In this document: positions 1 through 64,000 of the stretch, one piece after another
Layout of the letters: every line of letters starts with the position of its first letter
How positions within the stretch are numbered: the first letter of the stretch is position 1
DNA from: a virus
Taxonomy: Duplodnaviria > Heunggongvirae > Uroviricota > Caudoviricetes
Strand: one strand, 5' to 3'
DNA length: 64,000 nucleotides
Virus record (IMG/VR): IMGVR_UViG_3300009709_000001
Location: 189,336-253,335 of that record
The notes under the pieces: generated by a model
Seen by the model: the letters and a program-made list of their open reading frames with translations, nothing else
What the model was told of the DNA's origin: nothing
Database searches by the model: none
Made by a program: the position numbers and the translations under genes

Positions 1-826
1 GATAGATAAGAATCGCATCTTCTAACAATTCCTTCTGTTTGTAAACCTTATAGATTTGTTCCAGAATACTTAGACCAAAAGGCCAAGCTGCATTCATACC
101 ATCAGTGAGAGATAGTTGGACAATGTGTTCAGCATCTACTGCCAAGGCGCCACCGTCCTGATAGTTCGCTGTTCCGGCTCCACCGTAACCACCAGAAATG
201 TAATTCATATTACCTTGCATTGGCGGCGAAAACACGACACTGTTGGATCCAAATGCTTCATTTGAAACTTTGTTAAGTTGGTTTGTGGCAACCATACTCT
301 TAACATTTAGGTCTACATCCTTAATGAAATAGCTTTCAATTTTCTTACCATCGCTTTCGTTAACGATAACCTTTTCGACCTTAGCCGGGTCAACCCAATA
401 AAGTTCGAATGTTTCAGGATCGCGAATGAAAAACTGATCACCGTACTGTAATGTCGATCTAAACATTCTCCATAGACGTTTGGTTAGTTTATTCAATCTA
501 ACCCATTGTCCTAGAGATTTTTCTAGAATCTGAATTTCAGATGGTGTAGGATCATCATTATATTTGATAACCAATGGCAATTGAGTTGTTTCGTCGTTTT
601 CTGTTCCAAAGTCGGCAATAGTATCTAACGCCGCGCTGATTTCATGATCGAAATTCATCTGATCATAAACAGAATATCTTTGCAGACGATCCGGCGGACC
701 AGAATATACTTCCGGTAGCCAGTTACTATACTTCGCTGTCGAAGCATATGCAGAGGTACTATCAACAGTTCTTTGTGCAGCCGGAAGAACTGAGTTTACA
801 GGACGAAACATTTTCTTCCAAGTCAT
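1..826 (-). CDS. Portal protein (T4 gp20-like), 5' part; runs off the window
   Basis: Manually translated, not in the ORF track: ATG at 826, MTWKKMFRPVNS...WLPEVYSGPPDRLQRYSVYDQMNFDHEISAALDTIADF...MFRSTLQYGDQFFIRDP..., typical of T4-superfamily portal N-termini; ATGA overlap with the upstream gene. Confidence 0.85.
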   Translation of the reverse strand, partial: MTWKKMFRPVNSVLPAAQRTVDSTSAYASTAKYSNWLPEVYSGPPDRLQRYSVYDQMNFDHEISAALDTIADFGTENDETTQLPLVIKYNDDPTPSEIQILEKSLGQWVRLNKLTKRLWRMFRSTLQYGDQFFIRDPETFELYWVDPAKVEKVIVNESDGKKIESYFIKDVDLNVKSMVATNQLNKVSNEAFGSNSVVFSPPMQGNMNYISGGYGGAGTANYQDGGALAVDAEHIVQLSLTDGMNAAWPFGLSILEQIYKVYKQKELLEDAILIY

Positions 827-1329
827 TTTACTCTCCTGTTTTGTGCTTCACGTCGAGCAGCCGACCACGGCTGACCTTTCTTAGTTTCAGAAATCTTTTG
901 ATTTCTTCCATCATCGATTCTTCCCATATTTGCCTTTCTAATATTTTCGGCATGCTCTGCAGACTTTTTCTTTCTGTAGTTTTTCTTCTGTTCTTCGGTC
1001 CTAATCTTGCCAGAATTTCCTTTAGAGATTTTTATTCTAGATTCGATACTTAATTTCTTTCCTAGCATACCCCTAGGACTCGCATGACCGCCATGTATCT
1101 TATTTTCAAGTATTCCAGTTCCATCAATCTTTAAACCATAAAATTCAGTAAGTTCTCGTTCGATACAAAGCGCTTCCTGTTCGGTAAGATTAAATTTAAT
1201 TATTTCAATCTGAGATTTATCTTTAGGAACCCTTTGTCCACGGTGTAAATCATAAGCTCTATTACCGTGACCCATACCGATATAATATGGCTGTCCATTT
1301 TCCATATATCGATAAACATAATAGCTCAT
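823..1329 (-). mobile_element. Free-standing GIY-YIG-like (Seg-type) homing endonuclease with NUMOD3-like basic repeats
   Basis: YYVYRY...PYYIGMG..NRAY, EQEALCIERELT, LENK..GG, then basic K(L/H)S.E.R.KIS repeats; inserted between tape measure and portal. Confidence 0.75.
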
Positions 1330-3929
1330 TGGTTTCTCGTATATCTCAAAATATCCTTGTTAACGGCAAGCAAGCCATTAATACCAAGAAGAATTTGTTC
1401 CTGTAACAACCCTTGATAATTGAGTAGACTATTTATGTCAGTGTTACGGGCGGCTTTCTCAAGACTTGATCCAGGTTGCGACGATGGAATACTTGCAGCC
1501 ATTTCAGTATTTGTCGAAGGCTGTTCTTCCTTGGGTGCATTTCCTGCCGATGGACTATCGATTGTAGAACGCATCGGTGTTTTCGGAACTGTAACAACTT
1601 TCTCTAGTGTCGACTGTTTTGCCTGAGCAGGAGGTGTTACTACAACCACTGTAGGTTGTTGTGTCTGAGGTTGTGGTGTAGGTTTTGTATTTTGTTTATC
1701 TACTCTTGCCTTACGTTCTTCGTCAGCCTTGGCTTCTTGTTCTTCTAACTTTCTGCGACCCTCAATTCGATCTCTCGCATCGGAACCAATTGATCCCGGA
1801 ATATAGGAAAGAAGTTTATCGATTGCTTGGAAAACAAAATCGAACAATTTTGTTACAAATTCAAATTTACTTAGAATTTTATTAAGTTGAGTTCCAATCA
1901 TGTAACCAATGTCGAAAGCACCCCATAGGGCCCCAAGTACACCAAGGAAACGGCCTGCAAAGCCGAGAACTTTTCCTAAGAAGGCACCTAGGTCTGCAAG
2001 GATAGGTCCAACTCTAGAAAGTAAACCTTCAAACAATGTTCCGATACTTCCAAAGAATTTAGAAAACACATTCTTAATCCAGGATCCAGCAGCAACAATA
2101 CCATCGACGATTGCCGAAAATGCATTCTTAAACCAAGTGCCGATATTAGAACCTATCCCGGTAATTGCATTCTTAAGCCATGTACCAGCAGAAACAATTC
2201 CATCACCCACTGCTGAAATCTTGGATAGAATATTTGCCCATAGGTTAGTTAGCTTTGTGCCCATTCCGGAAAACGCAGAAGAAATAAATTCTCCGGCGGC
2301 CATAAACGGTCGTTTAATAAATCCAAAAATTGCTTTCGCACCATTTGCAATTCCGGAACCAAGACTCTTAAATGCTCGAGTAACTACACCCTTACCATTT
2401 AATAATTTCGAAGTAATAGCATCAAATTTTCTAATTGCCAAAGTTACCGATGCAATTAGACCAGTTGCAATAACACCGACACCAATCCAGCTTCTTGTCT
2501 CACCATTAATTTTACCAATGACACCATAGATAGCATCATTGAGTAATTTCATTGCACCGGTTACAGCGTTAACTTGAGATTCGAGTGGGAAGAATGCTGC
2601 TTGAAGACTTGCTGTAAACTTTTCAACCTGAGTTTGCAGGCCGGCAATAGTTGCTTCAGTCTTGGTTGCACTATCCTGTTGTTTTTCGGTTGCATTAGAA
2701 ACACCACGAGCTTGTTGTTGCAAACCATTAATGAGTTCCAACGATGCCTGGGCTGATTGATTTCCGGCTGCTAATTGACTTTGCAGGGCAGAAATAGTTC
2801 CCGGTGAAATTCCTTTAAGAAGAGAATCTAATCTTTTCTGAGCTTCTGTAGGATCCAGGTATCTAGCATCTTTTGCAAGTCTACCGAGTTGATTTGCTAA
2901 GTCACCAAGACCAGCGTGTTGCAAATCTTTATAGGCCTGAGTAAAGACTGGATCGATTGCGGCAGCCATTTGCTGGAATACCTTACCAACACTTTGATCT
3001 TTAAATCCAGCAGTAAATTCCGCCACTCTTTTTGCCGCTTCTTCACCGTAGGTTGCTGCAACCAATGTTGAATCAGCCGAGCGAGCGTTCGCCTTCATAT
3101 TCTCTTGAAGTTGCTGTCTGCTCAATCCGACAGTCTGCGACAACTTGTTTAAATCGGCACCCAATTTAATTGCATCGGCCGCAAGGGAATCCGCAGACTT
3201 GCCACGAATATCTGAATAGCCAGATTCGGCCTCCATCAAAGTTCCGAGCAATTCTGCCTGTTGTTCTGAACTGTAGCCAAGGGCTATCAGTTTCGTATTG
3301 GTCATTGAAAGAGTTTTACCAAACTTTGCAACACCGACTGCATTAACAGTGGTCGAATATTTTTCCATTACCTTCTGTAAAGTTTCAAGACGCAGACCAG
3401 TTTGATTGACAAGCTTGTTTAGCATATCAAATCCACTGGTAGTTTCATCCTGACCATTTAATACATTAATACCGGATTTATATAGGGAATCGTATACATC
3501 GAGATAGGCAGACTCGGCTTTAAAAACCTTTGTGCCAATTGCTGCCAAGTTTCCAAGAGCGAAGTTAACTCGATCGTTGAAAAGTTTATCTTTCTTTTCC
3601 CTTTCTCTTTTTTGCTTCTCAGCCTTTTCGTCGTCTTTGGCACGCTTCTGCTGCTTTTCGCCTTCCTTATTAGCTTTCGCTAAATTCTTAATGTATTCAT
3701 CAAGACCCTTGTTGACTTTATCAACATCGTCGGCAGAAAGGCCGTTACCTTTAGAGGTAGCAGACTTTATGAGTTGAGCAAGGGATTTTGTTTGAACATC
3801 GAGACTCTTTCTAAGATACATCTCAATGTGTTCCGCTGTATCCTGAGTAGCCCACGGCGGAAGCCCGTTAAGGGCATCGGTAAAAGCGCCTTCTGCAGCG
3901 CCTGTTATGAATACTGAATTATCAGCCAT
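1326..3929 (-). CDS. Tail tape measure protein
   Basis: 867 aa, Ala/Leu/Gln-rich helical sequence, periodic W/F repeats (GTWLKNAITGIGSNIGTWFKNAFS), hydrophobic C-terminal segments; late motif upstream; next to the gp26-like gene. Confidence 0.7.
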   Translation of the reverse strand: MADNSVFITGAAEGAFTDALNGLPPWATQDTAEHIEMYLRKSLDVQTKSLAQLIKSATSKGNGLSADDVDKVNKGLDEYIKNLAKANKEGEKQQKRAKDDEKAEKQKREREKKDKLFNDRVNFALGNLAAIGTKVFKAESAYLDVYDSLYKSGINVLNGQDETTSGFDMLNKLVNQTGLRLETLQKVMEKYSTTVNAVGVAKFGKTLSMTNTKLIALGYSSEQQAELLGTLMEAESGYSDIRGKSADSLAADAIKLGADLNKLSQTVGLSRQQLQENMKANARSADSTLVAATYGEEAAKRVAEFTAGFKDQSVGKVFQQMAAAIDPVFTQAYKDLQHAGLGDLANQLGRLAKDARYLDPTEAQKRLDSLLKGISPGTISALQSQLAAGNQSAQASLELINGLQQQARGVSNATEKQQDSATKTEATIAGLQTQVEKFTASLQAAFFPLESQVNAVTGAMKLLNDAIYGVIGKINGETRSWIGVGVIATGLIASVTLAIRKFDAITSKLLNGKGVVTRAFKSLGSGIANGAKAIFGFIKRPFMAAGEFISSAFSGMGTKLTNLWANILSKISAVGDGIVSAGTWLKNAITGIGSNIGTWFKNAFSAIVDGIVAAGSWIKNVFSKFFGSIGTLFEGLLSRVGPILADLGAFLGKVLGFAGRFLGVLGALWGAFDIGYMIGTQLNKILSKFEFVTKLFDFVFQAIDKLLSYIPGSIGSDARDRIEGRRKLEEQEAKADEERKARVDKQNTKPTPQPQTQQPTVVVVTPPAQAKQSTLEKVVTVPKTPMRSTIDSPSAGNAPKEEQPSTNTEMAASIPSSQPGSSLEKAARNTDINSLLNYQGLLQEQILLGINGLLAVNKDILRYTRNQ

Positions 3930-3951
3930 AGATTTTCTTGATTAAGTACCG

Positions 3952-3960
3952 TGATAAATA
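3952..3960 (+). promoter_or_regulatory. Late promoter TGATAAATA for the gp26-like gene
   Basis: Motif recurs upstream of structural genes; resembles the T4 late promoter TATAAATA. Confidence 0.7.
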
Positions 3961-3980
3961 AGCGAAACAATATCAAATAC

Positions 3981-3989
3981 TATTTATCA
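3981..3989 (-). promoter_or_regulatory. Late promoter TGATAAATA for the tape measure-portal operon
   Basis: tatttatca on the + strand, about 50 nt upstream of the tape-measure ATG. Confidence 0.7.
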
Positions 3990-4008
3990 AAGTATTTTCA
4001 GGAGAATT

Positions 4009-4881
4009 ATGGACAGACCAATGACACAAATGCCACAGGCACCTGCAGCAAGAGCAAATCCTCTATCGCAGTTCTTCAGATCTGTGAAAATGTATATTTC
4101 GCTACCAAGCGGAAGCGCCTATTACGGACCCGGCGTTGTTAACCTAACTGCATCTGGTGAAGTCGGTGTTATGGCAATGACCGGCAAAGACGAAATTGCA
4201 CTAAAGAATCCAGATGGATTGCTAAACGGCGAAGCCTTGATTGAGGTTATAACGAGTTGTGTTCCGAATGTAATCAATCCACGAGCATTGCTCGCAAACG
4301 ATATTGATGCAATCATTACTGCAATTCGATATGCAACTTACAACGATACTCTCGAAACAGAGTTAATCTGCCCTAACTGCAAGGCCGAAAATACGTTTAA
4401 GGTCGATATGCAACAAGCGCTCGATCATATGGAATTCCTTGATCCAGAATACATTGTGGATCTTGAGAGCGGATTGAGTGTTTTTGTAAAACCTTATGCC
4501 TTCCCCGAAATTCTAAAGGGTTTGCATATCCAACTTGAAAACGCAAAAATCGGTCGTGCTATCGATAGCCAACAACTTACCGACGAACAGCGTTCAGCAA
4601 TGTTTGGCAAGGCCTTCAAAGAAATTGCAACCACAAAGTTCGAATTGCTAACTACGGCTATCGTTAAGATTCAGAAAGAATCGGATGGGCTTGAAGTTAC
4701 TGACAAGAAATTCATCAAAGAATTCCTAGTAAACATCGATAAGAAGGATGTTGATAAAATTCACGACCTTATTGAAAAGATTAATCAGATTGGTATCAAA
4801 AGAACTTTCCAAGCTAAATGCTCGGCTTGCGAACACGAATGGGAAAGTGACATTGACTTCAATCCAGTAAATTTTTCCTGA
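4009..4881 (+). CDS. T4 gp26-like baseplate hub / tail assembly chaperone
   Basis: LPSG..YY, MTGKDEI.LKNPD.LLNG, D.DAI..AIR.ATY, CPNC and CSAC Zn pairs, ends PVNFS; GGAG SD. Confidence 0.75.
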   Translation: MDRPMTQMPQAPAARANPLSQFFRSVKMYISLPSGSAYYGPGVVNLTASGEVGVMAMTGKDEIALKNPDGLLNGEALIEVITSCVPNVINPRALLANDIDAIITAIRYATYNDTLETELICPNCKAENTFKVDMQQALDHMEFLDPEYIVDLESGLSVFVKPYAFPEILKGLHIQLENAKIGRAIDSQQLTDEQRSAMFGKAFKEIATTKFELLTTAIVKIQKESDGLEVTDKKFIKEFLVNIDKKDVDKIHDLIEKINQIGIKRTFQAKCSACEHEWESDIDFNPVNFS

Positions 4882-5108
4882 GGTCCTTAATTACTTTACC
4901 AGCCGAGAAATTAAGAGACCTGATCGATTCCTACATTAAGGATGGTATCAGTCTTAAAGAGCAAATCTCTGACCTCATATACCACATGGAAGGCGGCATT
5001 GAATTCAATTCTGCCTGGGGTATGAGTTTCGAGGACAGAGAGATTGCAGTAAGGATTATAAACAAGAGACTCAAAGAACAGAACCCAGGTGGTAAGGAAT
5101 ATATGTAA
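4875..5108 (+). CDS. gp51-like segment, probably a -1 frameshift extension of 4009..4881
   Basis: Open -1 frame FLRSLITLPAEKLRDLIDSYIKDG...HMEGGIEFNSAWGMSFEDRE...KEYM*, bounded upstream by TGA at 4854; slippery A-AAT-TTT at 4869-4875. Confidence 0.6.
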   Translation, partial: FLRSLITLPAEKLRDLIDSYIKDGISLKEQISDLIYHMEGGIEFNSAWGMSFEDREIAVRIINKRLKEQNPGGKEYM

Positions 5109-5110
5109 TC

Positions 5111-5680
5111 ATGCATAAGAAAACTATTCTCAAAGACATAGATGTACCTGTCAATGATCTAGATTGCTGGGAGAGATATCCGAAACATCGTTGGGTATAT
5201 GAGGCCACACGCCTGTTTGATACACAAAATATTTCGTGGTCCTTATTCAGCACAAAAGAACAAGATTCTGCTGTCAGGTGCATTGACATAGACACTGCTG
5301 AGAGCTATAAAACTGGGCAAATTTTCACAAAAACTCCAACTGGGACTCATATGTTCACAGAGGTGTTTATCGTCAAGGGCGAGATCAAACACATCAGGCA
5401 TATCGATCCCACAAGTGGAGAACTTCAATCGCAAATAATCGGAGAAATCGAGCTAAAACTCAATGCCTTCGTGACATTGCATTTTCAAAAGTTTACTGGT
5501 GTCATCACGACAGAAACTTATTCAAACGAGATTCATAGTATTCGTCTCAAACCAAAGTCAGACCTAGGCCAAGAAACAAATTTAGAAATAGTTAAACTGA
5601 TTAAGAGAATTTACAAGAAAACAGATTTAACATTAAGCGGTCTTACAGACCGTGTTTTTCATGAATCACTCGCTTCGTAA
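5111..5680 (+). CDS. Hypothetical protein, possibly a degenerate ATP-grasp-like fold
   Basis: 189-aa ORF with D..CWERYPKHRWVY and FTGVITTE motifs; fold assignment is weak. Confidence 0.5.
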   Translation: MHKKTILKDIDVPVNDLDCWERYPKHRWVYEATRLFDTQNISWSLFSTKEQDSAVRCIDIDTAESYKTGQIFTKTPTGTHMFTEVFIVKGEIKHIRHIDPTSGELQSQIIGEIELKLNAFVTLHFQKFTGVITTETYSNEIHSIRLKPKSDLGQETNLEIVKLIKRIYKKTDLTLSGLTDRVFHESLAS

Positions 5681-5699
5681 ACTACGCTCGTAATTCCTT

Positions 5700-6374
5700 C
5701 AAACAAGATGCTGCGCATCTATCAAGAACAATATTGATTGTTTTCAAACTGCCTGACGGTAGAGTCAGACCAAGGGTATCTAAAACCTAGATACTGGACA
5801 GCTTGACAGCGTCGCCAGACGTTGAACCGAAATATTTGTGCAGTGTTGGATTGATTATGTCAACTGCGCGCTACTCCCATAGCGTTTCGGAAGGGGCCTA
5901 AGATCTTGCGAGATCATACGGGCTCATCGAATGCGTAACTTTTCTTCAACGAAAAAGTTACTCGACCTGTGGGCCATACCCTGTTTTCACATACCCACAG
6001 CAACTTGATATTCATCTTAATACCGAATACACGGCTTTCTTATGAATTTGCCGATGTCTACCCATCGGGCCTGTCTATTGCGCTCCATTCCGAACGATAC
6101 GACCTGCGCTATAAAGGTGCGCTAACCTATTGTAGAATAACCGAATTGTATTGGATTTAATTAAGGATTGGGTTTTGTGCTTTCGTTGTAAAACCTAAAT
6201 GCTGTTGACCTTATACGTTCACGGGGCGCATTAGTCCCGCTATCTGTTTTTATCTGCTTTCGTGTACTATAAAACATCAGCTTTGCGCTGTTGTTACACT
6301 ATTTTAGCAGAACAAAATTGCGCTGGCTCATAATATTGAGCGCAAGCGCAAACAGGGCCCAAAGGCCCTGTTTT
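5700..6374 (+). ncRNA. Candidate large structured non-coding RNA (~680 nt)
   Basis: ORF-poor gap with more than 12 hairpins, nested long-range helices (5796-5801/6071-6076; 5827-5832/5885-5890; 6079-6086/6223-6230), G-U pairs favouring the + strand, complementary loops GGTAGA (5758-5763) and TCTACC (6057-6062); ends at a terminator. Confidence 0.7.
6350..6374. terminator. Probable bidirectional intrinsic terminator
   Basis: AAACAGGGCC-CAAA-GGCCCTGTTTT between the ncRNA region and the convergent endolysin stop. Confidence 0.7.
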
Positions 6375-6388
6375 ATCGTGTTTTACCG

Positions 6389-6973
6389 TCAGGAAAAGTC
6401 TACATCCGGATTGGTTGTGAAGTCGCGCATTTCAGAAATTCTGCGCAACCAGCCTTTTAAGAAACGACCCTGCTCGGGCTTTCTTGCAACAATGGCTTGA
6501 TAGAATTGTTCACGTTGATCGCAAATTGACATGCATAGTTCGATTTCGTCCATACTATTGACTGCGCCTAGACTTTGTGGGCCAAGAATACCATCAGTTG
6601 ACATACCGACAGCAGCCTGCAAAAATTTGTTGGCGCGACCAATTCCGTGATTTACACAACCGTCAAAGTGAAGGACTGCGACGCGCGGCGGCAGTTGATC
6701 ACAGGAACCAGTTAACCAGTATCTGCGATAATAGACATCCTTCGCCGTTGCCCAATCTAGATTGGTAATGTCAAGGTCTTGGTTAGCATTCTTTGCTACA
6801 CCATATTTTGTTTCACCACCGCGATCGAGTGGATCGTTGACATAGCCAACATTTCTTCTTTGCTGAGGAGTATCAATTAACCCCGCCTCGACTTCGGGAG
6901 TTAGACGCCACTGACTGCCAACTTCGTAAAGCATGGCATGATTCACTGCATCTTCGAACGCATTCGAGTACAT
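6389..6973 (-). CDS. Endolysin, glycoside hydrolase family 108 with C-terminal peptidoglycan-binding domain
   Basis: YVNDPLDRGGETKYGV, FDGCVNHG, DGILGPQS, FLKGWLRRI. Confidence 0.88.
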   Translation of the reverse strand: MYSNAFEDAVNHAMLYEVGSQWRLTPEVEAGLIDTPQQRRNVGYVNDPLDRGGETKYGVAKNANQDLDITNLDWATAKDVYYRRYWLTGSCDQLPPRVAVLHFDGCVNHGIGRANKFLQAAVGMSTDGILGPQSLGAVNSMDEIELCMSICDQREQFYQAIVARKPEQGRFLKGWLRRISEMRDFTTNPDVDFS

Positions 6974-6994
6974 AGGATCCTCCTTTATTTCCAG

Positions 6995-7002
6995 TATTTA
7001 TA
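6995..7002 (-). promoter_or_regulatory. Late promoter TATAAATA for the endolysin
   Basis: Exact T4 late consensus upstream of a GGAGG SD. Confidence 0.65.
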
Positions 7003-7007
7003 AACCG

Positions 7008-7016
7008 TGATAAATA
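7008..7016 (+). promoter_or_regulatory. Late promoter TGATAAATA for the resolvase
   Basis: Recurring motif, back-to-back with the endolysin promoter. Confidence 0.6.
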
Positions 7017-7036
7017 ATGAAAACAGGGGATTTAAT

Positions 7037-7594
7037 ATGCCATCGAAATCAAAAGCAAAGGGTAACAGTTGGGAACTAGATGTCGCAAAGTTTCTCACAG
7101 AAACTTACGGTGAAACTTTCTTGCGTGTTCCAAGTAGCGGAGCGTTTGTCGGCGGCAAAAATGCTCATAGGAAAACTACTCTAGATGCTTCACAGCTTCA
7201 GAGTAAGAAGGGCGATATACACCCACCACAGTCGTGGAAACATTTTAACTGCGAATGTAAATCCTACAAAGATTTTCCATTTCACCAGTTATTCTATACA
7301 GACGTGAAAATCCTCGACTCGTGGATTCAACAGCAACACGATGTCGAGGATGTAGGTGACTTGAATATTATCTTAATTAAGATTTCAAGGAAGGAACGAT
7401 GGGTTGTTGTGCCTCAATCACTAGGTTTTGTAACCACTCGAGCCCTGGAGTATAAGGGATGGGTGTTCTTAGAATGGGATCAGTTTTGGTCTTCTTCGCA
7501 GAACGTTTCTTTGGTTGAGAAGCTTTCAAAAGACGCAACTGTTTCTTTGTTTCCTTTTCCAGTAGTTCCCGAGCCTTCTTCTCAGACCGCTTAG
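7037..7594 (+). CDS. Holliday junction resolvase (PD-(D/E)XK)
   Basis: SKAKGNSWE, RVPSSGA, GDI, ECKSY; start moved to ATG 7037 after the GGGG SD. Confidence 0.75.
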   Translation: MPSKSKAKGNSWELDVAKFLTETYGETFLRVPSSGAFVGGKNAHRKTTLDASQLQSKKGDIHPPQSWKHFNCECKSYKDFPFHQLFYTDVKILDSWIQQQHDVEDVGDLNIILIKISRKERWVVVPQSLGFVTTRALEYKGWVFLEWDQFWSSSQNVSLVEKLSKDATVSLFPFPVVPEPSSQTA

Positions 7595-8135
7595 TCTTAT
7601 AGTTTTCAAACGGCAGTTCAATATCTTGAAGAATGCCGTCAAAACCATCTACTTCAAAATCCCACCAATTAACGATAGTCTTAGCAGATACTTTTCTGTT
7701 AGGCGTACCGTCTAGGTTGAAATTAATTTCGATATTACTCGACTTAGGAATGTGAGCATATGCCGAACCCGGGATGAGAAAGAAATAGAAAGTATCTGTT
7801 AGTCTTTCGTAGATAACACATCGCAATAACCCTTTCTTATTGAAAATATCCCTAATTGGTGCAGAATATTTTGTGCCAGAAAAAGTCCATCGTACAGATG
7901 AACTTTTAGCATCAGTACCGTCGACAAAGTCTCTGCCGACGGTATCGTGTCTTTCTAATCCCTTTTTCTTTGAAATTGCAGCTTCTAGGAGCTTCCCAGC
8001 TCCGAATAATCTATGTTTAACCATGTCTTCTTCGTAAGCATGTTTTCTGATTACGGCAGACGCGTCGGGATAGATTATTGGATGTAACAATCCAAAGAAT
8101 TTTTCGTCTAGAATAGGATCTTTATCTTTTGCCAT
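7377..8135 (-). CDS. Hypothetical protein, possible PD-(D/E)XK nuclease
   Basis: LLEAAI...GRDFVDGTDAKS motif and basic C-terminus; overlaps the resolvase 3' end by 218 nt. Confidence 0.5.
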   Translation of the reverse strand: MAKDKDPILDEKFFGLLHPIIYPDASAVIRKHAYEEDMVKHRLFGAGKLLEAAISKKKGLERHDTVGRDFVDGTDAKSSSVRWTFSGTKYSAPIRDIFNKKGLLRCVIYERLTDTFYFFLIPGSAYAHIPKSSNIEINFNLDGTPNRKVSAKTIVNWWDFEVDGFDGILQDIELPFENYKTKRSEKKARELLEKETKKQLRLLKASQPKKRSAKKTKTDPILRTPIPYTPGLEWLQNLVIEAQQPIVPSLKS

Positions 8136-8198
8136 GTGTCCTTTATTTTTCTGTGTTGAATCTAGTTTGCACGAAATCCCACAGAAAAAGCAAATTTA

Positions 8199-9977
8199 TC
8201 AAGGCGCTTCGTCAGCAGTTTCAAAGGATGTAAAGCCACCTTCCTTAACAACCTTCAAAACATTAGATACTCGGCCAATAAGTTCATCACGGTGAGAAAT
8301 TAGATAAATGTTTCTCTTATTCTCTCTTGCCATTTTCTTAAGAATTGCAAGTGAAGATTCGACACCGCTCGAATCCAGCCCAGAGTCGATAAGTTCGTCG
8401 ATGAATAGCAAGTTGATTTTATCATTCATACTCTCATAAACGTCACGGAATGCCCAAGATAATGAAAGGATCAAACGAGTACGTTCGCCACGACTTAGGT
8501 TATCAAAGTCAAATTCCTTACCATATAGTGTAATTTCTACTTCCAGATCTGATTTGAATTTAACGGCATGCGGCAAACCAATATCAGAAAGGTAATGTGC
8601 AAGACGATGATTTAAGAATGTCAGATTCTGATCGATAATCTTTTTACGAATGAAACTATCTTTATTGGTAAGAAGTTTCGCTAGAAAGTCTTGGTGATCT
8701 CTTAGCTTCACCAATTCATTCATTCGTGTGAAATCAATCTCCTGAAGTCCATCTCTCTTAAGAGTTTCGATTTGTTCTAGATAAGGATTAATTGTTTCTA
8801 GCTCAGACGAAAGACTATTACCGAACGTATCTAATGTGGTTTTATGGTTATATGCTTCGTCGATCGTTGCATAATATGTTGCCGGCAACTTAGGAATCAT
8901 AGAGGATACGGACAGAGCTAGAGCTTTGACTTCGTCTCTCTTTGCGATCTTTTCTCTAAGTTTACCTTGTGAACTCAGATGCAGAGCAATATATTCATTA
9001 TGAACCTTATCGTGAGTTTCTTTGTCCATCTCTTGGTTACAAGTGGGACAAATCTTTTCGACGGAGGTTGACAAGATCCTATCGAGCTTAACGATTTCTT
9101 GACTGGATGATTGGACATCCTTTTCTAGAGTACCAAGTTCCTTAGAAAGGGAACGATACTCGGATGTTAAATCCTCGACTTCTTTCTTTGATTTATGAAG
9201 AGCAATTTCGTCATCGATGTTGAGTTCTAAGAGAGACATGATTGAGCTTTGTAGCTTATCTATTTTCTCTTTCTTCGACCTCTCCCACGCTTTTGACTTA
9301 GTGTCCATGCCTGCAATATTTGCCTCAATCCTTTTATTTGCTTCGTTGGCCGCCGAAATGCGGAACTCCTCTTCTTTAATCTCATCTCGTGTTACCTTTG
9401 CTTCTTCCTTAAGCTTTTCCGCTTTTTCGGACAGCTTTGTAATACCAAGCAATTGCTCGATAATTACACGCTGATCGTTTGTACGAAGTGCCAAGAAAGG
9501 TTCGACATAGGTATTCAGCGCAAGGATATGTTTGAACATATCATGTGACACACCAATGATTCTTTCGATTTCTTCTTGGGTATGTCTGTTTTCGCCTTGC
9601 GCTTCGTTATCATCCTTGGAATCTTTATCGTCATCAATGCCATTCTTGATGAATTTAAAAATACCGGGCTTTCTACCGCGTTCGATTTTATAGTTGACTC
9701 CATTAACTTCGAATGTTAAAGTCACCAATAGATGCTTCATATTCGATTTATTAATGAGATTGTCTTTCTTGATGTTGGTTAGAGCAGATCCGAAAAGTGC
9801 GTAACTCAGAGCATTCACAATTGTCGATTTACCGACACCGTTACGATTATCATTTCCGCCCAAGTCAAGATTTTCTCCTAGCACAAGTACCAAGTCATTG
9901 TTACTGAATGTGATAGATTGAGTAACGTTACCGATACTCATGAAATTCTTAATGGTTAGGGCATGTAGTTTCAGCAT
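8199..9977 (-). CDS. Recombination exonuclease ATPase subunit (T4 gp46 / SbcC / Rad50-like)
   Basis: KNFMSIGN, Walker A NGVGKS, CPTC zinc hook, LSRGE signature, Walker B LFIDE, ISH. Confidence 0.93.
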   Translation of the reverse strand: MLKLHALTIKNFMSIGNVTQSITFSNNDLVLVLGENLDLGGNDNRNGVGKSTIVNALSYALFGSALTNIKKDNLINKSNMKHLLVTLTFEVNGVNYKIERGRKPGIFKFIKNGIDDDKDSKDDNEAQGENRHTQEEIERIIGVSHDMFKHILALNTYVEPFLALRTNDQRVIIEQLLGITKLSEKAEKLKEEAKVTRDEIKEEEFRISAANEANKRIEANIAGMDTKSKAWERSKKEKIDKLQSSIMSLLELNIDDEIALHKSKKEVEDLTSEYRSLSKELGTLEKDVQSSSQEIVKLDRILSTSVEKICPTCNQEMDKETHDKVHNEYIALHLSSQGKLREKIAKRDEVKALALSVSSMIPKLPATYYATIDEAYNHKTTLDTFGNSLSSELETINPYLEQIETLKRDGLQEIDFTRMNELVKLRDHQDFLAKLLTNKDSFIRKKIIDQNLTFLNHRLAHYLSDIGLPHAVKFKSDLEVEITLYGKEFDFDNLSRGERTRLILSLSWAFRDVYESMNDKINLLFIDELIDSGLDSSGVESSLAILKKMARENKRNIYLISHRDELIGRVSNVLKVVKEGGFTSFETADEAP

Positions 9978-10990
9978 TATAGTCTGTTGTAGATCTCGAT
10001 TAGTTTTGTAGATTCGAAAGCATCGCTATCGATATTTGTAAGTTGTTCGATAACAATCTGGTCAACTGTCTTAAAGGTAATATCTTTAGAATAATCCTTT
10101 TCTAGCTCGTCTTCTTGATTTCTTACTAGTTTGAATTCACGAACACTATATTGGCCTAAGAAAGTTTCTCTTAGGAAAGTTGCTTCTTCGTATGTAATTT
10201 CTAGATCAAGTGTGACCTGTAGATAAGTTTTCGGCTTTAGATACAGATCTGGATTTGCGAGAAGTGCAGAAAGATTAATGCTGATGAAACGTGGTCCATC
10301 TGCCCAATCTAGATATTCTGGTTCCTTATCCCACTCTAATACCATTGCTCCACGTTCGAAATCCCACACATCAGAATAGTTGTGTCCGAAGGGATTACCG
10401 ATGTAATTGATCTTACCTTTAGTTTGACGTTTGTGGAAGTGCCCAGAAAAGACATAGTCTTGATGTGGAAAATGGTCAGCATTAAGAGCACCATGATCTG
10501 GCATTTCGACCATTGCATTCATTTTGAAACCCGGAAGTTCCAGGTGTCCGAATACATATTTTGTCTTAATTTCGGAAACATTTTTCCATTCGTCTTCTAC
10601 AAGCCAAGGAATGAGTGCAACATCGCCTTCTACTAAGACATTGTCAACAAGCTGGATATTTTCAAACTCAGACCCAACAACCATAGAGTGGACTTCACGT
10701 TTTTCGCGATAGAAAAGATCGTGATTGCCGACCATAATGTAGACTTTCTTGAATGCAGCATTAAGTTTTCTTAATGCATGCATGGTATAGTCCAGTGTTA
10801 GAATGTTGATGTTAGACCTATGGTGATGCCAATCACCAAGGAACATGCAAGTTTCGATGTTTCTCTTTTTTGCTTCGTCGATCATCCAGTCGATAAATTC
10901 GACACAATCCTTGTTGTGTTCAGCGGAATTGTGTCGAAGACCAAAGTGAATATCTGAGAAGCAAATTACCTTATCAAATAAATTACTCAT
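9977..10990 (-). CDS. Recombination endonuclease subunit (T4 gp47 / SbcD / Mre11-like)
   Basis: SDIHFG, LGDWHH, VGNHD, GHLE, SGHFH metallophosphoesterase motifs; start set at ATG 10990. Confidence 0.92.
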   Translation of the reverse strand: MSNLFDKVICFSDIHFGLRHNSAEHNKDCVEFIDWMIDEAKKRNIETCMFLGDWHHHRSNINILTLDYTMHALRKLNAAFKKVYIMVGNHDLFYREKREVHSMVVGSEFENIQLVDNVLVEGDVALIPWLVEDEWKNVSEIKTKYVFGHLELPGFKMNAMVEMPDHGALNADHFPHQDYVFSGHFHKRQTKGKINYIGNPFGHNYSDVWDFERGAMVLEWDKEPEYLDWADGPRFISINLSALLANPDLYLKPKTYLQVTLDLEITYEEATFLRETFLGQYSVREFKLVRNQEDELEKDYSKDITFKTVDQIVIEQLTNIDSDAFESTKLIEIYNRL

Positions 10991-11930
10991 CGCGGGCAGC
11001 ATCCTGTGCATCTTCACGAAGCATTCTAATTTCATTTTCACGAGCAAGTTGTCTCGAGAAGCTCGGGCTTGCACCTTGTTCGATAAGCAAGTCGTCGCGA
11101 AGAACTTGTGTCTTCTTTTCTTGATTCAGAACTCTTGTGAAACTGTTCTGCAAAGACATGGTGTAATACGAGAATGGATTATCGCTTCGCATTTCATCGA
11201 ATTGCAATCCCATCTGTGCGAGTTGAAGTAGTGCCTGACCTTTCATTTCGTCGAGATATGTATATCCACGCCAGTTACCACGTTGTGCATACTTGTTCAC
11301 CATAAGGATAAACATCGTTGCCAGTTTGTGTGAAATAGATCCATGTTCTTGACTGAACGTTCCTTTCTTGGAATGAGAGCGACCCACTTCCTTTGCAACT
11401 CCGGATTCGATAATGAAGTGCTTGAATGGATCGAAGTTAAGTTTCACATATCTATCAGCTTCAGATTTTGGATTTTTCTTACGACCTGGCGCTAATGGAA
11501 TATGTTCGAAAGTCATTACTCTGAAAACTAAATCATCTACAGAAATTGTTTCTGGCTTGACTTTGTGTTCTGCAAGTTTAGGCTTATCCTTAGGTCCTGC
11601 AGCCGCAACTGCTGCTTCGAATGCTTGTGCTGCCATTCTTGCTGCACGAGCTGCTTTGGCCTTCTCCTGCACATCTAATGAAAAGATTTCAAACGTGTTC
11701 GTGACAATTACATCGTAGTCCATGTATTTCGGATCAGTGAATTCACTGAAGGAATTTTTGCTGCGATGAATTTCTTTAAGCATGTCCTTGTTGTTTAGAT
11801 AATTAACTTTCTTGACGGGAGCGATAACAACAGGTTCATCCACCTCGTCGTCTTCGTCTTCCTCGATTGAATTTTCCAATTCAGCATCGAAGTCGTCTTT
11901 GTTATCATCGTTGTCTAGTATGTTGTTCAT
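10983..11930 (-). CDS. Late-transcription sigma factor (T4 gp55-like)
   Basis: NYLNNKDML, NWRGYTYLDEM, FDEMRSDNPFSYYT; gp55-gp47-gp46 gene order. Confidence 0.82.
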   Translation of the reverse strand: MNNILDNDDNKDDFDAELENSIEEDEDDEVDEPVVIAPVKKVNYLNNKDMLKEIHRSKNSFSEFTDPKYMDYDVIVTNTFEIFSLDVQEKAKAARAARMAAQAFEAAVAAAGPKDKPKLAEHKVKPETISVDDLVFRVMTFEHIPLAPGRKKNPKSEADRYVKLNFDPFKHFIIESGVAKEVGRSHSKKGTFSQEHGSISHKLATMFILMVNKYAQRGNWRGYTYLDEMKGQALLQLAQMGLQFDEMRSDNPFSYYTMSLQNSFTRVLNQEKKTQVLRDDLLIEQGASPSFSRQLARENEIRMLREDAQDAARDE

Positions 11931-11955
11931 TGAAATCCTCAGAAATATTTTCGTT

Positions 11956-11984
11956 AGTATAATTGTGTTTCAAGTGAAAGTCAA
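11956..11984 (-). promoter_or_regulatory. Sigma70-type promoter for the gp55/47/46 operon
   Basis: TTGACT-N17-TATACT. Confidence 0.75.
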
Positions 11985-12017
11985 GAATTTCTTGATTAAA
12001 ACGTCGGTTTATGACCT

Positions 12018-12026
12018 TGATAAATA
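12018..12026 (+). promoter_or_regulatory. Late promoter TGATAAATA for the baseplate operon
   Basis: Recurring motif before an AGGAG SD. Confidence 0.7.
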
Positions 12027-12048
12027 AGCAAAGTTAGGAGAAACAGAG

Positions 12049-12759
12049 ATGCCACAACAAGACTATCGTGCCAGGCTCCAGCCAAAATCACTTTATAGCG
12101 GAACGGAGACAGTCGGGGGAACCTCGGTACCTACCAACGATATTTTAGGCCCACGCCATGCAAGTAATATTCTTTACCCGCTATGGTCGACAAGAGGCGT
12201 TCTTTTTCCTTATACTCCAGCAATCACGGCTGGTAGCGTAGCCGATTACGATCTGTCATCGTTTATTCATACCAACTATGGATATAACGCATATATCAAG
12301 TCGTATCCTAAACCTATTAGTATGACTGCTGAGTTTACCGCTCAGACAAACGATGAAGCTCTATATTTATTGTCGGTAATTCACTTCTTTCGTAGCGTAA
12401 CGAAATCATATTTTGGTATTACGCCGTATGAAAAAGCTGGTACTCCGCCTCCGGTTCTATACTTTAGCTACCTCGGTGAATATCAGTATAACAACGTTCC
12501 GGTACTAATTAAGAGTTTTGACTTTACCTATGATGCTAACATCGACTATGTTCCAGTTTACACCGGATCAAATGCAGGATATTCTGCAAACATCGGAGTT
12601 TCTCTTCCAAATGGAAACAGTGGTGGTTACACATATGTTCCGACGCATTTAACCGTTTCTATTGAAATGGATACGCAGTATATTCCGATTAAACTTAGAA
12701 ATGAGTTTAACCTCGACGAATTTAGAATGGGTAAACTGGTCAATAAGGGATACATCTAA
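12049..12759 (+). CDS. Baseplate/tail-tube initiator-like protein (gp48/gp54-type)
   Basis: FPYTP, ISMTAEFT, PPPVLYFSYLGEYQYNNVPVLIKSF; position in module. Confidence 0.6.
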   Translation: MPQQDYRARLQPKSLYSGTETVGGTSVPTNDILGPRHASNILYPLWSTRGVLFPYTPAITAGSVADYDLSSFIHTNYGYNAYIKSYPKPISMTAEFTAQTNDEALYLLSVIHFFRSVTKSYFGITPYEKAGTPPPVLYFSYLGEYQYNNVPVLIKSFDFTYDANIDYVPVYTGSNAGYSANIGVSLPNGNSGGYTYVPTHLTVSIEMDTQYIPIKLRNEFNLDEFRMGKLVNKGYI

Positions 12760-13046
12760 TGGCACAGAATTCAAAAGACACAAGTCAGTATCTATCAACA
12801 CCGATTAAGGATTGGTATCTTGACCTTTGGGTTCCACGCTCTGTTCCCAAGAGTGATTTTGACAAGATTGTTGTTATTCCTCCAGCATACGATCAGCGTC
12901 CAGATCTAATGAGCCAAGCCGAATATGGCACTCCCCGCCTGTGGTGGGTTTTCTGTATTAGGAATCCAGATTTGATCAATGATCCAATTCAGGATTTTGT
13001 TGCAGGATTAGAAATTTTCGTTCCAGCAAACATTCTAAAGAAATAA
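12759..13046 (+). CDS. Baseplate wedge protein, gp53/LysM-like
   Basis: YDQRPDLMSQAEYGTPRLWWVF..RNPD. Confidence 0.75.
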   Translation: MAQNSKDTSQYLSTPIKDWYLDLWVPRSVPKSDFDKIVVIPPAYDQRPDLMSQAEYGTPRLWWVFCIRNPDLINDPIQDFVAGLEIFVPANILKK

Positions 13047-13047
13047 T

Positions 13048-15714
13048 ATGTCCGCAAAAGATTTTATGTCGTCGACGAGTTCGTCGCTACCGTCATCGTT
13101 GCTCTCTGGTACGTCGTTTAACGATGTAGTCGCCGGCAAAACTGTCGATAAGGTAAAAGAATATCTAAATCCAGCAGGTGTTAGTCCAACCACAACATCC
13201 GGTATTCCTAAATTCGAAAAGATTGATCAATCTCCCTATTCGCACGAAGGAAATAACTATCCTAATGTTTCTGCACAATCATTTGAAACTGTTAATTTGA
13301 ATCTACAGTTTCAACCAAATGTCCTTGACAATTTTGATACTGTAACCTATCACTTTAAACTTTTCATTACCGATCCAGAGTCATCAAGCACTGGTCAAAT
13401 TTTCGATCCAGATAATCAGACAATCATTGCCGAATCTGGTGTTTCGGATTTAACAATCGATAAAGTAGAAGTTCGAAGCATTGCCACACCGACAGTAGAA
13501 ATTGGCACAGGAACTTCGACGCATGTAAAATTTGAAATTACCGAACCATCTGGTGCTGGTCTAATTGATAAACTATTCTATCAATCCGTGGCACTCGGTA
13601 TCGGAAACTGGGCAGTCATGCCAGTCTATCTACAATTACAATTCCGAGCACGTGATCCCGATACAGCATCGACTATTAATGGATCGCCCGGTTCGTTAGC
13701 TAGCCTAAAATGGATTTGGAGATTAAAACTTACCGATATCAAGGCCAACGTAACCACTGTTGGAACGAGATACGAATTTGATGCAATCATCTATAGCGAA
13801 TTTGCACAATCCAACGCTCTCTTTACCTTGCAACATAACACCACATTGAATAATTTGAAAACATTCGGTGATGCAATGAAGGATCTGCAAGATAAACTTA
13901 ATGCCGACCAATTAATCAAACTTCTCAGCAATTATAGCGTTCCAGATTCATTCAAGATCGTCGTAGATCCGAAAATTATTGGTTATCAGATTACTCCACC
14001 GGAGGCTAATACCAATTCACGAAGAGGAGACAACTTTGTCGAATTTGGTGATAAAGATGCATCCTTTAGTTCTGGCACGGCCATTAATAACGTTATCGAT
14101 TCTTTGTTATCGAATACCAATGAATACCAGGAGGCAATGAAGAAGTCCACGACGCCTGGTGCCGACGGAGTTCCAATGACTCAAGAAGGTAATCAGATGA
14201 AGAAAATTTGGAGAGTTATTACAGAAACTCGTCCATTGACTTTTGATCCTAGAAGACAGACCATTGCTAATGAATTTACGATCTATGTTGTTGATTATGA
14301 CATTGGTATTCTCGATCAGAACGTATTTCAAACTTCTGCCCCACCGCTAACACTCGAAGCAGAGCGTCAGCGCCTAATGACCTATGTTCAAAGATCTATT
14401 CTAAAGAAGAAATATAATTATATCTTCACAGGATTGAATGATCAGATTTTGAATTTCGATGTAACTATTAATGCCGGATATGCAGCCGCAATGTCACGCT
14501 TCAACGGCATCTACCTAAATCCTGTAATGTCTGATAAAGGTGTAGTAAATCAAGACCGCGCAAAGCAGGAAATCGAAGTTACAGAAAAAGTTACAAAAGC
14601 AATCGGACTTCAGAATAACGCGAAGAGTACAAATGCAGCCGATGCCCAAGCTGCTATGGAAGATGCAAAGAACGCAATTGCAGCCGCCGATATTTCGGAT
14701 GATCTAAAATCTCGTTATACCGTATTACTTGAAAAATCTAAGCCAGAAAGCAGAATGAACTTTCTCGAAGATGTACGCCAAGCTGGTGGTTTGAACAATG
14801 ACGGTAAATTAAATAGTTCCCGAGCTGACGCTCAGAACCTTGCTAAACCAGTAACTGAAAAAATTTCGAATAAGCAATATAGTTTCATTTCTGATGTTGA
14901 TCCGCAATCTAAGGCATCGAAAAATGCTTACACCAGATATGTCGAAGATACAAAAGGCAAGCTTCGTCCTATTGCAAGAATTGAAACAATGCAAGATCGT
15001 CAGATTGGTATGGGTGTTGAATCTAACAGTAATCCGGGACTGCAGAAAATTTCGTCACTCTTTTCGCAAGCACTTCATAGCGGACTTGATAGTTCATTCC
15101 AGAGAATGCGAATGACAATTAAAGGCGATCCATTCTGGTTGTTTCCACAACCTATTACTGACAACGATAGGCAATCATACAGCATTTTCAAACCAGCCGA
15201 CGAAGCAATTGATTATATCAAAAGGGCACACTTCAAGGCAACTGATTCGGTAAACATATACGGAACTGATAACTTTATTCTTGTTAGATTTAGAACACCG
15301 AGAATTTATAATCTCGATGATAATGATAACAATAATGATCCGAACACCGATGTCGAAACATTTAGCGGTGTTTATAAAGTAATCGAAATTACAAGTAGAT
15401 TTGAAATGGGTAAATTTACTCAGGAATTATTATGCAACCTTGATCCCGAAATCAGAATATTGAATTTCATCGATCAAATTGAAGCAGATGCAAGGAAACA
15501 AGATATTCCTACAAAACCGGGTGATCTAGTTGCTGAAAGACTTCCTATCCCAGAGACTGCAAAATCCAAGGATAGAATTATGGGTGCAACTGAAACTAAA
15601 CTTGAACAATTGGCATCAAGTACCGCAGGACAGATAAATTCTGCAGTTTCAAATATTCCGACTGTAATTCCGAGTACATTACCGCAATATAAGAATCTAT
15701 TCAAACAAGGGTAA
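13048..15714 (+). CDS. Baseplate hub protein (gp27-like)
   Basis: MTIKGDPFWL, FSGVYKVIEITSRFEMGKFTQEL; lies between gp53-like and gp5-like genes. Confidence 0.6.
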   Translation: MSAKDFMSSTSSSLPSSLLSGTSFNDVVAGKTVDKVKEYLNPAGVSPTTTSGIPKFEKIDQSPYSHEGNNYPNVSAQSFETVNLNLQFQPNVLDNFDTVTYHFKLFITDPESSSTGQIFDPDNQTIIAESGVSDLTIDKVEVRSIATPTVEIGTGTSTHVKFEITEPSGAGLIDKLFYQSVALGIGNWAVMPVYLQLQFRARDPDTASTINGSPGSLASLKWIWRLKLTDIKANVTTVGTRYEFDAIIYSEFAQSNALFTLQHNTTLNNLKTFGDAMKDLQDKLNADQLIKLLSNYSVPDSFKIVVDPKIIGYQITPPEANTNSRRGDNFVEFGDKDASFSSGTAINNVIDSLLSNTNEYQEAMKKSTTPGADGVPMTQEGNQMKKIWRVITETRPLTFDPRRQTIANEFTIYVVDYDIGILDQNVFQTSAPPLTLEAERQRLMTYVQRSILKKKYNYIFTGLNDQILNFDVTINAGYAAAMSRFNGIYLNPVMSDKGVVNQDRAKQEIEVTEKVTKAIGLQNNAKSTNAADAQAAMEDAKNAIAAADISDDLKSRYTVLLEKSKPESRMNFLEDVRQAGGLNNDGKLNSSRADAQNLAKPVTEKISNKQYSFISDVDPQSKASKNAYTRYVEDTKGKLRPIARIETMQDRQIGMGVESNSNPGLQKISSLFSQALHSGLDSSFQRMRMTIKGDPFWLFPQPITDNDRQSYSIFKPADEAIDYIKRAHFKATDSVNIYGTDNFILVRFRTPRIYNLDDNDNNNDPNTDVETFSGVYKVIEITSRFEMGKFTQELLCNLDPEIRILNFIDQIEADARKQDIPTKPGDLVAERLPIPETAKSKDRIMGATETKLEQLASSTAGQINSAVSNIPTVIPSTLPQYKNLFKQG

Positions 15715-15717
15715 TCT

Positions 15718-18084
15718 ATGGCGTATCTAAATACGAATGCAAGAACAACAAAGCCGACAACAAATGAAAGTTTTCAACCGTTGGGTCGCATGTCGGCTTT
15801 GTTCGGTGTGTTTGTTGGTTTTGTAAAACGAGCAGAAGACGTACAAAGAAATGGTCGTCTACAAGTCTGGATACCGGAATTTGGTTCTGCACCAGAAGAA
15901 GAACAGGGTTGGATCACCGTAAACTATTGTTCACCATTCGCTGGCGCAACAAATGTAGAAACAATTAGTAAGACCGATATTGAATCTTTCGATAAAACAC
16001 AAACCTCCTATGGTATGTGGTTTGTCCCGCCGGACATTAACAATCAGGTATTGGTAATGTTTGTCGGTGGCGACTCGAACCGCGGTATTTGGATTGGCTC
16101 ACTTTATAACCAGTTTATGAATAACATGGTTCCGGGTATGGCCGCCGATGCAAAGAATCATCAGTATCCTGGCAAGCAAATTCCTGTCGCCGAATATAAC
16201 AAATGGGATACCAAGGTAACTCAGCCGGATCGTGCATTCCACCCATATGAAGAAACAAAATTCAAAGGTGTAGGCAATCAGGGTTTGATTACCGATCAAG
16301 GTCGCGGCGTAACTAATTCAAGTGCCCGTCGTGAAGCACCATCCAAAGTGTTTGGTATTCTTACACCGGGTCCAGCAATTGACGATACAGTCAGTGCTCA
16401 GAATATCCGTAGAAAAGGTGGTTCATCGTTTATTATGGATGACGGCACCGGTTCTGAATATGTTCAGCTTGCAACAAAGACTGGTGCACAAATCAAAATT
16501 GACGAAACAAATGGTTACGTGTATGTAATCAATCGCGACGGCACTTCTTGGATTCAAATGGACCAGAAAGGCCATATTGATATTTTCAGTCAATTTGATG
16601 TATCTATTCGTGCAATGAGAGATTTGAATTTCAGAGCAGATAGAAACATTAATATGGAAGCTGGACAAAACGTTTTCATTGCTGCCGCCAAAGATACGAA
16701 ACTTAATGGTTCGAAAGATATCGTTTATGATATCAATAACGTTCCTAAGAAGTTTGATGTTCCTTGGTATCAGAAAACTGAACGTGGTGCAGGTGAAGGT
16801 GGAAATATTGTATTCGAAGCACAATGGGATATGCATTCGACTGTTGTGCAGAACAATCTATATGTCACCACAAAAGCCGGTAAGCAAGAATACAATTCGA
16901 AAAAGAATATTGATATCTTTACCGACGACAATTACAATCTGAAAGTCACAAATAATATCAATATCAACGCCGGTCAAAATATTAGTGAGAAGACTCCTAA
17001 TATCAAAATCGAAGCAACATCATCTTATGGCTTGAAGTCGCCTACAATTACCAACGAAGGTGCGGTAAAAATTAAGGGTACACTCGATGTTACAGGAAAC
17101 ACAGGCCTTGGCGGAACATTGGGTGTTACCGGTACGACTACCGGTGCTAACGCTAACTTCAATACTATTCGTGGATTCTTCCCACAAATCAACAATGGTT
17201 CGGGTCCTAACCCAGGTTCCAATTCTGGAGGATTCTCTCCGCCGTCTGTAAACAGCCCGAACACTCCTACAGATCCGGTAACTTCTGCACTTGCCGAAAT
17301 TAAAGCATTGACTGATGCTGGTGATATTTTGCCACCTATCAAGTCACCATATTTCAAGCGCGGAATGCAATCGTGGCCTACTATTGTTACTCGTTGGCCG
17401 ACCTATGAGCCGTGCCCATTGCACGAACAATTCAAGTTTAGTTCAACAACTGGTTATACACCAAAACTAAACGAAGGCGATAAGACTTATAACGGATCGG
17501 GCGGTGCAGGTAACGGTGCAACTACATCTCCGCCACCAAATACGACCCCTGGTGCAGATAACAAGGTATTACCGCCACCAGATACACAAGACAGTATCGT
17601 TGCAAAAGATCTGAACTTGAAGGCACTTGAATGTCAACTTAAAATTCACGAAGGTGTAAGATACAATGTTTATCTTGACTCTCTCGGATTACCAACAGCT
17701 GGTATCGGGCACCTACTTCGTTCGAATGAGCAACAACCAGTTGGCACACCTATTTCTGAAGATCAAGTTACTCGTTGGTTCCAATCTGACTCGTCGACTT
17801 GCATTAAGGATGCACAGAACTTTGTCGGTATGGATACATGGTCCGATCTCGATGATAACAGAAAACGCGCTCTTTCTGACCTTGCGTATAACATGGGCGG
17901 AGCACGTCTTGGTAAGTTTACTACTTTCCGAACAGCGATGCAGAGAAAAGATTTTACCGCTGCAGGCGAAGCACTCAAGAATTCAAAATGGTTCACGCAA
18001 GTCGGTAGACGCGGTCCTGCAATCGTATCGCAAATTGTAAATGGTGTTGATCCTAACGGTTGCGATAAGAAATTTCCACCGTGA
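15718..18084 (+). CDS. Central spike (gp5/VgrG-like) with C-terminal lysozyme domain
   Basis: OB-fold GRLQVWIP/GMWFVPPD..NQVLVMF, beta-helix repeats, Pro/Gly linker, LKIHEGVRYNVYLDSLGLPTAGIGH...SKWFTQVGRR. Confidence 0.85.
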   Translation: MAYLNTNARTTKPTTNESFQPLGRMSALFGVFVGFVKRAEDVQRNGRLQVWIPEFGSAPEEEQGWITVNYCSPFAGATNVETISKTDIESFDKTQTSYGMWFVPPDINNQVLVMFVGGDSNRGIWIGSLYNQFMNNMVPGMAADAKNHQYPGKQIPVAEYNKWDTKVTQPDRAFHPYEETKFKGVGNQGLITDQGRGVTNSSARREAPSKVFGILTPGPAIDDTVSAQNIRRKGGSSFIMDDGTGSEYVQLATKTGAQIKIDETNGYVYVINRDGTSWIQMDQKGHIDIFSQFDVSIRAMRDLNFRADRNINMEAGQNVFIAAAKDTKLNGSKDIVYDINNVPKKFDVPWYQKTERGAGEGGNIVFEAQWDMHSTVVQNNLYVTTKAGKQEYNSKKNIDIFTDDNYNLKVTNNININAGQNISEKTPNIKIEATSSYGLKSPTITNEGAVKIKGTLDVTGNTGLGGTLGVTGTTTGANANFNTIRGFFPQINNGSGPNPGSNSGGFSPPSVNSPNTPTDPVTSALAEIKALTDAGDILPPIKSPYFKRGMQSWPTIVTRWPTYEPCPLHEQFKFSSTTGYTPKLNEGDKTYNGSGGAGNGATTSPPPNTTPGADNKVLPPPDTQDSIVAKDLNLKALECQLKIHEGVRYNVYLDSLGLPTAGIGHLLRSNEQQPVGTPISEDQVTRWFQSDSSTCIKDAQNFVGMDTWSDLDDNRKRALSDLAYNMGGARLGKFTTFRTAMQRKDFTAAGEALKNSKWFTQVGRRGPAIVSQIVNGVDPNGCDKKFPP

Positions 18085-18105
18085 TAAGTAGCCATATAAT
18101 TTCCT

Positions 18106-18114
18106 TGATAAATA
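18106..18114 (+). promoter_or_regulatory. Late promoter TGATAAATA
   Basis: Recurring motif upstream of the gp25-like gene. Confidence 0.65.
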
Positions 18115-18130
18115 TGAAAAAGGGGATTAT

Positions 18131-18550
18131 ATGGCAAACCAATCTAAAGGATATGTCCAGCAACAAAGAGTAACAAGAAAGCCTTACTTCGTAGGCTTCA
18201 ATACCGTTGACCAGCCAAATCCTCCATACTCCTTGACAAATGTCGATATTGTCAAGAGAGATATTTTAAATCAATTCGCAACACCTCTTGGTGCCAGAGT
18301 TATGTTACCTGGATTTGGCACCAATATCTACAATTATCTTTTTGATCCGTTCGACGAATATACGAAAAATGCAATTATCGAAGATGCAGTTCGTGTTGTC
18401 GGGGACGATTCTCGAGTAGAACTCGTTTCGGTCGATGTATATCAAGAAGAACAAGCATTGAACGTTATCATGGTTCTGTTATTCAAACCCGAATCTGTAA
18501 CTGATAACTTGTTTGTAACCTTTTCACTTAAAGATCGAGAAACATTCTAA
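18131..18550 (+). CDS. Baseplate wedge protein gp25-like
   Basis: DILNQFATPLGARVMLPGFGTNIYNYLFDP, DSRV. Confidence 0.85.
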   Translation: MANQSKGYVQQQRVTRKPYFVGFNTVDQPNPPYSLTNVDIVKRDILNQFATPLGARVMLPGFGTNIYNYLFDPFDEYTKNAIIEDAVRVVGDDSRVELVSVDVYQEEQALNVIMVLLFKPESVTDNLFVTFSLKDRETF

Positions 18551-21500
18551 TGTCTGAGTCAATTCGTCAAAATAATCTTTTCGCAGCCGAAGATTACAAA
18601 AAGATTTTCAAAGCTTATCAATTTATTGATTATACCGCCTATGACTTCGATACACTGAAGCAAGCGCTGATCAATTATGTCCAAACCTATTACCCAGAAG
18701 ACTTTAACGATTATATCGAAAGTTCGGAATTTATTGCAATCATTGAATTGATTGCATACCTTGGCACAAGTTTGGCATTTAGAACTGATCTTAATAGCCG
18801 TGAAAACTTTATCGATACAGCAGAGCGCAGAGAAAGTGTTATTCGACTTGCACAGATGGTTAACTACGTTCCACGTAGAAATATTTCTGCAAGCGGACTT
18901 TTCAAAATTGCGGCAGTCCAAACTAATCAGCCACTCATTGATGCAAACGGTGTCAATATTAATGACTTGACCGTTTACTGGAATGATCCTAACAATCCAG
19001 ATTGGTTCGATCAATTTATTCAGATCTGTAATGCTGCATTCAGCACATTGAATCCTTTCGGTCGCCCAACTAAGAGTGGAAGCATCGGAAGTATTCCTAC
19101 TGACCTATATCAACTAAACAACGTTATCAACCTAAACGTTGCATATTCGAATACAATTTCGATTAATGGTCAACAGTATCCTATCGATGTTTGCAATCCA
19201 GATTTTATTCCTAACGAAACAATTTTCGAAAGACATCCAAATCCTGCAAACGCATTCAACTTCATCTACAGAAACGATAGCCTGGGAGTATCGTCGCCCA
19301 ATACTGGTTTCTTCTTGTACTTCAAACAGGGTAACCTAATTAACATCGATACCAACTACGAGTTTCCTGTTCCTAACAGAGTAACACCAATTGCTGTCCA
19401 GAATGTTAACCAAGATGACGTCTATGTGCAAGAAACAGACCAGTCAGGTAATGTGATTTCACAGTGGACAAAGGTTCCTGCTCTTGCCGGCGAAAACATT
19501 ATCTATAACAGTATTCAGTTCTCTGTTAGAAATATCTTTGATGTAATTTCGGGTCCAAACGATACAGTTTCTATTCGTTTCGCTGATGGAAATTTCGGTA
19601 ATGTTCCAACTGGCCTATTCAGAACATGGGTACGTGTTAGTGCGAATGAAGCACTTGTAATTCGTCCAACCGATGCACAAGGTTTGCAAATGAACATTCC
19701 TTATATCGGTGCTGATGGTCAACAATACACCTTGCGCCTTGTCTATAGTCTAGAACAGACTATCAGTAATGCTGCTGCAACCGAAACTGATGAACAGATT
19801 AAGCTTCGCGCTCCGGAAGTTTTCTCGACACAATCGAGAATGGTTAACAACAGCGACTATAATGTCTTGCCGCTTGTTTATGGAAATCAAATTGCGAAGA
19901 TTCAGGCAATCGATAGAACCTATAGTGGCCAGAGTCGTTATATCGATTTAACTGACCCAACAGGTTTCCACAGGGATTTGATTATCTTCGGTCAAGACGG
20001 TGCACTATTTAGAGATAATCAGAATGTACTTGAACAAGTCATTGAGGATTCATCTAATTCTGGAACTATTGAATCGATCCTTGTGAACACAATACAAGAA
20101 ATGCTTAGAGACAGTCAAGTTTCTGCATTTTTCTATGATGAATATCTTCCACAATTCGAATCTACCATTCGTGTTAACCGCAATGATCCATCGGACCCAA
20201 ATGGCCCGCAACCAGAAGGTTATTCGTTGCTGAATATTGCAAACCCAAATCAACTTCCACTTATTTGGAAAACTTCTCCATTGAAGTTTAAGAACGATAC
20301 TGGTTTCTTTACTAATTCTCCATTAAGCGATACAGCGGTTGCTCTTATTAACACTCTAACTCCGGATAATCCATCTGGTGTTGATTACACATATCAACCA
20401 TGGGGATTCTTGAGAGCAGGTGCGGTAGTTGATTTTGCAAATGTGTCGACACCTACTCCGACTGGATTAAATTCTGTAACCATTAACAATGTGGTACAGA
20501 ATGGTCTGCCATTGATTGTTAACAGTTCAAATCCATATTCCAATATCGGCCCAGTTGAATTGGGTAAAGAGGAACAAATTAACTTCCAGGCAGTTCGAGT
20601 TTATCCTGTATTTAGAAATGACCTGAATACCAGTGAAATTGTCGAAATTACTACTGCAATTGATGCAGGTATTTCTTTCTGGTTGTATTACGATCTACTT
20701 ACAGACGAATGGCATACTTCGACTACAGCAACACCAGGTCTTTTAGATCAAGCTGAACAGCCATGGAAGTACGCACCACCAGAAATTATTTCAGGTGTTG
20801 AGCAAATTTATTCCGATTGGGCACCTTATCCAGCAGGTGGCTTGCTTTACATTTCCATCGCAAGCAACAATCAAATCGGAACTACTACCTATGATTTAAC
20901 CGCACGTGGTCGAGTCTATGTATTCGAGTCATATCGTGATGTTCGATTCTATTGGGAACCTAATCAGATTGTTATCGACAATGCAACCGGCCAAGCCTTG
21001 CAAGATACAATCGAAATTATGCCGTTTGTAAATACCAATAGTTCGATTGATAATAACGAACCAGATATTGTCGATCCTACTCAAGCGTTCTTGAAGGAAC
21101 AGGTAGATTTCAATATCACTGGTGTATTCATTCAGCCCGATGGATATCTCGATAGTTCTAAAGTCGAGGTATCATTAATCGATGGCGACTCCGATGGTAT
21201 TCCAGATGATCCCGAAGGATTCAATAAAATTGTCGCACCTAATGACAGAATTGTCTTTGAATATTATGTTAACGAAGTTAGCGGATACCAAAGCACAAGG
21301 CCTTGGATTACAAACTGGAATATTGATTTCGAAAACTATGGCGGGCTATTCTATGTTTACTTTCCAGTAAGCCTAAGCGATCCGACGAAACTATATAGCC
21401 CGCCATATATTTCGGCAACACTTGTTCCAGATCCATTGTTACCACCTCCAGATGCTGTATTCATGGATACTGTTAACCTGTTGTTTATTAACAACTTGGC

Positions 21501-22461
21501 GCAGCTACAACTCGATACAGTTACTCCGGGTCTTCAGACAATTGCAAATCAGGTTACGGCATTCTTCAATAACGATGAAACTACCTTTCCGTGGATTACC
21601 AATATTTCGGCAGTCACAGACAAGATTGATCTAGTTACAAATTATTTCATTAAGAAATCATATCTATTGTCATCAATTAGTCCTCCGGGCTTTGGTGTGT
21701 ATTACACCATGGCATTTGAAGATACATCTAACTTGTTGGTATATCCAACAGGTAAAATGGTAGGTGACATTCCAGACAAGTATCACTATGACAGAAATGG
21801 TAAAGTATTCACACAGAATACATCGATTGAAGAACTACAGCGTCTTCCACTATATTTCAAGTGGAGTCATTACTCGCCAATCGATCAACGTGTAGATCCG
21901 TCGCCTACAAACATTATCGATATGATTGTTGTCACCGACAACTATTATCGCGATGTTTTGATTTGGAAGAATGTCAACGGTAGTATCGCAACATTCCCTC
22001 CAGCACCAACAACTGAAGAACTTAGAATTCAGTTCCAGGATCTAAACCAATATAAGATGGTTAGTGATGCAATGGTTTGGAATTCGGGTACATTTAAGAT
22101 TCTATTCGGCACACAGGCAGAATCGGAATTGCAAGCAACATTCAAGGTTGTTAAAGCACCGTCGACAAACATCAGTGACAACGAAGTCAAGACAAAGGTT
22201 ATCAAAGCAATTGATACTTATTTTGATATTCGTAACTGGGACTTCGGTGAAAAATTCTTCTACACTGAATTGGCAGCATTCATTCACCAGCAGCTTTCGC
22301 GCATTATCAGTTCTGTGGTTATTGTTCCTAACAATGCAAATTCACAGTTCGGTAACTTGTTTGAAATTGTTGCAAACCCTAACGAACTATTCTTGTCTAC
22401 CGCAACGGTAAACAATGTTCAGATTGTTTCTAATCTAACTGATCAGAACCTGAGAGTTTAA
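18550..22461 (+). CDS. Baseplate wedge protein gp6-like
   Basis: YDFDTLKQAL, DFNDYIESS, RENFIDTAERRESV, IRFADGNFG, ETDEQIKLRAP, RMVNNSDY. Confidence 0.85.
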   Translation: MSESIRQNNLFAAEDYKKIFKAYQFIDYTAYDFDTLKQALINYVQTYYPEDFNDYIESSEFIAIIELIAYLGTSLAFRTDLNSRENFIDTAERRESVIRLAQMVNYVPRRNISASGLFKIAAVQTNQPLIDANGVNINDLTVYWNDPNNPDWFDQFIQICNAAFSTLNPFGRPTKSGSIGSIPTDLYQLNNVINLNVAYSNTISINGQQYPIDVCNPDFIPNETIFERHPNPANAFNFIYRNDSLGVSSPNTGFFLYFKQGNLINIDTNYEFPVPNRVTPIAVQNVNQDDVYVQETDQSGNVISQWTKVPALAGENIIYNSIQFSVRNIFDVISGPNDTVSIRFADGNFGNVPTGLFRTWVRVSANEALVIRPTDAQGLQMNIPYIGADGQQYTLRLVYSLEQTISNAAATETDEQIKLRAPEVFSTQSRMVNNSDYNVLPLVYGNQIAKIQAIDRTYSGQSRYIDLTDPTGFHRDLIIFGQDGALFRDNQNVLEQVIEDSSNSGTIESILVNTIQEMLRDSQVSAFFYDEYLPQFESTIRVNRNDPSDPNGPQPEGYSLLNIANPNQLPLIWKTSPLKFKNDTGFFTNSPLSDTAVALINTLTPDNPSGVDYTYQPWGFLRAGAVVDFANVSTPTPTGLNSVTINNVVQNGLPLIVNSSNPYSNIGPVELGKEEQINFQAVRVYPVFRNDLNTSEIVEITTAIDAGISFWLYYDLLTDEWHTSTTATPGLLDQAEQPWKYAPPEIISGVEQIYSDWAPYPAGGLLYISIASNNQIGTTTYDLTARGRVYVFESYRDVRFYWEPNQIVIDNATGQALQDTIEIMPFVNTNSSIDNNEPDIVDPTQAFLKEQVDFNITGVFIQPDGYLDSSKVEVSLIDGDSDGIPDDPEGFNKIVAPNDRIVFEYYVNEVSGYQSTRPWITNWNIDFENYGGLFYVYFPVSLSDPTKLYSPPYISATLVPDPLLPPPDAVFMDTVNLLFINNLAQLQLDTVTPGLQTIANQVTAFFNNDETTFPWITNISAVTDKIDLVTNYFIKKSYLLSSISPPGFGVYYTMAFEDTSNLLVYPTGKMVGDIPDKYHYDRNGKVFTQNTSIEELQRLPLYFKWSHYSPIDQRVDPSPTNIIDMIVVTDNYYRDVLIWKNVNGSIATFPPAPTTEELRIQFQDLNQYKMVSDAMVWNSGTFKILFGTQAESELQATFKVVKAPSTNISDNEVKTKVIKAIDTYFDIRNWDFGEKFFYTELAAFIHQQLSRIISSVVIVPNNANSQFGNLFEIVANPNELFLSTATVNNVQIVSNLTDQNLRV

Positions 22462-22478
22462 CCGGGTTTTAATTTTCG

Positions 22479-22514
22479 TGATAAATACAGGAACAAGGTA
22501 ACCAAGTTACCTTG
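22479..22514 (+). promoter_or_regulatory. Late promoter (22479-22487) followed by a leader hairpin (22494-22514)
   Basis: TGATAAATA then CAAGGTAAC-CAA-GTTACCTTG. Confidence 0.6.
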
Positions 22515-22534
22515 ATCTTCTACGGAAATTATCA

Positions 22535-25500
22535 ATGACTCAGTATATCAAAAAGCTACCGGCAGTCTTCCAGACAGTCACTGAAAAGAAATTCTTTGAT
22601 GCAACTTTCGATCAAGTCTTTTCTAAGAAAGATAGCGACCTTCTTGCAGGTTTCCTCGGTCGTCGCGATCCAGGCCTTTACAATCCGATTACTGATTTTT
22701 ATCTTCCAGAACCATCAAAGAATAGAACCTGGTGGCAGCTAGAGGCTACCGCATTTGCACGCGATAGCGATACAACCAAGACAAATATCTTCTTCTATGA
22801 AGATCTTCTTGAAAATATCGAATACTACGGTGGCAATACCCTAAACCAGGATCGTCTATTCGAATCTGAATATTACAGCTTCGGTCCTCCGATTGATTAT
22901 GACATGTTCATTAATTACCAGTCATATTACTGGGTTGAACAGGGTCTACCTACAATTACAATCACCGGAGTTATGGGTGCCGATATCATTGGCAAATCTT
23001 CCTATACAACTCCACCTACAGCAGTACCGGCAAACTTTACATTGACTACCGGCATGTCAATTTCATTGGCAGATGATCCGGAATACTCGTCACCGCATAC
23101 TGTTGAAAATATCGGTAACTGTATCGGTATTCGTTTAGTACCTCAGTTCCCTGATTTTACCGCCGGTACACTTTTTGAATTCCTTCCTTGGGATGGAGAA
23201 TTCGAACTTGCTAACGGCCGTATCATTGATAATAGATATTGGGATTCGTTGACCTGGGAAACTCAGGCACAGCCATCTAACGGCGATTACATTACAATCG
23301 AACGTGGTTCACTAGACCGTAATGCTTGGTCACGTACAAACAAATGGTTCCACATCGATGCAATTACACAAACCATTGCAGCTACCGGAACTGTATTTCC
23401 TGCAAATGCGACAAGAGCATTGCGCCCCATCATTCAATTTATTGCTGACCTGATTCTTTATAAATCCGGTACACAATTTAGATCTGAAATTCAATATGGT
23501 TTCCGTGACAATCAATTCGGGCAACCATTGTTGTTCGCGGATTATCAAAATCAATCAGTTCTTTCAATCAATACTGCTTTCGGCATTGATTTGTCAGAAG
23601 GTGATCTTGTTAGCTTCTTCAACGACACTACCCCGATTAATGTTGATTACTTCCCATGGGATATGTTCGACTGGGATACCAACGATTGGGATGCAGTCTT
23701 TCCATCGACAATTAACCAATGGATTTTCGAAGCTAAGATCCAGCCCGATGGAACTGTAAACTTCGTTCCTTACACATCTTGGGCAACTCCTGTCCTTGAA
23801 GGCGATATTGTCTTCATTACCGAAGATGCTCCGTTTGATGGCGCATTGCGCGGTCAGACATGGTATTACAGCAATGGCACATGGCAAGAAGCATTCAACG
23901 ATAAGATTAGATTAAATCAGCCACCGTTGTTCCAGTTGTACGATCACGACACTGTTCCTCTCGACGATACTGCAAAATATCCAGATAGCACATTCCGTGG
24001 CAGTGAAATTTTCTCCTACAAGGTTAACACTGAACCTGGTGCGACCGTTGACCCAGTTCTAAAGTTTCCGATTGTGTATACATCGCTCGGGCAAGCTTCC
24101 GACATTGTATTCCAAAATGACTTGATTACAACTCGTTACGCCTACGGATCGTTTAAACCGATTGATGGTTACTACTATTACAAGACCGTTACCGATCCTG
24201 TAACATTCAATAACTGGAATCTATATCAGCCATGCCCGTGCGATGATATTATTCCTCCGCCTCCATGCAATTGTCTCGAAACAAGCAAACAACGAGTTAT
24301 CGAGAAGTATGTTGTAGGTTACGGAACTGAGTTCCAATTTAAACTCAGTGTCACTCCTTACGGCTATCCTGCAACTCCCGACATTATTGTCTCTGTAAAT
24401 GGCGTTGAGGTAAAGTCTGCTGCGGACCAGACTGATGGGTACACGTTATCCGTCATAAATGACAGGATTTACGTCGTTCTCACTACCTATCTAACTAACT
24501 TGTTGTCGACTGTACAGTCGCAGCCTCCTGTGGTTGAAGTACAGACTTATACCCATGGGTTGTTGGATCCTGCAGAACCGGGTTATTTTGAGATTCCACA
24601 ACAACTCGAAGCAAATCCTAATCAGCTTGAAGTTAGCGAAATTAGTGCAAGTGATTTGACACAACAATTTGCATCGATTATTTCTAATCAGATTGGTGCA
24701 ACTGGCGTTGCATTCGGTGGCAGCAATAATTACCGTGATACAAGAAAGAATAGATCTGTCGGTCAGTACATTCTACAAAACGTAGCACCGGCGCTAAAGT
24801 CGATGCTTATTGCATCAGAGGATGACCTTGATTTTATTACTGGTCTAAGATTTAGTCAATCTGAATATACCAAATTTAAGAATAAGTATCTCAGAACTGC
24901 TCAGCAGTTGATTAACCAACAATTTAGTCCAGTTCAATTCTACACCAACACTGTGGTTATTAGCCTGTGGGTGGAAGAAATTCTTAAGGTGGTTAATGTT
25001 TCCAAGGAATTCTCAAACGCTTTCGCATATTCCTACATGATTGCGAATGGTAGCCCGTTTGCTAACGAAACCATCACAGTACCGGCCGGCGGCTTGGTTA
25101 CATTAACCAATTATGTTGATCTCAGTGATCCGAAGAATGCTCTGTACGCATATGATGTATCCGGACAAGAAACTCTTTTGATTATCGGTAAAGATTACGA
25201 AATCGTTTCTACCAACCTTGCAATTGATATTCAATTCAATACTGCATCTGTGCCGGTGGGTAGATCTGTTTTTGTTGCTCTTTACAAGAATCCATTGCCG
25301 GCATACATTCCATCGACTCCAACAAAGGTCGGTGCATACCCTACCTATGTTCCGCGCATTGAATTAGATACAACCTATACTAATCCGACAAATGTCATTA
25401 TTGGCCACGATGGATCAAAGACAATCGCATTCGGTGATTATAGAGACCAATTGTTACTCGAACTTGAAAAGAGAATTTATAATCTCTTGAACTTTAAGTA

Positions 25501-28500
25501 TCGACACGAGTATGCATTGCCGCTTCGTGTTGAATCAATTCGTTCCGGTTACTTTAGAGAAACACGTTACTCTAGACAAGAATATCTCGATATTACCGAA
25601 TCGTATCTAAACAAATGGTCGGCAATGAATCGTGCTAACTATCGTGCCAACGATTGGGCGACAGCGAGTGTTTCAACTCCACCGTCTCTACTCTGGAAGC
25701 TCTACAATTACCGTCTAGCCGAAAATACACTCGGTCAACCATTGAACCTACCGGGCAATTGGAAGGGTGTCTATCTCTACCTTTACGACACTATCAATCC
25801 TGATACACGTCCATGGGAGATGCTTGGATTCACCGATCAACCAGATTGGTGGGAAATCGAATATGGTGCACCTATCCTGAACCTTGCAGGTCAGGAAGTC
25901 TGGGGTTCTAATGCTGCTGGTCTACATAATATGTATTCCGACCTAGAAGCAGGTATTATCCGTCAGGGACCGTGCGCAATTTACGACCCGATTACCTTGC
26001 AACCAGTTCCACAAGAAATGTGGGCACGTCCAGGTCTGTTGACATTGATTCCTGTAACTACATCGGGCGAGATTATTTCTGTCATGACATTGTTCAATGT
26101 CGTGTACTCCGGTAATCCATATGCACCATTTGACGGCTTTGATATCGAATGGATATACGGTGATGGTAGTCCAGTTGAGATGGCGTGGATGTCGACTTCG
26201 GCATACGCCTTCAGTACTCAAGAGTTTATGTATCTCATGAGACCTGCTCCTTACGGAGAACTCATGTGGGATACTCTCGGTACTGAACTTTCTCCTGGCA
26301 TGATTGACGTTCCTGGTATCGAAAGTCCTGTACAATCGACTATTAACTGGCAATATGTTCAGAATGATATCTATTCGGATGACGATCCATTCTTTGCATG
26401 GATGCGTCCAAAGAACGCTGATCAAGTAGTTCATGCTGAAAATATCGATAGCGAAATTCAAATTAGATACGGATATCAGCGTTGGATTAGTGATAGGATT
26501 CTTTTCCTAGGAAAAGACATTGGCACCACATTCGGTCAGAAGGTTAGAACACTCGATGTAAATCTTGCAAATAAACTTGCCGGCTTTACAAACAAGGATA
26601 CAACCAATACCTACATCGAATCCGTAACTCCGGGTTCTACAACCAACAGCTTGATTATTCCATCGACAAACTTCGATGTTAAACTTCATAAGAGTCCAGT
26701 TGTCGATACCTATTCCTATAGCGGTATTGTAATTCGTGCCCTAATTGACGGAACATTCGCAATCTACGGATACGATTTACTCAGTTCTGAATTCACAGTT
26801 CTCGAAAGATCTACCGACAAACTTATCGATGTTACTGTCGGTGGTACACCTGCGGAATTCAAATATTTCAACATTGGCGAAACTTATAACGCTGGCGACA
26901 TTGTCAAGTACAATGGTGTCTATTATGTCTCACTTGTGACACAGATTGCAGTTGTTAAGTTCGAAGCATCTGGCTGGCAGCGCCTTGCAGGATTGCCAAC
27001 AGTAGGTGGTATTTCTGTTTCCTACAAGCCATTAACCACAGGTAAGATTGTGAAAGTTCCGTATGGTACTGTCTTGCCTACCGCACAAGCAGTGTTCGAT
27101 TTAATGATTAGCTGGGGTGCATATCTTGAAGCACAAGGTTGGAAATTCGACGAAGTTAGTCAACAAACCAACATGCTCAGCGACTGGCTTGCATCTGCTA
27201 AACAATTCCTATTCTGGTTGAATACTGAATGGGCACCCGATGCATCTATTCAATTGAGCCCACTTGCCAACAAGGCAACCTTGGTTGTTAAGCGTGGTTA
27301 TCCAAACGATGTCGAAACTATGTCTAACGGTGTTTACAGCATCCTAGACAAGTACGGCGTTGCAATTGCACCACAGAACACAACAACCGATCGTGATGGT
27401 CCTAGCATTACCGTTGAACCATCAGATCTTGCTGTTGGCGGAATTTATTTCTTGACTGTTAATACTTCCGAAACAGAACACGTTCTGATTTTTGATAACA
27501 CCACAAACTTTAACGATGTGGTATATTCGCCACTATTGAGGGCACGCCAACAGAGATTGCGCTTCAATGGATTCAGAAGCAATGGTTGGTACGGTAAGAT
27601 GGAAGCACCTGGTTATCTTGTTATGGATAACGAGCTTGTTCCAAACTATGACACAATCGTGAATAGCATGCGCTATTTCTATGATCCGAATGTTACACTT
27701 GATAACCCAAGCTTAGAAGATTTGGGACGCCATCTTATTGGTTACGAAAGCAAGAGTTATCTCGATAACTTACAGGTTTCTAACGATGTTCAGTACCTTT
27801 TCTATCAAGGTGCTATTCGTCAGAAAGGAACTCAGCAAGCATTCGACAAGCTCTTTAGATCGACCAAAGTTCAAGGCGATAAGGTCATTGAAGTATTTGA
27901 AGAGTGGGCATTGAAGCTTGCTGACTTCGGTAACACTATTGAACAAGTTTCCACAGAATTCATACTTCGTCCTGAACAGAACACAGGTGAAGTTGTTGTC
28001 GCACGCCTAAACTACATTCCATCTAAGATTGGTTTCCTACGTCAAATCAATATCCTGAATGCTGAAAATACCTACACTTCGGTACCGAAGGTAATTATTA
28101 CAGCACCAGATGCAGATCCGATGGACCCAGATTTGACTGCTCCTTTAAGGCAGGCAAAGGCCTATATTGTTCTGGATTCTATTGGAAGAATTTCTCGTGT
28201 TGATATCACAGACCCAGGATACGGATATCTAAAAGCACCTTACATCGAAATCGATTCCGGACTTGAGCCACACAATCTCGATAGATTGTTTAGCGTTTGG
28301 CAAGGCGAGATCATCAAGGACGAAACACTCGATAATATCATCAACATTGATATTGATCGCACTGATCAATGGACTGTTCGACCAGTAGATCCAACATTCT
28401 CTCTCGTCTTCCCAGAGACACCAAGAATTGATTATCCATTGCCTAATGCAGGTTATGTCAACTTCAATGATGTCGATTTGACTTCGTTTGGTGTTGTCCA

Positions 28501-31500
28501 GACTGCTGTTCAGTGGGGAACTGACCTATTCAATCCAGTTGCTAATCAGACATTGTGGATGGCCAAGACTTTCACCGAAGATTGGGATGTCTATAAGATC
28601 GTTAAGCAGAATATACCGTTTGAAGTTGTCAAGGATGAGAACAACGATCTATTCCTGAGAACAGATTTGTCGTACAACCTCACACCGCAATTTGCAGGTG
28701 GCCTGCATCAGACTGACTTCGGTAACATGATTGTTCTTCAGGTTATTGAAGCTCGTGCAGATGCGGTTATTGATACTGGTGTTATCACTGAAATCAATAT
28801 TACCAAGGAAGGTTCTGGTTATATCAATGAACCATTAGTTACCATTACCGGCGACGGAACAGGTGCTACTGCTAAAGCAATCATCGGTGGTGGAGTTGTT
28901 TCGGGCATTGAAATTACAAACGGTGGTACCGGTTATACAACCGCAACTGTAACAATCGCTCCACCACCGAAGGTTAACCCTGTAACCAACTTTACTGTCG
29001 GTTTTGGCTATAGCTATTCGGATTTGGTTTACAACTATTACAGTCTTCTAACTCTCGACGGTGTTCCAATCACTGCAGATGAAATCACTGTATTTGAAGA
29101 CTTCACTGACTTCATGTTGTTCAAATCCATGCGCTTCTTGACTACACCTGTAATTCCATCTTATGTGGTTGCTGGTGATAAAATTTGGGTTGATAATGTC
29201 AATAACCTATGGACAGTGTTCAATTACGACGGTGTTGATCTAACTGCCTTCAGACAGCAAACTCCGCTTATCGATACATTCTTGTTCGAAAGCGCAAGTG
29301 TGTTCTCGACAAATACAACCAACGAGCTTGTTCAACTTCCAGTCTACGATCCGTTCAAGGGAATACTCCCGGGCCCAGCAAGACAGAACATTACCTATAC
29401 TTCTTTGCAGGATCCTGCAAGATATAATGTCACGCCTGATCAAAGATTGTTTAGTGAAAACATTATCTTTGGTAAGAGACAAGTTGGACAATTGTGGTGG
29501 GATCTTTCATCAGCAAGATACGTTTATTACGAACAGCCGATTGCCCTAGACGGTACCGAAACTGATCTAGATAATTTGATTTACAGAAGAGATAACTGGG
29601 GATCTTTGTTCCCGGGTAGCACAATCGACATTTACGAATGGGTCGAGAGTGATGTTATTCCTTCCGAATATACAGGTTCGGGAACTCCACGCGACACTAC
29701 TTCTTATGTCCAGATCATCACATCGAACAGATTTACAAACGCCGAAGAAATCAAGTATTACTTCTGGGTGTTGAATACAACTGATAAGCCAAATGTTGAA
29801 AATAGAACAATGGCCGCACTCGATGTATCTAGATTGTTGCAAATTCCAAAGAGCCAAGGTTTTGTCTTCTTTGCACCTATTCAACAAACTGCAACGAACA
29901 ATTCTTATATGTTCTACAACGTACAAGAAATTCTTGCATACCAGGGCGACAATGTTCAGATTCAATACCGTGTATCTGAAAGAGATGATCAGAAGCACAC
30001 CCAATGGGCATTCTTCCGTGAAGGTGACCCAGGGTCCACTGTTACAGATCAGTTCTGGAACAAGATGGTTGATAGCCTCTGTGGTTACACAAAGGTACTT
30101 CCATTATCCGATGAATACGATAACGGAATCATTGTAGCCGATGATCTTCCATGGGACATCTTTGGTTGGGATATTACTCCGTGGGATTCGGCAGACTCGA
30201 CAACATCACCAATTTACGGCGAGATCCTCGAAGTTCCTGATCCAACTCTGAGTGAAGGTGAGAAATATGGTATTAAGTATCGTCCACGTCAGGGCATGTT
30301 CGTTAACCTATACGCAGCAAGAAAAGTCTTCGTACAGGCTGCGAATAGCTTACTGAAGTACATTCCTATTAGAGACGACAATCCAGGATGGGATGCTGAT
30401 GTTACTACCGATGATTACTGGACATATACCACATGGTACAAAGCCGGTTTTGAAGATGTAACACCTAATGTTGTTTTCCAAACATTATCGCAAGCCAATA
30501 TCGCATTGGTTAGTGGTCAGCTGAAGAATGACGATATTGTTCAGGTTACAAACGGAACTGTCGATGGTAGATTTGTTCTATATGTTGTAGTTCAACTCAA
30601 TCCTAATGTTCCTGCTCAAAGTCTTGAAGAAATCGGTATTCAGAACAGTGCAATCAAATTGCTCGATACAATCTATACTGTGAAGAATGTTTATGGTTTG
30701 TCTGTTGAACTTAGACAGCTCCTAAACGCATTCAGAACAGAAGTTATGGTCGATGCTAATAAGGTTGATCAAAACGAATTGTACTTCTCGATGCTTAACT
30801 ATGTGGTTAGCGAACAGAAGAATCCAGATTGGGTCTTCAAGACTTCGTATATCTACATCAAGGAAAATGACTTGCCATTGGCACAAGGTCAATTGTACGT
30901 ACCTGATCAGATTGATAACATTATCCAATACATCACCGATGCTAAACCATATCATACAAAGATCAGAGATTATACCAGCACCTATGTAACTCAGGATATT
31001 GCTGTCGGAACTGCTGCCGATTCCTACAAATGGAATATCAAACTTAAATTCGGTCCAGATGCATTGCCAGGCAACCAATTGAGTCTATATCCAGATTGGA
31101 TGGGACAGAACGGAAACACACTCGATGCAACATACGGTTGGGATTTGAATCAGGGTCCGTATACCTTGCCATGGGATACCTTTACATGGGACGTTCCGCT
31201 TGACGTGAATGGATTCCCATTGACCATGAATAACATTCTAAATCAAAGTGTTTCGGGATCGCACCCTGCTCCTATCATCCCAGGTGATTGGCCGGGTAAT
31301 ACTGTTCCATTGGTTGCATATACCGGCGTTACACGCGCGCAGAAAGCTGGCTATTCTAGTTTGTATCCATATCAATTTGTTGCACCGACATTAGATGACC
31401 CACAGTCGTTTATTCCACCGGAAAACATTGTTGGAGTTCAGGCCGATGATCAAATCCTGTACTACGGACAGGATTACTATGTCGAGTACTTCGAGACAAC

Positions 31501-32380
31501 TAATGATTACACCGTGTTCTTCTACAATGATCCGAGTGTGTATACAAGCCTCGTAGGATTGGTATGGTTTGATGGCGGCCAATTATTGAATACCAGTTTC
31601 GATACCTATAGAAACGAACTTGTTCTTGGTTTCCCACAGGACGACTTTGTTGTTAATGTCGATACAAAACTTCCGGTAGTTAACAATACCAATGACGGCA
31701 CTACAATCGGATTTGGCGATATGTGGGACTTCTTCGATCCAATCATCGAAGACATCCTCGAAACAGAAAACGGCGGTCCTCCACCTAGCGGTGGTGTATG
31801 GCTTGGTTTTGATTCTGGTATGTGGGATCAGGGCAGTGATGCACCTTCTGCACCAGGATATGAGACTGTAATTCTTGATAACACAATCAGTTACAAAGAA
31901 AACATTGAGATGAACGAAACCGCTAGATTCTATAGAAATGTTGAAGTAGAATCGGGTGAACTTGTTACTGATTTGCCAGCTCCTACAGGCGAAACTGAAA
32001 ACGTTGCATCGATAATTGTAACTGCTGCAACCGATGTATTCCCAGAACCGATTAATAATCCGGGCGTTGTCTGGGTAGAAGGTGAACGTATCGAGTACAT
32101 GCTCAAGGAACCGGCTGGACCTAATCAGTGGAGACTTGGATTGTTACGTCGTGGTACAGATGGTACAGCACCGACATTGCATCTTGCAAATGCTAAGGTT
32201 TGGAGCGAAAAGAGCAACTTGTTACCATTTAATTCCGATCAAGAAGTTTGGAATGCTACCGATCCGTTGCCACAACCCGGCGATGAAAATGTAAATAGCG
32301 TTCCGCTTGGTGGACTTTGGTACGCTCAAACTCCTCAAGCTATCTTCCTAAAGCAGAAGCAAGGGAAGGCAGTACCTTAA
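22535..32380 (+). CDS. Giant virion structural protein (gp7-like baseplate wedge, 3281 aa)
   Basis: Follows the gp6-like gene; FYQGAIRQKGT and KPYHTKIR motifs, I.IT..G.GY repeats, CBM-like segment, Trp-Asp clusters, C-terminal GERIEY...RRGTDGT. Confidence 0.7.
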   Translation: MTQYIKKLPAVFQTVTEKKFFDATFDQVFSKKDSDLLAGFLGRRDPGLYNPITDFYLPEPSKNRTWWQLEATAFARDSDTTKTNIFFYEDLLENIEYYGGNTLNQDRLFESEYYSFGPPIDYDMFINYQSYYWVEQGLPTITITGVMGADIIGKSSYTTPPTAVPANFTLTTGMSISLADDPEYSSPHTVENIGNCIGIRLVPQFPDFTAGTLFEFLPWDGEFELANGRIIDNRYWDSLTWETQAQPSNGDYITIERGSLDRNAWSRTNKWFHIDAITQTIAATGTVFPANATRALRPIIQFIADLILYKSGTQFRSEIQYGFRDNQFGQPLLFADYQNQSVLSINTAFGIDLSEGDLVSFFNDTTPINVDYFPWDMFDWDTNDWDAVFPSTINQWIFEAKIQPDGTVNFVPYTSWATPVLEGDIVFITEDAPFDGALRGQTWYYSNGTWQEAFNDKIRLNQPPLFQLYDHDTVPLDDTAKYPDSTFRGSEIFSYKVNTEPGATVDPVLKFPIVYTSLGQASDIVFQNDLITTRYAYGSFKPIDGYYYYKTVTDPVTFNNWNLYQPCPCDDIIPPPPCNCLETSKQRVIEKYVVGYGTEFQFKLSVTPYGYPATPDIIVSVNGVEVKSAADQTDGYTLSVINDRIYVVLTTYLTNLLSTVQSQPPVVEVQTYTHGLLDPAEPGYFEIPQQLEANPNQLEVSEISASDLTQQFASIISNQIGATGVAFGGSNNYRDTRKNRSVGQYILQNVAPALKSMLIASEDDLDFITGLRFSQSEYTKFKNKYLRTAQQLINQQFSPVQFYTNTVVISLWVEEILKVVNVSKEFSNAFAYSYMIANGSPFANETITVPAGGLVTLTNYVDLSDPKNALYAYDVSGQETLLIIGKDYEIVSTNLAIDIQFNTASVPVGRSVFVALYKNPLPAYIPSTPTKVGAYPTYVPRIELDTTYTNPTNVIIGHDGSKTIAFGDYRDQLLLELEKRIYNLLNFKYRHEYALPLRVESIRSGYFRETRYSRQEYLDITESYLNKWSAMNRANYRANDWATASVSTPPSLLWKLYNYRLAENTLGQPLNLPGNWKGVYLYLYDTINPDTRPWEMLGFTDQPDWWEIEYGAPILNLAGQEVWGSNAAGLHNMYSDLEAGIIRQGPCAIYDPITLQPVPQEMWARPGLLTLIPVTTSGEIISVMTLFNVVYSGNPYAPFDGFDIEWIYGDGSPVEMAWMSTSAYAFSTQEFMYLMRPAPYGELMWDTLGTELSPGMIDVPGIESPVQSTINWQYVQNDIYSDDDPFFAWMRPKNADQVVHAENIDSEIQIRYGYQRWISDRILFLGKDIGTTFGQKVRTLDVNLANKLAGFTNKDTTNTYIESVTPGSTTNSLIIPSTNFDVKLHKSPVVDTYSYSGIVIRALIDGTFAIYGYDLLSSEFTVLERSTDKLIDVTVGGTPAEFKYFNIGETYNAGDIVKYNGVYYVSLVTQIAVVKFEASGWQRLAGLPTVGGISVSYKPLTTGKIVKVPYGTVLPTAQAVFDLMISWGAYLEAQGWKFDEVSQQTNMLSDWLASAKQFLFWLNTEWAPDASIQLSPLANKATLVVKRGYPNDVETMSNGVYSILDKYGVAIAPQNTTTDRDGPSITVEPSDLAVGGIYFLTVNTSETEHVLIFDNTTNFNDVVYSPLLRARQQRLRFNGFRSNGWYGKMEAPGYLVMDNELVPNYDTIVNSMRYFYDPNVTLDNPSLEDLGRHLIGYESKSYLDNLQVSNDVQYLFYQGAIRQKGTQQAFDKLFRSTKVQGDKVIEVFEEWALKLADFGNTIEQVSTEFILRPEQNTGEVVVARLNYIPSKIGFLRQINILNAENTYTSVPKVIITAPDADPMDPDLTAPLRQAKAYIVLDSIGRISRVDITDPGYGYLKAPYIEIDSGLEPHNLDRLFSVWQGEIIKDETLDNIINIDIDRTDQWTVRPVDPTFSLVFPETPRIDYPLPNAGYVNFNDVDLTSFGVVQTAVQWGTDLFNPVANQTLWMAKTFTEDWDVYKIVKQNIPFEVVKDENNDLFLRTDLSYNLTPQFAGGLHQTDFGNMIVLQVIEARADAVIDTGVITEINITKEGSGYINEPLVTITGDGTGATAKAIIGGGVVSGIEITNGGTGYTTATVTIAPPPKVNPVTNFTVGFGYSYSDLVYNYYSLLTLDGVPITADEITVFEDFTDFMLFKSMRFLTTPVIPSYVVAGDKIWVDNVNNLWTVFNYDGVDLTAFRQQTPLIDTFLFESASVFSTNTTNELVQLPVYDPFKGILPGPARQNITYTSLQDPARYNVTPDQRLFSENIIFGKRQVGQLWWDLSSARYVYYEQPIALDGTETDLDNLIYRRDNWGSLFPGSTIDIYEWVESDVIPSEYTGSGTPRDTTSYVQIITSNRFTNAEEIKYYFWVLNTTDKPNVENRTMAALDVSRLLQIPKSQGFVFFAPIQQTATNNSYMFYNVQEILAYQGDNVQIQYRVSERDDQKHTQWAFFREGDPGSTVTDQFWNKMVDSLCGYTKVLPLSDEYDNGIIVADDLPWDIFGWDITPWDSADSTTSPIYGEILEVPDPTLSEGEKYGIKYRPRQGMFVNLYAARKVFVQAANSLLKYIPIRDDNPGWDADVTTDDYWTYTTWYKAGFEDVTPNVVFQTLSQANIALVSGQLKNDDIVQVTNGTVDGRFVLYVVVQLNPNVPAQSLEEIGIQNSAIKLLDTIYTVKNVYGLSVELRQLLNAFRTEVMVDANKVDQNELYFSMLNYVVSEQKNPDWVFKTSYIYIKENDLPLAQGQLYVPDQIDNIIQYITDAKPYHTKIRDYTSTYVTQDIAVGTAADSYKWNIKLKFGPDALPGNQLSLYPDWMGQNGNTLDATYGWDLNQGPYTLPWDTFTWDVPLDVNGFPLTMNNILNQSVSGSHPAPIIPGDWPGNTVPLVAYTGVTRAQKAGYSSLYPYQFVAPTLDDPQSFIPPENIVGVQADDQILYYGQDYYVEYFETTNDYTVFFYNDPSVYTSLVGLVWFDGGQLLNTSFDTYRNELVLGFPQDDFVVNVDTKLPVVNNTNDGTTIGFGDMWDFFDPIIEDILETENGGPPPSGGVWLGFDSGMWDQGSDAPSAPGYETVILDNTISYKENIEMNETARFYRNVEVESGELVTDLPAPTGETENVASIIVTAATDVFPEPINNPGVVWVEGERIEYMLKEPAGPNQWRLGLLRRGTDGTAPTLHLANAKVWSEKSNLLPFNSDQEVWNATDPLPQPGDENVNSVPLGGLWYAQTPQAIFLKQKQGKAVP

Positions 32381-32403
32381 CATAAAGTAGGGCGATAATT
32401 ACC

Positions 32404-32550
32404 ATGATAAATAAAGAAAACGAGAATAAGCCGGAACCTGTTGAAAATAAGGAACCCGGCCTTATTGATGTTGCATTAATGGATGTGCAATGTCATCTTC
32501 TAATTAAAGATAAAGATACCGGGCAAGTTCTGGTGAATAAAAGGGGTTGA
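32404..32550 (+). CDS. Small hypothetical protein (48 aa)
   Basis: Manually translated MINKENENKPEPVENKEPGLIDVALMDVQCHLLIKDKDTGQVLVNKRG; C-terminus resembles the N-terminus of the next gene. Confidence 0.5.
   Translation: MINKENENKPEPVENKEPGLIDVALMDVQCHLLIKDKDTGQVLVNKRG
32405..32413 (+). promoter_or_regulatory. Late promoter TGATAAATA
   Basis: Recurring motif. Confidence 0.55.
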
Positions 32551-32551
32551 G

Positions 32552-33316
32552 ATGCAAGAATTTATTCGTGCTTCTATTCAGGGTTTTGTCAAGATTATCG
32601 ACAAAGACACAAAAGAAGTTTTAGTTGATACACATAACGATGTCCTGTATGGAAATATGTCGGCAGCCCTTGCGCATGCTCTAATCGGCAATTCGAACAG
32701 TTTTCTTTATTACATTGCATTCGGTAACGGTGGTGCCTATGTTGGTCCTACCGGTACAATTTCATATAAGCCATCTTTGGGTGGTGCAGGTAGCCTTATT
32801 AAGAATCCTACTGCGAATTTGTATAACACCATTTATGTCAAGAAGTTGTCAAATGATGCAACCGATACTCCGGATTACGATCCGCTTTCGCGCGCATACA
32901 TTCCGGCTGAAAACTATGCGACCAATTACGAAGACATCATTGTTGACGTAACTATCGGTTATAGTGAACCACCAACTGGTATTAATCCGTCGACTACAAT
33001 TCAGCAGACATCAATTGATGATTCCACATTTATCGGAAGTAGCTCGAGTAACCCTGTAACAAATTTCGACCCACAAACTCTTGTCTTTAACGAGATTGGT
33101 TTGTTTGCAGGTTCGAATAATCTGTTCCCTGGAAATTTTACCCAGACTACAACCGAAGTAAATAACTTCATTGCACAAACCCCGAACTTTTCAAATGCAC
33201 CTGGCGTCGAATCGAAACTTATGTTGACGCATGTAATCTTCCACCCTATTCAGAAGTCTGCGAATAGATCCCTTGAGATCATCTACACTTTGAGGATACA
33301 AATGGGGGCTTCCTGA
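32552..33316 (+). CDS. Virion structural protein (baseplate/fibre attachment)
   Basis: [38 protein letters not shown]; context. Confidence 0.6.
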
Positions 33317-33903
33317 TGTTCTATGTCTATGCATATATTCGAGATAAAAATTCGGAAATTGCAAATGCTGGAACACCTTATTACATCGGCAAAGGAAAGA
33401 ATAATAGGGCATACGAAAAGCATGCCTTTTTAAACCCGCCATCTGATAGATCTAGAATAATAATTCTTGAATCAAATCTTACAGAACTTGGTGCGTTTGC
33501 ACTAGAAAGAAGATATATTAAATGGTGGGGGCGAAAAGATAATAACACCGGCATACTGGAAAATAAAACAGATGGCGGTGAAGGCAGCTCCGGCACGGTA
33601 CATTCAGTAGAGACAAGATTGAAAAGATCCAAGTCATTACAGGGAAGAGCCGGGTCTATGTTAGGAAAGAAACATTCTAATGAGACTAAAGAAAATATGT
33701 CTCATTCGAGAAAAGGCATTAGAACATCATCGGGTAAACTTGGGTATGTTGTACCGCAGGAAGAAAAAGATAAAATTTCTGCAGCACAGAAAGGGATACC
33801 AAAACCTAAATATAGATGTCCACATTGCAATAAAGAAGCGTCAATTGCGAGATTAACCCAATGGCACTTTGATAGATGCAAGTTGATAAATAATAGAAAC
33901 TAA
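33316..33903 (+). mobile_element. Free-standing GIY-YIG-like homing endonuclease with NUMOD3 repeats and a C-terminal Zn-binding motif
   Basis: FYVYAY...[46 protein letters not shown]...WH..RC. Confidence 0.8.
33884..33892 (+). promoter_or_regulatory. Late promoter TGATAAATA inside the endonuclease 3' end
   Basis: Recurring motif about 25 nt before ATG 33917. Confidence 0.6.
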
Positions 33904-33916
33904 GGAATTCTTAATC

Positions 33917-34414
33917 ATGTCATATAACGTTTACAAGCCGACTGGTGCCACTGGTACTAATCCAATTGTCGTTCCAGATAACGCAATTGATGGCAGCCTG
34001 TATGATTCCACTAACAAGGTTGGTGTTCAGCTTGTGGGCCGAAATGCCATCGACTATGGTACTGCAATCGCGCAGAATATAGTCCAGATGACTTCGAACT
34101 TTGCAGGTTCTGTAACTCCACCTCCTGGAAAGGCACTACAAGGTCAACTCTGGTTTAATGCATCTTCTTCGACAACTGGCGAAATCTATGTCAGAAAAAC
34201 ATCGAGTACAGCAGCACAGCCAAACCAAGCAACCGATATTGCTACCAACTGGCAAAAGGTTGTTACCGTTGCAGGTAACCAAACTGGTCGTCCAGCAGTA
34301 GTAAATCCAACATCCGGTACAGAACAAGACGGTGATATTCAAGTCGTTGGCTCAGTGATCTCTATTTGGGCTGCAGGTGCTTGGAGACAAATCTTCCCAG
34401 CAGTTTACTCGTAA
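33917..34414 (+). CDS. Tail-fibre/baseplate-associated structural protein
   Basis: LVGRNAIDYG..IAQN....NFA....P...LQGQLWF fibre N-terminal-type motif. Confidence 0.6.
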   Translation: MSYNVYKPTGATGTNPIVVPDNAIDGSLYDSTNKVGVQLVGRNAIDYGTAIAQNIVQMTSNFAGSVTPPPGKALQGQLWFNASSSTTGEIYVRKTSSTAAQPNQATDIATNWQKVVTVAGNQTGRPAVVNPTSGTEQDGDIQVVGSVISIWAAGAWRQIFPAVYS

Positions 34415-34428
34415 TCAAGGAATAATTC

Positions 34429-35376
34429 ATGTCTTATGTTACCGGGGGCCTAATCGAGGCCGTTGACTACAACACATTCGCGACGCTGGCTGCCAGCATG
34501 AACGAAGTGTTTGCTGATCTACATCCTGGTGCAACTACAATCGGCGCTGGTGCAGATTACGGATATGGTCAAACTCCGGCACTTACGGCTGTATCAGCTG
34601 GTAACTCAGTTCTAGCAACTGAATGGGCTGATCTCTTCGATACTATCAGGGATACTGGTACGCATCAAGGAACAACTGTTGTTCCTCCACTACCGGTTGC
34701 AAATCCTGTCATCGGCGATAACATTGTTGCACAGAATACACCAACTACTCTAGCTTCTCTAATTGCGACAATCCGCACAAATAGGCATAATCTTGCTGCA
34801 GGCCAATCAACTTTGACTGCTGGCACATCTTATGCTCAAACAGCGGCAACAATTCCTTGGACAAATAGTCTAACCTGGAATTGCCGTGCAGATTTCTCAA
34901 GCTGGAATAATGCTCGTTACTTCTTCAATGCAGGTGGCTTCCTTGGTTTTAACGGTTCCATGTCTCCATTGTCGACTCCGGAAGATACACAGTGGCAAGC
35001 TATGCTTACCGCTCTATCTCCAATGAAGTTTACATGGAATGCTACCACTCCTAATACTGGATCGGGCGGAACAGCAATTGGTTTCTATGGATTGACAACT
35101 TCTTATCAAACCATCTATCTCAAGTCGTACGGTTCGGGTCCATATTCGGCAAGTACACTCGAAGTTAAAGCAAAGCTTGTCGCTGCCGCCGGTACAAATG
35201 GCCAGATTGATTTCCAAATCATTATGACTGATAATGAATCGGGCATTAAATCGCCAAAGGCTGGCACAACTACTTTCCGTGTCGATAACACTAAAGCATC
35301 CGGTGCAATTTCTTATCCGGGTCCTGCAGTAACTGTCGTGTCGGTGGGTGCAAATAACGGCTTTATCGCTACCTAA
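34429..35376 (+). CDS. Fibre-like virion structural protein
   Basis: Thr/Ala/Gly-rich; Y..G.LI.A.DYN, YGYGQ, ARYFFNAGG. Confidence 0.6.
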   Translation: MSYVTGGLIEAVDYNTFATLAASMNEVFADLHPGATTIGAGADYGYGQTPALTAVSAGNSVLATEWADLFDTIRDTGTHQGTTVVPPLPVANPVIGDNIVAQNTPTTLASLIATIRTNRHNLAAGQSTLTAGTSYAQTAATIPWTNSLTWNCRADFSSWNNARYFFNAGGFLGFNGSMSPLSTPEDTQWQAMLTALSPMKFTWNATTPNTGSGGTAIGFYGLTTSYQTIYLKSYGSGPYSASTLEVKAKLVAAAGTNGQIDFQIIMTDNESGIKSPKAGTTTFRVDNTKASGAISYPGPAVTVVSVGANNGFIAT

Positions 35377-35391
35377 CATCAACATCCACTG

Positions 35392-35433
35392 AACCTCCGT
35401 TAAAGCTGTAGATAAATAGCCTAAACGGAGGTT
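35392..35433 (+). promoter_or_regulatory. SD-sequestering hairpin with a late-type promoter (AGATAAATA, 35410-35418) between its arms
   Basis: AACCTCCGTT (35392-35401) is the exact complement of AACGGAGGTT (35424-35433), which contains the SD for ATG 35438. Confidence 0.7.
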
Positions 35434-35437
35434 TCTT

Positions 35438-35797
35438 ATGAGCGAAAGACTCAACAAGGCATTGGCATTTGCCAACTATCGCCAAACCCTAAACAATCAA
35501 CTTCTCAAACTAAAAATTCGTGCTGAAGGCACACTTATCTATGCTAAGAATGGTGGCAGCTTTACCATTGGCCAAGAACTTATTTGTTTCCTTGATTATC
35601 TAGTTAGAATCGATATGAAGGAAGCAACATTACTTGATGACAATAGCAATCCAATTGCAATTGATGATGTTCCTGCATTCCTGAAAGAAATTACAGGGCG
35701 TTACTTCGAAGTAACAAATGATTATCTGCGTGAATATCAAGAAATTAGAAAATCGCGCAACGTAAGAAGTATTCTCGACATTAAGGACGAAGAATGA
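35438..35797 (+). CDS. Hypothetical protein, first gene of the glycan cluster
   Basis: Strong GGAGG SD; NGGSF, LLDDNSNPI; ATGA-coupled to the glycosyltransferase. Confidence 0.65.
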   Translation: MSERLNKALAFANYRQTLNNQLLKLKIRAEGTLIYAKNGGSFTIGQELICFLDYLVRIDMKEATLLDDNSNPIAIDDVPAFLKEITGRYFEVTNDYLREYQEIRKSRNVRSILDIKDEE

Positions 35798-36684
35798 CAA
35801 GAGGTGTTCTGATGTATGCCCACAACAATCCCGAAATTGATTATTTCAAGATTGCTTGTGCGAATGCATTAATGGTTAAGAAAAATCTAAAAGTTCCTGT
35901 CGTGCTAGTAACCGACGAAGGCACTTTGGGCTGGGGCAAGAAAGCACTCGGTGAAGATTTTGTTAATCAGTGTTTTGATGAAGTTATCAGTGTCAAACGA
36001 GATTATCGATTTGATAATATGCGCAATTTCAGTGATACATCGTTTTCTACAAAGACATTGCAATTCTATAATTGCAACCATTGGGAAGCATATAATCTGT
36101 CTCCATTTGACGAGACACTGTTCATTGATGCCGATTACTTAATCATGAGTTCTGCTCTTTCCAATTGCTGGGATAGCAACCATGATGTAATGATTGATCA
36201 CAGAATTTACGGCCCAGGTAACGAAGAAAAGCCGCACTCGAAATTTATTGACGATTTTGGTATCAGACTATATTGGGCAACGGTTATCTATTTTAAGAAG
36301 ACCGAGTTTGCAGAGTTCCTATTTTCGCAAGTTAGAGAAATTCAAGAAAACTATCAATATTACCGAGACCTGTATAATTTCTCATCGGGGATGTTTAGAA
36401 ATGATAATGCATTCAGTATTGCAATTCATACATTGAATGGATTTACTCAATCAAACTCCATTGTTGATAAGTTACCTATTCCCGGATTAATGATGGCATG
36501 GGATACACATGATATTCATAGTATACCGGCAGAAAATGACATTATCCTATATTGCGAAAATCCAAAGAATCCCGGAAACTATATGCTTTCCAGATTAAAG
36601 AATACTGATGTACACATCATGAATAAATGGGCTATTAACCGATTTGCAGATAGGCTTATCGAACTATATAAGGTAGAAGAATGA
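35794..36684 (+). CDS. Putative glycosyltransferase (GT-A fold)
   Basis: RGVLMYA, LSPFDETLFIDAD (DxD), FRNDNAFSIA, HIMNK. Confidence 0.7.
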   Translation: MTRGVLMYAHNNPEIDYFKIACANALMVKKNLKVPVVLVTDEGTLGWGKKALGEDFVNQCFDEVISVKRDYRFDNMRNFSDTSFSTKTLQFYNCNHWEAYNLSPFDETLFIDADYLIMSSALSNCWDSNHDVMIDHRIYGPGNEEKPHSKFIDDFGIRLYWATVIYFKKTEFAEFLFSQVREIQENYQYYRDLYNFSSGMFRNDNAFSIAIHTLNGFTQSNSIVDKLPIPGLMMAWDTHDIHSIPAENDIILYCENPKNPGNYMLSRLKNTDVHIMNKWAINRFADRLIELYKVEE

Positions 36685-37538
36685 GTAGAGGTTATCTAAT
36701 TCTAGCGCAAAGAACAAAGAAGGACGATTATCTTCGCCTTGCTTATGCTCTTGCCTTGAGCATTAAGAATAGTCAGTCGAAAGTAAACAATGTATGCCTG
36801 GCCACAAATGTTCATCCAAGTAAGATTCCGGACAAATACAAAGAAGTGTTTGATGAGATTGTGCCTATTCCTTGGACAGATCATGCTGCAAATTCCAAAT
36901 GGAAGATTGAGAACAAGTGGAAATATTACTACATGACTCCATACGACGAAACAGTCATTCTTGATGCTGATATGCTTATTCCGGAGGATATTTCGCATTG
37001 GTGGGATGTCATGGCACAGAAGGATATCTGGATTACAAATAAGCCCAGGACTTTCCGTGGAGATGTAATTACTTCGACAAAATTTAGAGATGCGTTTGTT
37101 TCTAATAAGTTGCCGAATGTCTATACTGCATTCATGTATTTTAAGAAGTCCGATCTTGCAACTGAATTGTTCAAGCTTGTAGAAATCATCTTCAATAATT
37201 GGGAGCGTTTCTATTACGAATTTATGGATGAAAATCGTCCTAAACATTTATCCGGAGATGTTGCATACGCGCTCGCGATTCAACTGCTAGGCATTGAGGC
37301 AGAATGTTTCGGTAATTTAGAAAGTCTTCCAACCTTTGTTCATATGAAAGCTCAATTACAAGGAATCAACGAAAACTTAATTACAGAAAATTGGCCAGAA
37401 AATATTCCTACCTATTTCGGTACAGACGGCAGATTTAAGATTGGTGGCTTCCAGCAAGTATATCCATTCCATTATCATATTAAGGAATGGTTGACAGATG
37501 AAATGATTGAAATTCTCGAAGGGAGGGTTCTAGAATGA
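36681..37538 (+). CDS. Putative glycosyltransferase (GT-A fold), paralogue of the upstream gene
   Basis: RGYLILA, MTPYDETVILDADM, D...ALA, FVHMK, FHYH. Confidence 0.7.
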   Translation: MSRGYLILAQRTKKDDYLRLAYALALSIKNSQSKVNNVCLATNVHPSKIPDKYKEVFDEIVPIPWTDHAANSKWKIENKWKYYYMTPYDETVILDADMLIPEDISHWWDVMAQKDIWITNKPRTFRGDVITSTKFRDAFVSNKLPNVYTAFMYFKKSDLATELFKLVEIIFNNWERFYYEFMDENRPKHLSGDVAYALAIQLLGIEAECFGNLESLPTFVHMKAQLQGINENLITENWPENIPTYFGTDGRFKIGGFQQVYPFHYHIKEWLTDEMIEILEGRVLE

Positions 37539-38149
37539 CCTCATTGGTTTTGATGTATGTCTATTATGACAACGAAGGGGACATTAAGGCAATTTCTCCT
37601 ACGCCCGATATTTCACATAAGGAATTCTTCAATTCTGCAACCTTTCCATTAACAGAAGTAGAATCGTTCCTAACTGGAATGAGAAATCCCTTTGATTATT
37701 CAATCAAAGAGTTTCAGCGTGCAGGTAGCAAATCCTTCAGAATCGCTAGAAAAGTTTCCACAATTAGTCTGACAAGAACACTCGACAATTATTTGACACG
37801 CGTCGATAACAACCCTGACGAAATTCCCACTATTCAGATTAGTATCAATTTGATCGATAAGAATGTACGTTTACGTATCGATGAACAATTCGTTAATATG
37901 CATAAGATCGGAACTGAAGAAGAACAGGAAGACGCGGAAGCATTTATTAAATCGGGACTATCCTCCTTATATGTCACCAAGAAGAATGATCCGTACTCAC
38001 GTCTATTTACAATCATCTTTTCTCCTAAAGAATTATTCGAAAAGGGAAACCTATATTTCGCATACGATGAAACTCTTGACTTTTCCAACGCGAGTGTTTA
38101 CACTAAGAAAATTGTGAAAAACTACGGATTTACGATCAGGGGAAAGTGA
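37535..38149 (+). CDS. Hypothetical protein
   Basis: 204-aa ORF coupled by overlaps on both sides. Confidence 0.55.
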   Translation: MTSLVLMYVYYDNEGDIKAISPTPDISHKEFFNSATFPLTEVESFLTGMRNPFDYSIKEFQRAGSKSFRIARKVSTISLTRTLDNYLTRVDNNPDEIPTIQISINLIDKNVRLRIDEQFVNMHKIGTEEEQEDAEAFIKSGLSSLYVTKKNDPYSRLFTIIFSPKELFEKGNLYFAYDETLDFSNASVYTKKIVKNYGFTIRGK

Positions 38150-39147
38150 TGTCATTTAGATCGATGAATGAGCTTGATGTAATCTTTATCAGTTACGACG
38201 AAGATAACTGTGAAGAGAATTGGGCAGATTTACAAGCCAAGGTTCCTTGGGCACAGAGAGTTCACGGTGTTAAAGGTTCAGATGCGGCACACAAGGCAGC
38301 AGCTAATCTTTCCACTACAGATAGGTTTATTTCTGTCGATGCTGACAACATCGTTGATCCATCATTCTTTGATTTAGAATTGGATTTCGATCATCCAAAG
38401 ATGCAAGGTAAGGCGATTAGTTGGGCAGCTCAGAATGTTGTCAACGGATTAGAATACGGTAACGGTGGATTGAAATGTTGGCCTAAACAGTATGTACTCG
38501 ATATGCGTACACATGAGAATGCCGACAGCAATGACGAGCGTAATCAGGTTGATTTCTGTTGGGAAGATTCCTATGTGCAGATGACTAATCAATATTCTAT
38601 TACCCATCCTAACGGTAGTCCACGACAAGCATTTCGTGCAGGTTTCCGTGAAGGTGTGAAAATGACATTGGTGCAAGGCGGCAAGCCCGATGTAGATAAC
38701 TTTAAGAAGGTTATCTGGTGGGGGAATTACAAACGTCTTATCACATGGTGTTCTGTTGGTGCAGATATCGAAAACGGACTGTGGGCAATGTATGGTGCTA
38801 GACTTGGTACCTACATGACCACACTTACCGACTGGGATTATATTCAAGTTCGAGACTTTGAATATTTAAACACATTATTCGATGAAGTTAAGGAACAGTT
38901 CCGAGTATCATTAAATGATCCGAAGGGAACAAAGTGTTACAAAACCGGACTATGCTATTCTAAAGATTTACTCAATGCCGAAATTGCATCGTTAGGTGAT
39001 AAACTTAGAAAGGGTCTGGGAATGGAAATTGCCGAACTCAACGAAGAGCAAAGTAAATTCTATAAAGCGGCCTACGTTAATGTTCCACGAATGAACAAGA
39101 TGTTTACTGAAGAAGAACTCAACGATCTTCGTAGATTGAATAAATGA
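38146..39147 (+). CDS. Putative glycosyltransferase (GT2-like)
   Basis: FISYDE, RVHGVKG..AAH, VDADN, NGLEYGNGG, QAFRAGFREG. Confidence 0.65.
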   Translation: MMSFRSMNELDVIFISYDEDNCEENWADLQAKVPWAQRVHGVKGSDAAHKAAANLSTTDRFISVDADNIVDPSFFDLELDFDHPKMQGKAISWAAQNVVNGLEYGNGGLKCWPKQYVLDMRTHENADSNDERNQVDFCWEDSYVQMTNQYSITHPNGSPRQAFRAGFREGVKMTLVQGGKPDVDNFKKVIWWGNYKRLITWCSVGADIENGLWAMYGARLGTYMTTLTDWDYIQVRDFEYLNTLFDEVKEQFRVSLNDPKGTKCYKTGLCYSKDLLNAEIASLGDKLRKGLGMEIAELNEEQSKFYKAAYVNVPRMNKMFTEEELNDLRRLNK

Positions 39148-39737
39148 TTGATTCGAAATTTATTGTCCGATATACAAATGGCCTGTATGCAACTCCGCCA
39201 GAGTCTGCACCACGTTATGAAGAGTTTCGAGATATGTTTAGCTCTGGCCAACTTGCAAGCAAGGAATGGGCAGTCAAGACACTTTCAGAAGTAGTAAAAC
39301 TCGACTTTCAGCATGTGATTATTGCAGGAGCATGGTTTGGCACTTTAGGAATGATGTTGAAGAGCAAATTCCCAGGAATCACACTTACTCTGCTCGATAT
39401 TGATCCACGCTGTGAAATATTCCTCAAGAACATCACTGTTTACGATCGAGACGTATATTGTGTTACCGAAGATATGTATAAGCACGTATACACCGAAAAT
39501 ATCGTAATCAATACCAGTTGCGAACATATTCCGGATATCAAACAATGGCTTAAACAGGTATCCCCGGATTCCCTAATTCTTTTGCAATCGAACAATAACG
39601 ATAAAGACGAAGGTCACATAAATTGTGTCCAATCTGAAAACGAGTTTATCGAAAAGAGTGGGCTAACAGAAATCCTATATTCGGGAAAGTTAGTTACACC
39701 GATGTATACACGATTTATGATCATAGGAAAGAAATGA
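39144..39737 (+). CDS. Class I SAM-dependent methyltransferase-like protein
   Basis: IAGAWFG, LDID, VINTSCEH, LQSNN, RFMIIG. Confidence 0.65.
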   Translation: MIDSKFIVRYTNGLYATPPESAPRYEEFRDMFSSGQLASKEWAVKTLSEVVKLDFQHVIIAGAWFGTLGMMLKSKFPGITLTLLDIDPRCEIFLKNITVYDRDVYCVTEDMYKHVYTENIVINTSCEHIPDIKQWLKQVSPDSLILLQSNNNDKDEGHINCVQSENEFIEKSGLTEILYSGKLVTPMYTRFMIIGKK

Positions 39738-41131
39738 GAAAATTAAATATTCCGATCTTGAATTTTAGAGATCAGATTAATGAAATTAGCCCATCCTTTT
39801 GCGCAGCGAAATGGAAGCAGGTTACATTGCATTTACAGACCGGGCACACTCATAGTTGCCACCATCCACGAACTCACAAAATTCCATTATCGGAACTTGA
39901 AGCTAATCCATCGGCACTTCATAACACCAACTACAAGAAACTTCAACGCAGGAAGATGTTAGAGGGTGAACGCCCAGAGGAATGCGATTACTGCTGGCGA
40001 GTTGAAGATAGTGGTCCAGATGCGATTAGTGATCGTATCTATAAGTCGGCCGACAACTGGGCAATTGATCATATCGATGCAATTAAGGAAATGCCTTGGG
40101 ATTACGATGTAACACCATCGTATCTCGAAGTGTCCTTTTCTAGTGTCTGTAATTTCAAGTGCAGTTACTGCACACCGCAGGTTAGTAGTAAATGGATGGA
40201 AGAGATTGAAAAATTCGGTCCTTATCCTACTTCTAATCAGTTTAACAATATCGAATGGTTAAAACAGATCGATGCAATGCCTATTCCACACAAGGATGAA
40301 AATCCTTATGTTGATGCATTCTGGAAATGGTGGCCAGAAATTTATACTAAGCTCGAACACTTCCGTATTACTGGTGGTGAACCATTACTGACCAAAGATA
40401 CATTCAAGGTATTGGATTATGTCATTGAAAATCCAAATCCTGCTCTAGAACTTTCTGTGAACAGCAATATGTGTGTTCCGGAAGCATTGTTTGAAAAGTT
40501 CATTGAAAAAATCAAGATCATTTGCAGTGAGAAGAAAGTCAAACAATTCAAGATCTTTACCAGTGCCGAAGCACACGGTGCCAAAGCTGAGTATATCAGA
40601 AACGGTTTGAATTACAACCAGTGGCTTGCAAATATCAGGCGTGTTCTTGATGAAGTTCCTGGATGCACATTTACTGTGATGAGTACCTATAATGCGTTGA
40701 GTGTATCGAGCTACAGTGAATTTATTAACGACATTCTTGCCATTAAGCGTGAATACAGTGACCATAATACTGTTCATTCACCGATTATTCTCGATACTCC
40801 GTATTTGCGTTATCCTAACCATCAGGCAATCTTTATTTTGCCGAAAGAGATGCTTGCACCAATCTATGATCAAGTCACATTGATGTATCAGAATTTACAA
40901 AACGGAGATTGGTACGGAACTGCAAATAAGGGTTTCTATCAATGGGAAGCCGATAAGTTCAAACGCATTTATGAACTGATTATGCACAAGGAAGATCCAC
41001 CGGGTGTCACACGCGACCAGATCGACTTTGTAAAATTCGTCGATGAGCACGATTATCGTCGTGGAACAAACTTCCTCGAAACATTCCCGGAATTTACTGA
41101 TGTATATCATAAATGGAAAGCGGCAATCTAA
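39734..41131 (+). CDS. Radical SAM protein with an N-terminal Cys-rich (twitch/SPASM-like) region
   Basis: CNFKCSYC (CxxxCxxC), TGGEP, FCAAKW, SCHH, ECDYCW. Confidence 0.88.
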   Translation: MRKLNIPILNFRDQINEISPSFCAAKWKQVTLHLQTGHTHSCHHPRTHKIPLSELEANPSALHNTNYKKLQRRKMLEGERPEECDYCWRVEDSGPDAISDRIYKSADNWAIDHIDAIKEMPWDYDVTPSYLEVSFSSVCNFKCSYCTPQVSSKWMEEIEKFGPYPTSNQFNNIEWLKQIDAMPIPHKDENPYVDAFWKWWPEIYTKLEHFRITGGEPLLTKDTFKVLDYVIENPNPALELSVNSNMCVPEALFEKFIEKIKIICSEKKVKQFKIFTSAEAHGAKAEYIRNGLNYNQWLANIRRVLDEVPGCTFTVMSTYNALSVSSYSEFINDILAIKREYSDHNTVHSPIILDTPYLRYPNHQAIFILPKEMLAPIYDQVTLMYQNLQNGDWYGTANKGFYQWEADKFKRIYELIMHKEDPPGVTRDQIDFVKFVDEHDYRRGTNFLETFPEFTDVYHKWKAAI

Positions 41132-41865
41132 AAATCGCATTATGCATTACCGGGCAACCAAGGACGTGGGAAAGATGTTATCAAACATGGTTTGATAACA
41201 TTTCTCATCTCGGCAAGATTGATACTTTCTGCCATCTCTGGAATTATAATACCCTTCCATCAATAGCTGCAGGATATCAGGGCGACATGAAAAATCGTCC
41301 TGTTCCTGCAGCAGAATTAGAGAGAATGAAGAAGGTATTACGTCCTAAGGCTTTTGTAGCCGATCCCATAATGCATTTCAGACAACCGCCCGTAAAGCAT
41401 CCGATTGCTTGGTGGTCATTAGGTCAATTCTATTCTATAAAGAAATGTGCTTACCTAAAAAGGAAGTACGAATTGCTTATGGGTTTTGAATATGATCTTG
41501 TATTCAGAATTCGTACAGATCTATTCATTCGACAACAAGTTAACATTCCGGAAATTAAACCAAACGAATTGTATACCTGTTCAAACAGCTATGACAAGGA
41601 ATATGACCGTTTTCGCATCGGTGATATCTTCTATTATGGAAATAGTTACGCCTATGATCAAGCCTGTTCATTTTACGATAAATTCAATTTTGTCGATTCC
41701 TACGAAGTGGTACCGGGACGTAATGATTTTCCACCCGAACTAGCATTTTATTATCATCTGCGTTCGTTGGGAATTGACAACAGATCAATTTTTGCCGATT
41801 GTAAGATTGCACGAACAGAAGAGTTTCGAGATTTAAAGGGTGGCCTGGCCGCATTCGAAATATGA
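41113..41865 (+). CDS. Putative glycosyltransferase-like protein (KIAxCxSG family)
   Basis: KIALCITGQPR, HLW, YDLVFRIRTD, IGDIFYYG; start uncertain. Confidence 0.55.
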   Translation: MESGNLKIALCITGQPRTWERCYQTWFDNISHLGKIDTFCHLWNYNTLPSIAAGYQGDMKNRPVPAAELERMKKVLRPKAFVADPIMHFRQPPVKHPIAWWSLGQFYSIKKCAYLKRKYELLMGFEYDLVFRIRTDLFIRQQVNIPEIKPNELYTCSNSYDKEYDRFRIGDIFYYGNSYAYDQACSFYDKFNFVDSYEVVPGRNDFPPELAFYYHLRSLGIDNRSIFADCKIARTEEFRDLKGGLAAFEI

Positions 41866-42734
41866 AAATAGCAGTGTGCATGAGTGGCGAATCCAGGACA
41901 TGGAAAATTGCTGCGCCATCGATTATTAATTTCTTCAAATCTCAAAATCACGAAGTGAAATTCTTTGGCCATACATGGGCAATGAATAGTTGGAAAACAT
42001 TCGATAACAATGGTATCAGCGATTACGAGCACGAACGTCTTGATCAGATGCATCTTAAAGAACAACTTCAGAAAACTTTTAACTTTGAAAAGCTCGTAGT
42101 CGATCCTCCATATACATTCGATATTTCTCGAATCGAGGATACTGAAGTTAGAAAGAATCCCGAACACTGTATCGGTTGGGAACTTGCTGCGAACTATATA
42201 GTTCCGCGAGTTTGGTCATCTCTATTCAATAGTCAGATGCAAAGCAATTTCCTGAAACAGGAATACGAAATCGAAAATAACATGCAATTCGATTTTGTAG
42301 TAAAATGCAGATTTGATATTGCATATCATCCATCGGTTAGATTTGAAAATTATCTGCCGACAAAGGAGATGACATTTAAGAATGGTGTATATGCAAGCCT
42401 ATCTACATTTAGATCTGAATTTAATCTTCCTGTAATTGATGATGTAATTTATTTCGGCAGCTCACCGGCAATGGATCTACTCGAAACAGTTTACAGAGTT
42501 TATCAGAATGCAGATTTCTTCAACATGGTAAAGGCCGGATATTATGATCCCGCCTATAAGGTATGTGGACCGAATGTGATACTTCACAAATGGGCAACGA
42601 TGAAGAACATTCTAATTTGTGCATTGCCGACTATGGTTTATTATGCAGTTGTTCGTCGTGAATTTGCGAATATAGATCCGTGTCTTGAATATGATAAATT
42701 ACATGAAGCAACTTTGGCATGGGGAAAACAGTGA
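41862..42734 (+). CDS. Putative glycosyltransferase-like protein (KIAxCxSG family)
   Basis: KIAVCMSGESR, HTW, FDFVVKCRFD, IDDVIYFG. Confidence 0.55.
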   Translation: MKIAVCMSGESRTWKIAAPSIINFFKSQNHEVKFFGHTWAMNSWKTFDNNGISDYEHERLDQMHLKEQLQKTFNFEKLVVDPPYTFDISRIEDTEVRKNPEHCIGWELAANYIVPRVWSSLFNSQMQSNFLKQEYEIENNMQFDFVVKCRFDIAYHPSVRFENYLPTKEMTFKNGVYASLSTFRSEFNLPVIDDVIYFGSSPAMDLLETVYRVYQNADFFNMVKAGYYDPAYKVCGPNVILHKWATMKNILICALPTMVYYAVVRREFANIDPCLEYDKLHEATLAWGKQ

Positions 42735-43612
42735 AGACTTTATTTACGAACGGTGACAGTTGGGCATTTGGCAGTGAAATTATGGCACCCGAATTTTGTA
42801 TGCCTAAAGGACAACCGGGTGCCGGAATGGCAGGAAAATATAAAGCCGGTTACGATTGTTCTATGCCACTTAATGATTTCTATCGAGTTCCAAAAATCTG
42901 GGCATCGCATTTAGGAAAGCACCTAAATGCCGAAGTAGTCAACTGGGCACGGCCTGCCCGCAGTAATGATACAATCTATGATAGTACCATTGCCTGGGTT
43001 CTTGAAAACTATGTAATGCCCGGCAGGGATGTCAGCGATCTTACAGTCGTTATCGGATGGTCAAGTCCAGAGAGAAAAGATATTGTTATCGAAGACAATG
43101 ACGATAAGATTAGAAAGTTTACACTCTGGCCTGCGATGCAAGAAACCAAATATTACTCGTCTGATATTGTCAAAGCATTCTTCAAATTCTATGTAACTCA
43201 TATGTGGGTCGAGCAGGAATATTTCAAACGATTTATTCAGCAATGTTTCAACCTGCAGAACTTCTTTGAACGACAGGGCATCAATTACTATATGTTCAAC
43301 TCGTTCTATATGCCGTCTGTTCCAACGCATCCCGATAATTGGAAGAATGTGAATCTTCTCGAAATGATTAACGCATGGAAGAATTTAGATATCGGGTGGG
43401 CCGATCACTATTACAGTTGGTCAGTCGAGCAACGCTCTCTTCTAAACCAATGGGCATTAATCGATGCAGATAGATTTATTGGCAAAGATACCGAAACATT
43501 CAGTTCTTACATTCAGAAGAATGTGCAGAATTACAAACGAATGAATAACTGGCATCCGTCGCCAGATTCTCACGAAGCTTGGGCAGCATATCTCGCAACC
43601 AAGATCAAATGA
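42731..43612 (+). CDS. SGNH/GDSL-like acyl hydrolase or acyltransferase
   Basis: NGDSW, SND, VIGWS..ER, C-terminal WHP...H; GTG start at 42731. Confidence 0.6.
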   Translation: MKTLFTNGDSWAFGSEIMAPEFCMPKGQPGAGMAGKYKAGYDCSMPLNDFYRVPKIWASHLGKHLNAEVVNWARPARSNDTIYDSTIAWVLENYVMPGRDVSDLTVVIGWSSPERKDIVIEDNDDKIRKFTLWPAMQETKYYSSDIVKAFFKFYVTHMWVEQEYFKRFIQQCFNLQNFFERQGINYYMFNSFYMPSVPTHPDNWKNVNLLEMINAWKNLDIGWADHYYSWSVEQRSLLNQWALIDADRFIGKDTETFSSYIQKNVQNYKRMNNWHPSPDSHEAWAAYLATKIK

Positions 43613-44337
43613 AGATAGCAGTTTGCTTTAGTGGACAGATAAGAACAGGTGTCGAAGCGGCCCCTAATCTTGCCTTATATTTCGAAAATCATCTTATAGA
43701 TTATTTCGTACATACATGGAATATCACCACTTATAAAGAATACTCGACTATTAACGGTATGTCACCTGCAAGGAGATTTAATCTACGATCCCTGAAGCAT
43801 CCTGTAACACCGTTAAGTGAAGAGAGACAGATTACTTTCCGTAAGATTTACAATCCTAAGGAAATGATTGTCGAACACTACAATGGACAACGAGATCCAT
43901 TGTACCATTCCTGGAAAGCTAGTATCGATCTCTGTAAGCAATATTCGATAAGAAATAATATCAAATACGATCTAATCATTAAACTTAGGCCGGATTTAAT
44001 ATTTCCCACATGGAAGAAGCTAACAACTGAGATAGAACATTTCAAGAATGATCCAAGCAAATTCTATGTCGATAACTATAGTGATAATAGAATTGATGAT
44101 GTGCATTGGTATTCGACACCCGAATTGATGTATAGAGCATGTGAATATCCGATAACAGGGTCGTTTGCCGATTACATGAAATCCGCAGGTATCGAATGCT
44201 CGCCAGTTGCAACTCAAGGATATGCACCCTACAGACCAGAGTGTCTAAAATTTAGTCCGATTGAGAACTTTGTAGAGTGCCACTATTACGATCAATTCTG
44301 GTATAGTACAGTCGAAGTATTAGAGGTTTTTAAATGA
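43609..44337 (+). CDS. Putative glycosyltransferase-like protein (KIAxCxSG family)
   Basis: KIAVCFSGQIR, HTW, YDLIIKLRPD, IDD. Confidence 0.55.
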   Translation: MKIAVCFSGQIRTGVEAAPNLALYFENHLIDYFVHTWNITTYKEYSTINGMSPARRFNLRSLKHPVTPLSEERQITFRKIYNPKEMIVEHYNGQRDPLYHSWKASIDLCKQYSIRNNIKYDLIIKLRPDLIFPTWKKLTTEIEHFKNDPSKFYVDNYSDNRIDDVHWYSTPELMYRACEYPITGSFADYMKSAGIECSPVATQGYAPYRPECLKFSPIENFVECHYYDQFWYSTVEVLEVFK

Positions 44338-45128
44338 AAGAAATGATGGTTGTTTGTGGCGATAGTTATAACGCCGGTATTGGATGTGTGAATATGCATA
44401 CACAGGCCTATGGTGTTGTAACTGCGCAACATTTCGATTGGGATCTAATTACGTTGGCAAGAGGAAGTGCGAGTAACTATGCAGTCCATCTTCAAGCAAT
44501 GTATGCAGCCGAATTATTGCCACACCTAGTTATTATCGGCCAGACAAGCTATGATAGATTAGAGTGGGTAATGGATACACATTCTAAACCTGCACACGAA
44601 CAACCAACTCTACATAATCTAAACTATCATCTGTATCCACCACATCATTTTCCACAACCACATCATGATAAGCCAATGCCTTTCCATTTACAGGATAGTG
44701 CAGATTATAAACCATATCTGTTAACTGAACAAGTGGGCGGCATCGATGATTATCTTACACGGTTTAAGAAGAATCCCGGCTTCCCTTATTATGAGAGACT
44801 GCATACAGAACCACGCGAGAAGCTAGAGCTAATCCGCGACTATTATGTGAATTGCGTTGACTACGCCATTAAACGAGACTACGACATAGGGCTGCTCCTG
44901 CAAGCGTATACCTTCCTAAAACGTAAAGGAATTAATTGTCTAATCTTGACTAGAGATATCGGCCTATTCGGTAAATTTATTGATCAGGCAGATTTGATGC
45001 ATCAGGATTGGTGGTACTTATCGAATATATATCCTGACACAATCGGTAGTATGCATACAAGCGAAATTGGTCACCAGGATACCGCAGATCGACTAATTGC
45101 AAAAATCAAGGAAAATAATCTTGCCTAA
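44334..45128 (+). CDS. SGNH/GDSL-like protein
   Basis: CGDSY, ARGSASN, T..DRLE, C-terminal HTSEIGH. Confidence 0.6.
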   Translation: MKEMMVVCGDSYNAGIGCVNMHTQAYGVVTAQHFDWDLITLARGSASNYAVHLQAMYAAELLPHLVIIGQTSYDRLEWVMDTHSKPAHEQPTLHNLNYHLYPPHHFPQPHHDKPMPFHLQDSADYKPYLLTEQVGGIDDYLTRFKKNPGFPYYERLHTEPREKLELIRDYYVNCVDYAIKRDYDIGLLLQAYTFLKRKGINCLILTRDIGLFGKFIDQADLMHQDWWYLSNIYPDTIGSMHTSEIGHQDTADRLIAKIKENNLA

Positions 45129-45873
45129 ACTACTCTATGCGAATGGATGCAGTTGGACAGCCGGAAACGGTATCCAAGAAGATAAAAATTTCGAGCCCGG
45201 CAAACGACTCGATGAATACGCCTGGCCTAAAGTTCTCGCCGACAAACTTGGCTATGAAGTTACAAATAGTTCCGAAGGTGCCGGAAGTAATCAACGCATT
45301 GTTCGAACAACTGTAAACTTCGTCAAGACGATCCCCGAAAGTCAACGCAAAGATGTTCTCGTAGTTATCGGATGGACTACGCCTGAACGTGGAGAGATTT
45401 ATCTTAGTGATGAGCATGTACAATATCCGGGTTGGTATAAGTTCAATGCGGCACAGAAGTTTTCAGATCAATTCCATCCATCAACAATAGTTCCGAAAGA
45501 GTATGTTAAGAAAATCGATGACTATCAGAGGATGTATGTTGAGCATGTTCATAGTCAGCATGCCAACCTTGTAAACTATTTCCAGCAGAAATATCTGCTT
45601 GCAAACCTATTACAGAATCTCGGAATTAAACATTGCTTCTTCAATAGCTTACCGGGCATTTGGCATCCCGATCAGACAATGATGAATTTCTACAAAGAAC
45701 AACAAGCATCGATTGTAACACCTAACATGGTACAGGTTACAGAGATGCATCACCTATTAAGAGAGAAAGGTATCAAACTTAGCTCCTGTGTTCATCCTAT
45801 GATTGACGGGCATAGAGTTTGGGCCGAATATCTCGAAACATTTATTAAGAACCTATATGGAGACAGTGTATGA
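45121..45873 (+). CDS. SGNH/GDSL-like protein
   Basis: NGCSWTAG, GAGSN.RI.R, IGWT..ER, HPMIDGH; TTG start inferred. Confidence 0.6.
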   Translation: MPKLLYANGCSWTAGNGIQEDKNFEPGKRLDEYAWPKVLADKLGYEVTNSSEGAGSNQRIVRTTVNFVKTIPESQRKDVLVVIGWTTPERGEIYLSDEHVQYPGWYKFNAAQKFSDQFHPSTIVPKEYVKKIDDYQRMYVEHVHSQHANLVNYFQQKYLLANLLQNLGIKHCFFNSLPGIWHPDQTMMNFYKEQQASIVTPNMVQVTEMHHLLREKGIKLSSCVHPMIDGHRVWAEYLETFIKNLYGDSV

Positions 45874-46301
45874 CCAAAATCGTAAAGAAACCATGGGGAG
45901 AGGAAATGTGGATTGCAGATGGAGTTGATATGCCATATGCGCTGAAACGTATCTTCTTTAAAGCCGGAAATAAGACTAGTATCCAGGTTCATAAACTCAA
46001 GCATGAAACAAACTATGTTTTGTCCGGAACTGGACTTCTAATGCTTTCCGATCTATTCCTTGATGTTGACAAGTATCATGAACTCACAAAATCGGATATT
46101 AATCGATACATTGCATCAATGAAGATTATCAAACTCAATCCTGGTGATATTTTTCATGTCACCCCGGGGCATGTACATCGAGTAATTGCAATAGAAGATC
46201 TAGTATTCATGGAAGCAAGTTCTCCAGAACTCGACGATGTAATTCGTTTAGAGGATGATACAAACAGAGGAAATGGAAGAATTGAATCAGAACATGAATA
46301 A
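45870..46301 (+). CDS. Cupin (mannose-6-phosphate isomerase-type) protein
   Basis: KPWGEE, SIQVHKLKHET, PGHVHR, EASSPELDDVIRLEDD. Confidence 0.8.
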   Translation: MTKIVKKPWGEEMWIADGVDMPYALKRIFFKAGNKTSIQVHKLKHETNYVLSGTGLLMLSDLFLDVDKYHELTKSDINRYIASMKIIKLNPGDIFHVTPGHVHRVIAIEDLVFMEASSPELDDVIRLEDDTNRGNGRIESEHE

Positions 46302-47820
46302 ACTAACGGTACTGATACTTGCGGCAGGATATGGTCGTCGCATGGGACCATTTTCTAGAATGATAAACAAGGCACTGGTACCGTATGGTAACAAGCCATT
46401 AATTAGTCATATCTTTGATAGATTTGATAAGGGTACAAAATTTGTAATCGCTTGCGGTAACCAATCACAGCAGGTTCATGATTATATCAGTCTGGTACAC
46501 AATGATAAAGATATTACACTTATCGACGTTCCCGATTTTACAGAAGGAACAACCGGTCCTGCAACAACTATTCGATATTGTGCAGAACACTTACCCGGTG
46601 CCTTTATGTGGATCTCCTGTGATACATTGTTCAACTTCGATTATAAAAAGCATCTTGATCATAACTGGATTGGCGTCTGTCCTGTTGACTCCGGGGTTGC
46701 CAAGGACTACTGCTGGGTTGAGCGCGACGGAGAAAACATTGAGAAAGTTCATAATAAAGAACCATCTTCTCACGCGGTAGACGCATTTATTGGATTGATG
46801 TATGTCAAGGATTCGACATTTATTAAAGCACTCGACCTAAGACAGGCAAAGGAAGTCTATGAGGGATTCCCGGGCTTAGGCCTGAAGGCACACACGGTTA
46901 AGATGTGGCAAGACTTTGGTACCTATGAGAAATGGAAGCAATGTGCAAAAGACTTTCCGGAAGTTAGTTTTCCTAAACCAGATGAGTTACTTTATATCGA
47001 CAATGGCAAGATTGTCAAGTTCACAACAAATCCCGATCTCGCAACATTACGATATAATCGGGCTATGATAAATCCTAGTTGTATGCCCGATAATGTAGAT
47101 CTACAAGGACAGTTCTTAACCTATGATAAATCACCGGGCGAAACATTCTATTATAATCTAACACCGGATACATTTGTTCAGTTTCTACATTGGGCTGAAG
47201 AGAATTTATGGATACACCCGGATATACAAGATAAGTTTGATATTGCTGATAACTTCTATCGTAAGAAAACTCTTGAACGACTTGGTAAGTTTCGTGTAAA
47301 ATACAATTCGTGGGAAGAGCCGTCGACAGTTAATGGTGTTTCGGTAAAATCGATAGATGAGTATATTGCTGATTTGGATTTGCAATTATTCCTTGCACAA
47401 GAAACTAAATGGTGCTTCATCCACGGGGATATGCAATTTGATAATATCATTTACAATGCCAATACTGGTAAATTTACTGCAATCGATTGGCGAACAGATT
47501 TTGCAGGTGACGAATACGGTGATATGTATTACGATCTTGCCAAGATGCTAGGTGGATTATACCTGAGTTACAAATATGTCAAGGAAGACAAGCTTGCATA
47601 TTATGAAGACGAAAATGGTGCAATTCTAACAGATCTATCTGTGCCAGATGTTGAGATCTATGCTGATATTCTTCGCAACTGGATGATTGAAAGAAATTTG
47701 AATTGGGACAAAGTTCAATACCTTGTACCAATCATATATCTGAATATGGCACCATTACACGATACACCGTTTGACAAATATCTAATCGCGTTGGCACAAC
47801 TTCACTTTTCAAAACTATGA
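46294..47820 (+). CDS. Fused sugar nucleotidyltransferase + APH/choline-kinase-like phosphotransferase
   Basis: ILAAGYGRRM...NKAL, CD, WQDFGT; C-terminal HGDMQFDNI, IDWR, YYDLAK. Confidence 0.8.
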   Translation: MNKLTVLILAAGYGRRMGPFSRMINKALVPYGNKPLISHIFDRFDKGTKFVIACGNQSQQVHDYISLVHNDKDITLIDVPDFTEGTTGPATTIRYCAEHLPGAFMWISCDTLFNFDYKKHLDHNWIGVCPVDSGVAKDYCWVERDGENIEKVHNKEPSSHAVDAFIGLMYVKDSTFIKALDLRQAKEVYEGFPGLGLKAHTVKMWQDFGTYEKWKQCAKDFPEVSFPKPDELLYIDNGKIVKFTTNPDLATLRYNRAMINPSCMPDNVDLQGQFLTYDKSPGETFYYNLTPDTFVQFLHWAEENLWIHPDIQDKFDIADNFYRKKTLERLGKFRVKYNSWEEPSTVNGVSVKSIDEYIADLDLQLFLAQETKWCFIHGDMQFDNIIYNANTGKFTAIDWRTDFAGDEYGDMYYDLAKMLGGLYLSYKYVKEDKLAYYEDENGAILTDLSVPDVEIYADILRNWMIERNLNWDKVQYLVPIIYLNMAPLHDTPFDKYLIALAQLHFSKL

Positions 47821-48515
47821 AAAAATTCTTCAGACTAGGTCAACATCCAAGTAAAACTGGTGAAAGGTATTACAATACACTCTTCCAGAAAATGGATTTA
47901 CCATATACCTATACAGCAGTCGAATGTGAAAACCTAAAGGAAAGCATTGACGAATTGCTAAAGGAAGGGGCATCGGGGTTTAGTGTCACCATGCCATTTA
48001 AACAAGAGATCAGAAAATTTCTTGTTACCGAAGATATGTATGTTCGACAATTCCAGAGCTGTAATACTGTTCTTGTCAAGGACGGACAACTTCACGGATA
48101 CAACAGTGATGTGTGTGGTGCAGTTTATGCGAAACTTAGTATGCCGATGAAATCAAGTGTTGCTGTTCTAGGCGATGGTGCAATGGGTATGATGATGTAT
48201 AAGATGCTAAACGAAAATTGTGCTGTCTATTCTCGTAAAAAAGAGAACTGGCACAAGCGCCACGATGGAAGAGATGTCTATGTAAACTGCACCACATTCG
48301 GAACTTCAATTCCCGCATCACCATTAGATATCATTCCCGAAAATACAAAACTGATTATAGATCTGGCCATGCCCGGAACTCAATTAGAATTGCAATGTTC
48401 TGAGGCAGGAGTTAAATACATTAGCGGTAAGGAATTTTATAAGAACCAGTTCATCGAACAGTTTGAAATCTTTACCGGAATTAAAATTACAGAAGAAGAA
48501 TTCAATAGCATATGA
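47817..48515 (+). CDS. Shikimate/quinate dehydrogenase-family (AroE-like) oxidoreductase
   Basis: GFSVTMPFK, CNT, GYNSD, VLGDGAMG, VNCT. Confidence 0.8.
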   Translation: MKKFFRLGQHPSKTGERYYNTLFQKMDLPYTYTAVECENLKESIDELLKEGASGFSVTMPFKQEIRKFLVTEDMYVRQFQSCNTVLVKDGQLHGYNSDVCGAVYAKLSMPMKSSVAVLGDGAMGMMMYKMLNENCAVYSRKKENWHKRHDGRDVYVNCTTFGTSIPASPLDIIPENTKLIIDLAMPGTQLELQCSEAGVKYISGKEFYKNQFIEQFEIFTGIKITEEEFNSI

Positions 48516-48979
48516 TTAAACACCTAATTCTCGATGTTGACGGAGTATTGACAACAGGTCATTTCTTCTATAGCGAAAATGGAAAGATGTTCAAGGCCTT
48601 TGGTCCGCACGACAAGGATGGGTTAGAGTTAGCAAAGGAGATGGGCTTGTCTATCGATTTTGTTACAGCAGACGAAACCGGATTTAAGATTACCTCTGCA
48701 CGAATTGTCAGAGATTGGAAATTTAATCCATCGCAGTTGCATCTTGTAAGAGATGGTAAGAGATTAGATTGGATTGCTGCTCGATACGATATCGACGAAG
48801 TTGCTTACATGGGCGATGGCATCCACGATGCAGTAATTCTAGATGCTGTTGGCTTAGGTATTGCACCAAACACAGCTCGCATCGAAGCTAGACTTGCAGC
48901 AGATTATGTCACATTGAGTAACGCAGGCAACGGTGCTGTTCTTGATGCTGTTCTTTACATAAAGGATAATAATGTTTAG
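48512..48979 (+). CDS. KdsC-like HAD sugar-phosphate phosphatase
   Basis: LDVDGVLT, K.F...D, AYMGDGIHD, GNGAV. Confidence 0.85.
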   Translation: MIKHLILDVDGVLTTGHFFYSENGKMFKAFGPHDKDGLELAKEMGLSIDFVTADETGFKITSARIVRDWKFNPSQLHLVRDGKRLDWIAARYDIDEVAYMGDGIHDAVILDAVGLGIAPNTARIEARLAADYVTLSNAGNGAVLDAVLYIKDNNV

Positions 48980-49952
48980 ACTAGGTGTAGGTCCAATGAG
49001 TGATGATATTAATCGTATCATCAACGAATATGCAAAAGAGAATAACATCATGGTTGTTGCTTCACGCAACCAGGTTGATTATAAAGATGGCTACGTCTGT
49101 AAGACAGCCGAATTGCCTTCCTATTTTACCAATGCCGGTACAATGCTTTGTCGTGACCATTGTGGCCCATACTTCAAAGACCTAGATAAGAATAAATCAA
49201 TAGGTGCTGCAATGGAAGAATGCTTCCGTACTATCGACGCAGATATTGATGCAGGCTTTGATTTAATTCACGTTGATGTTTCTAGGATTCCAGAGAAGCA
49301 ACTCGATTACGCAAGAACACTAATCGAATACATTCTAAAGAAATCACCTGGCATGAAACTCGAATTTGGCAGCGAGAATAATACCGGGCACGATCTTGTA
49401 CCTAGTGCATCACGTCTAGAAGAACAACTCGAGTTCATCAAAGAATACAAAGATAACATCATCTTCTTTGTGACACAAACCGGTAGCTTTACACAACATA
49501 CTCAAGTCGGTAACTTTGATGTTGTTGCCAATTCGAGCATTGTCGAGAAAGTTCATAATGCCGGATTTAGATTTAAAGAACACAATGCCGATTATCTAAG
49601 TAGACCAGAAGTTGAATTAAGAAAACTTGCAAAAGTCGATGCAATGAACATTGCACCACAGCTCGGCGCAGTACAAACATCAATCTCAAGAAAGCTTAGT
49701 GCAACTACCTCCGGTGTTACAAAAGAATGGCATGACTTTGCACAGATGGTATATAGTAATAACCTTTGGCAGAAATGGATGCCATTGGGAATGAATGATC
49801 CCGAAATGGCAGTACAGGTATCTGGGCACTATTTCTTTGACACCGCTCAATATCAAGCTGTACTGTCCGCTATCGACGGATACACATTTCGTTATATGCT
49901 TCGAGCAGAATTGTTCAGCATCTTCAATTGTTATCATCAAGGATTACTATGA
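48972..49952 (+). CDS. GatZ/KbaZ-like TIM-barrel (sugar-phosphate epimerase/aldolase-related) protein
   Basis: ASRNQVD..GY, RDHCGP, GFDLIHVD, KEHNADY, NIAPQLG. Confidence 0.65.
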   Translation: MFRLGVGPMSDDINRIINEYAKENNIMVVASRNQVDYKDGYVCKTAELPSYFTNAGTMLCRDHCGPYFKDLDKNKSIGAAMEECFRTIDADIDAGFDLIHVDVSRIPEKQLDYARTLIEYILKKSPGMKLEFGSENNTGHDLVPSASRLEEQLEFIKEYKDNIIFFVTQTGSFTQHTQVGNFDVVANSSIVEKVHNAGFRFKEHNADYLSRPEVELRKLAKVDAMNIAPQLGAVQTSISRKLSATTSGVTKEWHDFAQMVYSNNLWQKWMPLGMNDPEMAVQVSGHYFFDTAQYQAVLSAIDGYTFRYMLRAELFSIFNCYHQGLL

Positions 49953-50053
49953 TTGAATGGTTTAAAAGTATCGTAAATCGCATCAAGAGCGAAATCAAAT
50001 ATCGCAAGAAGATGCGTGACATTAAGAAACGCGATCCACATATCTACAAATGA
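49949..50053 (+). CDS. Small basic protein (34 aa) upstream of the carbamoyltransferase
   Basis: Manually translated MIEWFKSIVNRIKSEIKYRKKMRDIKKRDPHIYK; ATGA overlaps on both sides. Confidence 0.6.
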   Translation: MIEWFKSIVNRIKSEIKYRKKMRDIKKRDPHIYK

Positions 50054-51522
50054 AAATTACCTGGGGAATATCTGCTCTCAACCATGATGCATCTATTACG
50101 GTGGTCAGGGATAACGAGATCTTATTTGCAGCGCATGCCGAAAGGTATTCGCGTGTTAAGAATGACCAACACCTCAACTTCACAATGATTGCTGATGCAT
50201 TGGAGTATGGTCTACCAAATCAAATCGTGTGGTTCGAAAAACCATTTGTTAAGAAACTTCGACAAGCTTATGCAGGTCAATGGAGAGAAGTATTAAGCAC
50301 TACTCCGGCGACCTATCTTGCAGGATACGAATTTCAGGATACCCCGACTTATTATATTCCACATCATAAGTCACATGCGGCTGCAGGATTCTATACATCG
50401 CCGTTCAATGATGCGACAGTCATTGTGGTTGATGCAATCGGCGAATGGGATACCATCTCTGTATGGAATGCCGGAGGCAATGAGCTCGAAAAAGTTTATT
50501 CGGTAAAGTATCCTAGCTCATTAGGACTGCTCTACTCAGCATTTACTCATCGTATTGATCTTAAGCCGAACGAGGAAGAATATATCTTGATGGGTATGGC
50601 CGCATATGGTGAACCTATCTATGTCGGTGATATTAAAAGGGATTTCATCGAAGATACTTCTGCACCCAATTTTACCTTAAAGGAAAATGTTCACAGAGGT
50701 ATTCGTTGGTGGAAGCCGGAGCTAACCACTGAACAAGATTATAAGAATATCGCCGCAAGCATTCAGGTCATTACAGAAGAATACATGCTCAAACTTGTCG
50801 AATGGGCAAGTCAGAACACTCCGTCAAAGAATCTCATTCTCATGGGCGGGGTTGCACTGAATTGTGTCGCAAATGAAAAGATTGCAAGAGCGGGATATTT
50901 TGATGACATCTGGATTATGCCTAATCCGGGCGATGCAGGAAGCTCTCTCGGTGCTGCTGCTGCATTCCTAAAGACAAAATTGAACTGGCAAGGCCCATAT
51001 CTCGGAACTGATATTGATCGTCCGTTTGATACGAACACAGTTGTCGATGCTATCCTAGAACATAAGATTATCGGTATTGCAACAGGACGAGCAGAATTCG
51101 GACCACGGGCATTAGGCAATCGTTCCTTGATTGCAGACCCACGTGGAGACGAAATCAAATCCAAAGTAAACGATATTAAGAAGAGGCAACAGTTTAGACC
51201 GTTTGCACCGATCGTTCTTGAACACCTTGCACATGAATATTTCGATATGCCAGTTAAGACAAGTCCGTATATGCAATTCACGGCTAAGTGTTTGCGTCCA
51301 GACTTATTTCCTGCGATTTGTCACGTAGACGGCAGCTCCCGCGTACAGACTCTCAACGAGCAACAAAATCCTGCAATTTACAAGGTTTTGCTAGAATTTT
51401 ACCAGAGAACTGGGTGCCCTATGTTGCTGAACACGAGCCTAAACATAAAAGGTGAACCACTTGTCGATACTTGGATCGATGCAATGAAGTTCCAACAAAA
51501 GCATAACGTACCGATGTTCTAA
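50050..51522 (+). CDS. O-carbamoyltransferase (NodU/CmcH/TobZ family)
   Basis: HDAS, ERYSRVKND, HHKSHAA, DAIGE, MGMAAYG, GGVALNC, GDAG, EFGPRALGNRS, FRPFAP, HVDGSSR, LNTSLN. Confidence 0.93.
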   Translation: MKITWGISALNHDASITVVRDNEILFAAHAERYSRVKNDQHLNFTMIADALEYGLPNQIVWFEKPFVKKLRQAYAGQWREVLSTTPATYLAGYEFQDTPTYYIPHHKSHAAAGFYTSPFNDATVIVVDAIGEWDTISVWNAGGNELEKVYSVKYPSSLGLLYSAFTHRIDLKPNEEEYILMGMAAYGEPIYVGDIKRDFIEDTSAPNFTLKENVHRGIRWWKPELTTEQDYKNIAASIQVITEEYMLKLVEWASQNTPSKNLILMGGVALNCVANEKIARAGYFDDIWIMPNPGDAGSSLGAAAAFLKTKLNWQGPYLGTDIDRPFDTNTVVDAILEHKIIGIATGRAEFGPRALGNRSLIADPRGDEIKSKVNDIKKRQQFRPFAPIVLEHLAHEYFDMPVKTSPYMQFTAKCLRPDLFPAICHVDGSSRVQTLNEQQNPAIYKVLLEFYQRTGCPMLLNTSLNIKGEPLVDTWIDAMKFQQKHNVPMF

Positions 51523-52259
51523 TGAAAGCTGTCCTCTTTATTTTTGGACGATTGCATTTTCTTGAGTCTTCGTTCAGACATTATCCGTTAACTGATGTAC
51601 TCGACGGTATAGACATAGATGTTTTTGTCCACGGCGACAAAACCTACAAAGAGGTTGTCGTTGATACGTCCACAGTTTATTCGGGTGTTAACGATCCTAT
51701 CGCGGTACGCGAACTTATTAGAAGTTCGTTGGATAGATCTATTACAATTGAGCAGGAGAACAACAAGTTCTTCAAGCGTACCAAGATGCTGATGTATAGA
51801 TGGAAATGGTTAACAAATATCCTAACCGAACAAGGTTATCCGGATACTACAACCATCATGACCATACGTGGTGATGTTGCGCATGATTTCACCGATATCC
51901 CATCGGTACAAAGTCTGCTAATCAACGGAACAGATAAATGGCACTGTTCTTGGAAAAATGAATCAGCAGCCGATGATTTGATGTTTGTCACCAATCTCGG
52001 GCTGCTGAAAAAATATATCGACTATTGCAAAGTACGAGTTACAGAATTAGAATTCGACTCCCATAACAACCTTGCAGAGTTTCTGAACATTAACGAATGT
52101 TGGGAGAAACTTCCTTGCGATACTTCGGTAATTAGAAATACCACAACAGATTTCAGTTCAATAAAGGCCATTGCTGAAGCGAGTGACAATTACAACGAAA
52201 GTCGACGTGTATGTCACTATTCGACTCCCGGTGTTAAGCCGCGACCACCGCAAACTTGA
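51522..52259 (+). CDS. Hypothetical protein, distant KIAxCxSG-family-like
   Basis: MKAVLFIFGRL, DVFVH, IRGD, DDLMF. Confidence 0.5.
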   Translation: MKAVLFIFGRLHFLESSFRHYPLTDVLDGIDIDVFVHGDKTYKEVVVDTSTVYSGVNDPIAVRELIRSSLDRSITIEQENNKFFKRTKMLMYRWKWLTNILTEQGYPDTTTIMTIRGDVAHDFTDIPSVQSLLINGTDKWHCSWKNESAADDLMFVTNLGLLKKYIDYCKVRVTELEFDSHNNLAEFLNINECWEKLPCDTSVIRNTTTDFSSIKAIAEASDNYNESRRVCHYSTPGVKPRPPQT

Positions 52260-52563
52260 CAACCTCAAACTCGGGAATCTTTAATTCCGGAATTACAAAA
52301 TCGGGATGAGTCCTTTTAACTTCCCGAAAATGTTCGAACCCCTCGATACTTCCCGAATATGATGTGCCATCGACCGTCCAATCGGGGAAGGAACATTTCT
52401 TAGGATTGAAAATATCGTTCATGACTTTTATAGCCTTGGTTGCATTTTTCTCATTCAAGAAAATTGCTGCTGTTTCAAAATTTTCACTAAAGCCCGAATG
52501 TTCCGAACTATAACACCAAGTCCCGGTAGTTTTTTCACGAATGAAATAAATGTATCTTGTCAT
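52234..52563 (-). CDS. Hypothetical protein
   Basis: ATGA-coupled last gene of the minus-strand operon. Confidence 0.55.
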   Translation of the reverse strand: MTRYIYFIREKTTGTWCYSSEHSGFSENFETAAIFLNEKNATKAIKVMNDIFNPKKCSFPDWTVDGTSYSGSIEGFEHFREVKRTHPDFVIPELKIPEFEVVKFAVVAA

Positions 52564-53078
52564 CCTCGCCTCATTTTAGAAATATCAATTGCTTCCTCGT
52601 CACTGAAGATAGGAACAGCATTCGATTTATGCATAGTGCCTATACCGAGGACTTTCGTGCCCGTATAGACTGGCGACGGTTTGGACGCAACAGGACCCGT
52701 AATCCACTCACGGGGTCTATTCGTGTCCTGACTCGATACACCCTGTGTGTTCGTAGAACTCCCACTACTCCCAGACGTGATCGCAATGCCCGAAGTGCCC
52801 GAGACATTGGGCGTCGCAACTTTCTGTGCTTTCGTGGACGATTTAGTCGAGATAGCCCGTGCCTCCTGTTTCTTCTTCGAAGACGTTTTCTTGCCGCGCC
52901 CATAGACCCACTCGAGATATTGCTCAAAGGTCTCTTTTGGAAGACTCATTTCTTTGAGACGTTGATTCCTTTCCCGCCAACCAGCTTCAAGCTCGGCCTG
53001 TTTAGCCTTGGTTATCTTTGTGTCTTTCTTCTTTGTAGAAGTAGTCGATAGCCATGGGCCTTCAAGATGCATTGTCAT
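52560..53078 (-). CDS. Conserved phage hypothetical protein
   Basis: MHLEGPWL N-terminus and YTGTKVLGIGTMHKSNAVPIF C-terminus, of a type seen in T4-like phages. Confidence 0.65.
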   Translation of the reverse strand: MTMHLEGPWLSTTSTKKKDTKITKAKQAELEAGWRERNQRLKEMSLPKETFEQYLEWVYGRGKKTSSKKKQEARAISTKSSTKAQKVATPNVSGTSGIAITSGSSGSSTNTQGVSSQDTNRPREWITGPVASKPSPVYTGTKVLGIGTMHKSNAVPIFSDEEAIDISKMRRG

Positions 53079-53293
53079 CTAACTCTCCGAATAACTTCTT
53101 TAGCGTCTGATAAGTCCGTAATCTTATAATTGTCGAGCAGGATGTTCTTTAGAACGAGTTGCTCGCGATACTCTTGTATCAAATCAAAGATACGTTCTTT
53201 TTCGTAATCGTTAGCACGTCCGTGCCATTCGGTAACTTCTTCTTCGGTGAGTTGTACGAAAGCGTTTACAAATTCAAATTCTTCAGGTGTCAT
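53075..53293 (-). CDS. Hypothetical protein
   Basis: Coupled ORF. Confidence 0.55.
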   Translation of the reverse strand: MTPEEFEFVNAFVQLTEEEVTEWHGRANDYEKERIFDLIQEYREQLVLKNILLDNYKITDLSDAKEVIRRVR

Positions 53294-53555
53294 TACCTAA
53301 CATTGCTCCGTAATTTCTGATTGCTCTGGCCGCATTAAAGCAGGCACTCGCACCGGCAGCATCACTATGTGTGCGCCCTTGCCGTTCAGCAACCAATGCA
53401 CATTCTTCGATAATTTTATTGAAAAATGGTACCAGACAAAAATCAGCTTCGTGCAATGCCATATCATCAAAGCCGGCTTCACGCGCCAACGCTTCAAGGG
53501 CGTTCCATTTGTTTGTTCGTTTGACTTGTTCTGGATCTGCTCTAATCACTGGCAT
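53283..53555 (-). CDS. Hypothetical protein
   Basis: Coupled ORF; LAREAGF, IIEECA. Confidence 0.55.
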   Translation of the reverse strand: MPVIRADPEQVKRTNKWNALEALAREAGFDDMALHEADFCLVPFFNKIIEECALVAERQGRTHSDAAGASACFNAARAIRNYGAMLGNDT

Positions 53556-54073
53556 TATTTCTTACCCTTGAGCTGATTGAACATCTTCAACATAGCTTCC
53601 GCGTTACCCTTCGCATCATCAACTGGATGATGTGTATGCTTTGTATCACGCAGGTGACGAAATGATGAATAAAGATCTTGCTGTTGGCCTTTGTAGAAGG
53701 AACCAATATTGGATGATGACCAACCGAAAGGATTCCTTCCCAGGAACTTCCAGAAGTAATAATTGATGAAAGCAAAGTCGTAGCCGTTGTTATCAGACCA
53801 GAAGATTGGGCGCCGGCCGTCCATATTCTTATTCAGCCATGTTTCGAAATTAAACATGGTATCGTATGGATCGGGAAACTTCATTGTTTCTTCCCGGGTG
53901 AAACCGCCGACTGCGAGTGCTTCTGGTACCCAAATATCTGAGATGGGCTTGAGCTGCCCATAAAAGGTGCGTTGCAAACCATTTTCGACAATAACTGCGC
54001 CGAAACAAGTCATGCTATGCATACCGGGGCAAGGGCCGTCCGATTCGACGTCCACTGAAACATTCTGTGACAT
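53555..54073 (-). CDS. DEDD 3'-5' exonuclease-family protein
   Basis: SVDVESDG, NNGYD, THHPVDDA. Confidence 0.8.
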   Translation of the reverse strand: MSQNVSVDVESDGPCPGMHSMTCFGAVIVENGLQRTFYGQLKPISDIWVPEALAVGGFTREETMKFPDPYDTMFNFETWLNKNMDGRRPIFWSDNNGYDFAFINYYFWKFLGRNPFGWSSSNIGSFYKGQQQDLYSSFRHLRDTKHTHHPVDDAKGNAEAMLKMFNQLKGKK

Positions 54074-54090
54074 AGATTCTCCTTTACGAC

Positions 54091-54119
54091 ATTATACAAT
54101 ATCGTTTGAAGAATGTCAA
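54091..54119 (-). promoter_or_regulatory. Consensus sigma70 early promoter
   Basis: TTGACA-N17-TATAAT upstream of an AGGAG SD. Confidence 0.85.
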
Positions 54120-54478
54120 GGAATTACGCTGCCTGCAGGAGGAATGTGTAGAGGAATATTTGGAAGGATCAGATATTGGAGATCGATCTGACTACGTGGG
54201 AAAGGCTCGAAGATAGCCTGCTTGATGGTTGTTGCTGCACCAAACCTAACTGCAAAGCTTGCCAGGCCGAGTGTAGTGTTCTTATCGAAGATTGTATAGA
54301 CCAAATTACCAAGTCCATTTTCCAGTGTGCTGAAATAATAGACATTCGGTCCACCGTAATCACCATACGGTATAACCGATTTAGTTTTGATGGCGTTGAT
54401 TACGGCCTGCACATTCGCCTCAAGCGCGACAGTACCGATTGGTGTGCAAACTGCGAAATTTGGATACGGATATAGCAT
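54116..54478 (-). CDS. Hypothetical protein, possibly late/structural
   Basis: TGATAAATA (54483-54491, - strand) immediately upstream; low-charge composition. Confidence 0.5.
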   Translation of the reverse strand: MLYPYPNFAVCTPIGTVALEANVQAVINAIKTKSVIPYGDYGGPNVYYFSTLENGLGNLVYTIFDKNTTLGLASFAVRFGAATTIKQAIFEPFPRSQIDLQYLILPNIPLHIPPAGSVIP

Positions 54479-54488
54479 CAGCTATTTA

Positions 54489-54767
54489 TCAATCCTCGTC
54501 CCTTGTCGCAATGACCTTCTTCAATTCACCTTTAAGAACATCGAGCACTAACGATGTACGGAATGCAAACGGAAAGATTAATCCAGTTGCAATGAACATC
54601 AACATACCGGGAATGAGCATCGACAACAATAACAGTCCGATACCTAAACTGGCTGCAATGAATCCGACTACCCTTGTCACTAACAGATAACCGTAGAGTT
54701 CGTCCAATGGCTTCTTTTCAAGATCCTTGATTAGATCGGCAAGGATGTACTTTTGTTCTTCATTCAC
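54489..54767 (-). CDS. Membrane protein (two predicted TM helices)
   Basis: Long hydrophobic stretch VVGFIAASLGIGLLLLSMLIPGMLMFIATGLIFPFAF. Confidence 0.55.
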   Translation of the reverse strand: MNEEQKYILADLIKDLEKKPLDELYGYLLVTRVVGFIAASLGIGLLLLSMLIPGMLMFIATGLIFPFAFRTSLVLDVLKGELKKVIATRDED

Positions 54768-55461
54768 GGAGTTGTCCTTTCAGGGCATAGAAGTCAAGTA
54801 ATTCAAAAAATAGATCTGGATTACGAAGGAAGTGGGATCCGATAGTTTCTTCGATGTAACGTCGGGTAATATAACTTATACCGGTTGTATCTCTTATTGC
54901 GGCCATGTAATAATGAAATGCATCTTCGAGCTCTGCAGGATTATCTCTTACGGTTCTAAACATATCATATCTGTATTTCTTATCTCGAGAAATCGCATGC
55001 TGCAGATAAGTTTTATGTTGAGAGATGAATTTAACAACATCGGTTTGGAAATTGATTAATTCATTATTGAAAAGTATTAATCCATATACCGATAATTGCT
55101 CAATGTCATATTTCTCAAATGAATTGTATGGCATGAATCCAATCCAATCTCCACGCGAATCCGAAACGATGCGAGGCATTGATGAATTGAAGTTATCGCA
55201 TAATTCATATAAGCATTCTTCCATCGTGTCCATGAGAAGACCTTCGGATTCAAAACTGAACCCAAAGCCTACTCGTAGAGATGCATTATTTTCGATGATT
55301 TTATGAATTGCACTTGGATCACCTTTCTCAGATCCAGACCGAAGAGTAAGACGTTGTCTTCCCAATTGATCTTCAATGGGTTTCGACAAATCTATGGTCG
55401 TGTGCGAATGAAAGCCTATGATCGACGTCGTAGGCGTAATCTCGAAACGGGGTGTGCCCAT
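54760..55461 (-). CDS. Hypothetical protein
   Basis: Start moved to ATG 55461 (TAATG coupling with the Imm-like gene). Confidence 0.55.
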   Translation of the reverse strand: MGTPRFEITPTTSIIGFHSHTTIDLSKPIEDQLGRQRLTLRSGSEKGDPSAIHKIIENNASLRVGFGFSFESEGLLMDTMEECLYELCDNFNSSMPRIVSDSRGDWIGFMPYNSFEKYDIEQLSVYGLILFNNELINFQTDVVKFISQHKTYLQHAISRDKKYRYDMFRTVRDNPAELEDAFHYYMAAIRDTTGISYITRRYIEETIGSHFLRNPDLFFELLDFYALKGQLRE

Positions 55462-55643
55462 TACTGAGATCTGCTCAACAGGCTCCAAGCCAAGAGTGGT
55501 AACCAGAAGATTACAGACCACCCAAGGAATAGATTAATCCAGAAGCACAGCGTGGTATTCTTATGTCCACGTTGGTTTGCGATAATAGTCGGTAAGAACA
55601 TTATCGCGGTGACAATCAAGAAAAACAGGATATCAACGATCAT
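55461..55643 (-). CDS. imm: Superinfection immunity protein (T4 Imm-like)
   Basis: FLPTIIA..RGH.N....WINLFLGWS...W...LAWS matches the Imm pattern. Confidence 0.8.
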   Translation of the reverse strand: MIVDILFFLIVTAIMFLPTIIANQRGHKNTTLCFWINLFLGWSVIFWLPLLAWSLLSRSQ

Positions 55644-55644
55644 T

Positions 55645-55827
55645 TCACTCCCCTATGCGAAACAATATAATTTCGATTGCATCAAGGAAGATAAAGCCAG
55701 TATAGGCAAGTATGCAAACGGGAATGAGAAGCAATTTCCAAAGCTCCTCGACTTCATCATACCAAGTTAGAAAATCTAGGCACTTGTCGCCGGCATTCCT
55801 AACTAGATCAAAGATGTCTTCTACCAT
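55645..55827 (-). CDS. Small membrane protein
   Basis: One hydrophobic helix; in operon. Confidence 0.45.
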   Translation of the reverse strand: MVEDIFDLVRNAGDKCLDFLTWYDEVEELWKLLLIPVCILAYTGFIFLDAIEIILFRIGE

Positions 55828-56000
55828 TCGCTCTCATCCGAATCGATCACACTAAATGATGACTCAGAAAGAATACGACCTTTATACTTGAGTTGTACCG
55901 TTCTGTAATTCGGGCCATCAAACGTATCGTGTTTTACTTCGACTACTAGATCGCCTAATACATTTTCCACAATTCTTTCTACGTCTTCTCTGTTCAACAT
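55821..56000 (-). CDS. Hypothetical protein (59 aa)
   Basis: Manually translated MLNREDVERIVENVLGDLVVEV...DESEW; fills the operon gap. Confidence 0.5.
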   Translation of the reverse strand: MLNREDVERIVENVLGDLVVEVKHDTFDGPNYRTVQLKYKGRILSESSFSVIDSDESEW

Positions 56001-56001
56001 T

Positions 56002-56244
56002 TTATGCTTTCGTTATAGTTGCTTCAAGATTTTCATCGATAACAATTCGACAATTCTTAAACTTCAGGGCACCCTTCGTAGATGGATTATCGGGAGTCTC
56101 CTTCGTGCTCCACGGACAATCCGCCGTCATATGGTTAATGTAGTACGTTTCGCCCTTGGTTTTAATAATCCACATCGGAATCGATGGATCCGCGAGATGG
56201 CCTTTATTAAAATGAAAGATTGCTTCCTTAGTGATAATATCCAA
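56002..56244 (-). CDS. Conserved phage hypothetical protein
   Basis: FHFNK.HL.D.SIPMW..K.KGETYY..H, TKETPDN. Confidence 0.55.
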   Translation of the reverse strand: MDIITKEAIFHFNKGHLADPSIPMWIIKTKGETYYINHMTADCPWSTKETPDNPSTKGALKFKNCRIVIDENLEATITKA

Positions 56245-56291
56245 AACCTACTTCATGATGTTTCCTTTAAGTTACCATGTATTTACTATCA

Positions 56292-56474
56292 TCAGCCGTA
56301 GTGGCTAGATTTGTATGAAGATTCTGAGCGAATACGATTCATCTCAGCTTCAATCTCGTCAAGCCCGCGAGACAAGTCCCCGGGCCATAGGGCACCGCCC
56401 TTATAATTCGATGCCAAGATTCTTGCCTTGGCTGCAATGATTTCTAACCTTGCGGCTATAGTATCATCTTTCAT
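56292..56474 (-). CDS. Hypothetical protein
   Basis: ATGA-coupled ORF. Confidence 0.5.
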   Translation of the reverse strand: MKDDTIAARLEIIAAKARILASNYKGGALWPGDLSRGLDEIEAEMNRIRSESSYKSSHYG

Positions 56475-56794
56475 GTTCTTTTAAGTTCCTTATCCAGATC
56501 AATCGTATATAGATCTGCCTCTGGACGAGCTGGTTGCGTTTCCTGGAAATCGTTCAACAACAAATCGACAACGACAGTTTCGCTCGGGGTCAGATGATGT
56601 ACATCAGGAATGTTCGATGTCTCGACATCCCAATCAGTATCCTTGAATGCCCGTGAACTCTTTCGTGCCTCGGCACGAGCTCTTGCTTCTGCAACCATAT
56701 CACCAGATTGAATTTTCTGGTCAACCTTGTTTGCCCATCTGACCCACAGGCCGACAGCCAACAAAACAACTGCACCGATAATCAGATAAGACAT
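56471..56794 (-). CDS. Membrane-anchored hypothetical protein
   Basis: N-terminal TM helix; AAGGA SD; own promoter. Confidence 0.55.
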   Translation of the reverse strand: MSYLIIGAVVLLAVGLWVRWANKVDQKIQSGDMVAEARARAEARKSSRAFKDTDWDVETSNIPDVHHLTPSETVVVDLLLNDFQETQPARPEADLYTIDLDKELKRT

Positions 56795-56817
56795 AACAAT
56801 CCTTCACGCTATGATTT

Positions 56818-56846
56818 AGTATACAGCGATGGGATGAAAAAGTCAA
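56818..56846 (-). promoter_or_regulatory. Sigma70-type early promoter
   Basis: TTGACT-N17-TATACT. Confidence 0.75.
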
Positions 56847-56851
56847 CAGGA

Positions 56852-57154
56852 CTACTTCCAAACAGTGAATGGAAAACGAAGTAAGAATGCTAACCGATCA
56901 GATTCCTTCTTCAAATAGATGCTGTCATAGACCACCGGTACGAAATCTTCGTAATCATCTTGCACAGTTGGAATAACAAGATGGTCATAATTTCCACCGA
57001 GTTGCCAATGTGGATAACCTTCCTCCGGATGAATAGTTTCTCTGCACCACTTTCGAATTTCGAGTTGTTGATCAATGCAGGCCTTCCACTCTACCATGGT
57101 TGCTGCATGTTGCGGTAGTTCACAGAACTTTATTTGAAAGATATTATTTTTCAT
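56852..57154 (-). CDS. Array paralogue
   Basis: KWCRET...YLKKESDRLAFLLRF. Confidence 0.7.
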   Translation of the reverse strand: MKNNIFQIKFCELPQHAATMVEWKACIDQQLEIRKWCRETIHPEEGYPHWQLGGNYDHLVIPTVQDDYEDFVPVVYDSIYLKKESDRLAFLLRFPFTVWK

Positions 57155-57404
57155 GTACTACTAATCCGGTCTTACCGAAATGAATTGTGAATCTTGTAGC
57201 GTCTTCGTCCTTGAGGAAATAGAGGCACCGAATTACGCCAGTGACTCCGTATCTGGTAATACCAATATCCCAGTCTTCATCCTTGATATTCTCATCCATC
57301 CAGTTTACAACTTCGGCCTCGGCCTCGAAAAGTTTTTCCCTAGAAGAACCTACTCTGCCTGATTGATTATCATAATAATCATCTAGGTAAATTCGATATG
57401 TCAT
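57144..57404 (-). CDS. Array paralogue
   Basis: NWMDENI...YFLKDEDATRFTIHF; start at the ATGA overlap. Confidence 0.7.
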   Translation of the reverse strand: MTYRIYLDDYYDNQSGRVGSSREKLFEAEAEVVNWMDENIKDEDWDIGITRYGVTGVIRCLYFLKDEDATRFTIHFGKTGLVVHEK

Positions 57405-57670
57405 GTGAGTACATCTATAAAGGCCAGTTTGAATGCGGTTGCATCTTCGGCGCGGTCGAAATACATTAGTGTTCGGAAGCATGGCCCGCCGCGCTGTTCA
57501 AACTTATCGGTAGTGGGACCTAGATTCATCCAGTCCTTCCATGCTTCGCCGACATTCTTCTCTAACCAAATTCTCATCTTTCGATAATGGTCATTCACAT
57601 CATGGTAGGTATCACACTTTTCGAATAGCGGCAAGAAGCTAACCGACGGGCTTGTATCTAGGTCAATCAT
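57401..57670 (-). CDS. Array paralogue
   Basis: IWLEKNVG...YFDRAEDATAFKLAF. Confidence 0.75.
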   Translation of the reverse strand: MIDLDTSPSVSFLPLFEKCDTYHDVNDHYRKMRIWLEKNVGEAWKDWMNLGPTTDKFEQRGGPCFRTLMYFDRAEDATAFKLAFIDVLT

Positions 57671-57885
57671 TTTGGCGTCACCGCATTAGAGAGCTTGAAC
57701 ATTATCGCATCTTCCTCGTGCTCAAAGACTACACCTTTAATAACAAGTGTTCCGTCACCGGGTCTTCTATCAAATATCCAACGCCATTGCCATGTACCGT
57801 CTGTACCTACAGGAAGATGATTTACTAACCACCTTCTGCATCTATGAACTTCGGATGGATCGAGTGCAACTCTTGTTTTAAACAT
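57667..57885 (-). CDS. Array paralogue
   Basis: RWLVNH...VFEHEEDAIMFKL. Confidence 0.7.
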   Translation of the reverse strand: MFKTRVALDPSEVHRCRRWLVNHLPVGTDGTWQWRWIFDRRPGDGTLVIKGVVFEHEEDAIMFKLSNAVTPK

Positions 57886-58090
57886 CGGCACACCTAAATT
57901 TCAAACGAAAGGCCAGAACAGTCTGTGGATCCTTGATCACATACATTCGACTGTATACTACTCCCTCCGAGATGAAGTAATTATTGACAAACCCTTCGTG
58001 CCCTGCATTCTCGACTAGCCATGCGTGTGCTGCGGAAGCATCATTCTCATCTTCCAAAAAGACCAAAAACCAATTCGTAAAATCTTTCAT
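57878..58090 (-). CDS. Array paralogue
   Basis: AWLVENAG...IKDPQTVLAFRLKF. Confidence 0.7.
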   Translation of the reverse strand: MKDFTNWFLVFLEDENDASAAHAWLVENAGHEGFVNNYFISEGVVYSRMYVIKDPQTVLAFRLKFRCADV

Positions 58091-58311
58091 TCAACCTCAA
58101 TAAATCCATGTGCCAGTATTAACATCACGGCCGCTTCTCTTTCGACCACAACGTGGGATGCAATCCACCGACCAGTGTCACTCCATATGAATGTATGTTG
58201 CGGAGAGATCTCACGAACATATCTTCGTAGGTAATTAAATTTCAGGATAGTAGCACCAGTGGTTATCTCAAACTCTTTCGGTAGTGCAAGCTTTACCATT
58301 AGAGAATTCAT
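58087..58311 (-). CDS. Array paralogue (divergent)
   Basis: VVEREAAVMLILAHG. Confidence 0.55.
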   Translation of the reverse strand: MNSLMVKLALPKEFEITTGATILKFNYLRRYVREISPQHTFIWSDTGRWIASHVVVEREAAVMLILAHGFIEVE

Positions 58312-58580
58312 GTCTTGAAGATCTCCGGAAAAGACAGGACCGCCATTGTTACCAACTCCGGTAGATTCTCATTGATGAAGACATAATCGGCATATATCAT
58401 ACCTTTTGAATCTTGGCAACCAATTCCCGAAAGTCGAACATCACATGGATGCTGGCGCCTAACCCAATCATGAAGTTTGATATAGACTTCCCTGTGCCGA
58501 TAAGGATTATCAAGATGATATCTTCTCAGTCGGTATAACATTCCACCGTAGTGAACATTTATGTAGTCACTCGAAATCAT
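58308..58580 (-). CDS. Array paralogue (divergent)
   Basis: DWVRRQ...PELVTMAVLSF. Confidence 0.55.
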   Translation of the reverse strand: MISSDYINVHYGGMLYRLRRYHLDNPYRHREVYIKLHDWVRRQHPCDVRLSGIGCQDSKGMIYADYVFINENLPELVTMAVLSFPEIFKT

Positions 58581-58780
58581 ACAATACCTAAACCATTCTG
58601 TAATTTGAATGCGGTTATATCTTCCGGCTGTTTGAATATGATTATTGTATAGGCCGGCAAGATCCTGGCCTCTAATCTAATAAGCTGATCATAAAGATCA
58701 TTAGTCAGAGTAAACCACTCCCAACTATTGTACTTGTCAGGACCTATGGTACGCAAGCGCCAAAGCTTATGCTCCGTCAT
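58577..58780 (-). CDS. Array paralogue
   Basis: IFKQPEDITAFKLQNG. Confidence 0.7.
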   Translation of the reverse strand: MTEHKLWRLRTIGPDKYNSWEWFTLTNDLYDQLIRLEARILPAYTIIIFKQPEDITAFKLQNGLGIV

Positions 58781-58985
58781 GCGGAAATGTTAATCGAAAA
58801 GCAATCGCATCGTGCTCATTCGCGAAAACAATAGCACATCTATCGTAATTCTTGGAATGATCAAAATCCATCTGATGTGTAGCCCAAAACCAAGTCTGTT
58901 GGCTCGGTTCACCAATCTTCTCTTTCAACCAATCCAGATATTCCATCTGGGTGTTGAAGTTATCTAAAATAGGAAGGTAGATCAT
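58767..58985 (-). CDS. Array paralogue
   Basis: DWLKEKIG...VFANEHDAIAFRLTF. Confidence 0.7.
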   Translation of the reverse strand: MIYLPILDNFNTQMEYLDWLKEKIGEPSQQTWFWATHQMDFDHSKNYDRCAIVFANEHDAIAFRLTFPHDGA

Positions 58986-59172
58986 TTCCAAACTTCAATT
59001 TAAAAGCAATTGCATCTTCGTCGAGCAGAATATACAAGACGAAGTCTTCGATCCTGAATAATCCTTCGCCAATATTATCGAGCAACCATGTCGTAACCTG
59101 ATTCCTCTTGTCAAGGAAATCAGAATAGCTATGTGGACCCTTAGAGTTCCATCTAAATGGAATAGTTGTCAT
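58960..59172 (-). CDS. Array paralogue
   Basis: TWLLDNIG...DEDAIAFKLKFG. Confidence 0.75.
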   Translation of the reverse strand: MTTIPFRWNSKGPHSYSDFLDKRNQVTTWLLDNIGEGLFRIEDFVLYILLDEDAIAFKLKFGNDLPSYFR

Positions 59173-59444
59173 TAAAATCTTAACCTAAATGCAATCGCAT
59201 CTTCTTCACGGCAGAAGCCGAAAGAAGTTACTCCATACATAGCCCATGGCTGTGAAATTAATCCATCTTCATCGGGCCACGGCTCCAAATTAAACAACCA
59301 TTCGAGTAACTCGATATAACCTATGTTATGTGGAGATGGAACAATGAAATTAATCTGCAATGGTGCCCGATATGTAATCTCTGTACCGCCCGGCGCATAG
59401 ACACGAACAGTGTTATCCTTATCGTCGGTGATAATCTTATTCAT
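59172..59444 (-). CDS. Array paralogue
   Basis: EWLFN...GFCREEDAIAFRLRF. Confidence 0.75.
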   Translation of the reverse strand: MNKIITDDKDNTVRVYAPGGTEITYRAPLQINFIVPSPHNIGYIELLEWLFNLEPWPDEDGLISQPWAMYGVTSFGFCREEDAIAFRLRF

Positions 59445-59658
59445 ATGTAGTCATCCAGAAGATTAACTTGAATGCTAACGCATCCTCGGGATTCTCGAAC
59501 CAATAGGTACTCGGTCCAGACTTCATCAACCCATAATGTGCATACCAGGTTCCATTCTTTAGATTAGTTCTGCACCAACCCCAATGGGTTTCATGATCCT
59601 TAGGAACCTTGTGTTCATAAACCTTGACGCAAACATCAGTCATGTTTCTTGGCTGCAT
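59437..59658 (-). CDS. Array paralogue
   Basis: GWCRTNL...WFENPEDALAFKLIF. Confidence 0.75.
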   Translation of the reverse strand: MQPRNMTDVCVKVYEHKVPKDHETHWGWCRTNLKNGTWYAHYGLMKSGPSTYWFENPEDALAFKLIFWMTTYE

Positions 59659-59854
59659 AGAATACCCGCGGATATTTTAATCTGATAGTTAATGCATCTT
59701 CTTCATGCTTGAAGGCAATACATCCGGGCCTGGGAAACCAGAAAGTTTGAGTATCATTTCGATCTGCACTAATCTGATTTAGCCATAGGATTGCTTGTGT
59801 CATCTCATGCACATCACTCCAACCACTCTCATTAATTTCAAAGACCAAGCTCAA
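59636..59854 (-). CDS. Array paralogue
   Basis: LWLNQ...AFKHEEDALTIRLKY. Confidence 0.7.
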   Translation of the reverse strand: MSLVFEINESGWSDVHEMTQAILWLNQISADRNDTQTFWFPRPGCIAFKHEEDALTIRLKYPRVFYAAKKHD

Positions 59855-60083
59855 TTTTATTCTCTGATAGGAAACGAAGTTTAAAGGCGAGTGCTAGTTC
59901 GGGATCAGCAAAGACATATCCATAATAGATACGATCGCATTGACGATGATTCAATTGATAGATATCCGACCCATCAGGCCTGCAAGTAAACCATGTATCG
60001 GGTCCTTCGGCAACGCCACAGTTCTTAAGCCATTCTCTTGCGGCCTGGTTACTCTTCTGTACTGGTAGTCCAACGTAAATCAT
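59838..60083 (-). CDS. Array paralogue
   Basis: EWLKNCG...VFADPELALAFKLRF. Confidence 0.7.
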   Translation of the reverse strand: MIYVGLPVQKSNQAAREWLKNCGVAEGPDTWFTCRPDGSDIYQLNHRQCDRIYYGYVFADPELALAFKLRFLSENKIELGL

Positions 60084-60304
60084 AATCCAAACCTTAGTTT
60101 AAAGGCCACTGCATCCTCACCATTTGAGAAATGCCATTCCATTTCCTGCTCGATAAATTCAGCGTCGATTTCATTCTCATCAAGCCATTCTGCCTGCGGT
60201 GCTATCTCATCCGGTACATAGGGATTCAGGCCGCCGGCACGAAGCATCAGAAGAAATCTTTTCAGCGATGGAAAATCTTTCGGTAATGCCTTTACTGCAA
60301 TCAT
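60080..60304 (-). CDS. Array paralogue
   Basis: EWLDENEI...HFSNGEDAVAFKLRFGL. Confidence 0.75.
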   Translation of the reverse strand: MIAVKALPKDFPSLKRFLLMLRAGGLNPYVPDEIAPQAEWLDENEIDAEFIEQEMEWHFSNGEDAVAFKLRFGL

Positions 60305-60401
60305 AATCCTAAAACTCGTCGGGCGGGTGTTTTCTTCGCGGTGCGCGCCGAAACGCCAAAATTTTAATATCTGTTCTCTTAGCCAATAATGATATTATCG
60401 A

Positions 60402-60689
60402 CTATACCGCCGGAATCCATTTTTGTCCCGACATCATCAATTTAAAATAGGTTGCATCCTCGGCATTCTTAAACACAAATCCATAGGAGAATTGCGTAAT
60501 ACCCGTCCAGTGCCATTCACCTTGCTTAAATGTTTTCTGGCACCAGACAATCATCTTATCCATTATCTTACGATAGGTCATAACATCTTCATCAAACTGG
60601 TCAAAATATTCAAACATCGGCCAGATCTCTGTCCAGGCAACACCATCAATAATTGTTTCACGCACGATCACCACCAACGTCCTGTGCAT
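60402..60689 (-). CDS. Array paralogue
   Basis: VWCQKTF...VFKNAEDATYFKLMM. Confidence 0.7.
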   Translation of the reverse strand: MHRTLVVIVRETIIDGVAWTEIWPMFEYFDQFDEDVMTYRKIMDKMIVWCQKTFKQGEWHWTGITQFSYGFVFKNAEDATYFKLMMSGQKWIPAV

Positions 60690-60951
60690 CTGTCACTAAA
60701 AGACCAAGGGTCCTTCCGCCGAAACGCAACTTAAATATCACCGCGTCCTCTCTAGAAAGCGTAATCATATTCGGATAATAGACATTATTCTCTAGTCGAA
60801 CTATAGAACGTTCCAAATACGGAATATCAGATCTACTCAACCAGAGCGCTATCTCTAACCATTTCACTACATTCAGATACGGTTCGTCGGGATTAAATCC
60901 TAAAACTACGAAAACTATATTCTTGTCCCTAATCGATTCTGTGTATATCAT
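60658..60951 (-). CDS. Array paralogue
   Basis: LWLSRSDI...SREDAVIFKLRFG. Confidence 0.7.
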   Translation of the reverse strand: MIYTESIRDKNIVFVVLGFNPDEPYLNVVKWLEIALWLSRSDIPYLERSIVRLENNVYYPNMITLSREDAVIFKLRFGGRTLGLLVTDAQDVGGDRA

Positions 60952-61168
60952 GTCCGTTAAATCTCAATAAGAAAGCAATTGCATCATTCTCATGCGGAAA
61001 CCAAAAGTCGACATGCAAGTGTGTTGCATCACGCTTTACAATTTCTCGTCTAGACCCGGGATTGTTTGCAATCTATTGTTTCATTTCGTCCCATTCGGGC
61101 CAACCCTTAATTGCTTCGGGATTAGCAATTTCGGCACTAAGGACGGTATATAAAATCTTTTCTCTCAT
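60929..61168 (-). pseudogene. Array paralogue interrupted by an in-frame TAG
   Basis: MREKILY...DEMKQ*IANNPG...WFPHENDAIAFLLRF; TAG at 61073-61075 where paralogues have Trp. Confidence 0.7.
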
Positions 61169-61356
61169 AATCCGAAAGTAATTTTAAATGCGAGTGCATC
61201 AGCAGGATCTCTAAACTCGATATAGAAAAAGGTATGTCCCCAATCCCAAGAATCAGGAGAACGTTCATTCAGTGCATCAAGCCATTTGGCGGCCTGCTCC
61301 TCTTTATCTTCCTGATCGGAAGATGTCGACATGGGCCAATGTACGGTTGTTTTCAT
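61165..61356 (-). CDS. Array paralogue
   Basis: KWLDAL...EFRDPADALAFKITFGL. Confidence 0.75.
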   Translation of the reverse strand: MKTTVHWPMSTSSDQEDKEEQAAKWLDALNERSPDSWDWGHTFFYIEFRDPADALAFKITFGL

Positions 61357-61631
61357 GATAACCGCCAAGTCAGAGTTAATGCAATAGCATCGGCTTCATT
61401 TCGAAAACCGAGCATTGGATATTGTCCGGAAAAATAAATCCATTGCGGCTCGACACCAGGTTCGATATCAGAATCTCCTACGGCGTAACCTACGTTAGCA
61501 AGTAGCCATTCGATAACTTTTACATCGTCACTTGCGGTAAGGCTGTCACTAAACGGCCAGGCCACCGTATACCTGTACGTTTCGAAATCTTCTTCCGTAA
61601 ACATAGGATACAGATCTTTATTCTTAATCAT
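61353..61631 (-). CDS. Array paralogue
   Basis: EWLLANVG...GFRNEADAIALTLTW. Confidence 0.75.
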   Translation of the reverse strand: MIKNKDLYPMFTEEDFETYRYTVAWPFSDSLTASDDVKVIEWLLANVGYAVGDSDIEPGVEPQWIYFSGQYPMLGFRNEADAIALTLTWRLS

Positions 61632-61875
61632 ACACCAAATCTTATCTTAAACGCGGTCGCATCTAATGTATCGCCGAAAAGGTAATGCAACGAATAAATC
61701 GAATTACCTCGGCATACCACTCACCGGTTATCTGTCTCTTACACCATGCATTCATCTCGTCATACAAATCAGAAGCATAACGTGGACTGTTCAGAAAATA
61801 TTCCGTAGGAACAGTAACCCGCTGATAAAGGCATTCCGGTCTTATTCTTTGCGGTAGTTCTGGTGTAGGATCCAT
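61628..61875 (-). pseudogene. Frameshifted array paralogue
   Basis: Frame 1 gives ...AWCKRQITGEW...CITF then stops at 61663; the motif FGDTLDATAFKIRFGV* lies in another frame and ends in the ATGA overlap at 61628. Confidence 0.65.
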
Positions 61876-61885
61876 CAGTATTTCA

Positions 61886-62113
61886 TTATATCGGAAACAT
61901 AAGTTTAAAGAGAGTAGCATCGTCTTCGTGTAGCTCAATCTTCAAAGGGATCGATGGACCAAAGTATCCAATTTCCCTAACATCTCTAGCCATGTAAAAG
62001 ATATCATTTTCGTGTAACCAGGCTTCCATTTTTGCCCAACGCTCGATATCTTTCGGAGTCATGTTGTCTTCGTCAAATCCAAGACTTATTCTTTTCGACC
62101 TTTCTAGTTTCAT
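61886..62113 (-). CDS. Array paralogue
   Basis: AWLHENDI...HEDDATLFKLMF. Confidence 0.75.
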   Translation of the reverse strand: MKLERSKRISLGFDEDNMTPKDIERWAKMEAWLHENDIFYMARDVREIGYFGPSIPLKIELHEDDATLFKLMFPI

Positions 62114-62146
62114 GCAAGTTAAACCTCATCTTATTATTTTTCATTT

Positions 62147-62401
62147 TCAATCCCCATTTATAGCGCCGAGGAGTGCGGGAAAGTCAAATTCAGCCAAACC
62201 AAACTTCAACTTCACCATAAGTGCATCGGATTTGTTACCGATTGTAAGTCCAATAGGAAGTCGAATATGGCTGTAGCGAACAACGTAATCGATCTTGTTT
62301 GCATCACAGTAATCGGTAATGCCGTAAACAAAGTTACCGAGATCACTTAACGTTTCTATAGTAGATGGAATTGCCGGGGCGCGCAAATCGAAAGTAGTCA
62401 T
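62147..62401 (-). CDS. Array paralogue
   Basis: DYCDANKI...NKSDALMVKLKFGL. Confidence 0.7.
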   Translation of the reverse strand: MTTFDLRAPAIPSTIETLSDLGNFVYGITDYCDANKIDYVVRYSHIRLPIGLTIGNKSDALMVKLKFGLAEFDFPALLGAINGD

Positions 62402-62664
62402 CCACACACCATTACTGCTTCATAGATAGGTTCATATTCTTCGCGAACAGACAACCCGAACTTAATCGCGACAAGGGTAGCAGCCTGCTCATCTTCAATA
62501 TCGATTGCAATAGGTCCAATCGCATCATGTCGCGAAATACATCTGATACCGGTTCCACGACAATACTCGAGAATCTCATCACAGAGTTCCCACATCTCGA
62601 ATCTATCACGCCTGTGGCCTTCATGTCTCTTACTCGGGCCGGAAAGATCAAATGCAGTAGTCAT
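62398..62664 (-). CDS. Array paralogue
   Basis: EYCRGTGI...DEQAATLVAIKFGL. Confidence 0.7.
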   Translation of the reverse strand: MTTAFDLSGPSKRHEGHRRDRFEMWELCDEILEYCRGTGIRCISRHDAIGPIAIDIEDEQAATLVAIKFGLSVREEYEPIYEAVMVCG

Positions 62665-62855
62665 CTTATTGTGTGTCCAAACTTTAATCGAAATGCTAAC
62701 TCATCTTCAGCATCACTGAAACCAATATGTCGACCACTAATGCCATAAGGTTGGGTACAGTTTTTCTTAGCCCATTGCACGATATCTTCTATGTACCGCC
62801 ATCTATCAATGCCATCTTTAATGTGTTCGGGAATTATTATTCCCATTATCTTCAC
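62661..62855 (-). CDS. Array paralogue
   Basis: QWAKKNC...GFSDAEDELAFRLKFG. Confidence 0.75.
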   Translation of the reverse strand: MKIMGIIIPEHIKDGIDRWRYIEDIVQWAKKNCTQPYGISGRHIGFSDAEDELAFRLKFGHTIR

Positions 62856-63061
62856 CTACCGAATCTCAGAATAAACGCGCTCATATCTTCTTCACGTTCA
62901 AAGTATATTTCTACTCCATCGGCTGTATGCAGAAATGTAATCTCCTGATCTATCAAGAAGTTATAAGCATCGTCATCGATCTTAAACAAGTCGGGCCGTT
63001 TCCTACCAACCATAAATGGTGCTCGCCAATCCCAACGTAGAACAAACTTTTTCGAATTCAT
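62852..63061 (-). CDS. Array paralogue
   Basis: YFEREEDMSAFILRFG. Confidence 0.75.
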   Translation of the reverse strand: MNSKKFVLRWDWRAPFMVGRKRPDLFKIDDDAYNFLIDQEITFLHTADGVEIYFEREEDMSAFILRFGR

Positions 63062-63288
63062 TACAAACCAAACTTCAACTTAAAGAAAGTCCAATCCTCT
63101 ACAGTAATGAATAACGAATACTGTTTGTACCAACTTCCATTTCCATACGTATCGATCCAAGCACGCATATCATCCCAATCCTCAGATTTAACATTTAAGG
63201 ATTCATCAGTAAAGAACGAGCTAAACAGATCGATACGTATAAAAGCGATATCATCTTTCACAATACTGATTTTATCTACAAACGGCAA
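63061..63288 (-). CDS. Array paralogue
   Basis: AWIDTYG...TVEDWTFFKLKFGL. Confidence 0.7.
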   Translation of the reverse strand: MPFVDKISIVKDDIAFIRIDLFSSFFTDESLNVKSEDWDDMRAWIDTYGNGSWYKQYSLFITVEDWTFFKLKFGL

Positions 63289-63291
63289 GAC

Positions 63292-63633
63292 TCATGATTC
63301 CAATTCTGAAAAGTTAAAGTGAGAAAACTTTATACGAAAAAGTGTCTCATCTTCCGAATTCGAGAATCCAATAATGTGCGGAATCCACATAGACACATTC
63401 TGACCAGTAAACATATCTTTCGACACGTTAACTGAACACTCCCCGGAGAAACGGTATTGAGCTTCCGGAAATTGAATCTCTTCAAGCCAGTCAACTACTT
63501 CTTTATAGCGCTCTTGAGCATGCCAAAATGCATGTTTCGGTGATATGTAACGTATGAACTTGAAGTCTTCATCGTCCTTAGACGGAGACATGGTTAACAA
63601 CACATTGTAATCCATACATTTCTGATACGACAT
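63292..63633 (-). CDS. Array paralogue
   Basis: DWLEEI...GFSNSEDETLFRIKF. Confidence 0.7.
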   Translation of the reverse strand: MSYQKCMDYNVLLTMSPSKDDEDFKFIRYISPKHAFWHAQERYKEVVDWLEEIQFPEAQYRFSGECSVNVSKDMFTGQNVSMWIPHIIGFSNSEDETLFRIKFSHFNFSELES

Positions 63634-63699
63634 TGTACGTGCTTTCTACCTAGACTTTTTACTCGTATTAGTGTAACACAGAGTTATAGAAAGGTTCAA

Positions 63700-63960
63700 T
63701 TATATCGTTTGGAAGACAAGCCTAAAGGCAACCGCATCTTCCTCTGTAGGAACATATACTGCAATCACCATAGAATCAATATTTCTGTCATAAGCGACAG
63801 ATACTAGCCAATCGTTAGGAGAATTTTCTTGTAACCAGGAATCTATTCTTTTCGAATTAGTATAGTAGTAAGTTTCATTAATGTGGATAGCAACTTTCCT
63901 AAGTTTTGATTCATAGTCGGACATAAACTTGGCTTCGATAATAGCTTCAGCTTTAGACAT
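63700..63960 (-). CDS. Array paralogue
   Basis: SWLQENS...PTEEDAVAFRLVF; GGAG SD region. Confidence 0.75.
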   Translation of the reverse strand: MSKAEAIIEAKFMSDYESKLRKVAIHINETYYYTNSKRIDSWLQENSPNDWLVSVAYDRNIDSMVIAVYVPTEEDAVAFRLVFQTI

Positions 63961-64000
63961 CGGAGGTTCCTATAGGATTTGGGTAAAAAATCAGTTGCAA

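Follow-up and report, generated by a model that had tools for sequence, protein, structure and literature searches.

The stretch of DNA analysed here, termed the window, comprises 64,000 nt (bases 189,336–253,335) of an IMG/VR phage genome that is complete at 385,394 bp and carries direct terminal repeats; positions refer to the window unless the genome is named. A gap at 5681–6388 is flanked by two convergent genes. On the plus strand, a 189-aa ORF (5111–5680) lies 3' of a T4-type baseplate hub gene, and the other flank is a minus-strand GH108/PG_binding_3 endolysin gene ending at 6389. The 189-aa product matched no Pfam or PHROG family, and a fold could not be assigned to it because its AlphaFold model was too poor (mean pLDDT 51.5). 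In all 13 loci fetched via this protein, its gene was adjacent and convergent to the RNA described below. Further along the window, a PDDEXK/RusA-like nuclease ORF (7007–7594, plus strand) overlaps an unannotated 252-aa ORF (7377–8135, minus strand) by ~220 nt, and probably at least one of the two calls is too long or spurious. Just past the window end, at ~255–290 kb of the genome, the G+C content is 0.51–0.56 as compared with ~0.40 elsewhere; this block may have been horizontally acquired.

The initial annotation had taken the gap to be non-coding, and the comparison of relatives agreed with it. No conserved ORF was found in the standard or an altered code, the longest stop-free stretches differing in strand, frame and place, and the variability by codon phase (0.202, 0.208 and 0.215) displayed no 3-nt periodicity. 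The gap is therefore a conserved non-coding element. ARAGORN detected no tRNA or tmRNA in the window, and the proposed search against Rfam (release 15, gathering thresholds) returned no family for the whole 64 kb. At E values up to 10, the sole match within 5500–6500 was the terminator-like STnc320, with 22 bits against a threshold of 50. GOLLD, ROOL, OLE, raiA, HEARO, tmRNA, RNase P, 6S, group I/II introns and the self-cleaving ribozymes all gave no Rfam 15 match, in keeping with the earlier remark that hallmarks of tmRNA, RNase P or group I/II introns were missing.

Related loci were fetched through both flanking proteins. With nhmmer, the gap was matched in 25 of them at E values of 1e-39 to 1e-74 and ~60–66% nucleotide identity; the flanking proteins in these loci were just 45–72% identical. 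Scanning with an invariant 23-nt motif retrieved 43 viral and 61 metagenome stretches. The same scan, run on 185,579 prokaryote species with one genome per species, gave no matches, and therefore no prophage copies were seen. The collection contained 92 full-length copies, 51 of them unique and 42 below 97% identity, from ~90 metagenomic phage contigs. Neither the gap (blastn) nor the neighbouring 189-aa protein (tblastn) matched any of 50,697 phage records, so no cultured relative is known. Five more distant jumbo phages (310–350 kb) had no copy of the RNA by BLAST or by covariance model R1. Judged by these searches, the RNA family is restricted to one clade of uncultured jumbo phages with genomes of ~360–385 kb. 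A full-text literature search found no description of the RNA. A large IMG/VR catalogue of candidate structured RNAs holds motifs of only 29–151 nt and therefore cannot have described the RNA as a whole (PMC10690425). This large, ornate phage RNA family is new and previously undescribed.

Covariation, coding strand and promoter

A first consensus, calculated with RNAalifold on 30 sequences, comprised 68 pairs, 44 of which had compensatory double changes. The structure was then curated on the minus-strand alignment of 42 sequences to 114 pairs, with 94.6% of the cells canonical and both-sided changes in 66 pairs. The double-change cells numbered 547, as compared with 146.5 ± 11.9 in shuffled alignments, and none of 500 shuffles reached the observed value. 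Sliding the 3' partners by 1–3 columns lowered the covariation score from 0.383 to 0.06–0.08. Compensatory substitutions thus exceeded both the shuffled and the slid controls. Several helices were 100% canonical with up to four Watson–Crick pair types, e.g. 6000–5994/5973–5967 and 5966–5962/5930–5926. By this comparative evidence, the gap holds the gene for a real, large (predicted ~545–600 nt) and highly structured ncRNA, which we named type A. The strong covariation and the lack of an Rfam match uphold the proposal of a large, ornate, undescribed ncRNA, and the covariation test suggested for homologous regions gave a positive result (66/114 pairs with double changes, 42 homologues).

Many of the helices proposed from the single sequence were found again in the family. 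GTATCTA/TAGATAC, GATCT/AGATC, GTAACTTTT/AAAAGTTAC, CTGTGGG/CCCACAG, CCGATG/CATCGG, TTGGGTTTT/AAAACCTAA, CCGAAA/TTTCGG and the CGGGG/CCCCG hairpin are conserved with compensatory changes in the 42 homologues, as is CTGAC/GTCAG, more weakly. CAGCGTC/GACGTTG, GGACAG/CTGTCT and TGCGCTCC/GGGGCGCA turned out to be copy-specific or invariant, without covariation support, and AGATGC/GCATCT (5706–5720) lies outside the conserved core. Folding energy by itself, compared with dinucleotide shuffles, was ambiguous: for 5748–6295, z was −3.05 on the plus strand and just −0.70 on the minus strand. For the whole gap (5681–6388), the plus- and minus-strand values were −5.69 and −2.68, respectively.

Orientation was assessed from the non-Watson–Crick intermediates of the covarying pairs. 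Read as minus, the curated structure contained G–U and A–C intermediates in a ratio of 491:59, and its cells were canonical in 94.7% of cases as compared with 85.2% when read as plus. The asymmetry persisted in a structure derived from the plus strand, where the covarying pairs, as read on that strand, had 70 G–U vs. 129 A–C, and in the minus-strand-derived structure of the reverse complement, which had 259 vs. 34. Each of the 42 sequences carried 8–16 G–U and 0–5 A–C on the minus strand (9 vs. 2 in the window copy). Three invariant plus-strand G–U positions are A–C on the minus strand and count against it. The plus-strand call of the initial annotation relied on the G–U pairs of one sequence; across the family, these intermediates are A–C on the plus strand and hence G–U on the minus strand. 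We prefer the minus strand because this family-wide asymmetry outweighs the folding z-scores and the three invariant positions, and the RNA is very probably transcribed from it.

The minus strand also bears a candidate sigma70-like promoter (6301–6339), seen as a TCAAnATT...TTGnnn-N17/18-TAAAAT pattern conserved upstream of the RNA in ~40 homologues. Its −10 element, TAAAAT, is at 6306–6301 with TGC before it, and a weak −35 equivalent lies at 6330–6325; in this genome the −35 sequence is poor. A conserved block, TCAATATT, occupies 6339–6332, and elsewhere in this genome TAAAATAG stands 17 nt past TTGACA-type hexamers. The promoter call rests on family conservation, since a strict sigma70 scan of 5600–6500 returned no promoter. 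From the −10 position, the start is predicted at ~6294, and the transcript, under its own conserved sigma70-like promoter, most likely runs to at least 5750.

This arrangement conflicts with two earlier suggestions. The hairpin at 6350–6374, a 10-bp stem followed by a T run, had been read as the terminator at the end of a plus-strand RNA. It is a bidirectional terminator belonging to the endolysin gene, and the conserved minus-strand promoter and the covarying 5' hairpin place it ahead of the RNA rather than within it. Co-transcription with plus-strand late genes had likewise been considered; the conserved promoter on the minus strand speaks for independent transcription. In one subfamily (L016, L022, L024, L102, L122 and L173), the promoter spacer between TCAAGA and TAAAAT holds a perfect inverted repeat with arms of 9–12 bp, and each phage has its own version of the repeat sequence. 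The members with this repeat are without the GC-rich endolysin terminator; the repeat might serve as an operator or stand in for the terminator.

Architecture of the RNA and its second paralogue

In the minus-strand reading, type A begins with a computed 5' hairpin of the AACAG..CUGUU type (6273–6295), the stem of which covaries among CAG/CTG, CAA/TTG, TAG/CTA and CAAT/ATTG. The 5' domain that follows (6171–6245; helices 1, 2, 4 and 5 of the curated structure) occurs only in type A. It contains the hairpin GCGGG/CCCGU (6240–6236 with 6225–6221) bearing the loop ACUNAYGCGC, a short ACGU/GCGU hairpin, and the helix GGUUU/AAACC (6195–6191 with 6175–6171), which encloses a variable insert. G–C to A–U double changes were observed in this domain in 15 sequences. 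The central domain (6010–6128; helices 7–11) is built of 6122–6118/6110–6106, 6103–6092/6085–6073 with a near-invariant GGCGUGUCGUUCGGAAUGGAGCGCAACAGCC, 6070–6063/6056–6050, and 6047–6042/6015–6010 around a variable hairpin; helix 10 had double changes in six of its six pairs.

The core common to both paralogues (5827–6000; helices 12–20, covered by covariance model R1) opens with helix 6000–5993/5974–5967, which bears a conserved 20-nt loop (UAUGUGAAAACAGGGUAUGG). It continues through 5966–5962/5930–5926, 5961–5953/5943–5935, 5925–5921/5898–5895 and 5915–5911/5906–5902 to 5890–5885/5832–5827, 5884–5882/5871–5869 and 5867–5863/5844–5840, the last bearing an invariant GUUGACAUAAUCAAUCCAACAC. 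Beyond the core, two direct repeats, X2' (CUGUCAAG, 5810–5803), single-stranded in the structure, and X1' (CCGUCAGG, 5759–5752), enclose the hairpin UAUCUA/UAGAUA (5778–5792; helix 21, with C–G, U–A and G–C types), after which comes an invariant GAUACCCUU. X1' is part of a 3' module (5752–5768; helix 22) made up of CUGAC (5768–5764), a loop and X1' itself. This module is the last conserved element, ending at 5752, and is followed by an A/U-rich tail. No canonical terminator was found at the 3' end of the RNA. A terminator-like hairpin, AGAUGC-GCA-GCAUCU then UGUUUG (5698–5720, stem 5720–5706), was read from the window sequence; it falls beyond the conserved core and is absent as a conserved feature from relatives, but the RNA of this particular phage may end there.

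A variant of the 3' region was seen in one subfamily (L026, L077, L003, L030, L020, L174, L095, L176, L075 and L153), where, in the segment matching 5778–5795, the UAUCUA hairpin is replaced by a ~20-bp perfect hairpin (GGGUAUCG...CGAUACCC). This hairpin sequesters the otherwise invariant AUACCC (5779–5774 in the window), for which GGGUAU (5982–5977) in the loop of the 6000–5967 helix is a possible pairing partner; the sequestration hints at alternative conformations. Two 16S-like 8–9-mers (CGUGUCGU and GAGCGCAAC) were treated as chance, since blastn against E. coli genomes gave no match.

A second copy, termed type B, was found with nhmmer and covariance model R1 on the minus strand at genome positions 12,920–13,400 (~470 nt; locus L002:1385–1870), where the 24-nt core motif recurs exactly at 13,037–13,060. 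Type B has the 3' ~430 nt in common with type A, with compensated helices, and is devoid of the 5' domain. It is bordered by a P-loop kinase gene on one side and a 118-aa ORF on the other; no lysis genes flank it, and a PhoH gene lies close by. It has no evident promoter of its own and ends beside a bidirectional terminator-like hairpin; a same-strand ORF begins 135 nt past it. Covariance model R1 detected exactly two copies in the phage's own genome. Two further complete genomes, of 364 and 369 kb, each had one A and one B, and another of 363 kb had A only. The clade's complete genomes thus usually carry two paralogues. In the three genomes with both, A and B are about half a genome apart (0.47–0.53 of the length). 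Neither the second paralogue nor the co-varying direct repeats had appeared in the earlier reading of the sequence.

The two repeats are 7–8-nt segments of the form C(Y)GUCAR, spaced 47–84 nt apart, which co-vary as direct repeats and not in complementary register. By mutual information, every X1 column is linked most strongly to its counterpart in X2. Among 46 A and B sequences, 43 have the same core tetramer in X1' and X2', a level reached by none of 20,000 shuffles. Ten of the identical cases differ from GUCA, and these are of seven kinds (GUUA, GUCG, GGCA, GGUA, GGUG, CCCA and GUGA). We found no complementary covarying partner of the repeats in the RNA or within 1.5 kb on either side, on both strands, and a search of clade-specific substitutions likewise yielded no covarying partner for the heptamers. 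The 5' hairpin loop UGACG (6233–6229) can pair with X2' as helix 3 (91% paired, no double changes), and such pairing may occur. The CUGAC arm, i.e., the 5' arm of the 3' module, is missing in several type-B copies, which means that X1' does not serve solely as one side of a hairpin. Together with the lack of a complementary covarying segment, this implies that the identity of the repeats is selected from outside the helices of the RNA.

Proposed function and alternative explanations

Our preferred explanation, to which we give a probability of roughly 0.55, is that the type-A gap encodes a minus-strand ornate RNA with its own promoter, acting as a trans-acting scaffold whose twin heptamers bind one partner. 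The RNA would operate as a decoy or as a stably folded scaffold; such a scaffold could be part of an RNP or assemble from RNA alone, in line with proposals for other large ornate RNAs. We infer action in trans because the neighbourhoods of A and B are unrelated, no same-strand gene lies downstream of A, and the conserved promoter and, where present, the terminator separate type A from the endolysin gene. The specificity elements would be the two exposed C(Y)GUCAR heptamers, kept identical to each other and varying between phages. They might provide two sites for the same partner. This could be a protein that recognises the sequence, perhaps as a dimer, or a nucleic acid complementary to it, and the partner would co-evolve outside the RNA. 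In a bolder and considerably more tentative version, a novel phage RNP or ribozyme would be built around the RNA, with the heptamers serving as programmable recognition elements, e.g. guides or decoys, and the two paralogues would represent two specificities. If so, the targets might include a defence nuclease or nucleic acid of the host or the phage, and jumbo phages would possess a novel class of large RNA programmed by sequence.

The identity of the repeats could also be read as a trace of self-processing, the heptamers being cleavage or ligation sites that release a 47–84-nt unit, or of template jumping in the manner of DRT2. Repeated cleavage or template switching does require identical direct repeats around a conserved unit. 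However, no known ribozyme family matched in Rfam. The complete 385-kb genome has no RVT_1 reverse transcriptase match, while the controls were matched; the unit length is not a multiple of three (remainders 2:21, 0:13 and 1:12); and the 47–84-nt units share no consistent stop-free frame. The template-jump model is unsupported for these three reasons, and we consider the pair of mechanisms unlikely. Co-evolving direct repeats likewise resemble iterons, read TTGAC(A/G) on the plus strand, and occur in two copies about half a genome apart, as might a DNA-level element (a replication origin or a packaging site) with incidental hairpins. Dozens of compensated helices with strand-asymmetric G–U pairs form a pattern unlike that of DNA elements, however, and the cumulative GC skew does not switch at either copy, which makes this reading highly improbable.

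Two further alternatives, both improbable, retain an RNA and change its strand or its mode of action. A plus-strand ncRNA ending at the 6350–6374 terminator, perhaps co-transcribed with the 189-aa or baseplate genes, would account for the better-than-shuffled folding of that strand (z = −5.69 for 5681–6388, −3.05 for 5748–6295), its three invariant G–U pairs, and the −10-like A/T hexamers ahead of CTGACGG in many relatives. The intermediates in the covarying helices are nevertheless overwhelmingly A–C on that strand, most relatives are without a terminator at the matching end, and the conserved elements are the minus-strand promoter and 5' hairpin, no plus-strand promoter being conserved. The RNA could instead work in cis, type A as a 3' UTR or a processing/stability element of the endolysin mRNA and type B as the 5' leader of a downstream gene. 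In 12 loci, type A comes directly 3' of the endolysin gene and shares its strand, and type B lacks an evident promoter with its same-strand ORF 135 nt on. Against the cis reading stand the promoter conserved throughout, the unrelated genes adjoining the two paralogues, and a terminator that separates the RNA from the endolysin gene in the window and in some relatives, a GC-rich terminator being absent there in the rest. Moreover, 47 further endolysin homologues have no adjoining RNA, and in L022 a ~760-nt insertion separates the endolysin gene from it.

Relation to known large RNAs

To our knowledge, few ncRNAs above 400 nt have been described from bacteria or phages; examples are OLE, GOLLD, ROOL, HEARO and raiA. 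Each known large ncRNA has led to unexpected biology, e.g. RNA-only cages and RNA-guided nucleases. The family described here offers a well-supported structure, a probable strand, a candidate promoter, a defined phylogenetic range and two paralogues per genome. Its two direct repeats, forced to remain identical, are an unusual and testable signature, and the family gives a concrete handle on the use of large RNAs by jumbo phages.

Short direct repeats bound the template in the ncRNAs of DRT2-type defence reverse transcriptases and in telomerase RNA. The type-A RNA resembles these in having two short identical repeats around a conserved segment, with their identity maintained in evolution; it differs in the absence of a phage reverse transcriptase, in a unit that is not in frame, and in being far larger, with most of its length outside the repeats. 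Like 6S and the decoy or sponge RNAs, it would be a trans-acting, stable, non-coding RNA, possibly binding a host or phage factor, but it has no 6S architecture and no Rfam match, and is three times larger than 6S RNA.

OLE and raiA are large bacterial ncRNAs that act in RNPs; both are chromosomal and lie near known partner genes, oapA/B/C in the case of OLE. Type A shares with them a large ornate fold and near-invariant unpaired stretches, which hint at contacts with protein or within the tertiary fold. In contrast to OLE and raiA, it is a phage RNA without an Rfam match, and no conserved partner gene was identified. GOLLD and ROOL are large ornate RNAs, often borne by phages or prophages, that form RNA-only homo-oligomeric cages (PMC12286853). 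The type-A RNA is likewise phage-encoded, longer than 500 nt and multi-domain, with many covarying helices and highly conserved loops, and it is intergenic with a predicted promoter of its own. Unlike GOLLD and ROOL, it matches neither Rfam model in sequence or structure and was found only in one jumbo-phage clade, with two paralogues per genome and co-varying direct repeats. Of the known RNAs, GOLLD, ROOL and the OLE-type ornate RNAs are its closest analogues.

Follow-up and report, generated by a model that had tools for sequence, protein, structure and literature searches.

We found that 20 genes of an uncultured jumbo phage form a genuine operon, and the families they encode support a function in glycan synthesis and tailoring. 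The operon occupies positions 35,438–52,259 of the window, i.e. the whole stretch of 64,000 nucleotides that was analysed, and belongs to a complete 385-kb phage genome related to RsoM2USA. It lies inside the late virion/structural gene block, behind tail and fibre-like genes. In our preferred reading, to which we assign a probability of roughly 0.5, the genes constitute a self-contained glycan factory that is expressed with the virion genes and serves to glycosylate a virion protein in the cytoplasm late in infection. We infer this target from gene position, timing, the solubility of all the proteins and the lack of any lipid-carrier or export function. From the overall interpretation of a first-pass annotation, the glycan operon, its place in the late virion block, the conserved link to upstream genes and the disfavouring of DNA modification were retained; its alternative, a remodelling of the host surface, was weakened.

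All 20 open reading frames (119–521 aa each) are co-directional on the plus strand, to which all coordinates below refer. The first-pass annotation had counted 21 genes, but no 21st ORF was found within 35,438–52,259. Its description of mostly overlap-coupled genes was confirmed, as 18 of the 19 junctions overlap, 11 of these by 4 bases; the sole intergenic gap, of 97 nt, precedes the carbamoyltransferase gene g19. Inside the cluster neither sigma-70-like promoters (55 found, 55.5 expected) nor terminators (16 found, 11.9 ± 3.3 expected) were enriched. We concluded from the overlaps and the lack of an internal terminator excess that the cluster is an operon. The 3' end of the last gene, g20, overlaps a convergent gene on the minus strand.

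Three DxD glycosyltransferases had been expected, and these were resolved into two GT8/glycogenin-like enzymes and one DxD protein of the GT-A type. The profile that includes g02 (35,794–36,684) and its paralogue g03 (36,681–37,538), A4, matched glycogenin-1 in the PDB with an E-value of 5.3e-7. In g02, D114, D204 and H274 are invariant; g03 is 26% identical to it (E 8e-12) and also matches phrog_1903. The DxD glycosyltransferase-like g05 (38,146–39,147) consists of a GT-A N-terminal and a helical C-terminal domain, and both D65 and D67 are invariant. Residues 3–156 of its model (pLDDT 85.8) gave Z-scores of 9.0–7.8 to B4GALNT1, STIV A197, WrtF and PBCV-1 A64R, and g05 had at least 590 matches in IMG/VR. 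A second group of GT-A-fold glycosyltransferase-like proteins belongs to phrog_13607. The model of g08 (41,113–41,865; pLDDT 86.8) matched GT31/GT6 enzymes in Foldseek (E 1.6e-6), with a Z-score of 12.4 over 190 aa. Its paralogues are g09 (41,862–42,734; BLASTP E 3e-12 to g08, phrog_13607 2.8e-12) and g11 (43,579–44,337; BLASTP E 1e-11 to g09, phrog_13607 2e-11). Of the three to four paralogues proposed earlier these three stood, and the fourth candidate, the 245-aa product of the final gene g20 (51,522–52,259), was rejected at an hhalign probability of 1%. No family could be assigned to g20, to the 204-aa g04 (37,535–38,149), homologues of which were detectable in the closest relatives only, or to g01 (35,438–35,797), a conserved 119-aa core member that matched nothing in Pfam, PHROGs, NCBIfam or PDB.

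The tailoring enzymes named in the first-pass annotation were all recovered, at different strengths. Support was weak for the class I SAM methyltransferase-like g06 (39,144–39,737), where profile A6 matched the putative methyltransferase 3dtn with an E-value of 1.4e-4, accompanied by weak Pfam methyltransferase matches. The radical SAM enzyme g07 (39,734–41,131), which has an N-terminal twitch (auxiliary Fe-S) domain, reached 349 bits against NF033640 (cut-off 170) and contains the CxxxCxxC motif. Two of the three SGNH-like proteins, g10 (42,719–43,612; 52.5 bits) and g13 (45,097–45,873; 65.3 bits), passed the Pfam cut-off of 27 bits for DUF6071. The third, g12 (44,334–45,128), is divergent and has no Pfam match of its own, but in alignment A5 it keeps the invariant Ser, Asn and His columns (Ser14, Asn83 and His279 of g10). 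The NodU/CmcH-type O-carbamoyltransferase g19 (50,050–51,522) matched Carbam_trans_C (181.5 bits), Carbam_trans_N (169.1 bits) and phrog_1601 (4e-107).

Between these genes lies a five-gene sugar-activation module, g14–g18, and each of the enzyme types previously proposed for these genes was supported by family matches. The cupin g14 (45,870–46,301) resembles the C-terminal domain of mannose-6-phosphate isomerase, with 23.8 bits for PF01050 against a cut-off of 23.6; in other phages such a cupin is fused to the nucleotidyltransferase-kinase (Atlas). In g15 (46,255–47,820) an N-terminal sugar-1-phosphate nucleotidyltransferase (NTP_transf_3, 1.9e-12) is followed by a C-terminal APH-type kinase (APH, 8.3e-6). 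By hhalign, g15 matched the kinase RB69p052 (93% probability, E 2.9e-7) and the transferase RB69p053 (86%, E 4.9e-6), and from this comparison we regard it as a remote homologue, with identical domain order, of the sugar-phosphate kinase/pyrophosphorylase RB69 gp52:53/AfhE. The next three proteins all scored under curated equivalog or subfamily cut-offs. The shikimate-dehydrogenase-like NAD(P) oxidoreductase g16 (47,817–48,515) reached 48.1 bits for Shikimate_dh_N (cut-off 27) and 86 bits for TIGR00507, under its equivalog cut-off of 200. The KdsC-like HAD sugar-phosphate phosphatase g17 (48,512–48,979) has the DxDG nucleophile motif and matched TIGR01670 (5.1e-20, 72 bits, under the cut-off of 107). 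For g18 (48,972–49,952), a GatZ/KbaZ-like enzyme of class II aldolase fold, profile A2 matched GatZ 2fiq (E 4.5e-10), and Atlas structure matches were to GatZ_KbaZ-like clusters with a TM of up to 0.87. The triad of HAD phosphatase, GatZ-like enzyme and nucleotidyltransferase-kinase was also found in a bacterial polysaccharide locus together with Wzm/Wzt, Bac_transf and glycosyltransferase genes, and therefore the sugar-activation module feeds glycans.

Directly upstream of the cluster, and outside the coordinates of the first-pass annotation, lies u325 (34,429–35,376), which encodes a Ser/Thr-rich protein of 315 aa. Its Ser plus Thr content is 22%, and the mean over 18 homologues is 24.4% (background 13.0 ± 4.1%). 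The genes in this region had been described as fibre genes. This was borne out in part: u324 matches a PHROG 'virion structural protein', while Ser/Thr-richness (19–22% against 12.8% genome-wide) is what marks u322 and u325, which come from uncharacterised families, none of the 598 relatives of u325 having a name. The synteny with fibre genes that the first-pass annotation had proposed to compare among relatives was conserved for this upstream gene: of 60 loci retrieved with u325, 53 have g02 and g05 no more than 6 kb downstream. Conversely, among the 38 g05-anchored loci with full flanks, g01 and g02 were present in all and g03 in 37, and the core g01-g02-g03-g05 is constant across related loci. 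By its gene position and composition u325 is a candidate acceptor or structural partner. Part of its linkage to the core may be inherited synteny among relatives, and fibre proteins are often Ser/Thr-rich regardless. In the closest relatives (L095 and L096, g05 identity 71–75%) g08–g20 are replaced by a cassette with a TylF-like methyltransferase and a UDP-glucose/GDP-mannose dehydrogenase.

The late-type promoter proposed at the start of the cluster received indirect support. The genome contains 77 copies of the motif GATAAATA, of which 41 sit 8–70 nt upstream of starts on the same strand where about 4 are expected, an enrichment of about ten-fold. Among the genes it precedes are those for sheath, tube, baseplate and the giant virion protein, fibre-like genes, and g01. 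We concluded that this promoter-like motif is common to virion genes and operon, which supports late timing indirectly. In front of g01 it lies in the loop of a hairpin (35,391–35,434; -21.3 kcal/mol, z = -4.3) in which the GGAGG ribosome-binding site of g01 is base-paired. The same hairpin design, with different stem sequences, recurs upstream of g01 in eight related loci (L003, L004, L022, L029, L034, L039, L049 and L080).

For the preferred reading, glycosylation of a virion protein, we propose the following route. The GatZ-like g18, the putative cupin isomerase g14 and the AroE-like reductase g16 would turn a central sugar phosphate into an unusual one. The kinase domain of g15 would then add a phosphate at the anomeric position, g17 would take off the original phosphate, and the nucleotidyltransferase domain of g15 would yield the NDP-sugar. 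The same activation logic has been shown experimentally for ADP/GDP-heptose. It has also been shown for the phage AfhE/AfhF route to UDP-arabinose (PMC13326640). From such donors the six soluble GT-A-fold transferases g02, g03, g05, g08, g09 and g11 may build a short glycan, to be decorated by g06, g07, the acyl-handling SGNH proteins g10, g12 and g13, and the O-carbamoyltransferase g19. The acceptor would be a virion protein made concurrently, most likely u325, or one of the neighbouring fibre-like proteins. The sugar-supply and tailoring arm appears to be swapped between related phages around the constant core, which, if true, would diversify the surface sugar of the particle. In RsoM2USA, a cultured relative with the core, the cluster proteins were absent from the virion bands analysed. 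For XacN1, a phage grouped with RsoM2USA (PMC8504454), glycoproteins have been found in the virion (PMC5852040). No homologue of the core transferases was detectable in XacN1, and its glycoproteins therefore serve as a parallel and not as direct support. A further precedent is the glycosylation of capsid and tail-tube subunits in mycobacteriophages, as summarised in PMC12619734.

It is rather unlikely that the soluble transferases modify undecaprenyl-linked O-antigen, capsule or core intermediates of the host at the inner membrane face. Host machinery would then export the altered glycan and, for example, superinfection or the sticking of progeny to debris would be blocked. O-antigen transferases are in many cases peripheral and have no membrane helices, and such cytoplasmic enzymes can use host lipid-linked intermediates. 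This reading is also favoured by the activation triad in the bacterial Wzm/Wzt locus and by the fibre-linked islands of GT8 and radical SAM genes in pelagimyophages and cyanomyophages, which were read as host O-chain modification (PMC7029224). However, none of the 20 cluster proteins has a membrane-like segment (maximal KD19 1.37, while 99 of 660 genome ORFs reach at least 1.6) or a signal-like N-terminus. The phage genome encodes no flippase-type protein, and searches of it for Bac_transf, Glycos_transf_4 and ABC2_membrane, with positive controls, found no match. Export of the glycan to the host surface is unsupported because membrane segments, priming transferases and ABC-2 exporters are lacking. 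In addition, the virion-gene promoter motif and the structural block would leave little time before lysis for a surface change, SGNH O-acyl enzymes of envelope glycans usually act outside the cytoplasm, and the close reciprocal linkage with a single Ser/Thr-rich phage protein would be left unexplained.

A soluble product, i.e. a free glycoconjugate or pseudo-oligosaccharide that acts on host or competitors in the manner of carbamoylated aminoglycosides or Nod-factor-like signals, is very unlikely. The palette is natural-product-like, with a TobZ/NodU-type carbamoyltransferase, a twitch radical SAM enzyme (BtrN-like class) and an AroE-like reductase, and methyltransferases and acyl-handling enzymes fit such sugar pathways as well. 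Yet the cluster contains no scaffold-forming enzyme (cyclase, NRPS/PKS or aminotransferase) and no exporter, and a set of six transferases points to an oligosaccharide carried by an acceptor. The constant tie to one Ser/Thr-rich protein and the virion block across hundreds of contigs would also be unexplained.

Hypermodification of the phage DNA, in which the NDP-sugar would be moved onto a hydroxylated pyrimidine as in the glucosyl-hydroxymethylcytosine of T4, is extremely unlikely. Arabinosyl-5-hydroxycytosine of RB69 and DLP3 offers another model (PMC13326640). RB69 gp52:53/AfhE, the enzyme that provides the UDP-arabinose with which DNA is arabinosylated (PMC13326640), is a remote homologue of g15 and has the same two-domain architecture; a HAD phosphatase partner is present as well. 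Judged by the diagnostic residues given in PMC13326640, however, the single thymidylate-synthase homologue of the complete genome has L143, C146, D169 and N177, as E. coli ThyA, and none of the signatures N177D, L143D/E and D169N of hydroxymethylases and 5-hydroxy-dCMP synthases. C5 DNA methylase, ThyX and TGT were not found in the phage genome, nor was Tet/JBP in a search without positive control. DNA glycosylation is unlikely because of the canonical ThyA residues and the lack of C5 methylase and TGT, in agreement with the first-pass annotation. Moreover, the DNA arabinosyltransferases listed in PMC13326640 are GT-B-like, unlike the GT-A-fold transferases of the operon, and the operon is placed in the late structural block whereas the RB69 counterpart is beside replication genes.

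Among known systems, the host recognition cluster (HRC) that Zaragoza-Solas et al. (2020, PMC7029224) described in pelagimyophages and cyanomyophages is likewise a variable island in the structural module. Both combine fibre genes with GT8-type glycosyltransferases and radical SAM cassettes, their content varies among close relatives, and carbamoyltransferase homologues are common in those phages. The definition of the HRC comes from T4-like marine phages, where it lies between VrlC and gp14, whereas the operon belongs to a jumbo phage of 385 kb; no g01-g02-g03-g05 core, N-twitch radical SAM enzyme or five-gene activation module was reported for the HRC. Its authors' reading was a putative modification of the host O-chain (PMC7029224). 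The AfhE/AfhF route of RB69, DLP3 and HY126 (PMC13326640) resembles g15 and g17 in combining a bifunctional nucleotidyltransferase-APH-type kinase with a HAD phosphatase, though the phosphatase of the operon is KdsC-like. In place of the SIS-type arabinose-5-phosphate isomerase the operon encodes the cupin, GatZ-like and AroE-like enzymes, so a different sugar is expected. The operon also lacks the 5-hydroxy-dCMP synthase, dCTPase context and GT-B transferase of these systems, and it is late and structural where the AfhE/AfhF route is replication-linked.

Soluble viral transferases glycosylate virion proteins in the cytoplasm in the case of mycobacteriophage capsid and tail-tube proteins, Vp54 of chlorovirus PBCV-1 (A64R) and the fibrils of Mimivirus. 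As in the candidate glycosylation operon, the responsible genes lie near structural genes. Mycobacteriophage Maravista has only two putative transferases (PMC11256854), compared with 20 genes including sugar activation, radical SAM and carbamoylation here. The g05 model gave Z-scores of 7.8 to PBCV-1 A64R and 7.2 to Mimivirus R655, a likeness at fold level, and past the GT-A fold the sequence families are unrelated. Streptococcal serine-rich-repeat adhesins are glycosylated before export or assembly by GtfA/B and GT8 enzymes such as GlyE. In analogy only, the gene for a Ser/Thr-rich fibrillar protein there adjoins those for soluble cytoplasmic GT-A/GT8 transferases. The operon has neither a GtfA/B-type priming enzyme nor SecA2/Y2 export, and the likeness is at the level of the fold, GlyE being among the weak fold matches of g05.

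The source genome is complete (385,394 bp, with direct terminal repeats, in IMG/VR) and the window corresponds to its bases 189336-253335. A block of plus-strand genes, stretching from approx. 11.4 kb to 52.3 kb of the window, precedes and includes the cluster. Its products are baseplate components (a hub/lysozyme and wedge proteins), virion structural proteins and a virion protein of 3281 aa. After the 3281-aa gene follow u322, u324 and u325 (the last at 34429-35376), encoding proteins with 19-22% Ser+Thr vs 12.8% genome-wide, and then the cluster itself. A GIY-YIG homing endonuclease gene (33316-33903) separates the fibre-like genes u322 and u324; one of the two closest relatives has it in the same position (L095, 68% identity), and it is absent in the other (L096) and in the related locus L004.

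Within 35438-52259 we identified 20 ORFs, g01 to g20, all on the plus strand; the first-pass annotation had counted 21 genes there, and no 21st was found. Neighbouring ORFs overlap at 18 of the 19 junctions, at 11 of them by four bases, and the sole gap, of 97 nt, lies before g19, the gene for the carbamoyltransferase. Sigma-70-like promoters and terminators were not enriched inside the cluster, and the final gene, g20, overlaps a convergent minus-strand gene. We concluded that the cluster is a single operon-like unit rather than a chance run of genes. When the entire cluster was compared by megablast with 50,697 phage records, no match was obtained. On the minus strand at 52560-53078 a Ser/Thr-rich protein of 172 aa is encoded, the last ~45 residues of which resemble the ends of ORFs (55-60% identity) in the otherwise unrelated loci L058-L078. 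There, clusters of methyltransferase, radical SAM and carbamoyltransferase genes follow shortly after the matching ORF ends.

The motif GATAAATA is present in 77 copies in the genome, and 41 of these are situated 8-70 nt upstream of same-strand starts, where ~4 would be expected. Among the ten largest genes bearing it, seven were structural according to PHROGs (those for the tail sheath and tail tube, one tape-measure-like and one fibre-like protein, and three virion structural proteins), and none matched replication or nucleotide-metabolism families. Examples in the window are found at 3953, 12019, 18107, 22480, 33885 and 35411, and the genes preceded by the motif there include those for a virion structural protein and the 3281-aa protein, a baseplate wedge gene, u324 and g01. 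GATAAATA, whose 41 copies close to gene starts mostly stand before virion genes, is a strong candidate for a late-promoter motif of the phage. In the leader of g01 (35391-35434) the motif lies in the loop of a hairpin, whose perfect 10-bp stem sequesters the GGAGG ribosome-binding site (folding energy -21.3 kcal/mol, z -4.3). At least eight distant loci (L003, L004, L022, L029, L034, L039, L049 and L080) share this hairpin-with-promoter design 5' of g01, with differing stem sequences and a loop element that is sometimes TATAAT-like.

The genes g02 and g03 are paralogues of each other. Neither matched a Pfam family at E 0.01 or better; their joint profile matched glycogenin-1 and -2 (GT8) at E 5e-7 to 1e-5, over ~100 N-terminal residues only. 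The DxD metal/nucleotide-sugar motif and the C-terminal His ligand of GT8 are present in the g02/g03 family, D114 (in DAD), D204 and H274 being invariant in 27 sequences. The DxD is invariant in g05 as well, and the N-terminal domain of its predicted model (pLDDT 86) is GT-A. The model resembled B4GALNT1, STIV A197, WrtF and PBCV-1 A64R with Z scores of 9.0-7.8, and the Foldseek search alone stayed below significance. Paralogy was also found for g08, g09 and g11 (phrog_13607), for which the model (pLDDT 87) adopts a GT-A fold (Foldseek E 1.6e-6; Z 12.4 over 190 residues). The three to four glycosyltransferase-like paralogues reported earlier correspond to these three, while the fourth, g20, was ruled out by hhalign as unrelated. 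No family could be assigned to g01, g04 or g20, and no relative of known structure was detected for g01.

Sugar activation is the probable task of the block g14-g18, which encodes a cupin (g14), a fusion of NTP-transferase and APH kinase (g15), a reductase resembling shikimate dehydrogenase (g16), a HAD phosphatase of KdsC-like type (g17) and a class II aldolase-fold enzyme similar to GatZ (g18). The Pfam domains of g15 are NTP_transf_3 (residues 19-126) and APH (367-432). By hhalign its profile aligned to the kinase half of the phage RB69 enzyme, RB69p052 (probability 93%, E 2.9e-7, HGD...N and D...YD motifs included), as well as to its transferase half, RB69p053 (86%, E 4.9e-6), with the same domain order. 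g15 has the two-domain architecture of AfhE, an N-terminal nucleotidyltransferase and a C-terminal APH-type kinase, both homologous. AfhE (RB69 gp52:53, DLP3 gp82) was described in 2026 as N-terminal pyrophosphorylase and C-terminal APH-type kinase of the phage UDP-arabinose route. In that route the kinase yields a sugar 1,5-bisphosphate, the HAD phosphatase AfhF strips the distal phosphate and the pyrophosphorylase forms the NDP-sugar (PMC13326640).

The enzymes g16 and g17, and possibly also g18, are relatives of curated families rather than members, as judged from their profile scores, which in all three stayed below the curated cut-offs. The g17 protein is HAD-like and matched the KdsC-type subfamily best (72 bits vs the TIGR01670 cut-off of 106.95). 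g16 scored 86 bits vs 200 for the AroE equivalog TIGR00507, only its substrate-binding domain exceeding the Pfam cut-off, and g18 scored 24.9 bits vs the PF08013 gathering cut-off of 26.7. A four-sequence profile of g18 matched GatZ 2fiq at 4.5e-10, and its structure neighbours in the Atlas carry PF08013. Because g15 aligns to both RB69 halves in the same order, we infer that g15 and g17 would act as kinase, then phosphatase, then pyrophosphorylase, as in AfhE/AfhF. The AfhE route uses arabinose-5-phosphate with a partner SIS isomerase, whereas no SIS-type isomerase matched among the 20 cluster proteins (Pfam, PHROGs, and NCBIfam where searched); g18, g14 and g16 may take over from the arabinose-5-phosphate isomerase and deliver another sugar phosphate. 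The sugars considered were tagatose/talose-type hexoses, as the GatZ-like 4-epimerase and the cupin isomerase could suggest, or ulosonic acids, as the KdsC-like phosphatase and the AroE-like reductase could suggest, with the evidence favouring neither.

Other phages encode the cupin and a g15-type nucleotidyltransferase-kinase as one fusion protein of ~650 aa (Atlas clusters; cf. window 45870-47820), which links g14 to g15. GatZ-like proteins fused to a Methyltransf_23 domain were also seen in other phages (Atlas clusters). For 'WeoK', the Atlas name of a bacterial cluster near g15, no paper was found under that name. A counterpart of the g17-g18-g15 triad was found in a Planctomycetota MAG (JAHJAR010000067.1; L084 9457-12702), inside a bacterial polysaccharide locus together with genes for a GT1-like enzyme, Wzm, Wzt with C-terminal domain, a methyltransferase, a GT2 enzyme and a Bac_transf priming enzyme. 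This location argues that the activation module serves glycan synthesis and not DNA modification alone.

The putative tailoring enzymes largely agreed with the first-pass annotation, which had called three SGNH-like proteins, a radical SAM enzyme and a NodU-type carbamoyltransferase. In g10, g12 and g13 the SGNH columns are kept, with G12, S14, G18, N83 and H279 invariant in 19 sequences, so that all three carry the Ser of block I, the Gly, the Asn of block III and the His of block V that define the superfamily. g10 and g13 exceeded the DUF6071 cut-off, and the SGNH profile gave only weak matches to CE2/GDSL esterases. g07 belongs to the N-terminal-twitch radical SAM family NF033640 (349.4 bits vs a curated cut-off of 170) and shows the CxxxCxxC motif in its translation. 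g19 is a full O-carbamoyltransferase of the NodU/CmcH/TobZ type (Carbam_trans_N 169.1 and Carbam_trans_C 181.5 bits; cut-offs 24 and 27), and it scored below the NodU equivalog itself (161 bits, cut-off 1000). g06 was weakly methyltransferase-like. Three to five N-twitch radical SAM paralogues arranged in tandem were seen in some related loci (L058 9067-15171, L121 11739-20750 and L173 10960-15980), downstream of the same core g01-g02-g03-g05 or adjoining a carbamoyltransferase.

To describe conservation, related loci were anchored on three genes. Among 80 loci anchored on g07, the gene order u322-u324-u325-[g01]-g02-g03-g05-g07 was found in ~36, while 12-19 loci had g08-g13, 10 had the g14-g18 block and 31 had g19; two loci (L007 and L020) contain an almost complete gene set in almost the same order at 30-60% identity. 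The g05 anchor gave at least 590 matches in IMG/VR, and in the 38 loci that had 6 kb or more of sequence on either side g01 was present in 38, g02 in 38, g03 in 37, g07 in 28 and g06 in 23. For u325 at least 543 matches were obtained, and 60 loci offering 5 kb or more of downstream sequence were counted. Synteny with fibre genes in relatives had been proposed earlier as a check, and indeed g02 and g05 followed u325 within 6 kb on the same strand in 53 of these 60 loci. The u325 homologues contain on average 24.4% Ser+Thr vs 13.0 ± 4.1% for the other ORFs of these loci; the u325 profile matched no PDB sequence, and none of 598 homologues was named. The two genomes nearest to this one, of 362-365 kb and with g05 identities of 71-75%, retain u322 to g06. 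After g06 they contain a different cassette, consisting of a 400-aa protein without assigned function, a TylF-like methyltransferase and a UDP-glucose/GDP-mannose dehydrogenase, beyond which the downstream genes of the window resume. From the conserved core and the differing cassettes we concluded that the operon combines a constant core with an exchangeable sugar-supply and tailoring arm.

Taken together, there is good support that the operon builds and decorates a glycan from an activated sugar of its own making. Late placement of this glycan on a virion protein is the reading best supported by the genomic context, with a probability of about one half. More tentatively, the jumbo phages of the present lineage, and many aquatic phages via related modules, may equip their particles with their own 'O-antigen', diversified by cassette exchange. 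The fixed four-gene core (g01, the two GT8-like enzymes and g05) would prime the glycan on a dedicated Ser/Thr-rich virion protein, and swappable cassettes would furnish rare sugars. In the present cassette these would come from the AfhE-like activation route with radical SAM, O-methyl, O-acyl and O-carbamoyl tailoring, and virion surface chemistry would vary through cassette exchange in a way resembling bacterial serotypes. If the glycan is on the particle, this machinery would far exceed in elaborateness any virion glycosylation system known from a bacteriophage, and it would be widespread, given the at least 590 g05 matches in IMG/VR. Variation of surface sugars by cassette swaps would then bear on host recognition, evasion of hosts or grazers and particle stability. 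Candidate new enzymes are the N-terminal-twitch radical SAM protein, three uncharacterised GT-A families and those of an AfhE-like route to a sugar other than arabinose.

That the operon instead remodels the host envelope is unlikely in our view, even though fibre-linked islands of GT8 and radical SAM genes, called the 'host recognition cluster' in pelagimyophages and cyanomyophages, were interpreted as modifying the host O-chain (PMC7029224). The operon resembles that cluster, a variable island of fibre genes and glycosyltransferases in the structural module, as it lies behind baseplate, giant virion protein and fibre-like genes and its distal arm is unlike that of its closest relatives. The host recognition cluster is, however, located between VrlC and gp14 of T4-like myophages, whereas the present phage is an RsoM2USA-related jumbo phage. 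No membrane-spanning hydrophobic stretch was found in the 20 proteins (maximal 19-residue Kyte-Doolittle mean 1.37), whereas 99 of the 660 ORFs of the genome reach 1.6. Bac_transf (PF02397), Glycos_transf_4 (PF00953) and ABC-2 permease (PF01061) were absent from the complete genome, with positive controls, so that the genome lacks the polyprenyl-phosphate priming transferase and the exporter of a lipid-carrier pathway of Wzx/Wzy or ABC type. These absences remove a phage-encoded route to the surface; action on lipid-linked intermediates of the host would be compatible with the lack of phage export genes. Synthesis of a soluble product by the operon was considered improbable.

Transfer of the NDP-sugar onto phage DNA is very improbable. 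The genome contains one thymidylate-synthase homologue (259 bits vs an equivalog cut-off of 108), whose active site (...ALPPCH... and ...RSNDVPYGLPYN...) has L143, C146, D169 and N177 in E. coli numbering, and thus none of the exchanges diagnostic for dCMP hydroxymethylases (N177D, L143D/E) or 5-hydroxy-dCMP synthases (D169N) (PMC13326640). ThyX, C5 DNA methylase (PF00145) and TGT were not found in the genome by searches with positive controls, in line with the earlier remark that base-modifying enzymes are absent. A Tet_JBP search of the genome gave no match and carries little weight, as no control genome matched either. The transferases of the operon have a GT-A fold, in contrast to the DNA arabinosyltransferases listed in PMC13326640, which resemble GT-B enzymes, and the RB69 cluster adjoins the DNA polymerase gene whereas the present operon stands behind baseplate genes.

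With regard to virion glycosylation in cultured phages, at least two virion glycoproteins were reported for the jumbo phage XacN1 (PMC5852040), which shares one clade with RsoM2USA (PMC8504454); no homologue of g03, g05 or g07 was detectable in XacN1. Large cyanomyoviruses carry many glycosyltransferases without assigned role (PMC12801897), and we found no published experimental test of such fibre-linked glycan clusters. Ralstonia phage RsoM2USA was the only carrier of the core among 50,697 deposited phage genomes. Its ORF355 is homologous to u325, and the run from ORF354 to ORF347 contains the equivalents of g01, g02, g03, a positional g04, g05, g07, a g05-like gene and g06. No relationship was detected between u322 or u324 and their positional counterparts in RsoM2USA, including the MS-confirmed virion protein ORF356. 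The ORFs of the core region were all annotated as hypothetical in the original study, in which only ten abundant virion bands were analysed (PMC8504454). A direct test of virion glycosylation is feasible, since this cultured phage carries the core (ORF347-355). A second, separate locus of RsoM2USA (ORF203-199; L001 15993-21569) lies ~95 kb from the glycosyltransferase core. Its genes, in the order SGNH, radical SAM, SGNH, SGNH, carbamoyltransferase, are all annotated as hypothetical.

What the first reader, a model, noticed from the sequence alone, without database searches (positions are those of the whole stretch)
56852..63960. ~7-kb tandem array of ~29 divergent small paralogues sharing a C-terminal (E/D)DAxxF(K/R)LxF motif
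Seen: 27 intact and 2 broken consecutive minus-strand ORFs of about 63-113 aa, mostly coupled by ATGA/TAATG overlaps. Most have a central helix with W(L/C)xxN, then a beta-like stretch and F-x3-(E/D)-D-A-x-x-F-(K/R)-L-x-F (e.g. YFDRAEDATAFKLAF, GFCREEDAIAFRLRF, HFSNGEDAVAFKLRFGL). The rest of each sequence is very divergent, and I saw no long DNA repeats. The array may continue past the window edge. Inference: a constant docking motif plus variable surfaces suggests a modular repertoire, such as adaptors or effectors binding one shared partner while recognising different host targets (anti-defence or host takeover), expanded by gene-accordion duplication. I cannot assign a known family.
Basis: partly seen in the sequence, partly recalled or inferred. 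Interest (0 to 1): 0.85.

Follow-up and report, generated by a model that had tools for sequence, protein, structure and literature searches.

The report
Small-protein gene array in jumbo phage
A 385-kb uncultured giant phage carries one operon of 29 back-to-back genes for very different versions of one small, undescribed, virus-only protein; the shared "motif" is probably the folding core of a common scaffold, and the copies are most likely a panel of binders for different host proteins, which nobody has tested.

Summary
Window 56852-63960 (minus strand) has 27 intact and 2 broken small ORFs, mostly overlapping by 1-4 nt. A profile built only from 117 foreign sequences recognises 25 of the 28 listed ORFs, both broken copies and 19 dispersed copies elsewhere in the genome. 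The array does not run past the window edge. It starts behind a terminator and a sigma-70-like promoter just outside the window.

The genome is a 385,394-bp jumbo myovirus, distantly PA5oct/CBB-like. The family is large (949 clusters at 50% identity), appears virus-only and matches nothing in Pfam, PHROGs, PADLOC or PDB sequences. It nearly always occurs in tandem arrays (6-30 copies in ten other phage loci).

AlphaFold models (pLDDT 80 and 88) give a beta-alpha-beta-beta-alpha sandwich. The motif spans strand 3 and helix 2, so it is mainly scaffold core, not a detachable docking peptide.

The duplications are old. Fourteen positional orthologues are collinear with a 290-kb relative at 27-55% identity, and paralogues are barely alignable. 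A 95%-identical strain lacks the first gene.

Function is untested. The best guess is a repertoire of small acidic protein binders. This scan found the same family before on other DNA (e1-5389879, e1-5389887).

The parts
56852..63960 (-). Whole array: 27 intact and 2 broken units of one small-protein family, numbered W01 (63700-63960) to W28 (56852-57154) in the direction of transcription.
63961..64000 (-). Proximal part of the 5' leader of the array. The sigma-70-like promoter (TTGCAA-17-TATACT, about window 64126-64098) and the terminator of the upstream unit lie just outside the window.
63700..63960 (-). W01, 86 aa, family member (external HMM E 3e-9). Absent from a 95%-identical strain (L020).
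63292..63633 (-). W02, 113 aa, member (E 1e-5).
63061..63288 (-). W03, 75 aa, member (E 4e-5).
62852..63061 (-). W04, 69 aa, member (E 1e-5).
62661..62855 (-). W05, 64 aa, member (E 3e-8).
62398..62664 (-). W06, 88 aa, diverged member. Not hit by the external HMM, but 28% identical over 71 aa to W07.
62147..62407 (-). W07, 86 aa, member (E 4e-4).
61886..62113 (-). W08, 75 aa, member (E 2e-4).
61628..61938 (-). W09, broken by a frameshift. The N-terminal part is in the frame of ORF 61663-61938. The C-terminal SIYSLHYLFGDTLDATAFKIRFGV is in another frame (61720-61628).
61353..61631 (-). W10, 92 aa, member (E 2e-5).
61165..61368 (-). W11, 67 aa (63 from the ATG), minimal member (E 4e-11). Modelled at pLDDT 88.
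60929..61168 (-). Broken copy with one in-frame TAG (61075-61073). The ATG overlaps the stop of W11 (ATGA), and the C-terminal FWFPHENDAIAFLLRF is kept. It matches the external HMM at E 3e-5 when read through with X.
60658..60951 (-). W12, 97 aa, member (E 4e-4).
60402..60689 (-). W13, 95 aa, member (E 6e-16).
60080..60304 (-). W14, 74 aa, member (E 2e-7). Modelled at pLDDT 80.
59838..60083 (-). W15, 81 aa, member (E 2e-7).
59636..59854 (-). W16, 72 aa, member (E 1e-5).
59437..59658 (-). W17, 73 aa, member (E 3e-16).
59172..59444 (-). W18, 90 aa, member (E 7e-6).
58960..59172 (-). W19, 70 aa, member (E 5e-11).
58767..58991 (-). W20, 74 aa, member (E 7e-13).
58577..58780 (-). W21, 67 aa, member (E 5e-8).
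58308..58580 (-). W22, 90 aa, no motif and kinship not demonstrable. It has a positional orthologue in L015 (34% over 89 aa).
58087..58311 (-). W23, 74 aa, no motif and kinship not demonstrable. It has a positional orthologue in L015 (29% over 73 aa).
57878..58090 (-). W24, 70 aa, member (E 5e-8).
57667..57891 (-). W25, 74 aa, member (E 3e-9).
57401..57670 (-). W26, 89 aa, member (E 3e-12).
57144..57482 (-). W27, member (E 7e-13). The likely true start is the internal ATG that gives 86 aa, as called in the public collection (P0001).
56852..57154 (-). W28, 100 aa, last member (E 4e-11). Best-conserved orthologue in L015 (55% over 99 aa).

Best explanation
The region is one operon of a conserved, ancient multigene family in an uncultured 385-kb jumbo myovirus.

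Shown:
- Each gene encodes a 60-110-residue, mostly acidic protein. No signal peptide or membrane segment stood out by eye, but none was formally predicted.
- All copies share a two-layer beta-alpha-beta-beta-alpha domain.
- The family occurs only in viruses, as far as the searches reach, and almost always as tandem arrays.
- The copies are old and individually retained.

Inferred:
- The conserved residues build the scaffold: W in helix 1, W in strand 2, F in strand 3, the E-D-A N-cap, and A..F.L.F of helix 2.
- The N-terminal extension, the loops after helix 1 and between strands 2 and 3, and the open faces and edges of the three-stranded sheet differ between paralogues and carry specificity.
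- The array therefore makes a panel of about 27 different small binders in the infected cell. Each probably grips a different host (or rival-element) protein, for example by adding to an exposed beta edge, to switch it off or redirect it (takeover or counter-defence).

My odds are about 0.9 that it is such a family array, about 0.45 that the copies are binders with different targets, and lower for any specific target class.
For: - **Family and array.** An external-only HMM hits 25 of 28 ORFs, both broken copies and 19 dispersed copies out of 3245 ORFs.
- **Size of the family.** 949 representatives of 50%-identity clusters at E<=1e-3.
- **No annotated relative.** No match in Pfam, PHROGs, PADLOC or PDB sequences.
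- **Virus-only.** No confirmed copy in one genome each of 185,579 prokaryote species, by motif scan. The nearest ESM Atlas clusters are 94-100% viruses.
- **Arrays are the rule.** Counts are 26 copies in L015, 13 in L017 and 6-29 in each of L022-L030. The Sinorhizobium phage Phosso has 30, a 369-kb IMG/VR phage (G001) has 29, and PA5oct and Atu_ph07 have 4 each.
- **Fold.** Two AlphaFold models (pLDDT 80.4 and 87.7) have the same core, with the motif spanning beta3, the turn and alpha2.
- **Old, individually kept copies.** Of 15 reciprocal best hits with L015, 14 are collinear (W12-W28 with R23-R39) at 27-55% identity. Best paralogue hits reach only 18-33 bits. Twenty-seven of 29 units are intact.
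- **Purifying selection and turnover.** Against a 95%-identical strain (L020), W02 and W03 differ at 9 synonymous and 8 non-synonymous codons, roughly dN/dS 0.3 on small numbers, and W01 is absent.
- **Protein properties.** Median pI is 5.1, with 20 of 28 copies below 6.5.
- **Not virion parts.** The four PA5oct homologues (EST35_0247, 0274, 0275, 0282) carry no ESI-MS/MS virion note, while their neighbours do.
- **Structural neighbours.** The nearest folds are small modules that bind through sheet edges: the designed beta-sheet heterodimer LHD29 (Z 6.5, rmsd 2.3, 58 aligned), Pcc1 and type III secretion chaperones. Such Z values are generic.
Against: - There are no binding, expression or phenotype data for any member.
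- Timing of expression is unknown. The promoter call is a 9-of-12 consensus match, and the PA5oct paper gives no per-gene data for the homologues.
- Helix 2 is conserved on more than one face (E52, D53, A54, A56, F57, K/R58, L59, R/K60, F61). That is more than packing on the sheet needs and could mark a shared ligand or partner.
- Fold matches are weak (Z<=6.5) and include RNA-binding KH/RRM and ligand-binding ACT domains.
- Burial of the conserved residues was argued from sequence and secondary structure, not computed from coordinates.
Confidence: 0.5

Rival explanations
1. Shared-partner adaptor repertoire. The conserved helix-2 surface docks every paralogue onto one common phage or host machine, and the variable parts bring different clients to it.
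For: Nearly every position of helix 2 is conserved, including a basic pair K/R58 (91%) and R/K60 (76%) and the acidic E52/D53, in otherwise acidic proteins. The C-terminus ends right after the helix (G-L-COOH) in most members.
Against: The strongest invariants are hydrophobic (W25, F48, A54, F57, L59, F61) and lie in elements that pack together in the models. The charged residues can be explained as N-cap and intramolecular salt bridges with the conserved acidic positions of helix 1. No co-occurring partner was found: the conserved 233-aa neighbour is missing from PA5oct, Phosso and Atu_ph07, which do carry the family.
Confidence: 0.15
2. Small nucleic-acid-binding regulators (KH/RRM/ACT-like alpha/beta sandwiches) that bind different RNAs or DNA sites, for example translational repressors or RNA chaperones.
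For: Fold neighbours include KH, RRM and ACT domains at Z 4.7-5.4. There is a conserved basic pair in helix 2. An RNase T/Rv2179c-like exonuclease lies on the same strand 1.1-5 kb downstream of the last array copy in 8 of 8 loci examined.
Against: Most copies are acidic (median pI 5.1; only 2 of 28 above pI 8). The alignment shows no GXXG loop or RNP motifs. The topology lacks the fourth strand of RRM/ACT and the second helix of type I KH. The exonuclease link is explained by conserved synteny within one phage clade.
Confidence: 0.1
3. The paralogues assemble with each other into hetero-oligomers (a multi-subunit structure or a combinatorial set of dimers) and do not act singly.
For: A three-stranded sheet with free edges often pairs with a second copy, as in ACT, Pcc1 and the designed LHD heterodimers. 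Eleven of the 150 best database representatives hold 2-3 tandem domains in one chain, a Rosetta-stone-type hint. The genes are translationally coupled.
Against: Some phages carry only 4 scattered copies (PA5oct, Atu_ph07). Copy number varies freely, and one unit can be lost between near-identical strains. The fused forms may be gene-calling read-through.
Confidence: 0.12
4. Immunity-type or exclusion proteins. A 'polyimmunity' panel in which each copy neutralises a different toxin or effector of hosts or competing phages, or blocks superinfection.
For: Tandem arrays of highly diverged small single-domain proteins are the hallmark of bacterial polyimmunity loci (general knowledge; Zhang et al. 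2012, as cited in earlier scan notes, not re-read here). There is unit-wise gain and loss.
Against: No match to SUKH/Imm or any Pfam family. No toxin genes were noticed nearby. The family was not found in bacteria.
Confidence: 0.08

Closest known systems
The 'FKLxW' small-protein arrays noted earlier by this scan in other soil jumbo phages (e1-5389879, about 48 copies; e1-5389887, about 33-57 copies)
   Same: The C-terminal signature is the same (D-x-x-A-x-x-F-K-L-x-W/F; W replaces F at the last position in 15 of 92 aligned members here). The organisation as tandem arrays in jumbo phages is the same, and so is the reading of a constant core with variable loops.
   Different: They are in different genomes. 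I could not align their sequences with this array: a look-up by sequence found nothing. Identity of the family therefore rests on the motif alone.
Homologues in isolated phages: Sinorhizobium phage Phosso (30 copies), Pseudomonas phage PA5oct (EST35_0247, 0274, 0275, 0282), Agrobacterium phage Atu_ph07 (4)
   Same: They match the same profile at E down to 3e-9. All are annotated 'hypothetical protein'.
   Different: In PA5oct and Atu_ph07 there are only a few scattered copies. None has been studied.
Tandem gene arrays and lineage-specific expansions of jumbo phages: more than 30 similar genes in phages G and 121Q (Hua et al. 2017, PMC5646251); about 35 zinc-ribbon copies in phage G (Iyer et al. 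2021, PMC7824862)
   Same: These are also large tandem expansions of one small protein in a giant phage genome, with unknown function.
   Different: It is a different protein family and fold. Here the copies are very diverged (paralogues barely alignable), not 'very similar', and the family spans many phage lineages.
Ferredoxin-like, ACT or KH-type two-layer alpha/beta sandwiches; designed beta-sheet heterodimer LHD29 (PDB 6wmk)
   Same: Two helices are packed on one face of a small antiparallel sheet. Best VIA-align matches are Z 6.5 (6wmk), 6.3 (6nuk), 5.4 (ACT domain 5v0s) and 5.3 (MzrA 4pwu).
   Different: The sheet has only three strands (beta-alpha-beta-beta-alpha, with no fourth strand). 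There is no sequence relationship (best PDB profile hit E 0.28), and Foldseek found nothing at E<=1e-3. Z values of this size are common for unrelated small folds.
Multigene families of large eukaryotic DNA viruses (ASFV MGF, poxvirus host-range families); analogy from general knowledge
   Same: These are also clustered, diverged paralogues with copy-number differences between strains, thought to act on host functions.
   Different: The proteins, hosts and virus realm are unrelated. No functional data exist here.

Membership tests
Unnamed virus-only 'W(C/L)xxN ... F-x3-EDAxAFKLxF/W' small-protein family (no Pfam or PHROG accession) | Significant match to a profile built from members of other genomes only | tested here: met
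   25 of 28 array ORFs at E 3e-16 to 2e-3, and both broken copies at E 5e-6 and 3e-5. W06 is joined by transitivity. W22 and W23 are not matched.
Unnamed virus-only 'W(C/L)xxN ... F-x3-EDAxAFKLxF/W' small-protein family (no Pfam or PHROG accession) | Single domain of about 57-110 aa ending a few residues after the conserved helix; invariant W in helix 1; F, D-A and F-[KR]-L-x-[FW] in the tail | tested here: met
   Alignments A1-A3 and column counts.
Unnamed virus-only 'W(C/L)xxN ... F-x3-EDAxAFKLxF/W' small-protein family (no Pfam or PHROG accession) | Common beta-alpha-beta-beta-alpha fold | tested here: met
   Two members modelled: pLDDT 80.4 (W14) and 87.7 (W11). They have the same core elements. 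Only two of 29 were modelled.
KH domain (type I) | beta-alpha-alpha-beta-beta-alpha topology with a GXXG loop between the two helices | tested here: not met
   There is one helix between strand 1 and strand 2 in the minimal member, and no conserved GXXG (only G33 at 41%). Structural Z is only 4.7-5.4.
ACT / ferredoxin-like (beta-alpha-beta-beta-alpha-beta) | Four-stranded antiparallel sheet with two helices, and a ligand-binding loop between beta1 and alpha1 | tested here: inconclusive
   The models end after alpha2 and have no fourth strand. Z is 5.0-5.4 to ACT domains. No Pfam ACT hit.
Known anti-phage-defence system proteins (PADLOC-DB) | Profile match | tested here: not met
   In 25 members there were only three isolated weak hits, the best at E 4e-4, each in one member.
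Known anti-defence proteins (Acr, Ocr/Arn-type DNA mimics, nucleotide sponges) | Sequence or fold match to a characterised inhibitor | tested here: inconclusive
   No dedicated anti-defence library was available. The PDB profile search gave only AcrIIA13 at E 1.1, which is noise. No clear fold match was found.
Bacterial polyimmunity proteins (SUKH, Imm families) | Pfam match to an immunity family; adjacency to polymorphic toxin genes | tested here: not met
   No Pfam hit at E<=0.1 in 20 members. None of the neighbouring ORFs tested matched a toxin family.

The most novel reading that the evidence does not exclude
The conserved helix-2 face (E52-D53 ... K/R58 ... R/K60, ending in a free G-L carboxy-terminus) is a common docking surface. 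Dozens of paralogues would plug into one shared phage or host machine, and their variable parts would deliver different host targets to it. That would be a virus-encoded, combinatorial adaptor system spread over about a thousand sequence clusters of large phages.
Probability: 0.15. Interest if true: 0.8.

Novelty: new member of a known kind. Interest (0 to 1): 0.45.

Why it matters
Giant phages spend a sizeable share of their genomes on arrays like this one. Here that is about 7 kb in the array plus about 19 scattered copies. The family has about 950 sequence clusters, is apparently restricted to viruses and has no annotation in Pfam or PHROGs.

It has cultivable entry points: four genes in PA5oct on Pseudomonas aeruginosa PAO1, and 30 in Phosso on Sinorhizobium meliloti. 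That makes it a tractable route to finding what such repertoires do.

If the copies are inhibitors of host proteins, they would be a rich source of new small protein binders and possibly of counter-defence factors. If they share one partner, they would define a new adaptor system.

As it stands this is a well-documented example of a known phenomenon. It does not overturn current understanding.

Tried and rejected
- **Family libraries.** Pfam, PHROGs and PADLOC scans of 10-25 window members and 10 foreign members gave no credible family.
- **Isolated phage records.** megablast of the array, and tblastn of two foreign members (P0048, P0032), found no match. Single short sequences are too weak; the profile search did find copies.
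- **Solved structures by sequence.** The profile against PDB sequences gave a best E of 0.28.
- **Fold searches.** Foldseek against PDB and BFVD found nothing at E<=1e-3. The top BFVD rows are uncharacterised phage proteins that are probably family members. VIA-align wide gave only generic alpha/beta sandwiches, Z<=6.5. The ESM Atlas gave only unnamed, mostly viral clusters.
- **Homodimer co-fold of the minimal member (complex prediction).** No verdict (score 0.09, mark 0.42). This is neither for nor against binding.
- **Close relatives for dN/dS.**
  - The 195-kb Logan contig (L021) is 100% identical over 9 kb, so it is the same phage.
  - A pattern search with W28 in IMG/VR found nothing.
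  - P0013's contig had no DNA available.
  - Only the 922-bp L020 was usable.
- **Expression timing from the PA5oct transcriptome paper.** The homologues lie outside the early region named in the text (gp34-105), and no per-gene table is held.
- **Candidate common partner.** The conserved 233-aa neighbour (alignment A4) is present only in the close clade. It is absent from PA5oct, Phosso and Atu_ph07, so it is rejected as an obligate partner.
- **Stop-codon recoding as an explanation for the in-frame TAG.** The large structural genes are open under code 11, and TAG ends 53 long ORFs, so there is no general recoding. A phage tRNA with anticodon CUA exists, so occasional read-through cannot be excluded.
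- **Internal promoters and terminators.** None was convincing. Promoter-like sites are fewer than in shuffled sequence (15 against 22).
- **Rfam on the upstream 17.5 kb.** No match.
- **Motif scan of 185,579 prokaryote genomes.** There were 35 pattern matches and none was confirmed.

Full report
**1. Where we are**

The window is bases 189336-253335 of a 385,394-bp IMG/VR virus record with direct terminal repeats. Its baseplate wedge protein is about 43% identical to that of Pseudomonas phage PA5oct and about 37% to that of Pectobacterium phage CBB. PHROG hits include a tape measure protein, the baseplate hub with lysozyme, and an SbcC-like nuclease. It is therefore an uncultured jumbo myovirus, distantly of the PA5oct/RaK2/CBB type, with 41% G+C.

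**2. The observation**

Between 56852 and 63960 the minus strand holds 28 consecutive ORFs of 64-113 aa. I number them W01 to W28 in the direction of transcription, so W01 is 63700-63960 and W28 is 56852-57154. Twenty of 27 junctions overlap, and eight overlap by exactly 1 or 4 nt.

To avoid circularity I built an HMM from 117 database representatives that are not encoded by this genome. I scanned all 3245 ORFs of 35 aa or more in the genome with it.
- It hits 25 of the 28 array ORFs (E 3e-16 to 2e-3), both broken copies, and 19 further ORFs scattered over the genome, all on the minus strand.
- W06 is tied in through W07.
- W22 and W23 have no motif and no demonstrable kinship.

The two broken units are real.
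- W09 is frameshifted. Its C-terminal ...LDATAFKIRFGV lies in another frame at 61720-61628.
- The 213-nt 'gap' between W11 and W12 holds a copy (60929-61168) with a single in-frame TAG at 61075-61073.

The only DNA-level repeats are the 30-35-nt motif-coding stretches at 63-79% identity.

The array does not run off the window. Upstream of W01 lie the following, in order:
- a leader;
- a sigma-70-like site (TTGCAA-17-TATACT, about window 64126-64098);
- a terminator-like hairpin that closes the upstream unit;
- an 8-kb region of 50-60% G+C with unrelated ORFs.

**3. What the family is**

The profile of the array finds 949 representatives of 50%-identity clusters at E<=1e-3 among 1.84 billion. 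Most are 57-100 aa and end in ...EEDAxAFKLRFGL or ...FKLRW. Eleven of the best 150 hold two or three tandem domains.

Neither window members nor foreign members match anything in Pfam, PHROGs, PADLOC or PDB sequences.

The family looks virus-only.
- A motif scan of one genome for each of 185,579 prokaryote species gave no confirmed copy.
- The nearest ESM Atlas clusters are unnamed and 94-100% Uroviricota.

Among isolated phages, all copies are annotated as hypothetical.
- The profile finds 30 copies in Sinorhizobium phage Phosso.
- It finds 4 in PA5oct and 4 in Agrobacterium phage Atu_ph07.
- It finds none in T4, KVP40, RaK2, SCTP-2 or RsoM2USA at E<=0.01. CBB gave one weak hit interrupted by stops.

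The PA5oct copies carry no virion mass-spectrometry note, unlike their neighbours.

**4. Arrays are the rule**

Every further locus I fetched has the family in tandem.
- L015, a 290-kb Logan contig, has 26 copies.
- L017, a 44-kb contig of an NCBI assembly, has 13.
- Nine IMG/VR loci (L022-L030) have 6-29 copies each.
- A complete 369-kb IMG/VR phage (G001) has 29 copies genome-wide, about half of them (14) in one array.

Most of these loci belong to one clade that shares gene order downstream of the array.
- A conserved protein of about 233 aa is 24-74% identical across six loci (alignment A4).
- An RNase T/Rv2179c-like exonuclease of about 171 aa lies on the same strand in 8 of 8 loci examined.

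**5. Age and turnover**

Against L015, 15 array units have reciprocal best hits. Fourteen of these are collinear (W12-W28 with R23-R39) at 27-55% identity. The ten promoter-proximal units (W01-W10) have no clear orthologue.

Within the window, the best paralogue pairs score only 18-33 bits. The duplications therefore long predate the split of these phages, and each position has been kept as its own gene. This is not an accordion caught in the act.

Turnover still happens. A 922-bp JGI contig (L020) is 95% identical to the window across W02-W03. It lacks W01 and part of the leader, and the junction sits at a short CTTC-type homology. Across W02 and W03 the two strains differ at 9 synonymous and 8 non-synonymous codons. 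That suggests purifying selection (roughly dN/dS 0.3) on very small numbers.

A 195-kb Logan contig (L021) is 100% identical over 9 kb and is the same phage.

**6. Fold**

AlphaFold2 with family alignments gives pLDDT 80.4 for W14 and 87.7 for the 63-aa W11. The minimal member has these elements:
- strand 3-6;
- helix 13-32, which carries the invariant W25 and N30;
- strands 37-40 (W37) and 45-48 (F48);
- helix 51-61 (E52, D53, A54, A56, F57, K58, L59, R60, F61).

The motif is thus the last strand, the N-cap and the last helix of a compact two-layer sandwich.

Foldseek found no significant PDB match. Its top BFVD rows are uncharacterised phage proteins with TM about 0.7. VIA-align against 48,161 chains gives only generic small alpha/beta sandwiches:
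- the designed beta-sheet heterodimer LHD29 (Z 6.5);
- a designed ferredoxin (Z 6.3);
- ACT, MzrA, KH, Pcc1 and type III secretion chaperones (Z about 5).

These values are within the range the tool describes as common for unrelated folds. I read them as 'ferredoxin-like sandwich lacking the fourth strand', not as homology.

**7. Mechanism**

Shown:
- small, mostly acidic proteins (median pI 5.1);
- a constant scaffold;
- strong divergence elsewhere;
- retention of individual copies;
- restriction to viruses;
- absence from the PA5oct virion list.

Inferred:
- The invariant W/F/A/F/L/F set forms the hydrophobic core and the helix-helix contact, and E-D caps helix 2.
- Specificity lies in the N-terminal extension, the loops and the open sheet.
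- The operon therefore supplies a panel of different binders for host (or rival) proteins.

I put about 0.45 on 'binders with different targets'. The main reservation is that helix 2 is conserved on more than one face, including a basic pair.

Other rivals are nucleic-acid binding (about 0.1; the acidity argues against it), assembly of the paralogues with each other (about 0.12; fused forms hint at it) and an immunity or exclusion role (about 0.08).

A homodimer co-fold gave no verdict.

**8. Comparison with what is known**

Tandem expansions in jumbo phages are documented.
- Phages G and 121Q each have more than 30 similar genes in tandem (PMC5646251).
- Phage G has about 35 zinc-ribbon copies (PMC7824862).

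I found no paper describing this family. This scan has already reported what is, by motif, the same family in two other soil jumbo phages (e1-5389879 and e1-5389887). This is therefore a new, well-characterised member of a known kind of feature, in an undescribed but widespread protein family.

**9. Verdict**

- Novelty: a new member of a known kind.
- Interest: 0.45.

Noticed in passing
L019:9545-15347 (G000:C1:262544-268346, about 9 kb beyond the window's right end): A second, unrelated tandem array of about 22 minus-strand ORFs of 71-156 aa. Their C-termini share an 'EY(E/D)Q(R/S)R'-type ending (e.g. LEYEQRRQ, EYDQSRN, YERTL).
   Followed up: no
L019:500-9000 and G000:C1:270000-275000: Islands of 50-60% G+C in a 41% G+C phage, directly upstream of the array's promoter. 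ORFs there overlap on both strands. Four tested ORFs have no Pfam hit, and Rfam finds nothing.
   Followed up: partly
G000:C1:144387-144463 (minus strand, 45 kb before the window): ARAGORN finds one tRNA with anticodon CUA (amber-suppressor type, labelled tRNA-Pyl) among 54 phage tRNA genes. TAG still ends 53 long ORFs and the structural genes are open under code 11, so there is no general recoding. The array copy with a single in-frame TAG (61075-61073) could in principle be read through.
   Followed up: partly
window 53555-54073 (-) and 54760-55521 (-): Downstream of the array, on the same strand, lie an RNase T/Rv2179c-like DEDD exonuclease (172 aa) and a conserved protein of about 233 aa with no family. 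The exonuclease recurs downstream of the array in 8 of 8 related loci examined, and the 233-aa protein recurs in six. The array therefore occupies a fixed position in this phage clade.
   Followed up: partly
window 63961-64148 (partly outside the window; L019:346-373): The leader of the array holds two copies of CCAAATCCTATAG(A/G). It also holds a 10-bp hairpin followed by a T run (CCTATAGAGGTCACCTTTCTTCTATAGG). In the 95%-identical strain L020 there is only one copy of the repeat, no hairpin and no W01, so the duplication came or went together with the first gene.
   Followed up: partly
window 32552-52259 (+): A long plus-strand block of about 20 genes includes a NodU/Nol-type carbamoyltransferase (50050-51522; 50% identical to a Ralstonia phage RsoM2USA protein) and a radical-SAM protein (39734-41131). 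It may be a sugar or surface-modification cluster.
   Followed up: no
window 22535-32380 (+): A single 3281-aa ORF follows the baseplate wedge gene, at the same position as the giant structural proteins of PA5oct, CBB and Phosso.
   Followed up: no
G000:C1, dispersed (e.g. 21784-22035, 24227-24460, 103337-103785, 143174-144175, 336845-337692, 367245-367523): About 19 further copies of the same family lie singly or in groups of 2-4 elsewhere in the genome, all on the minus strand.
   Followed up: partly
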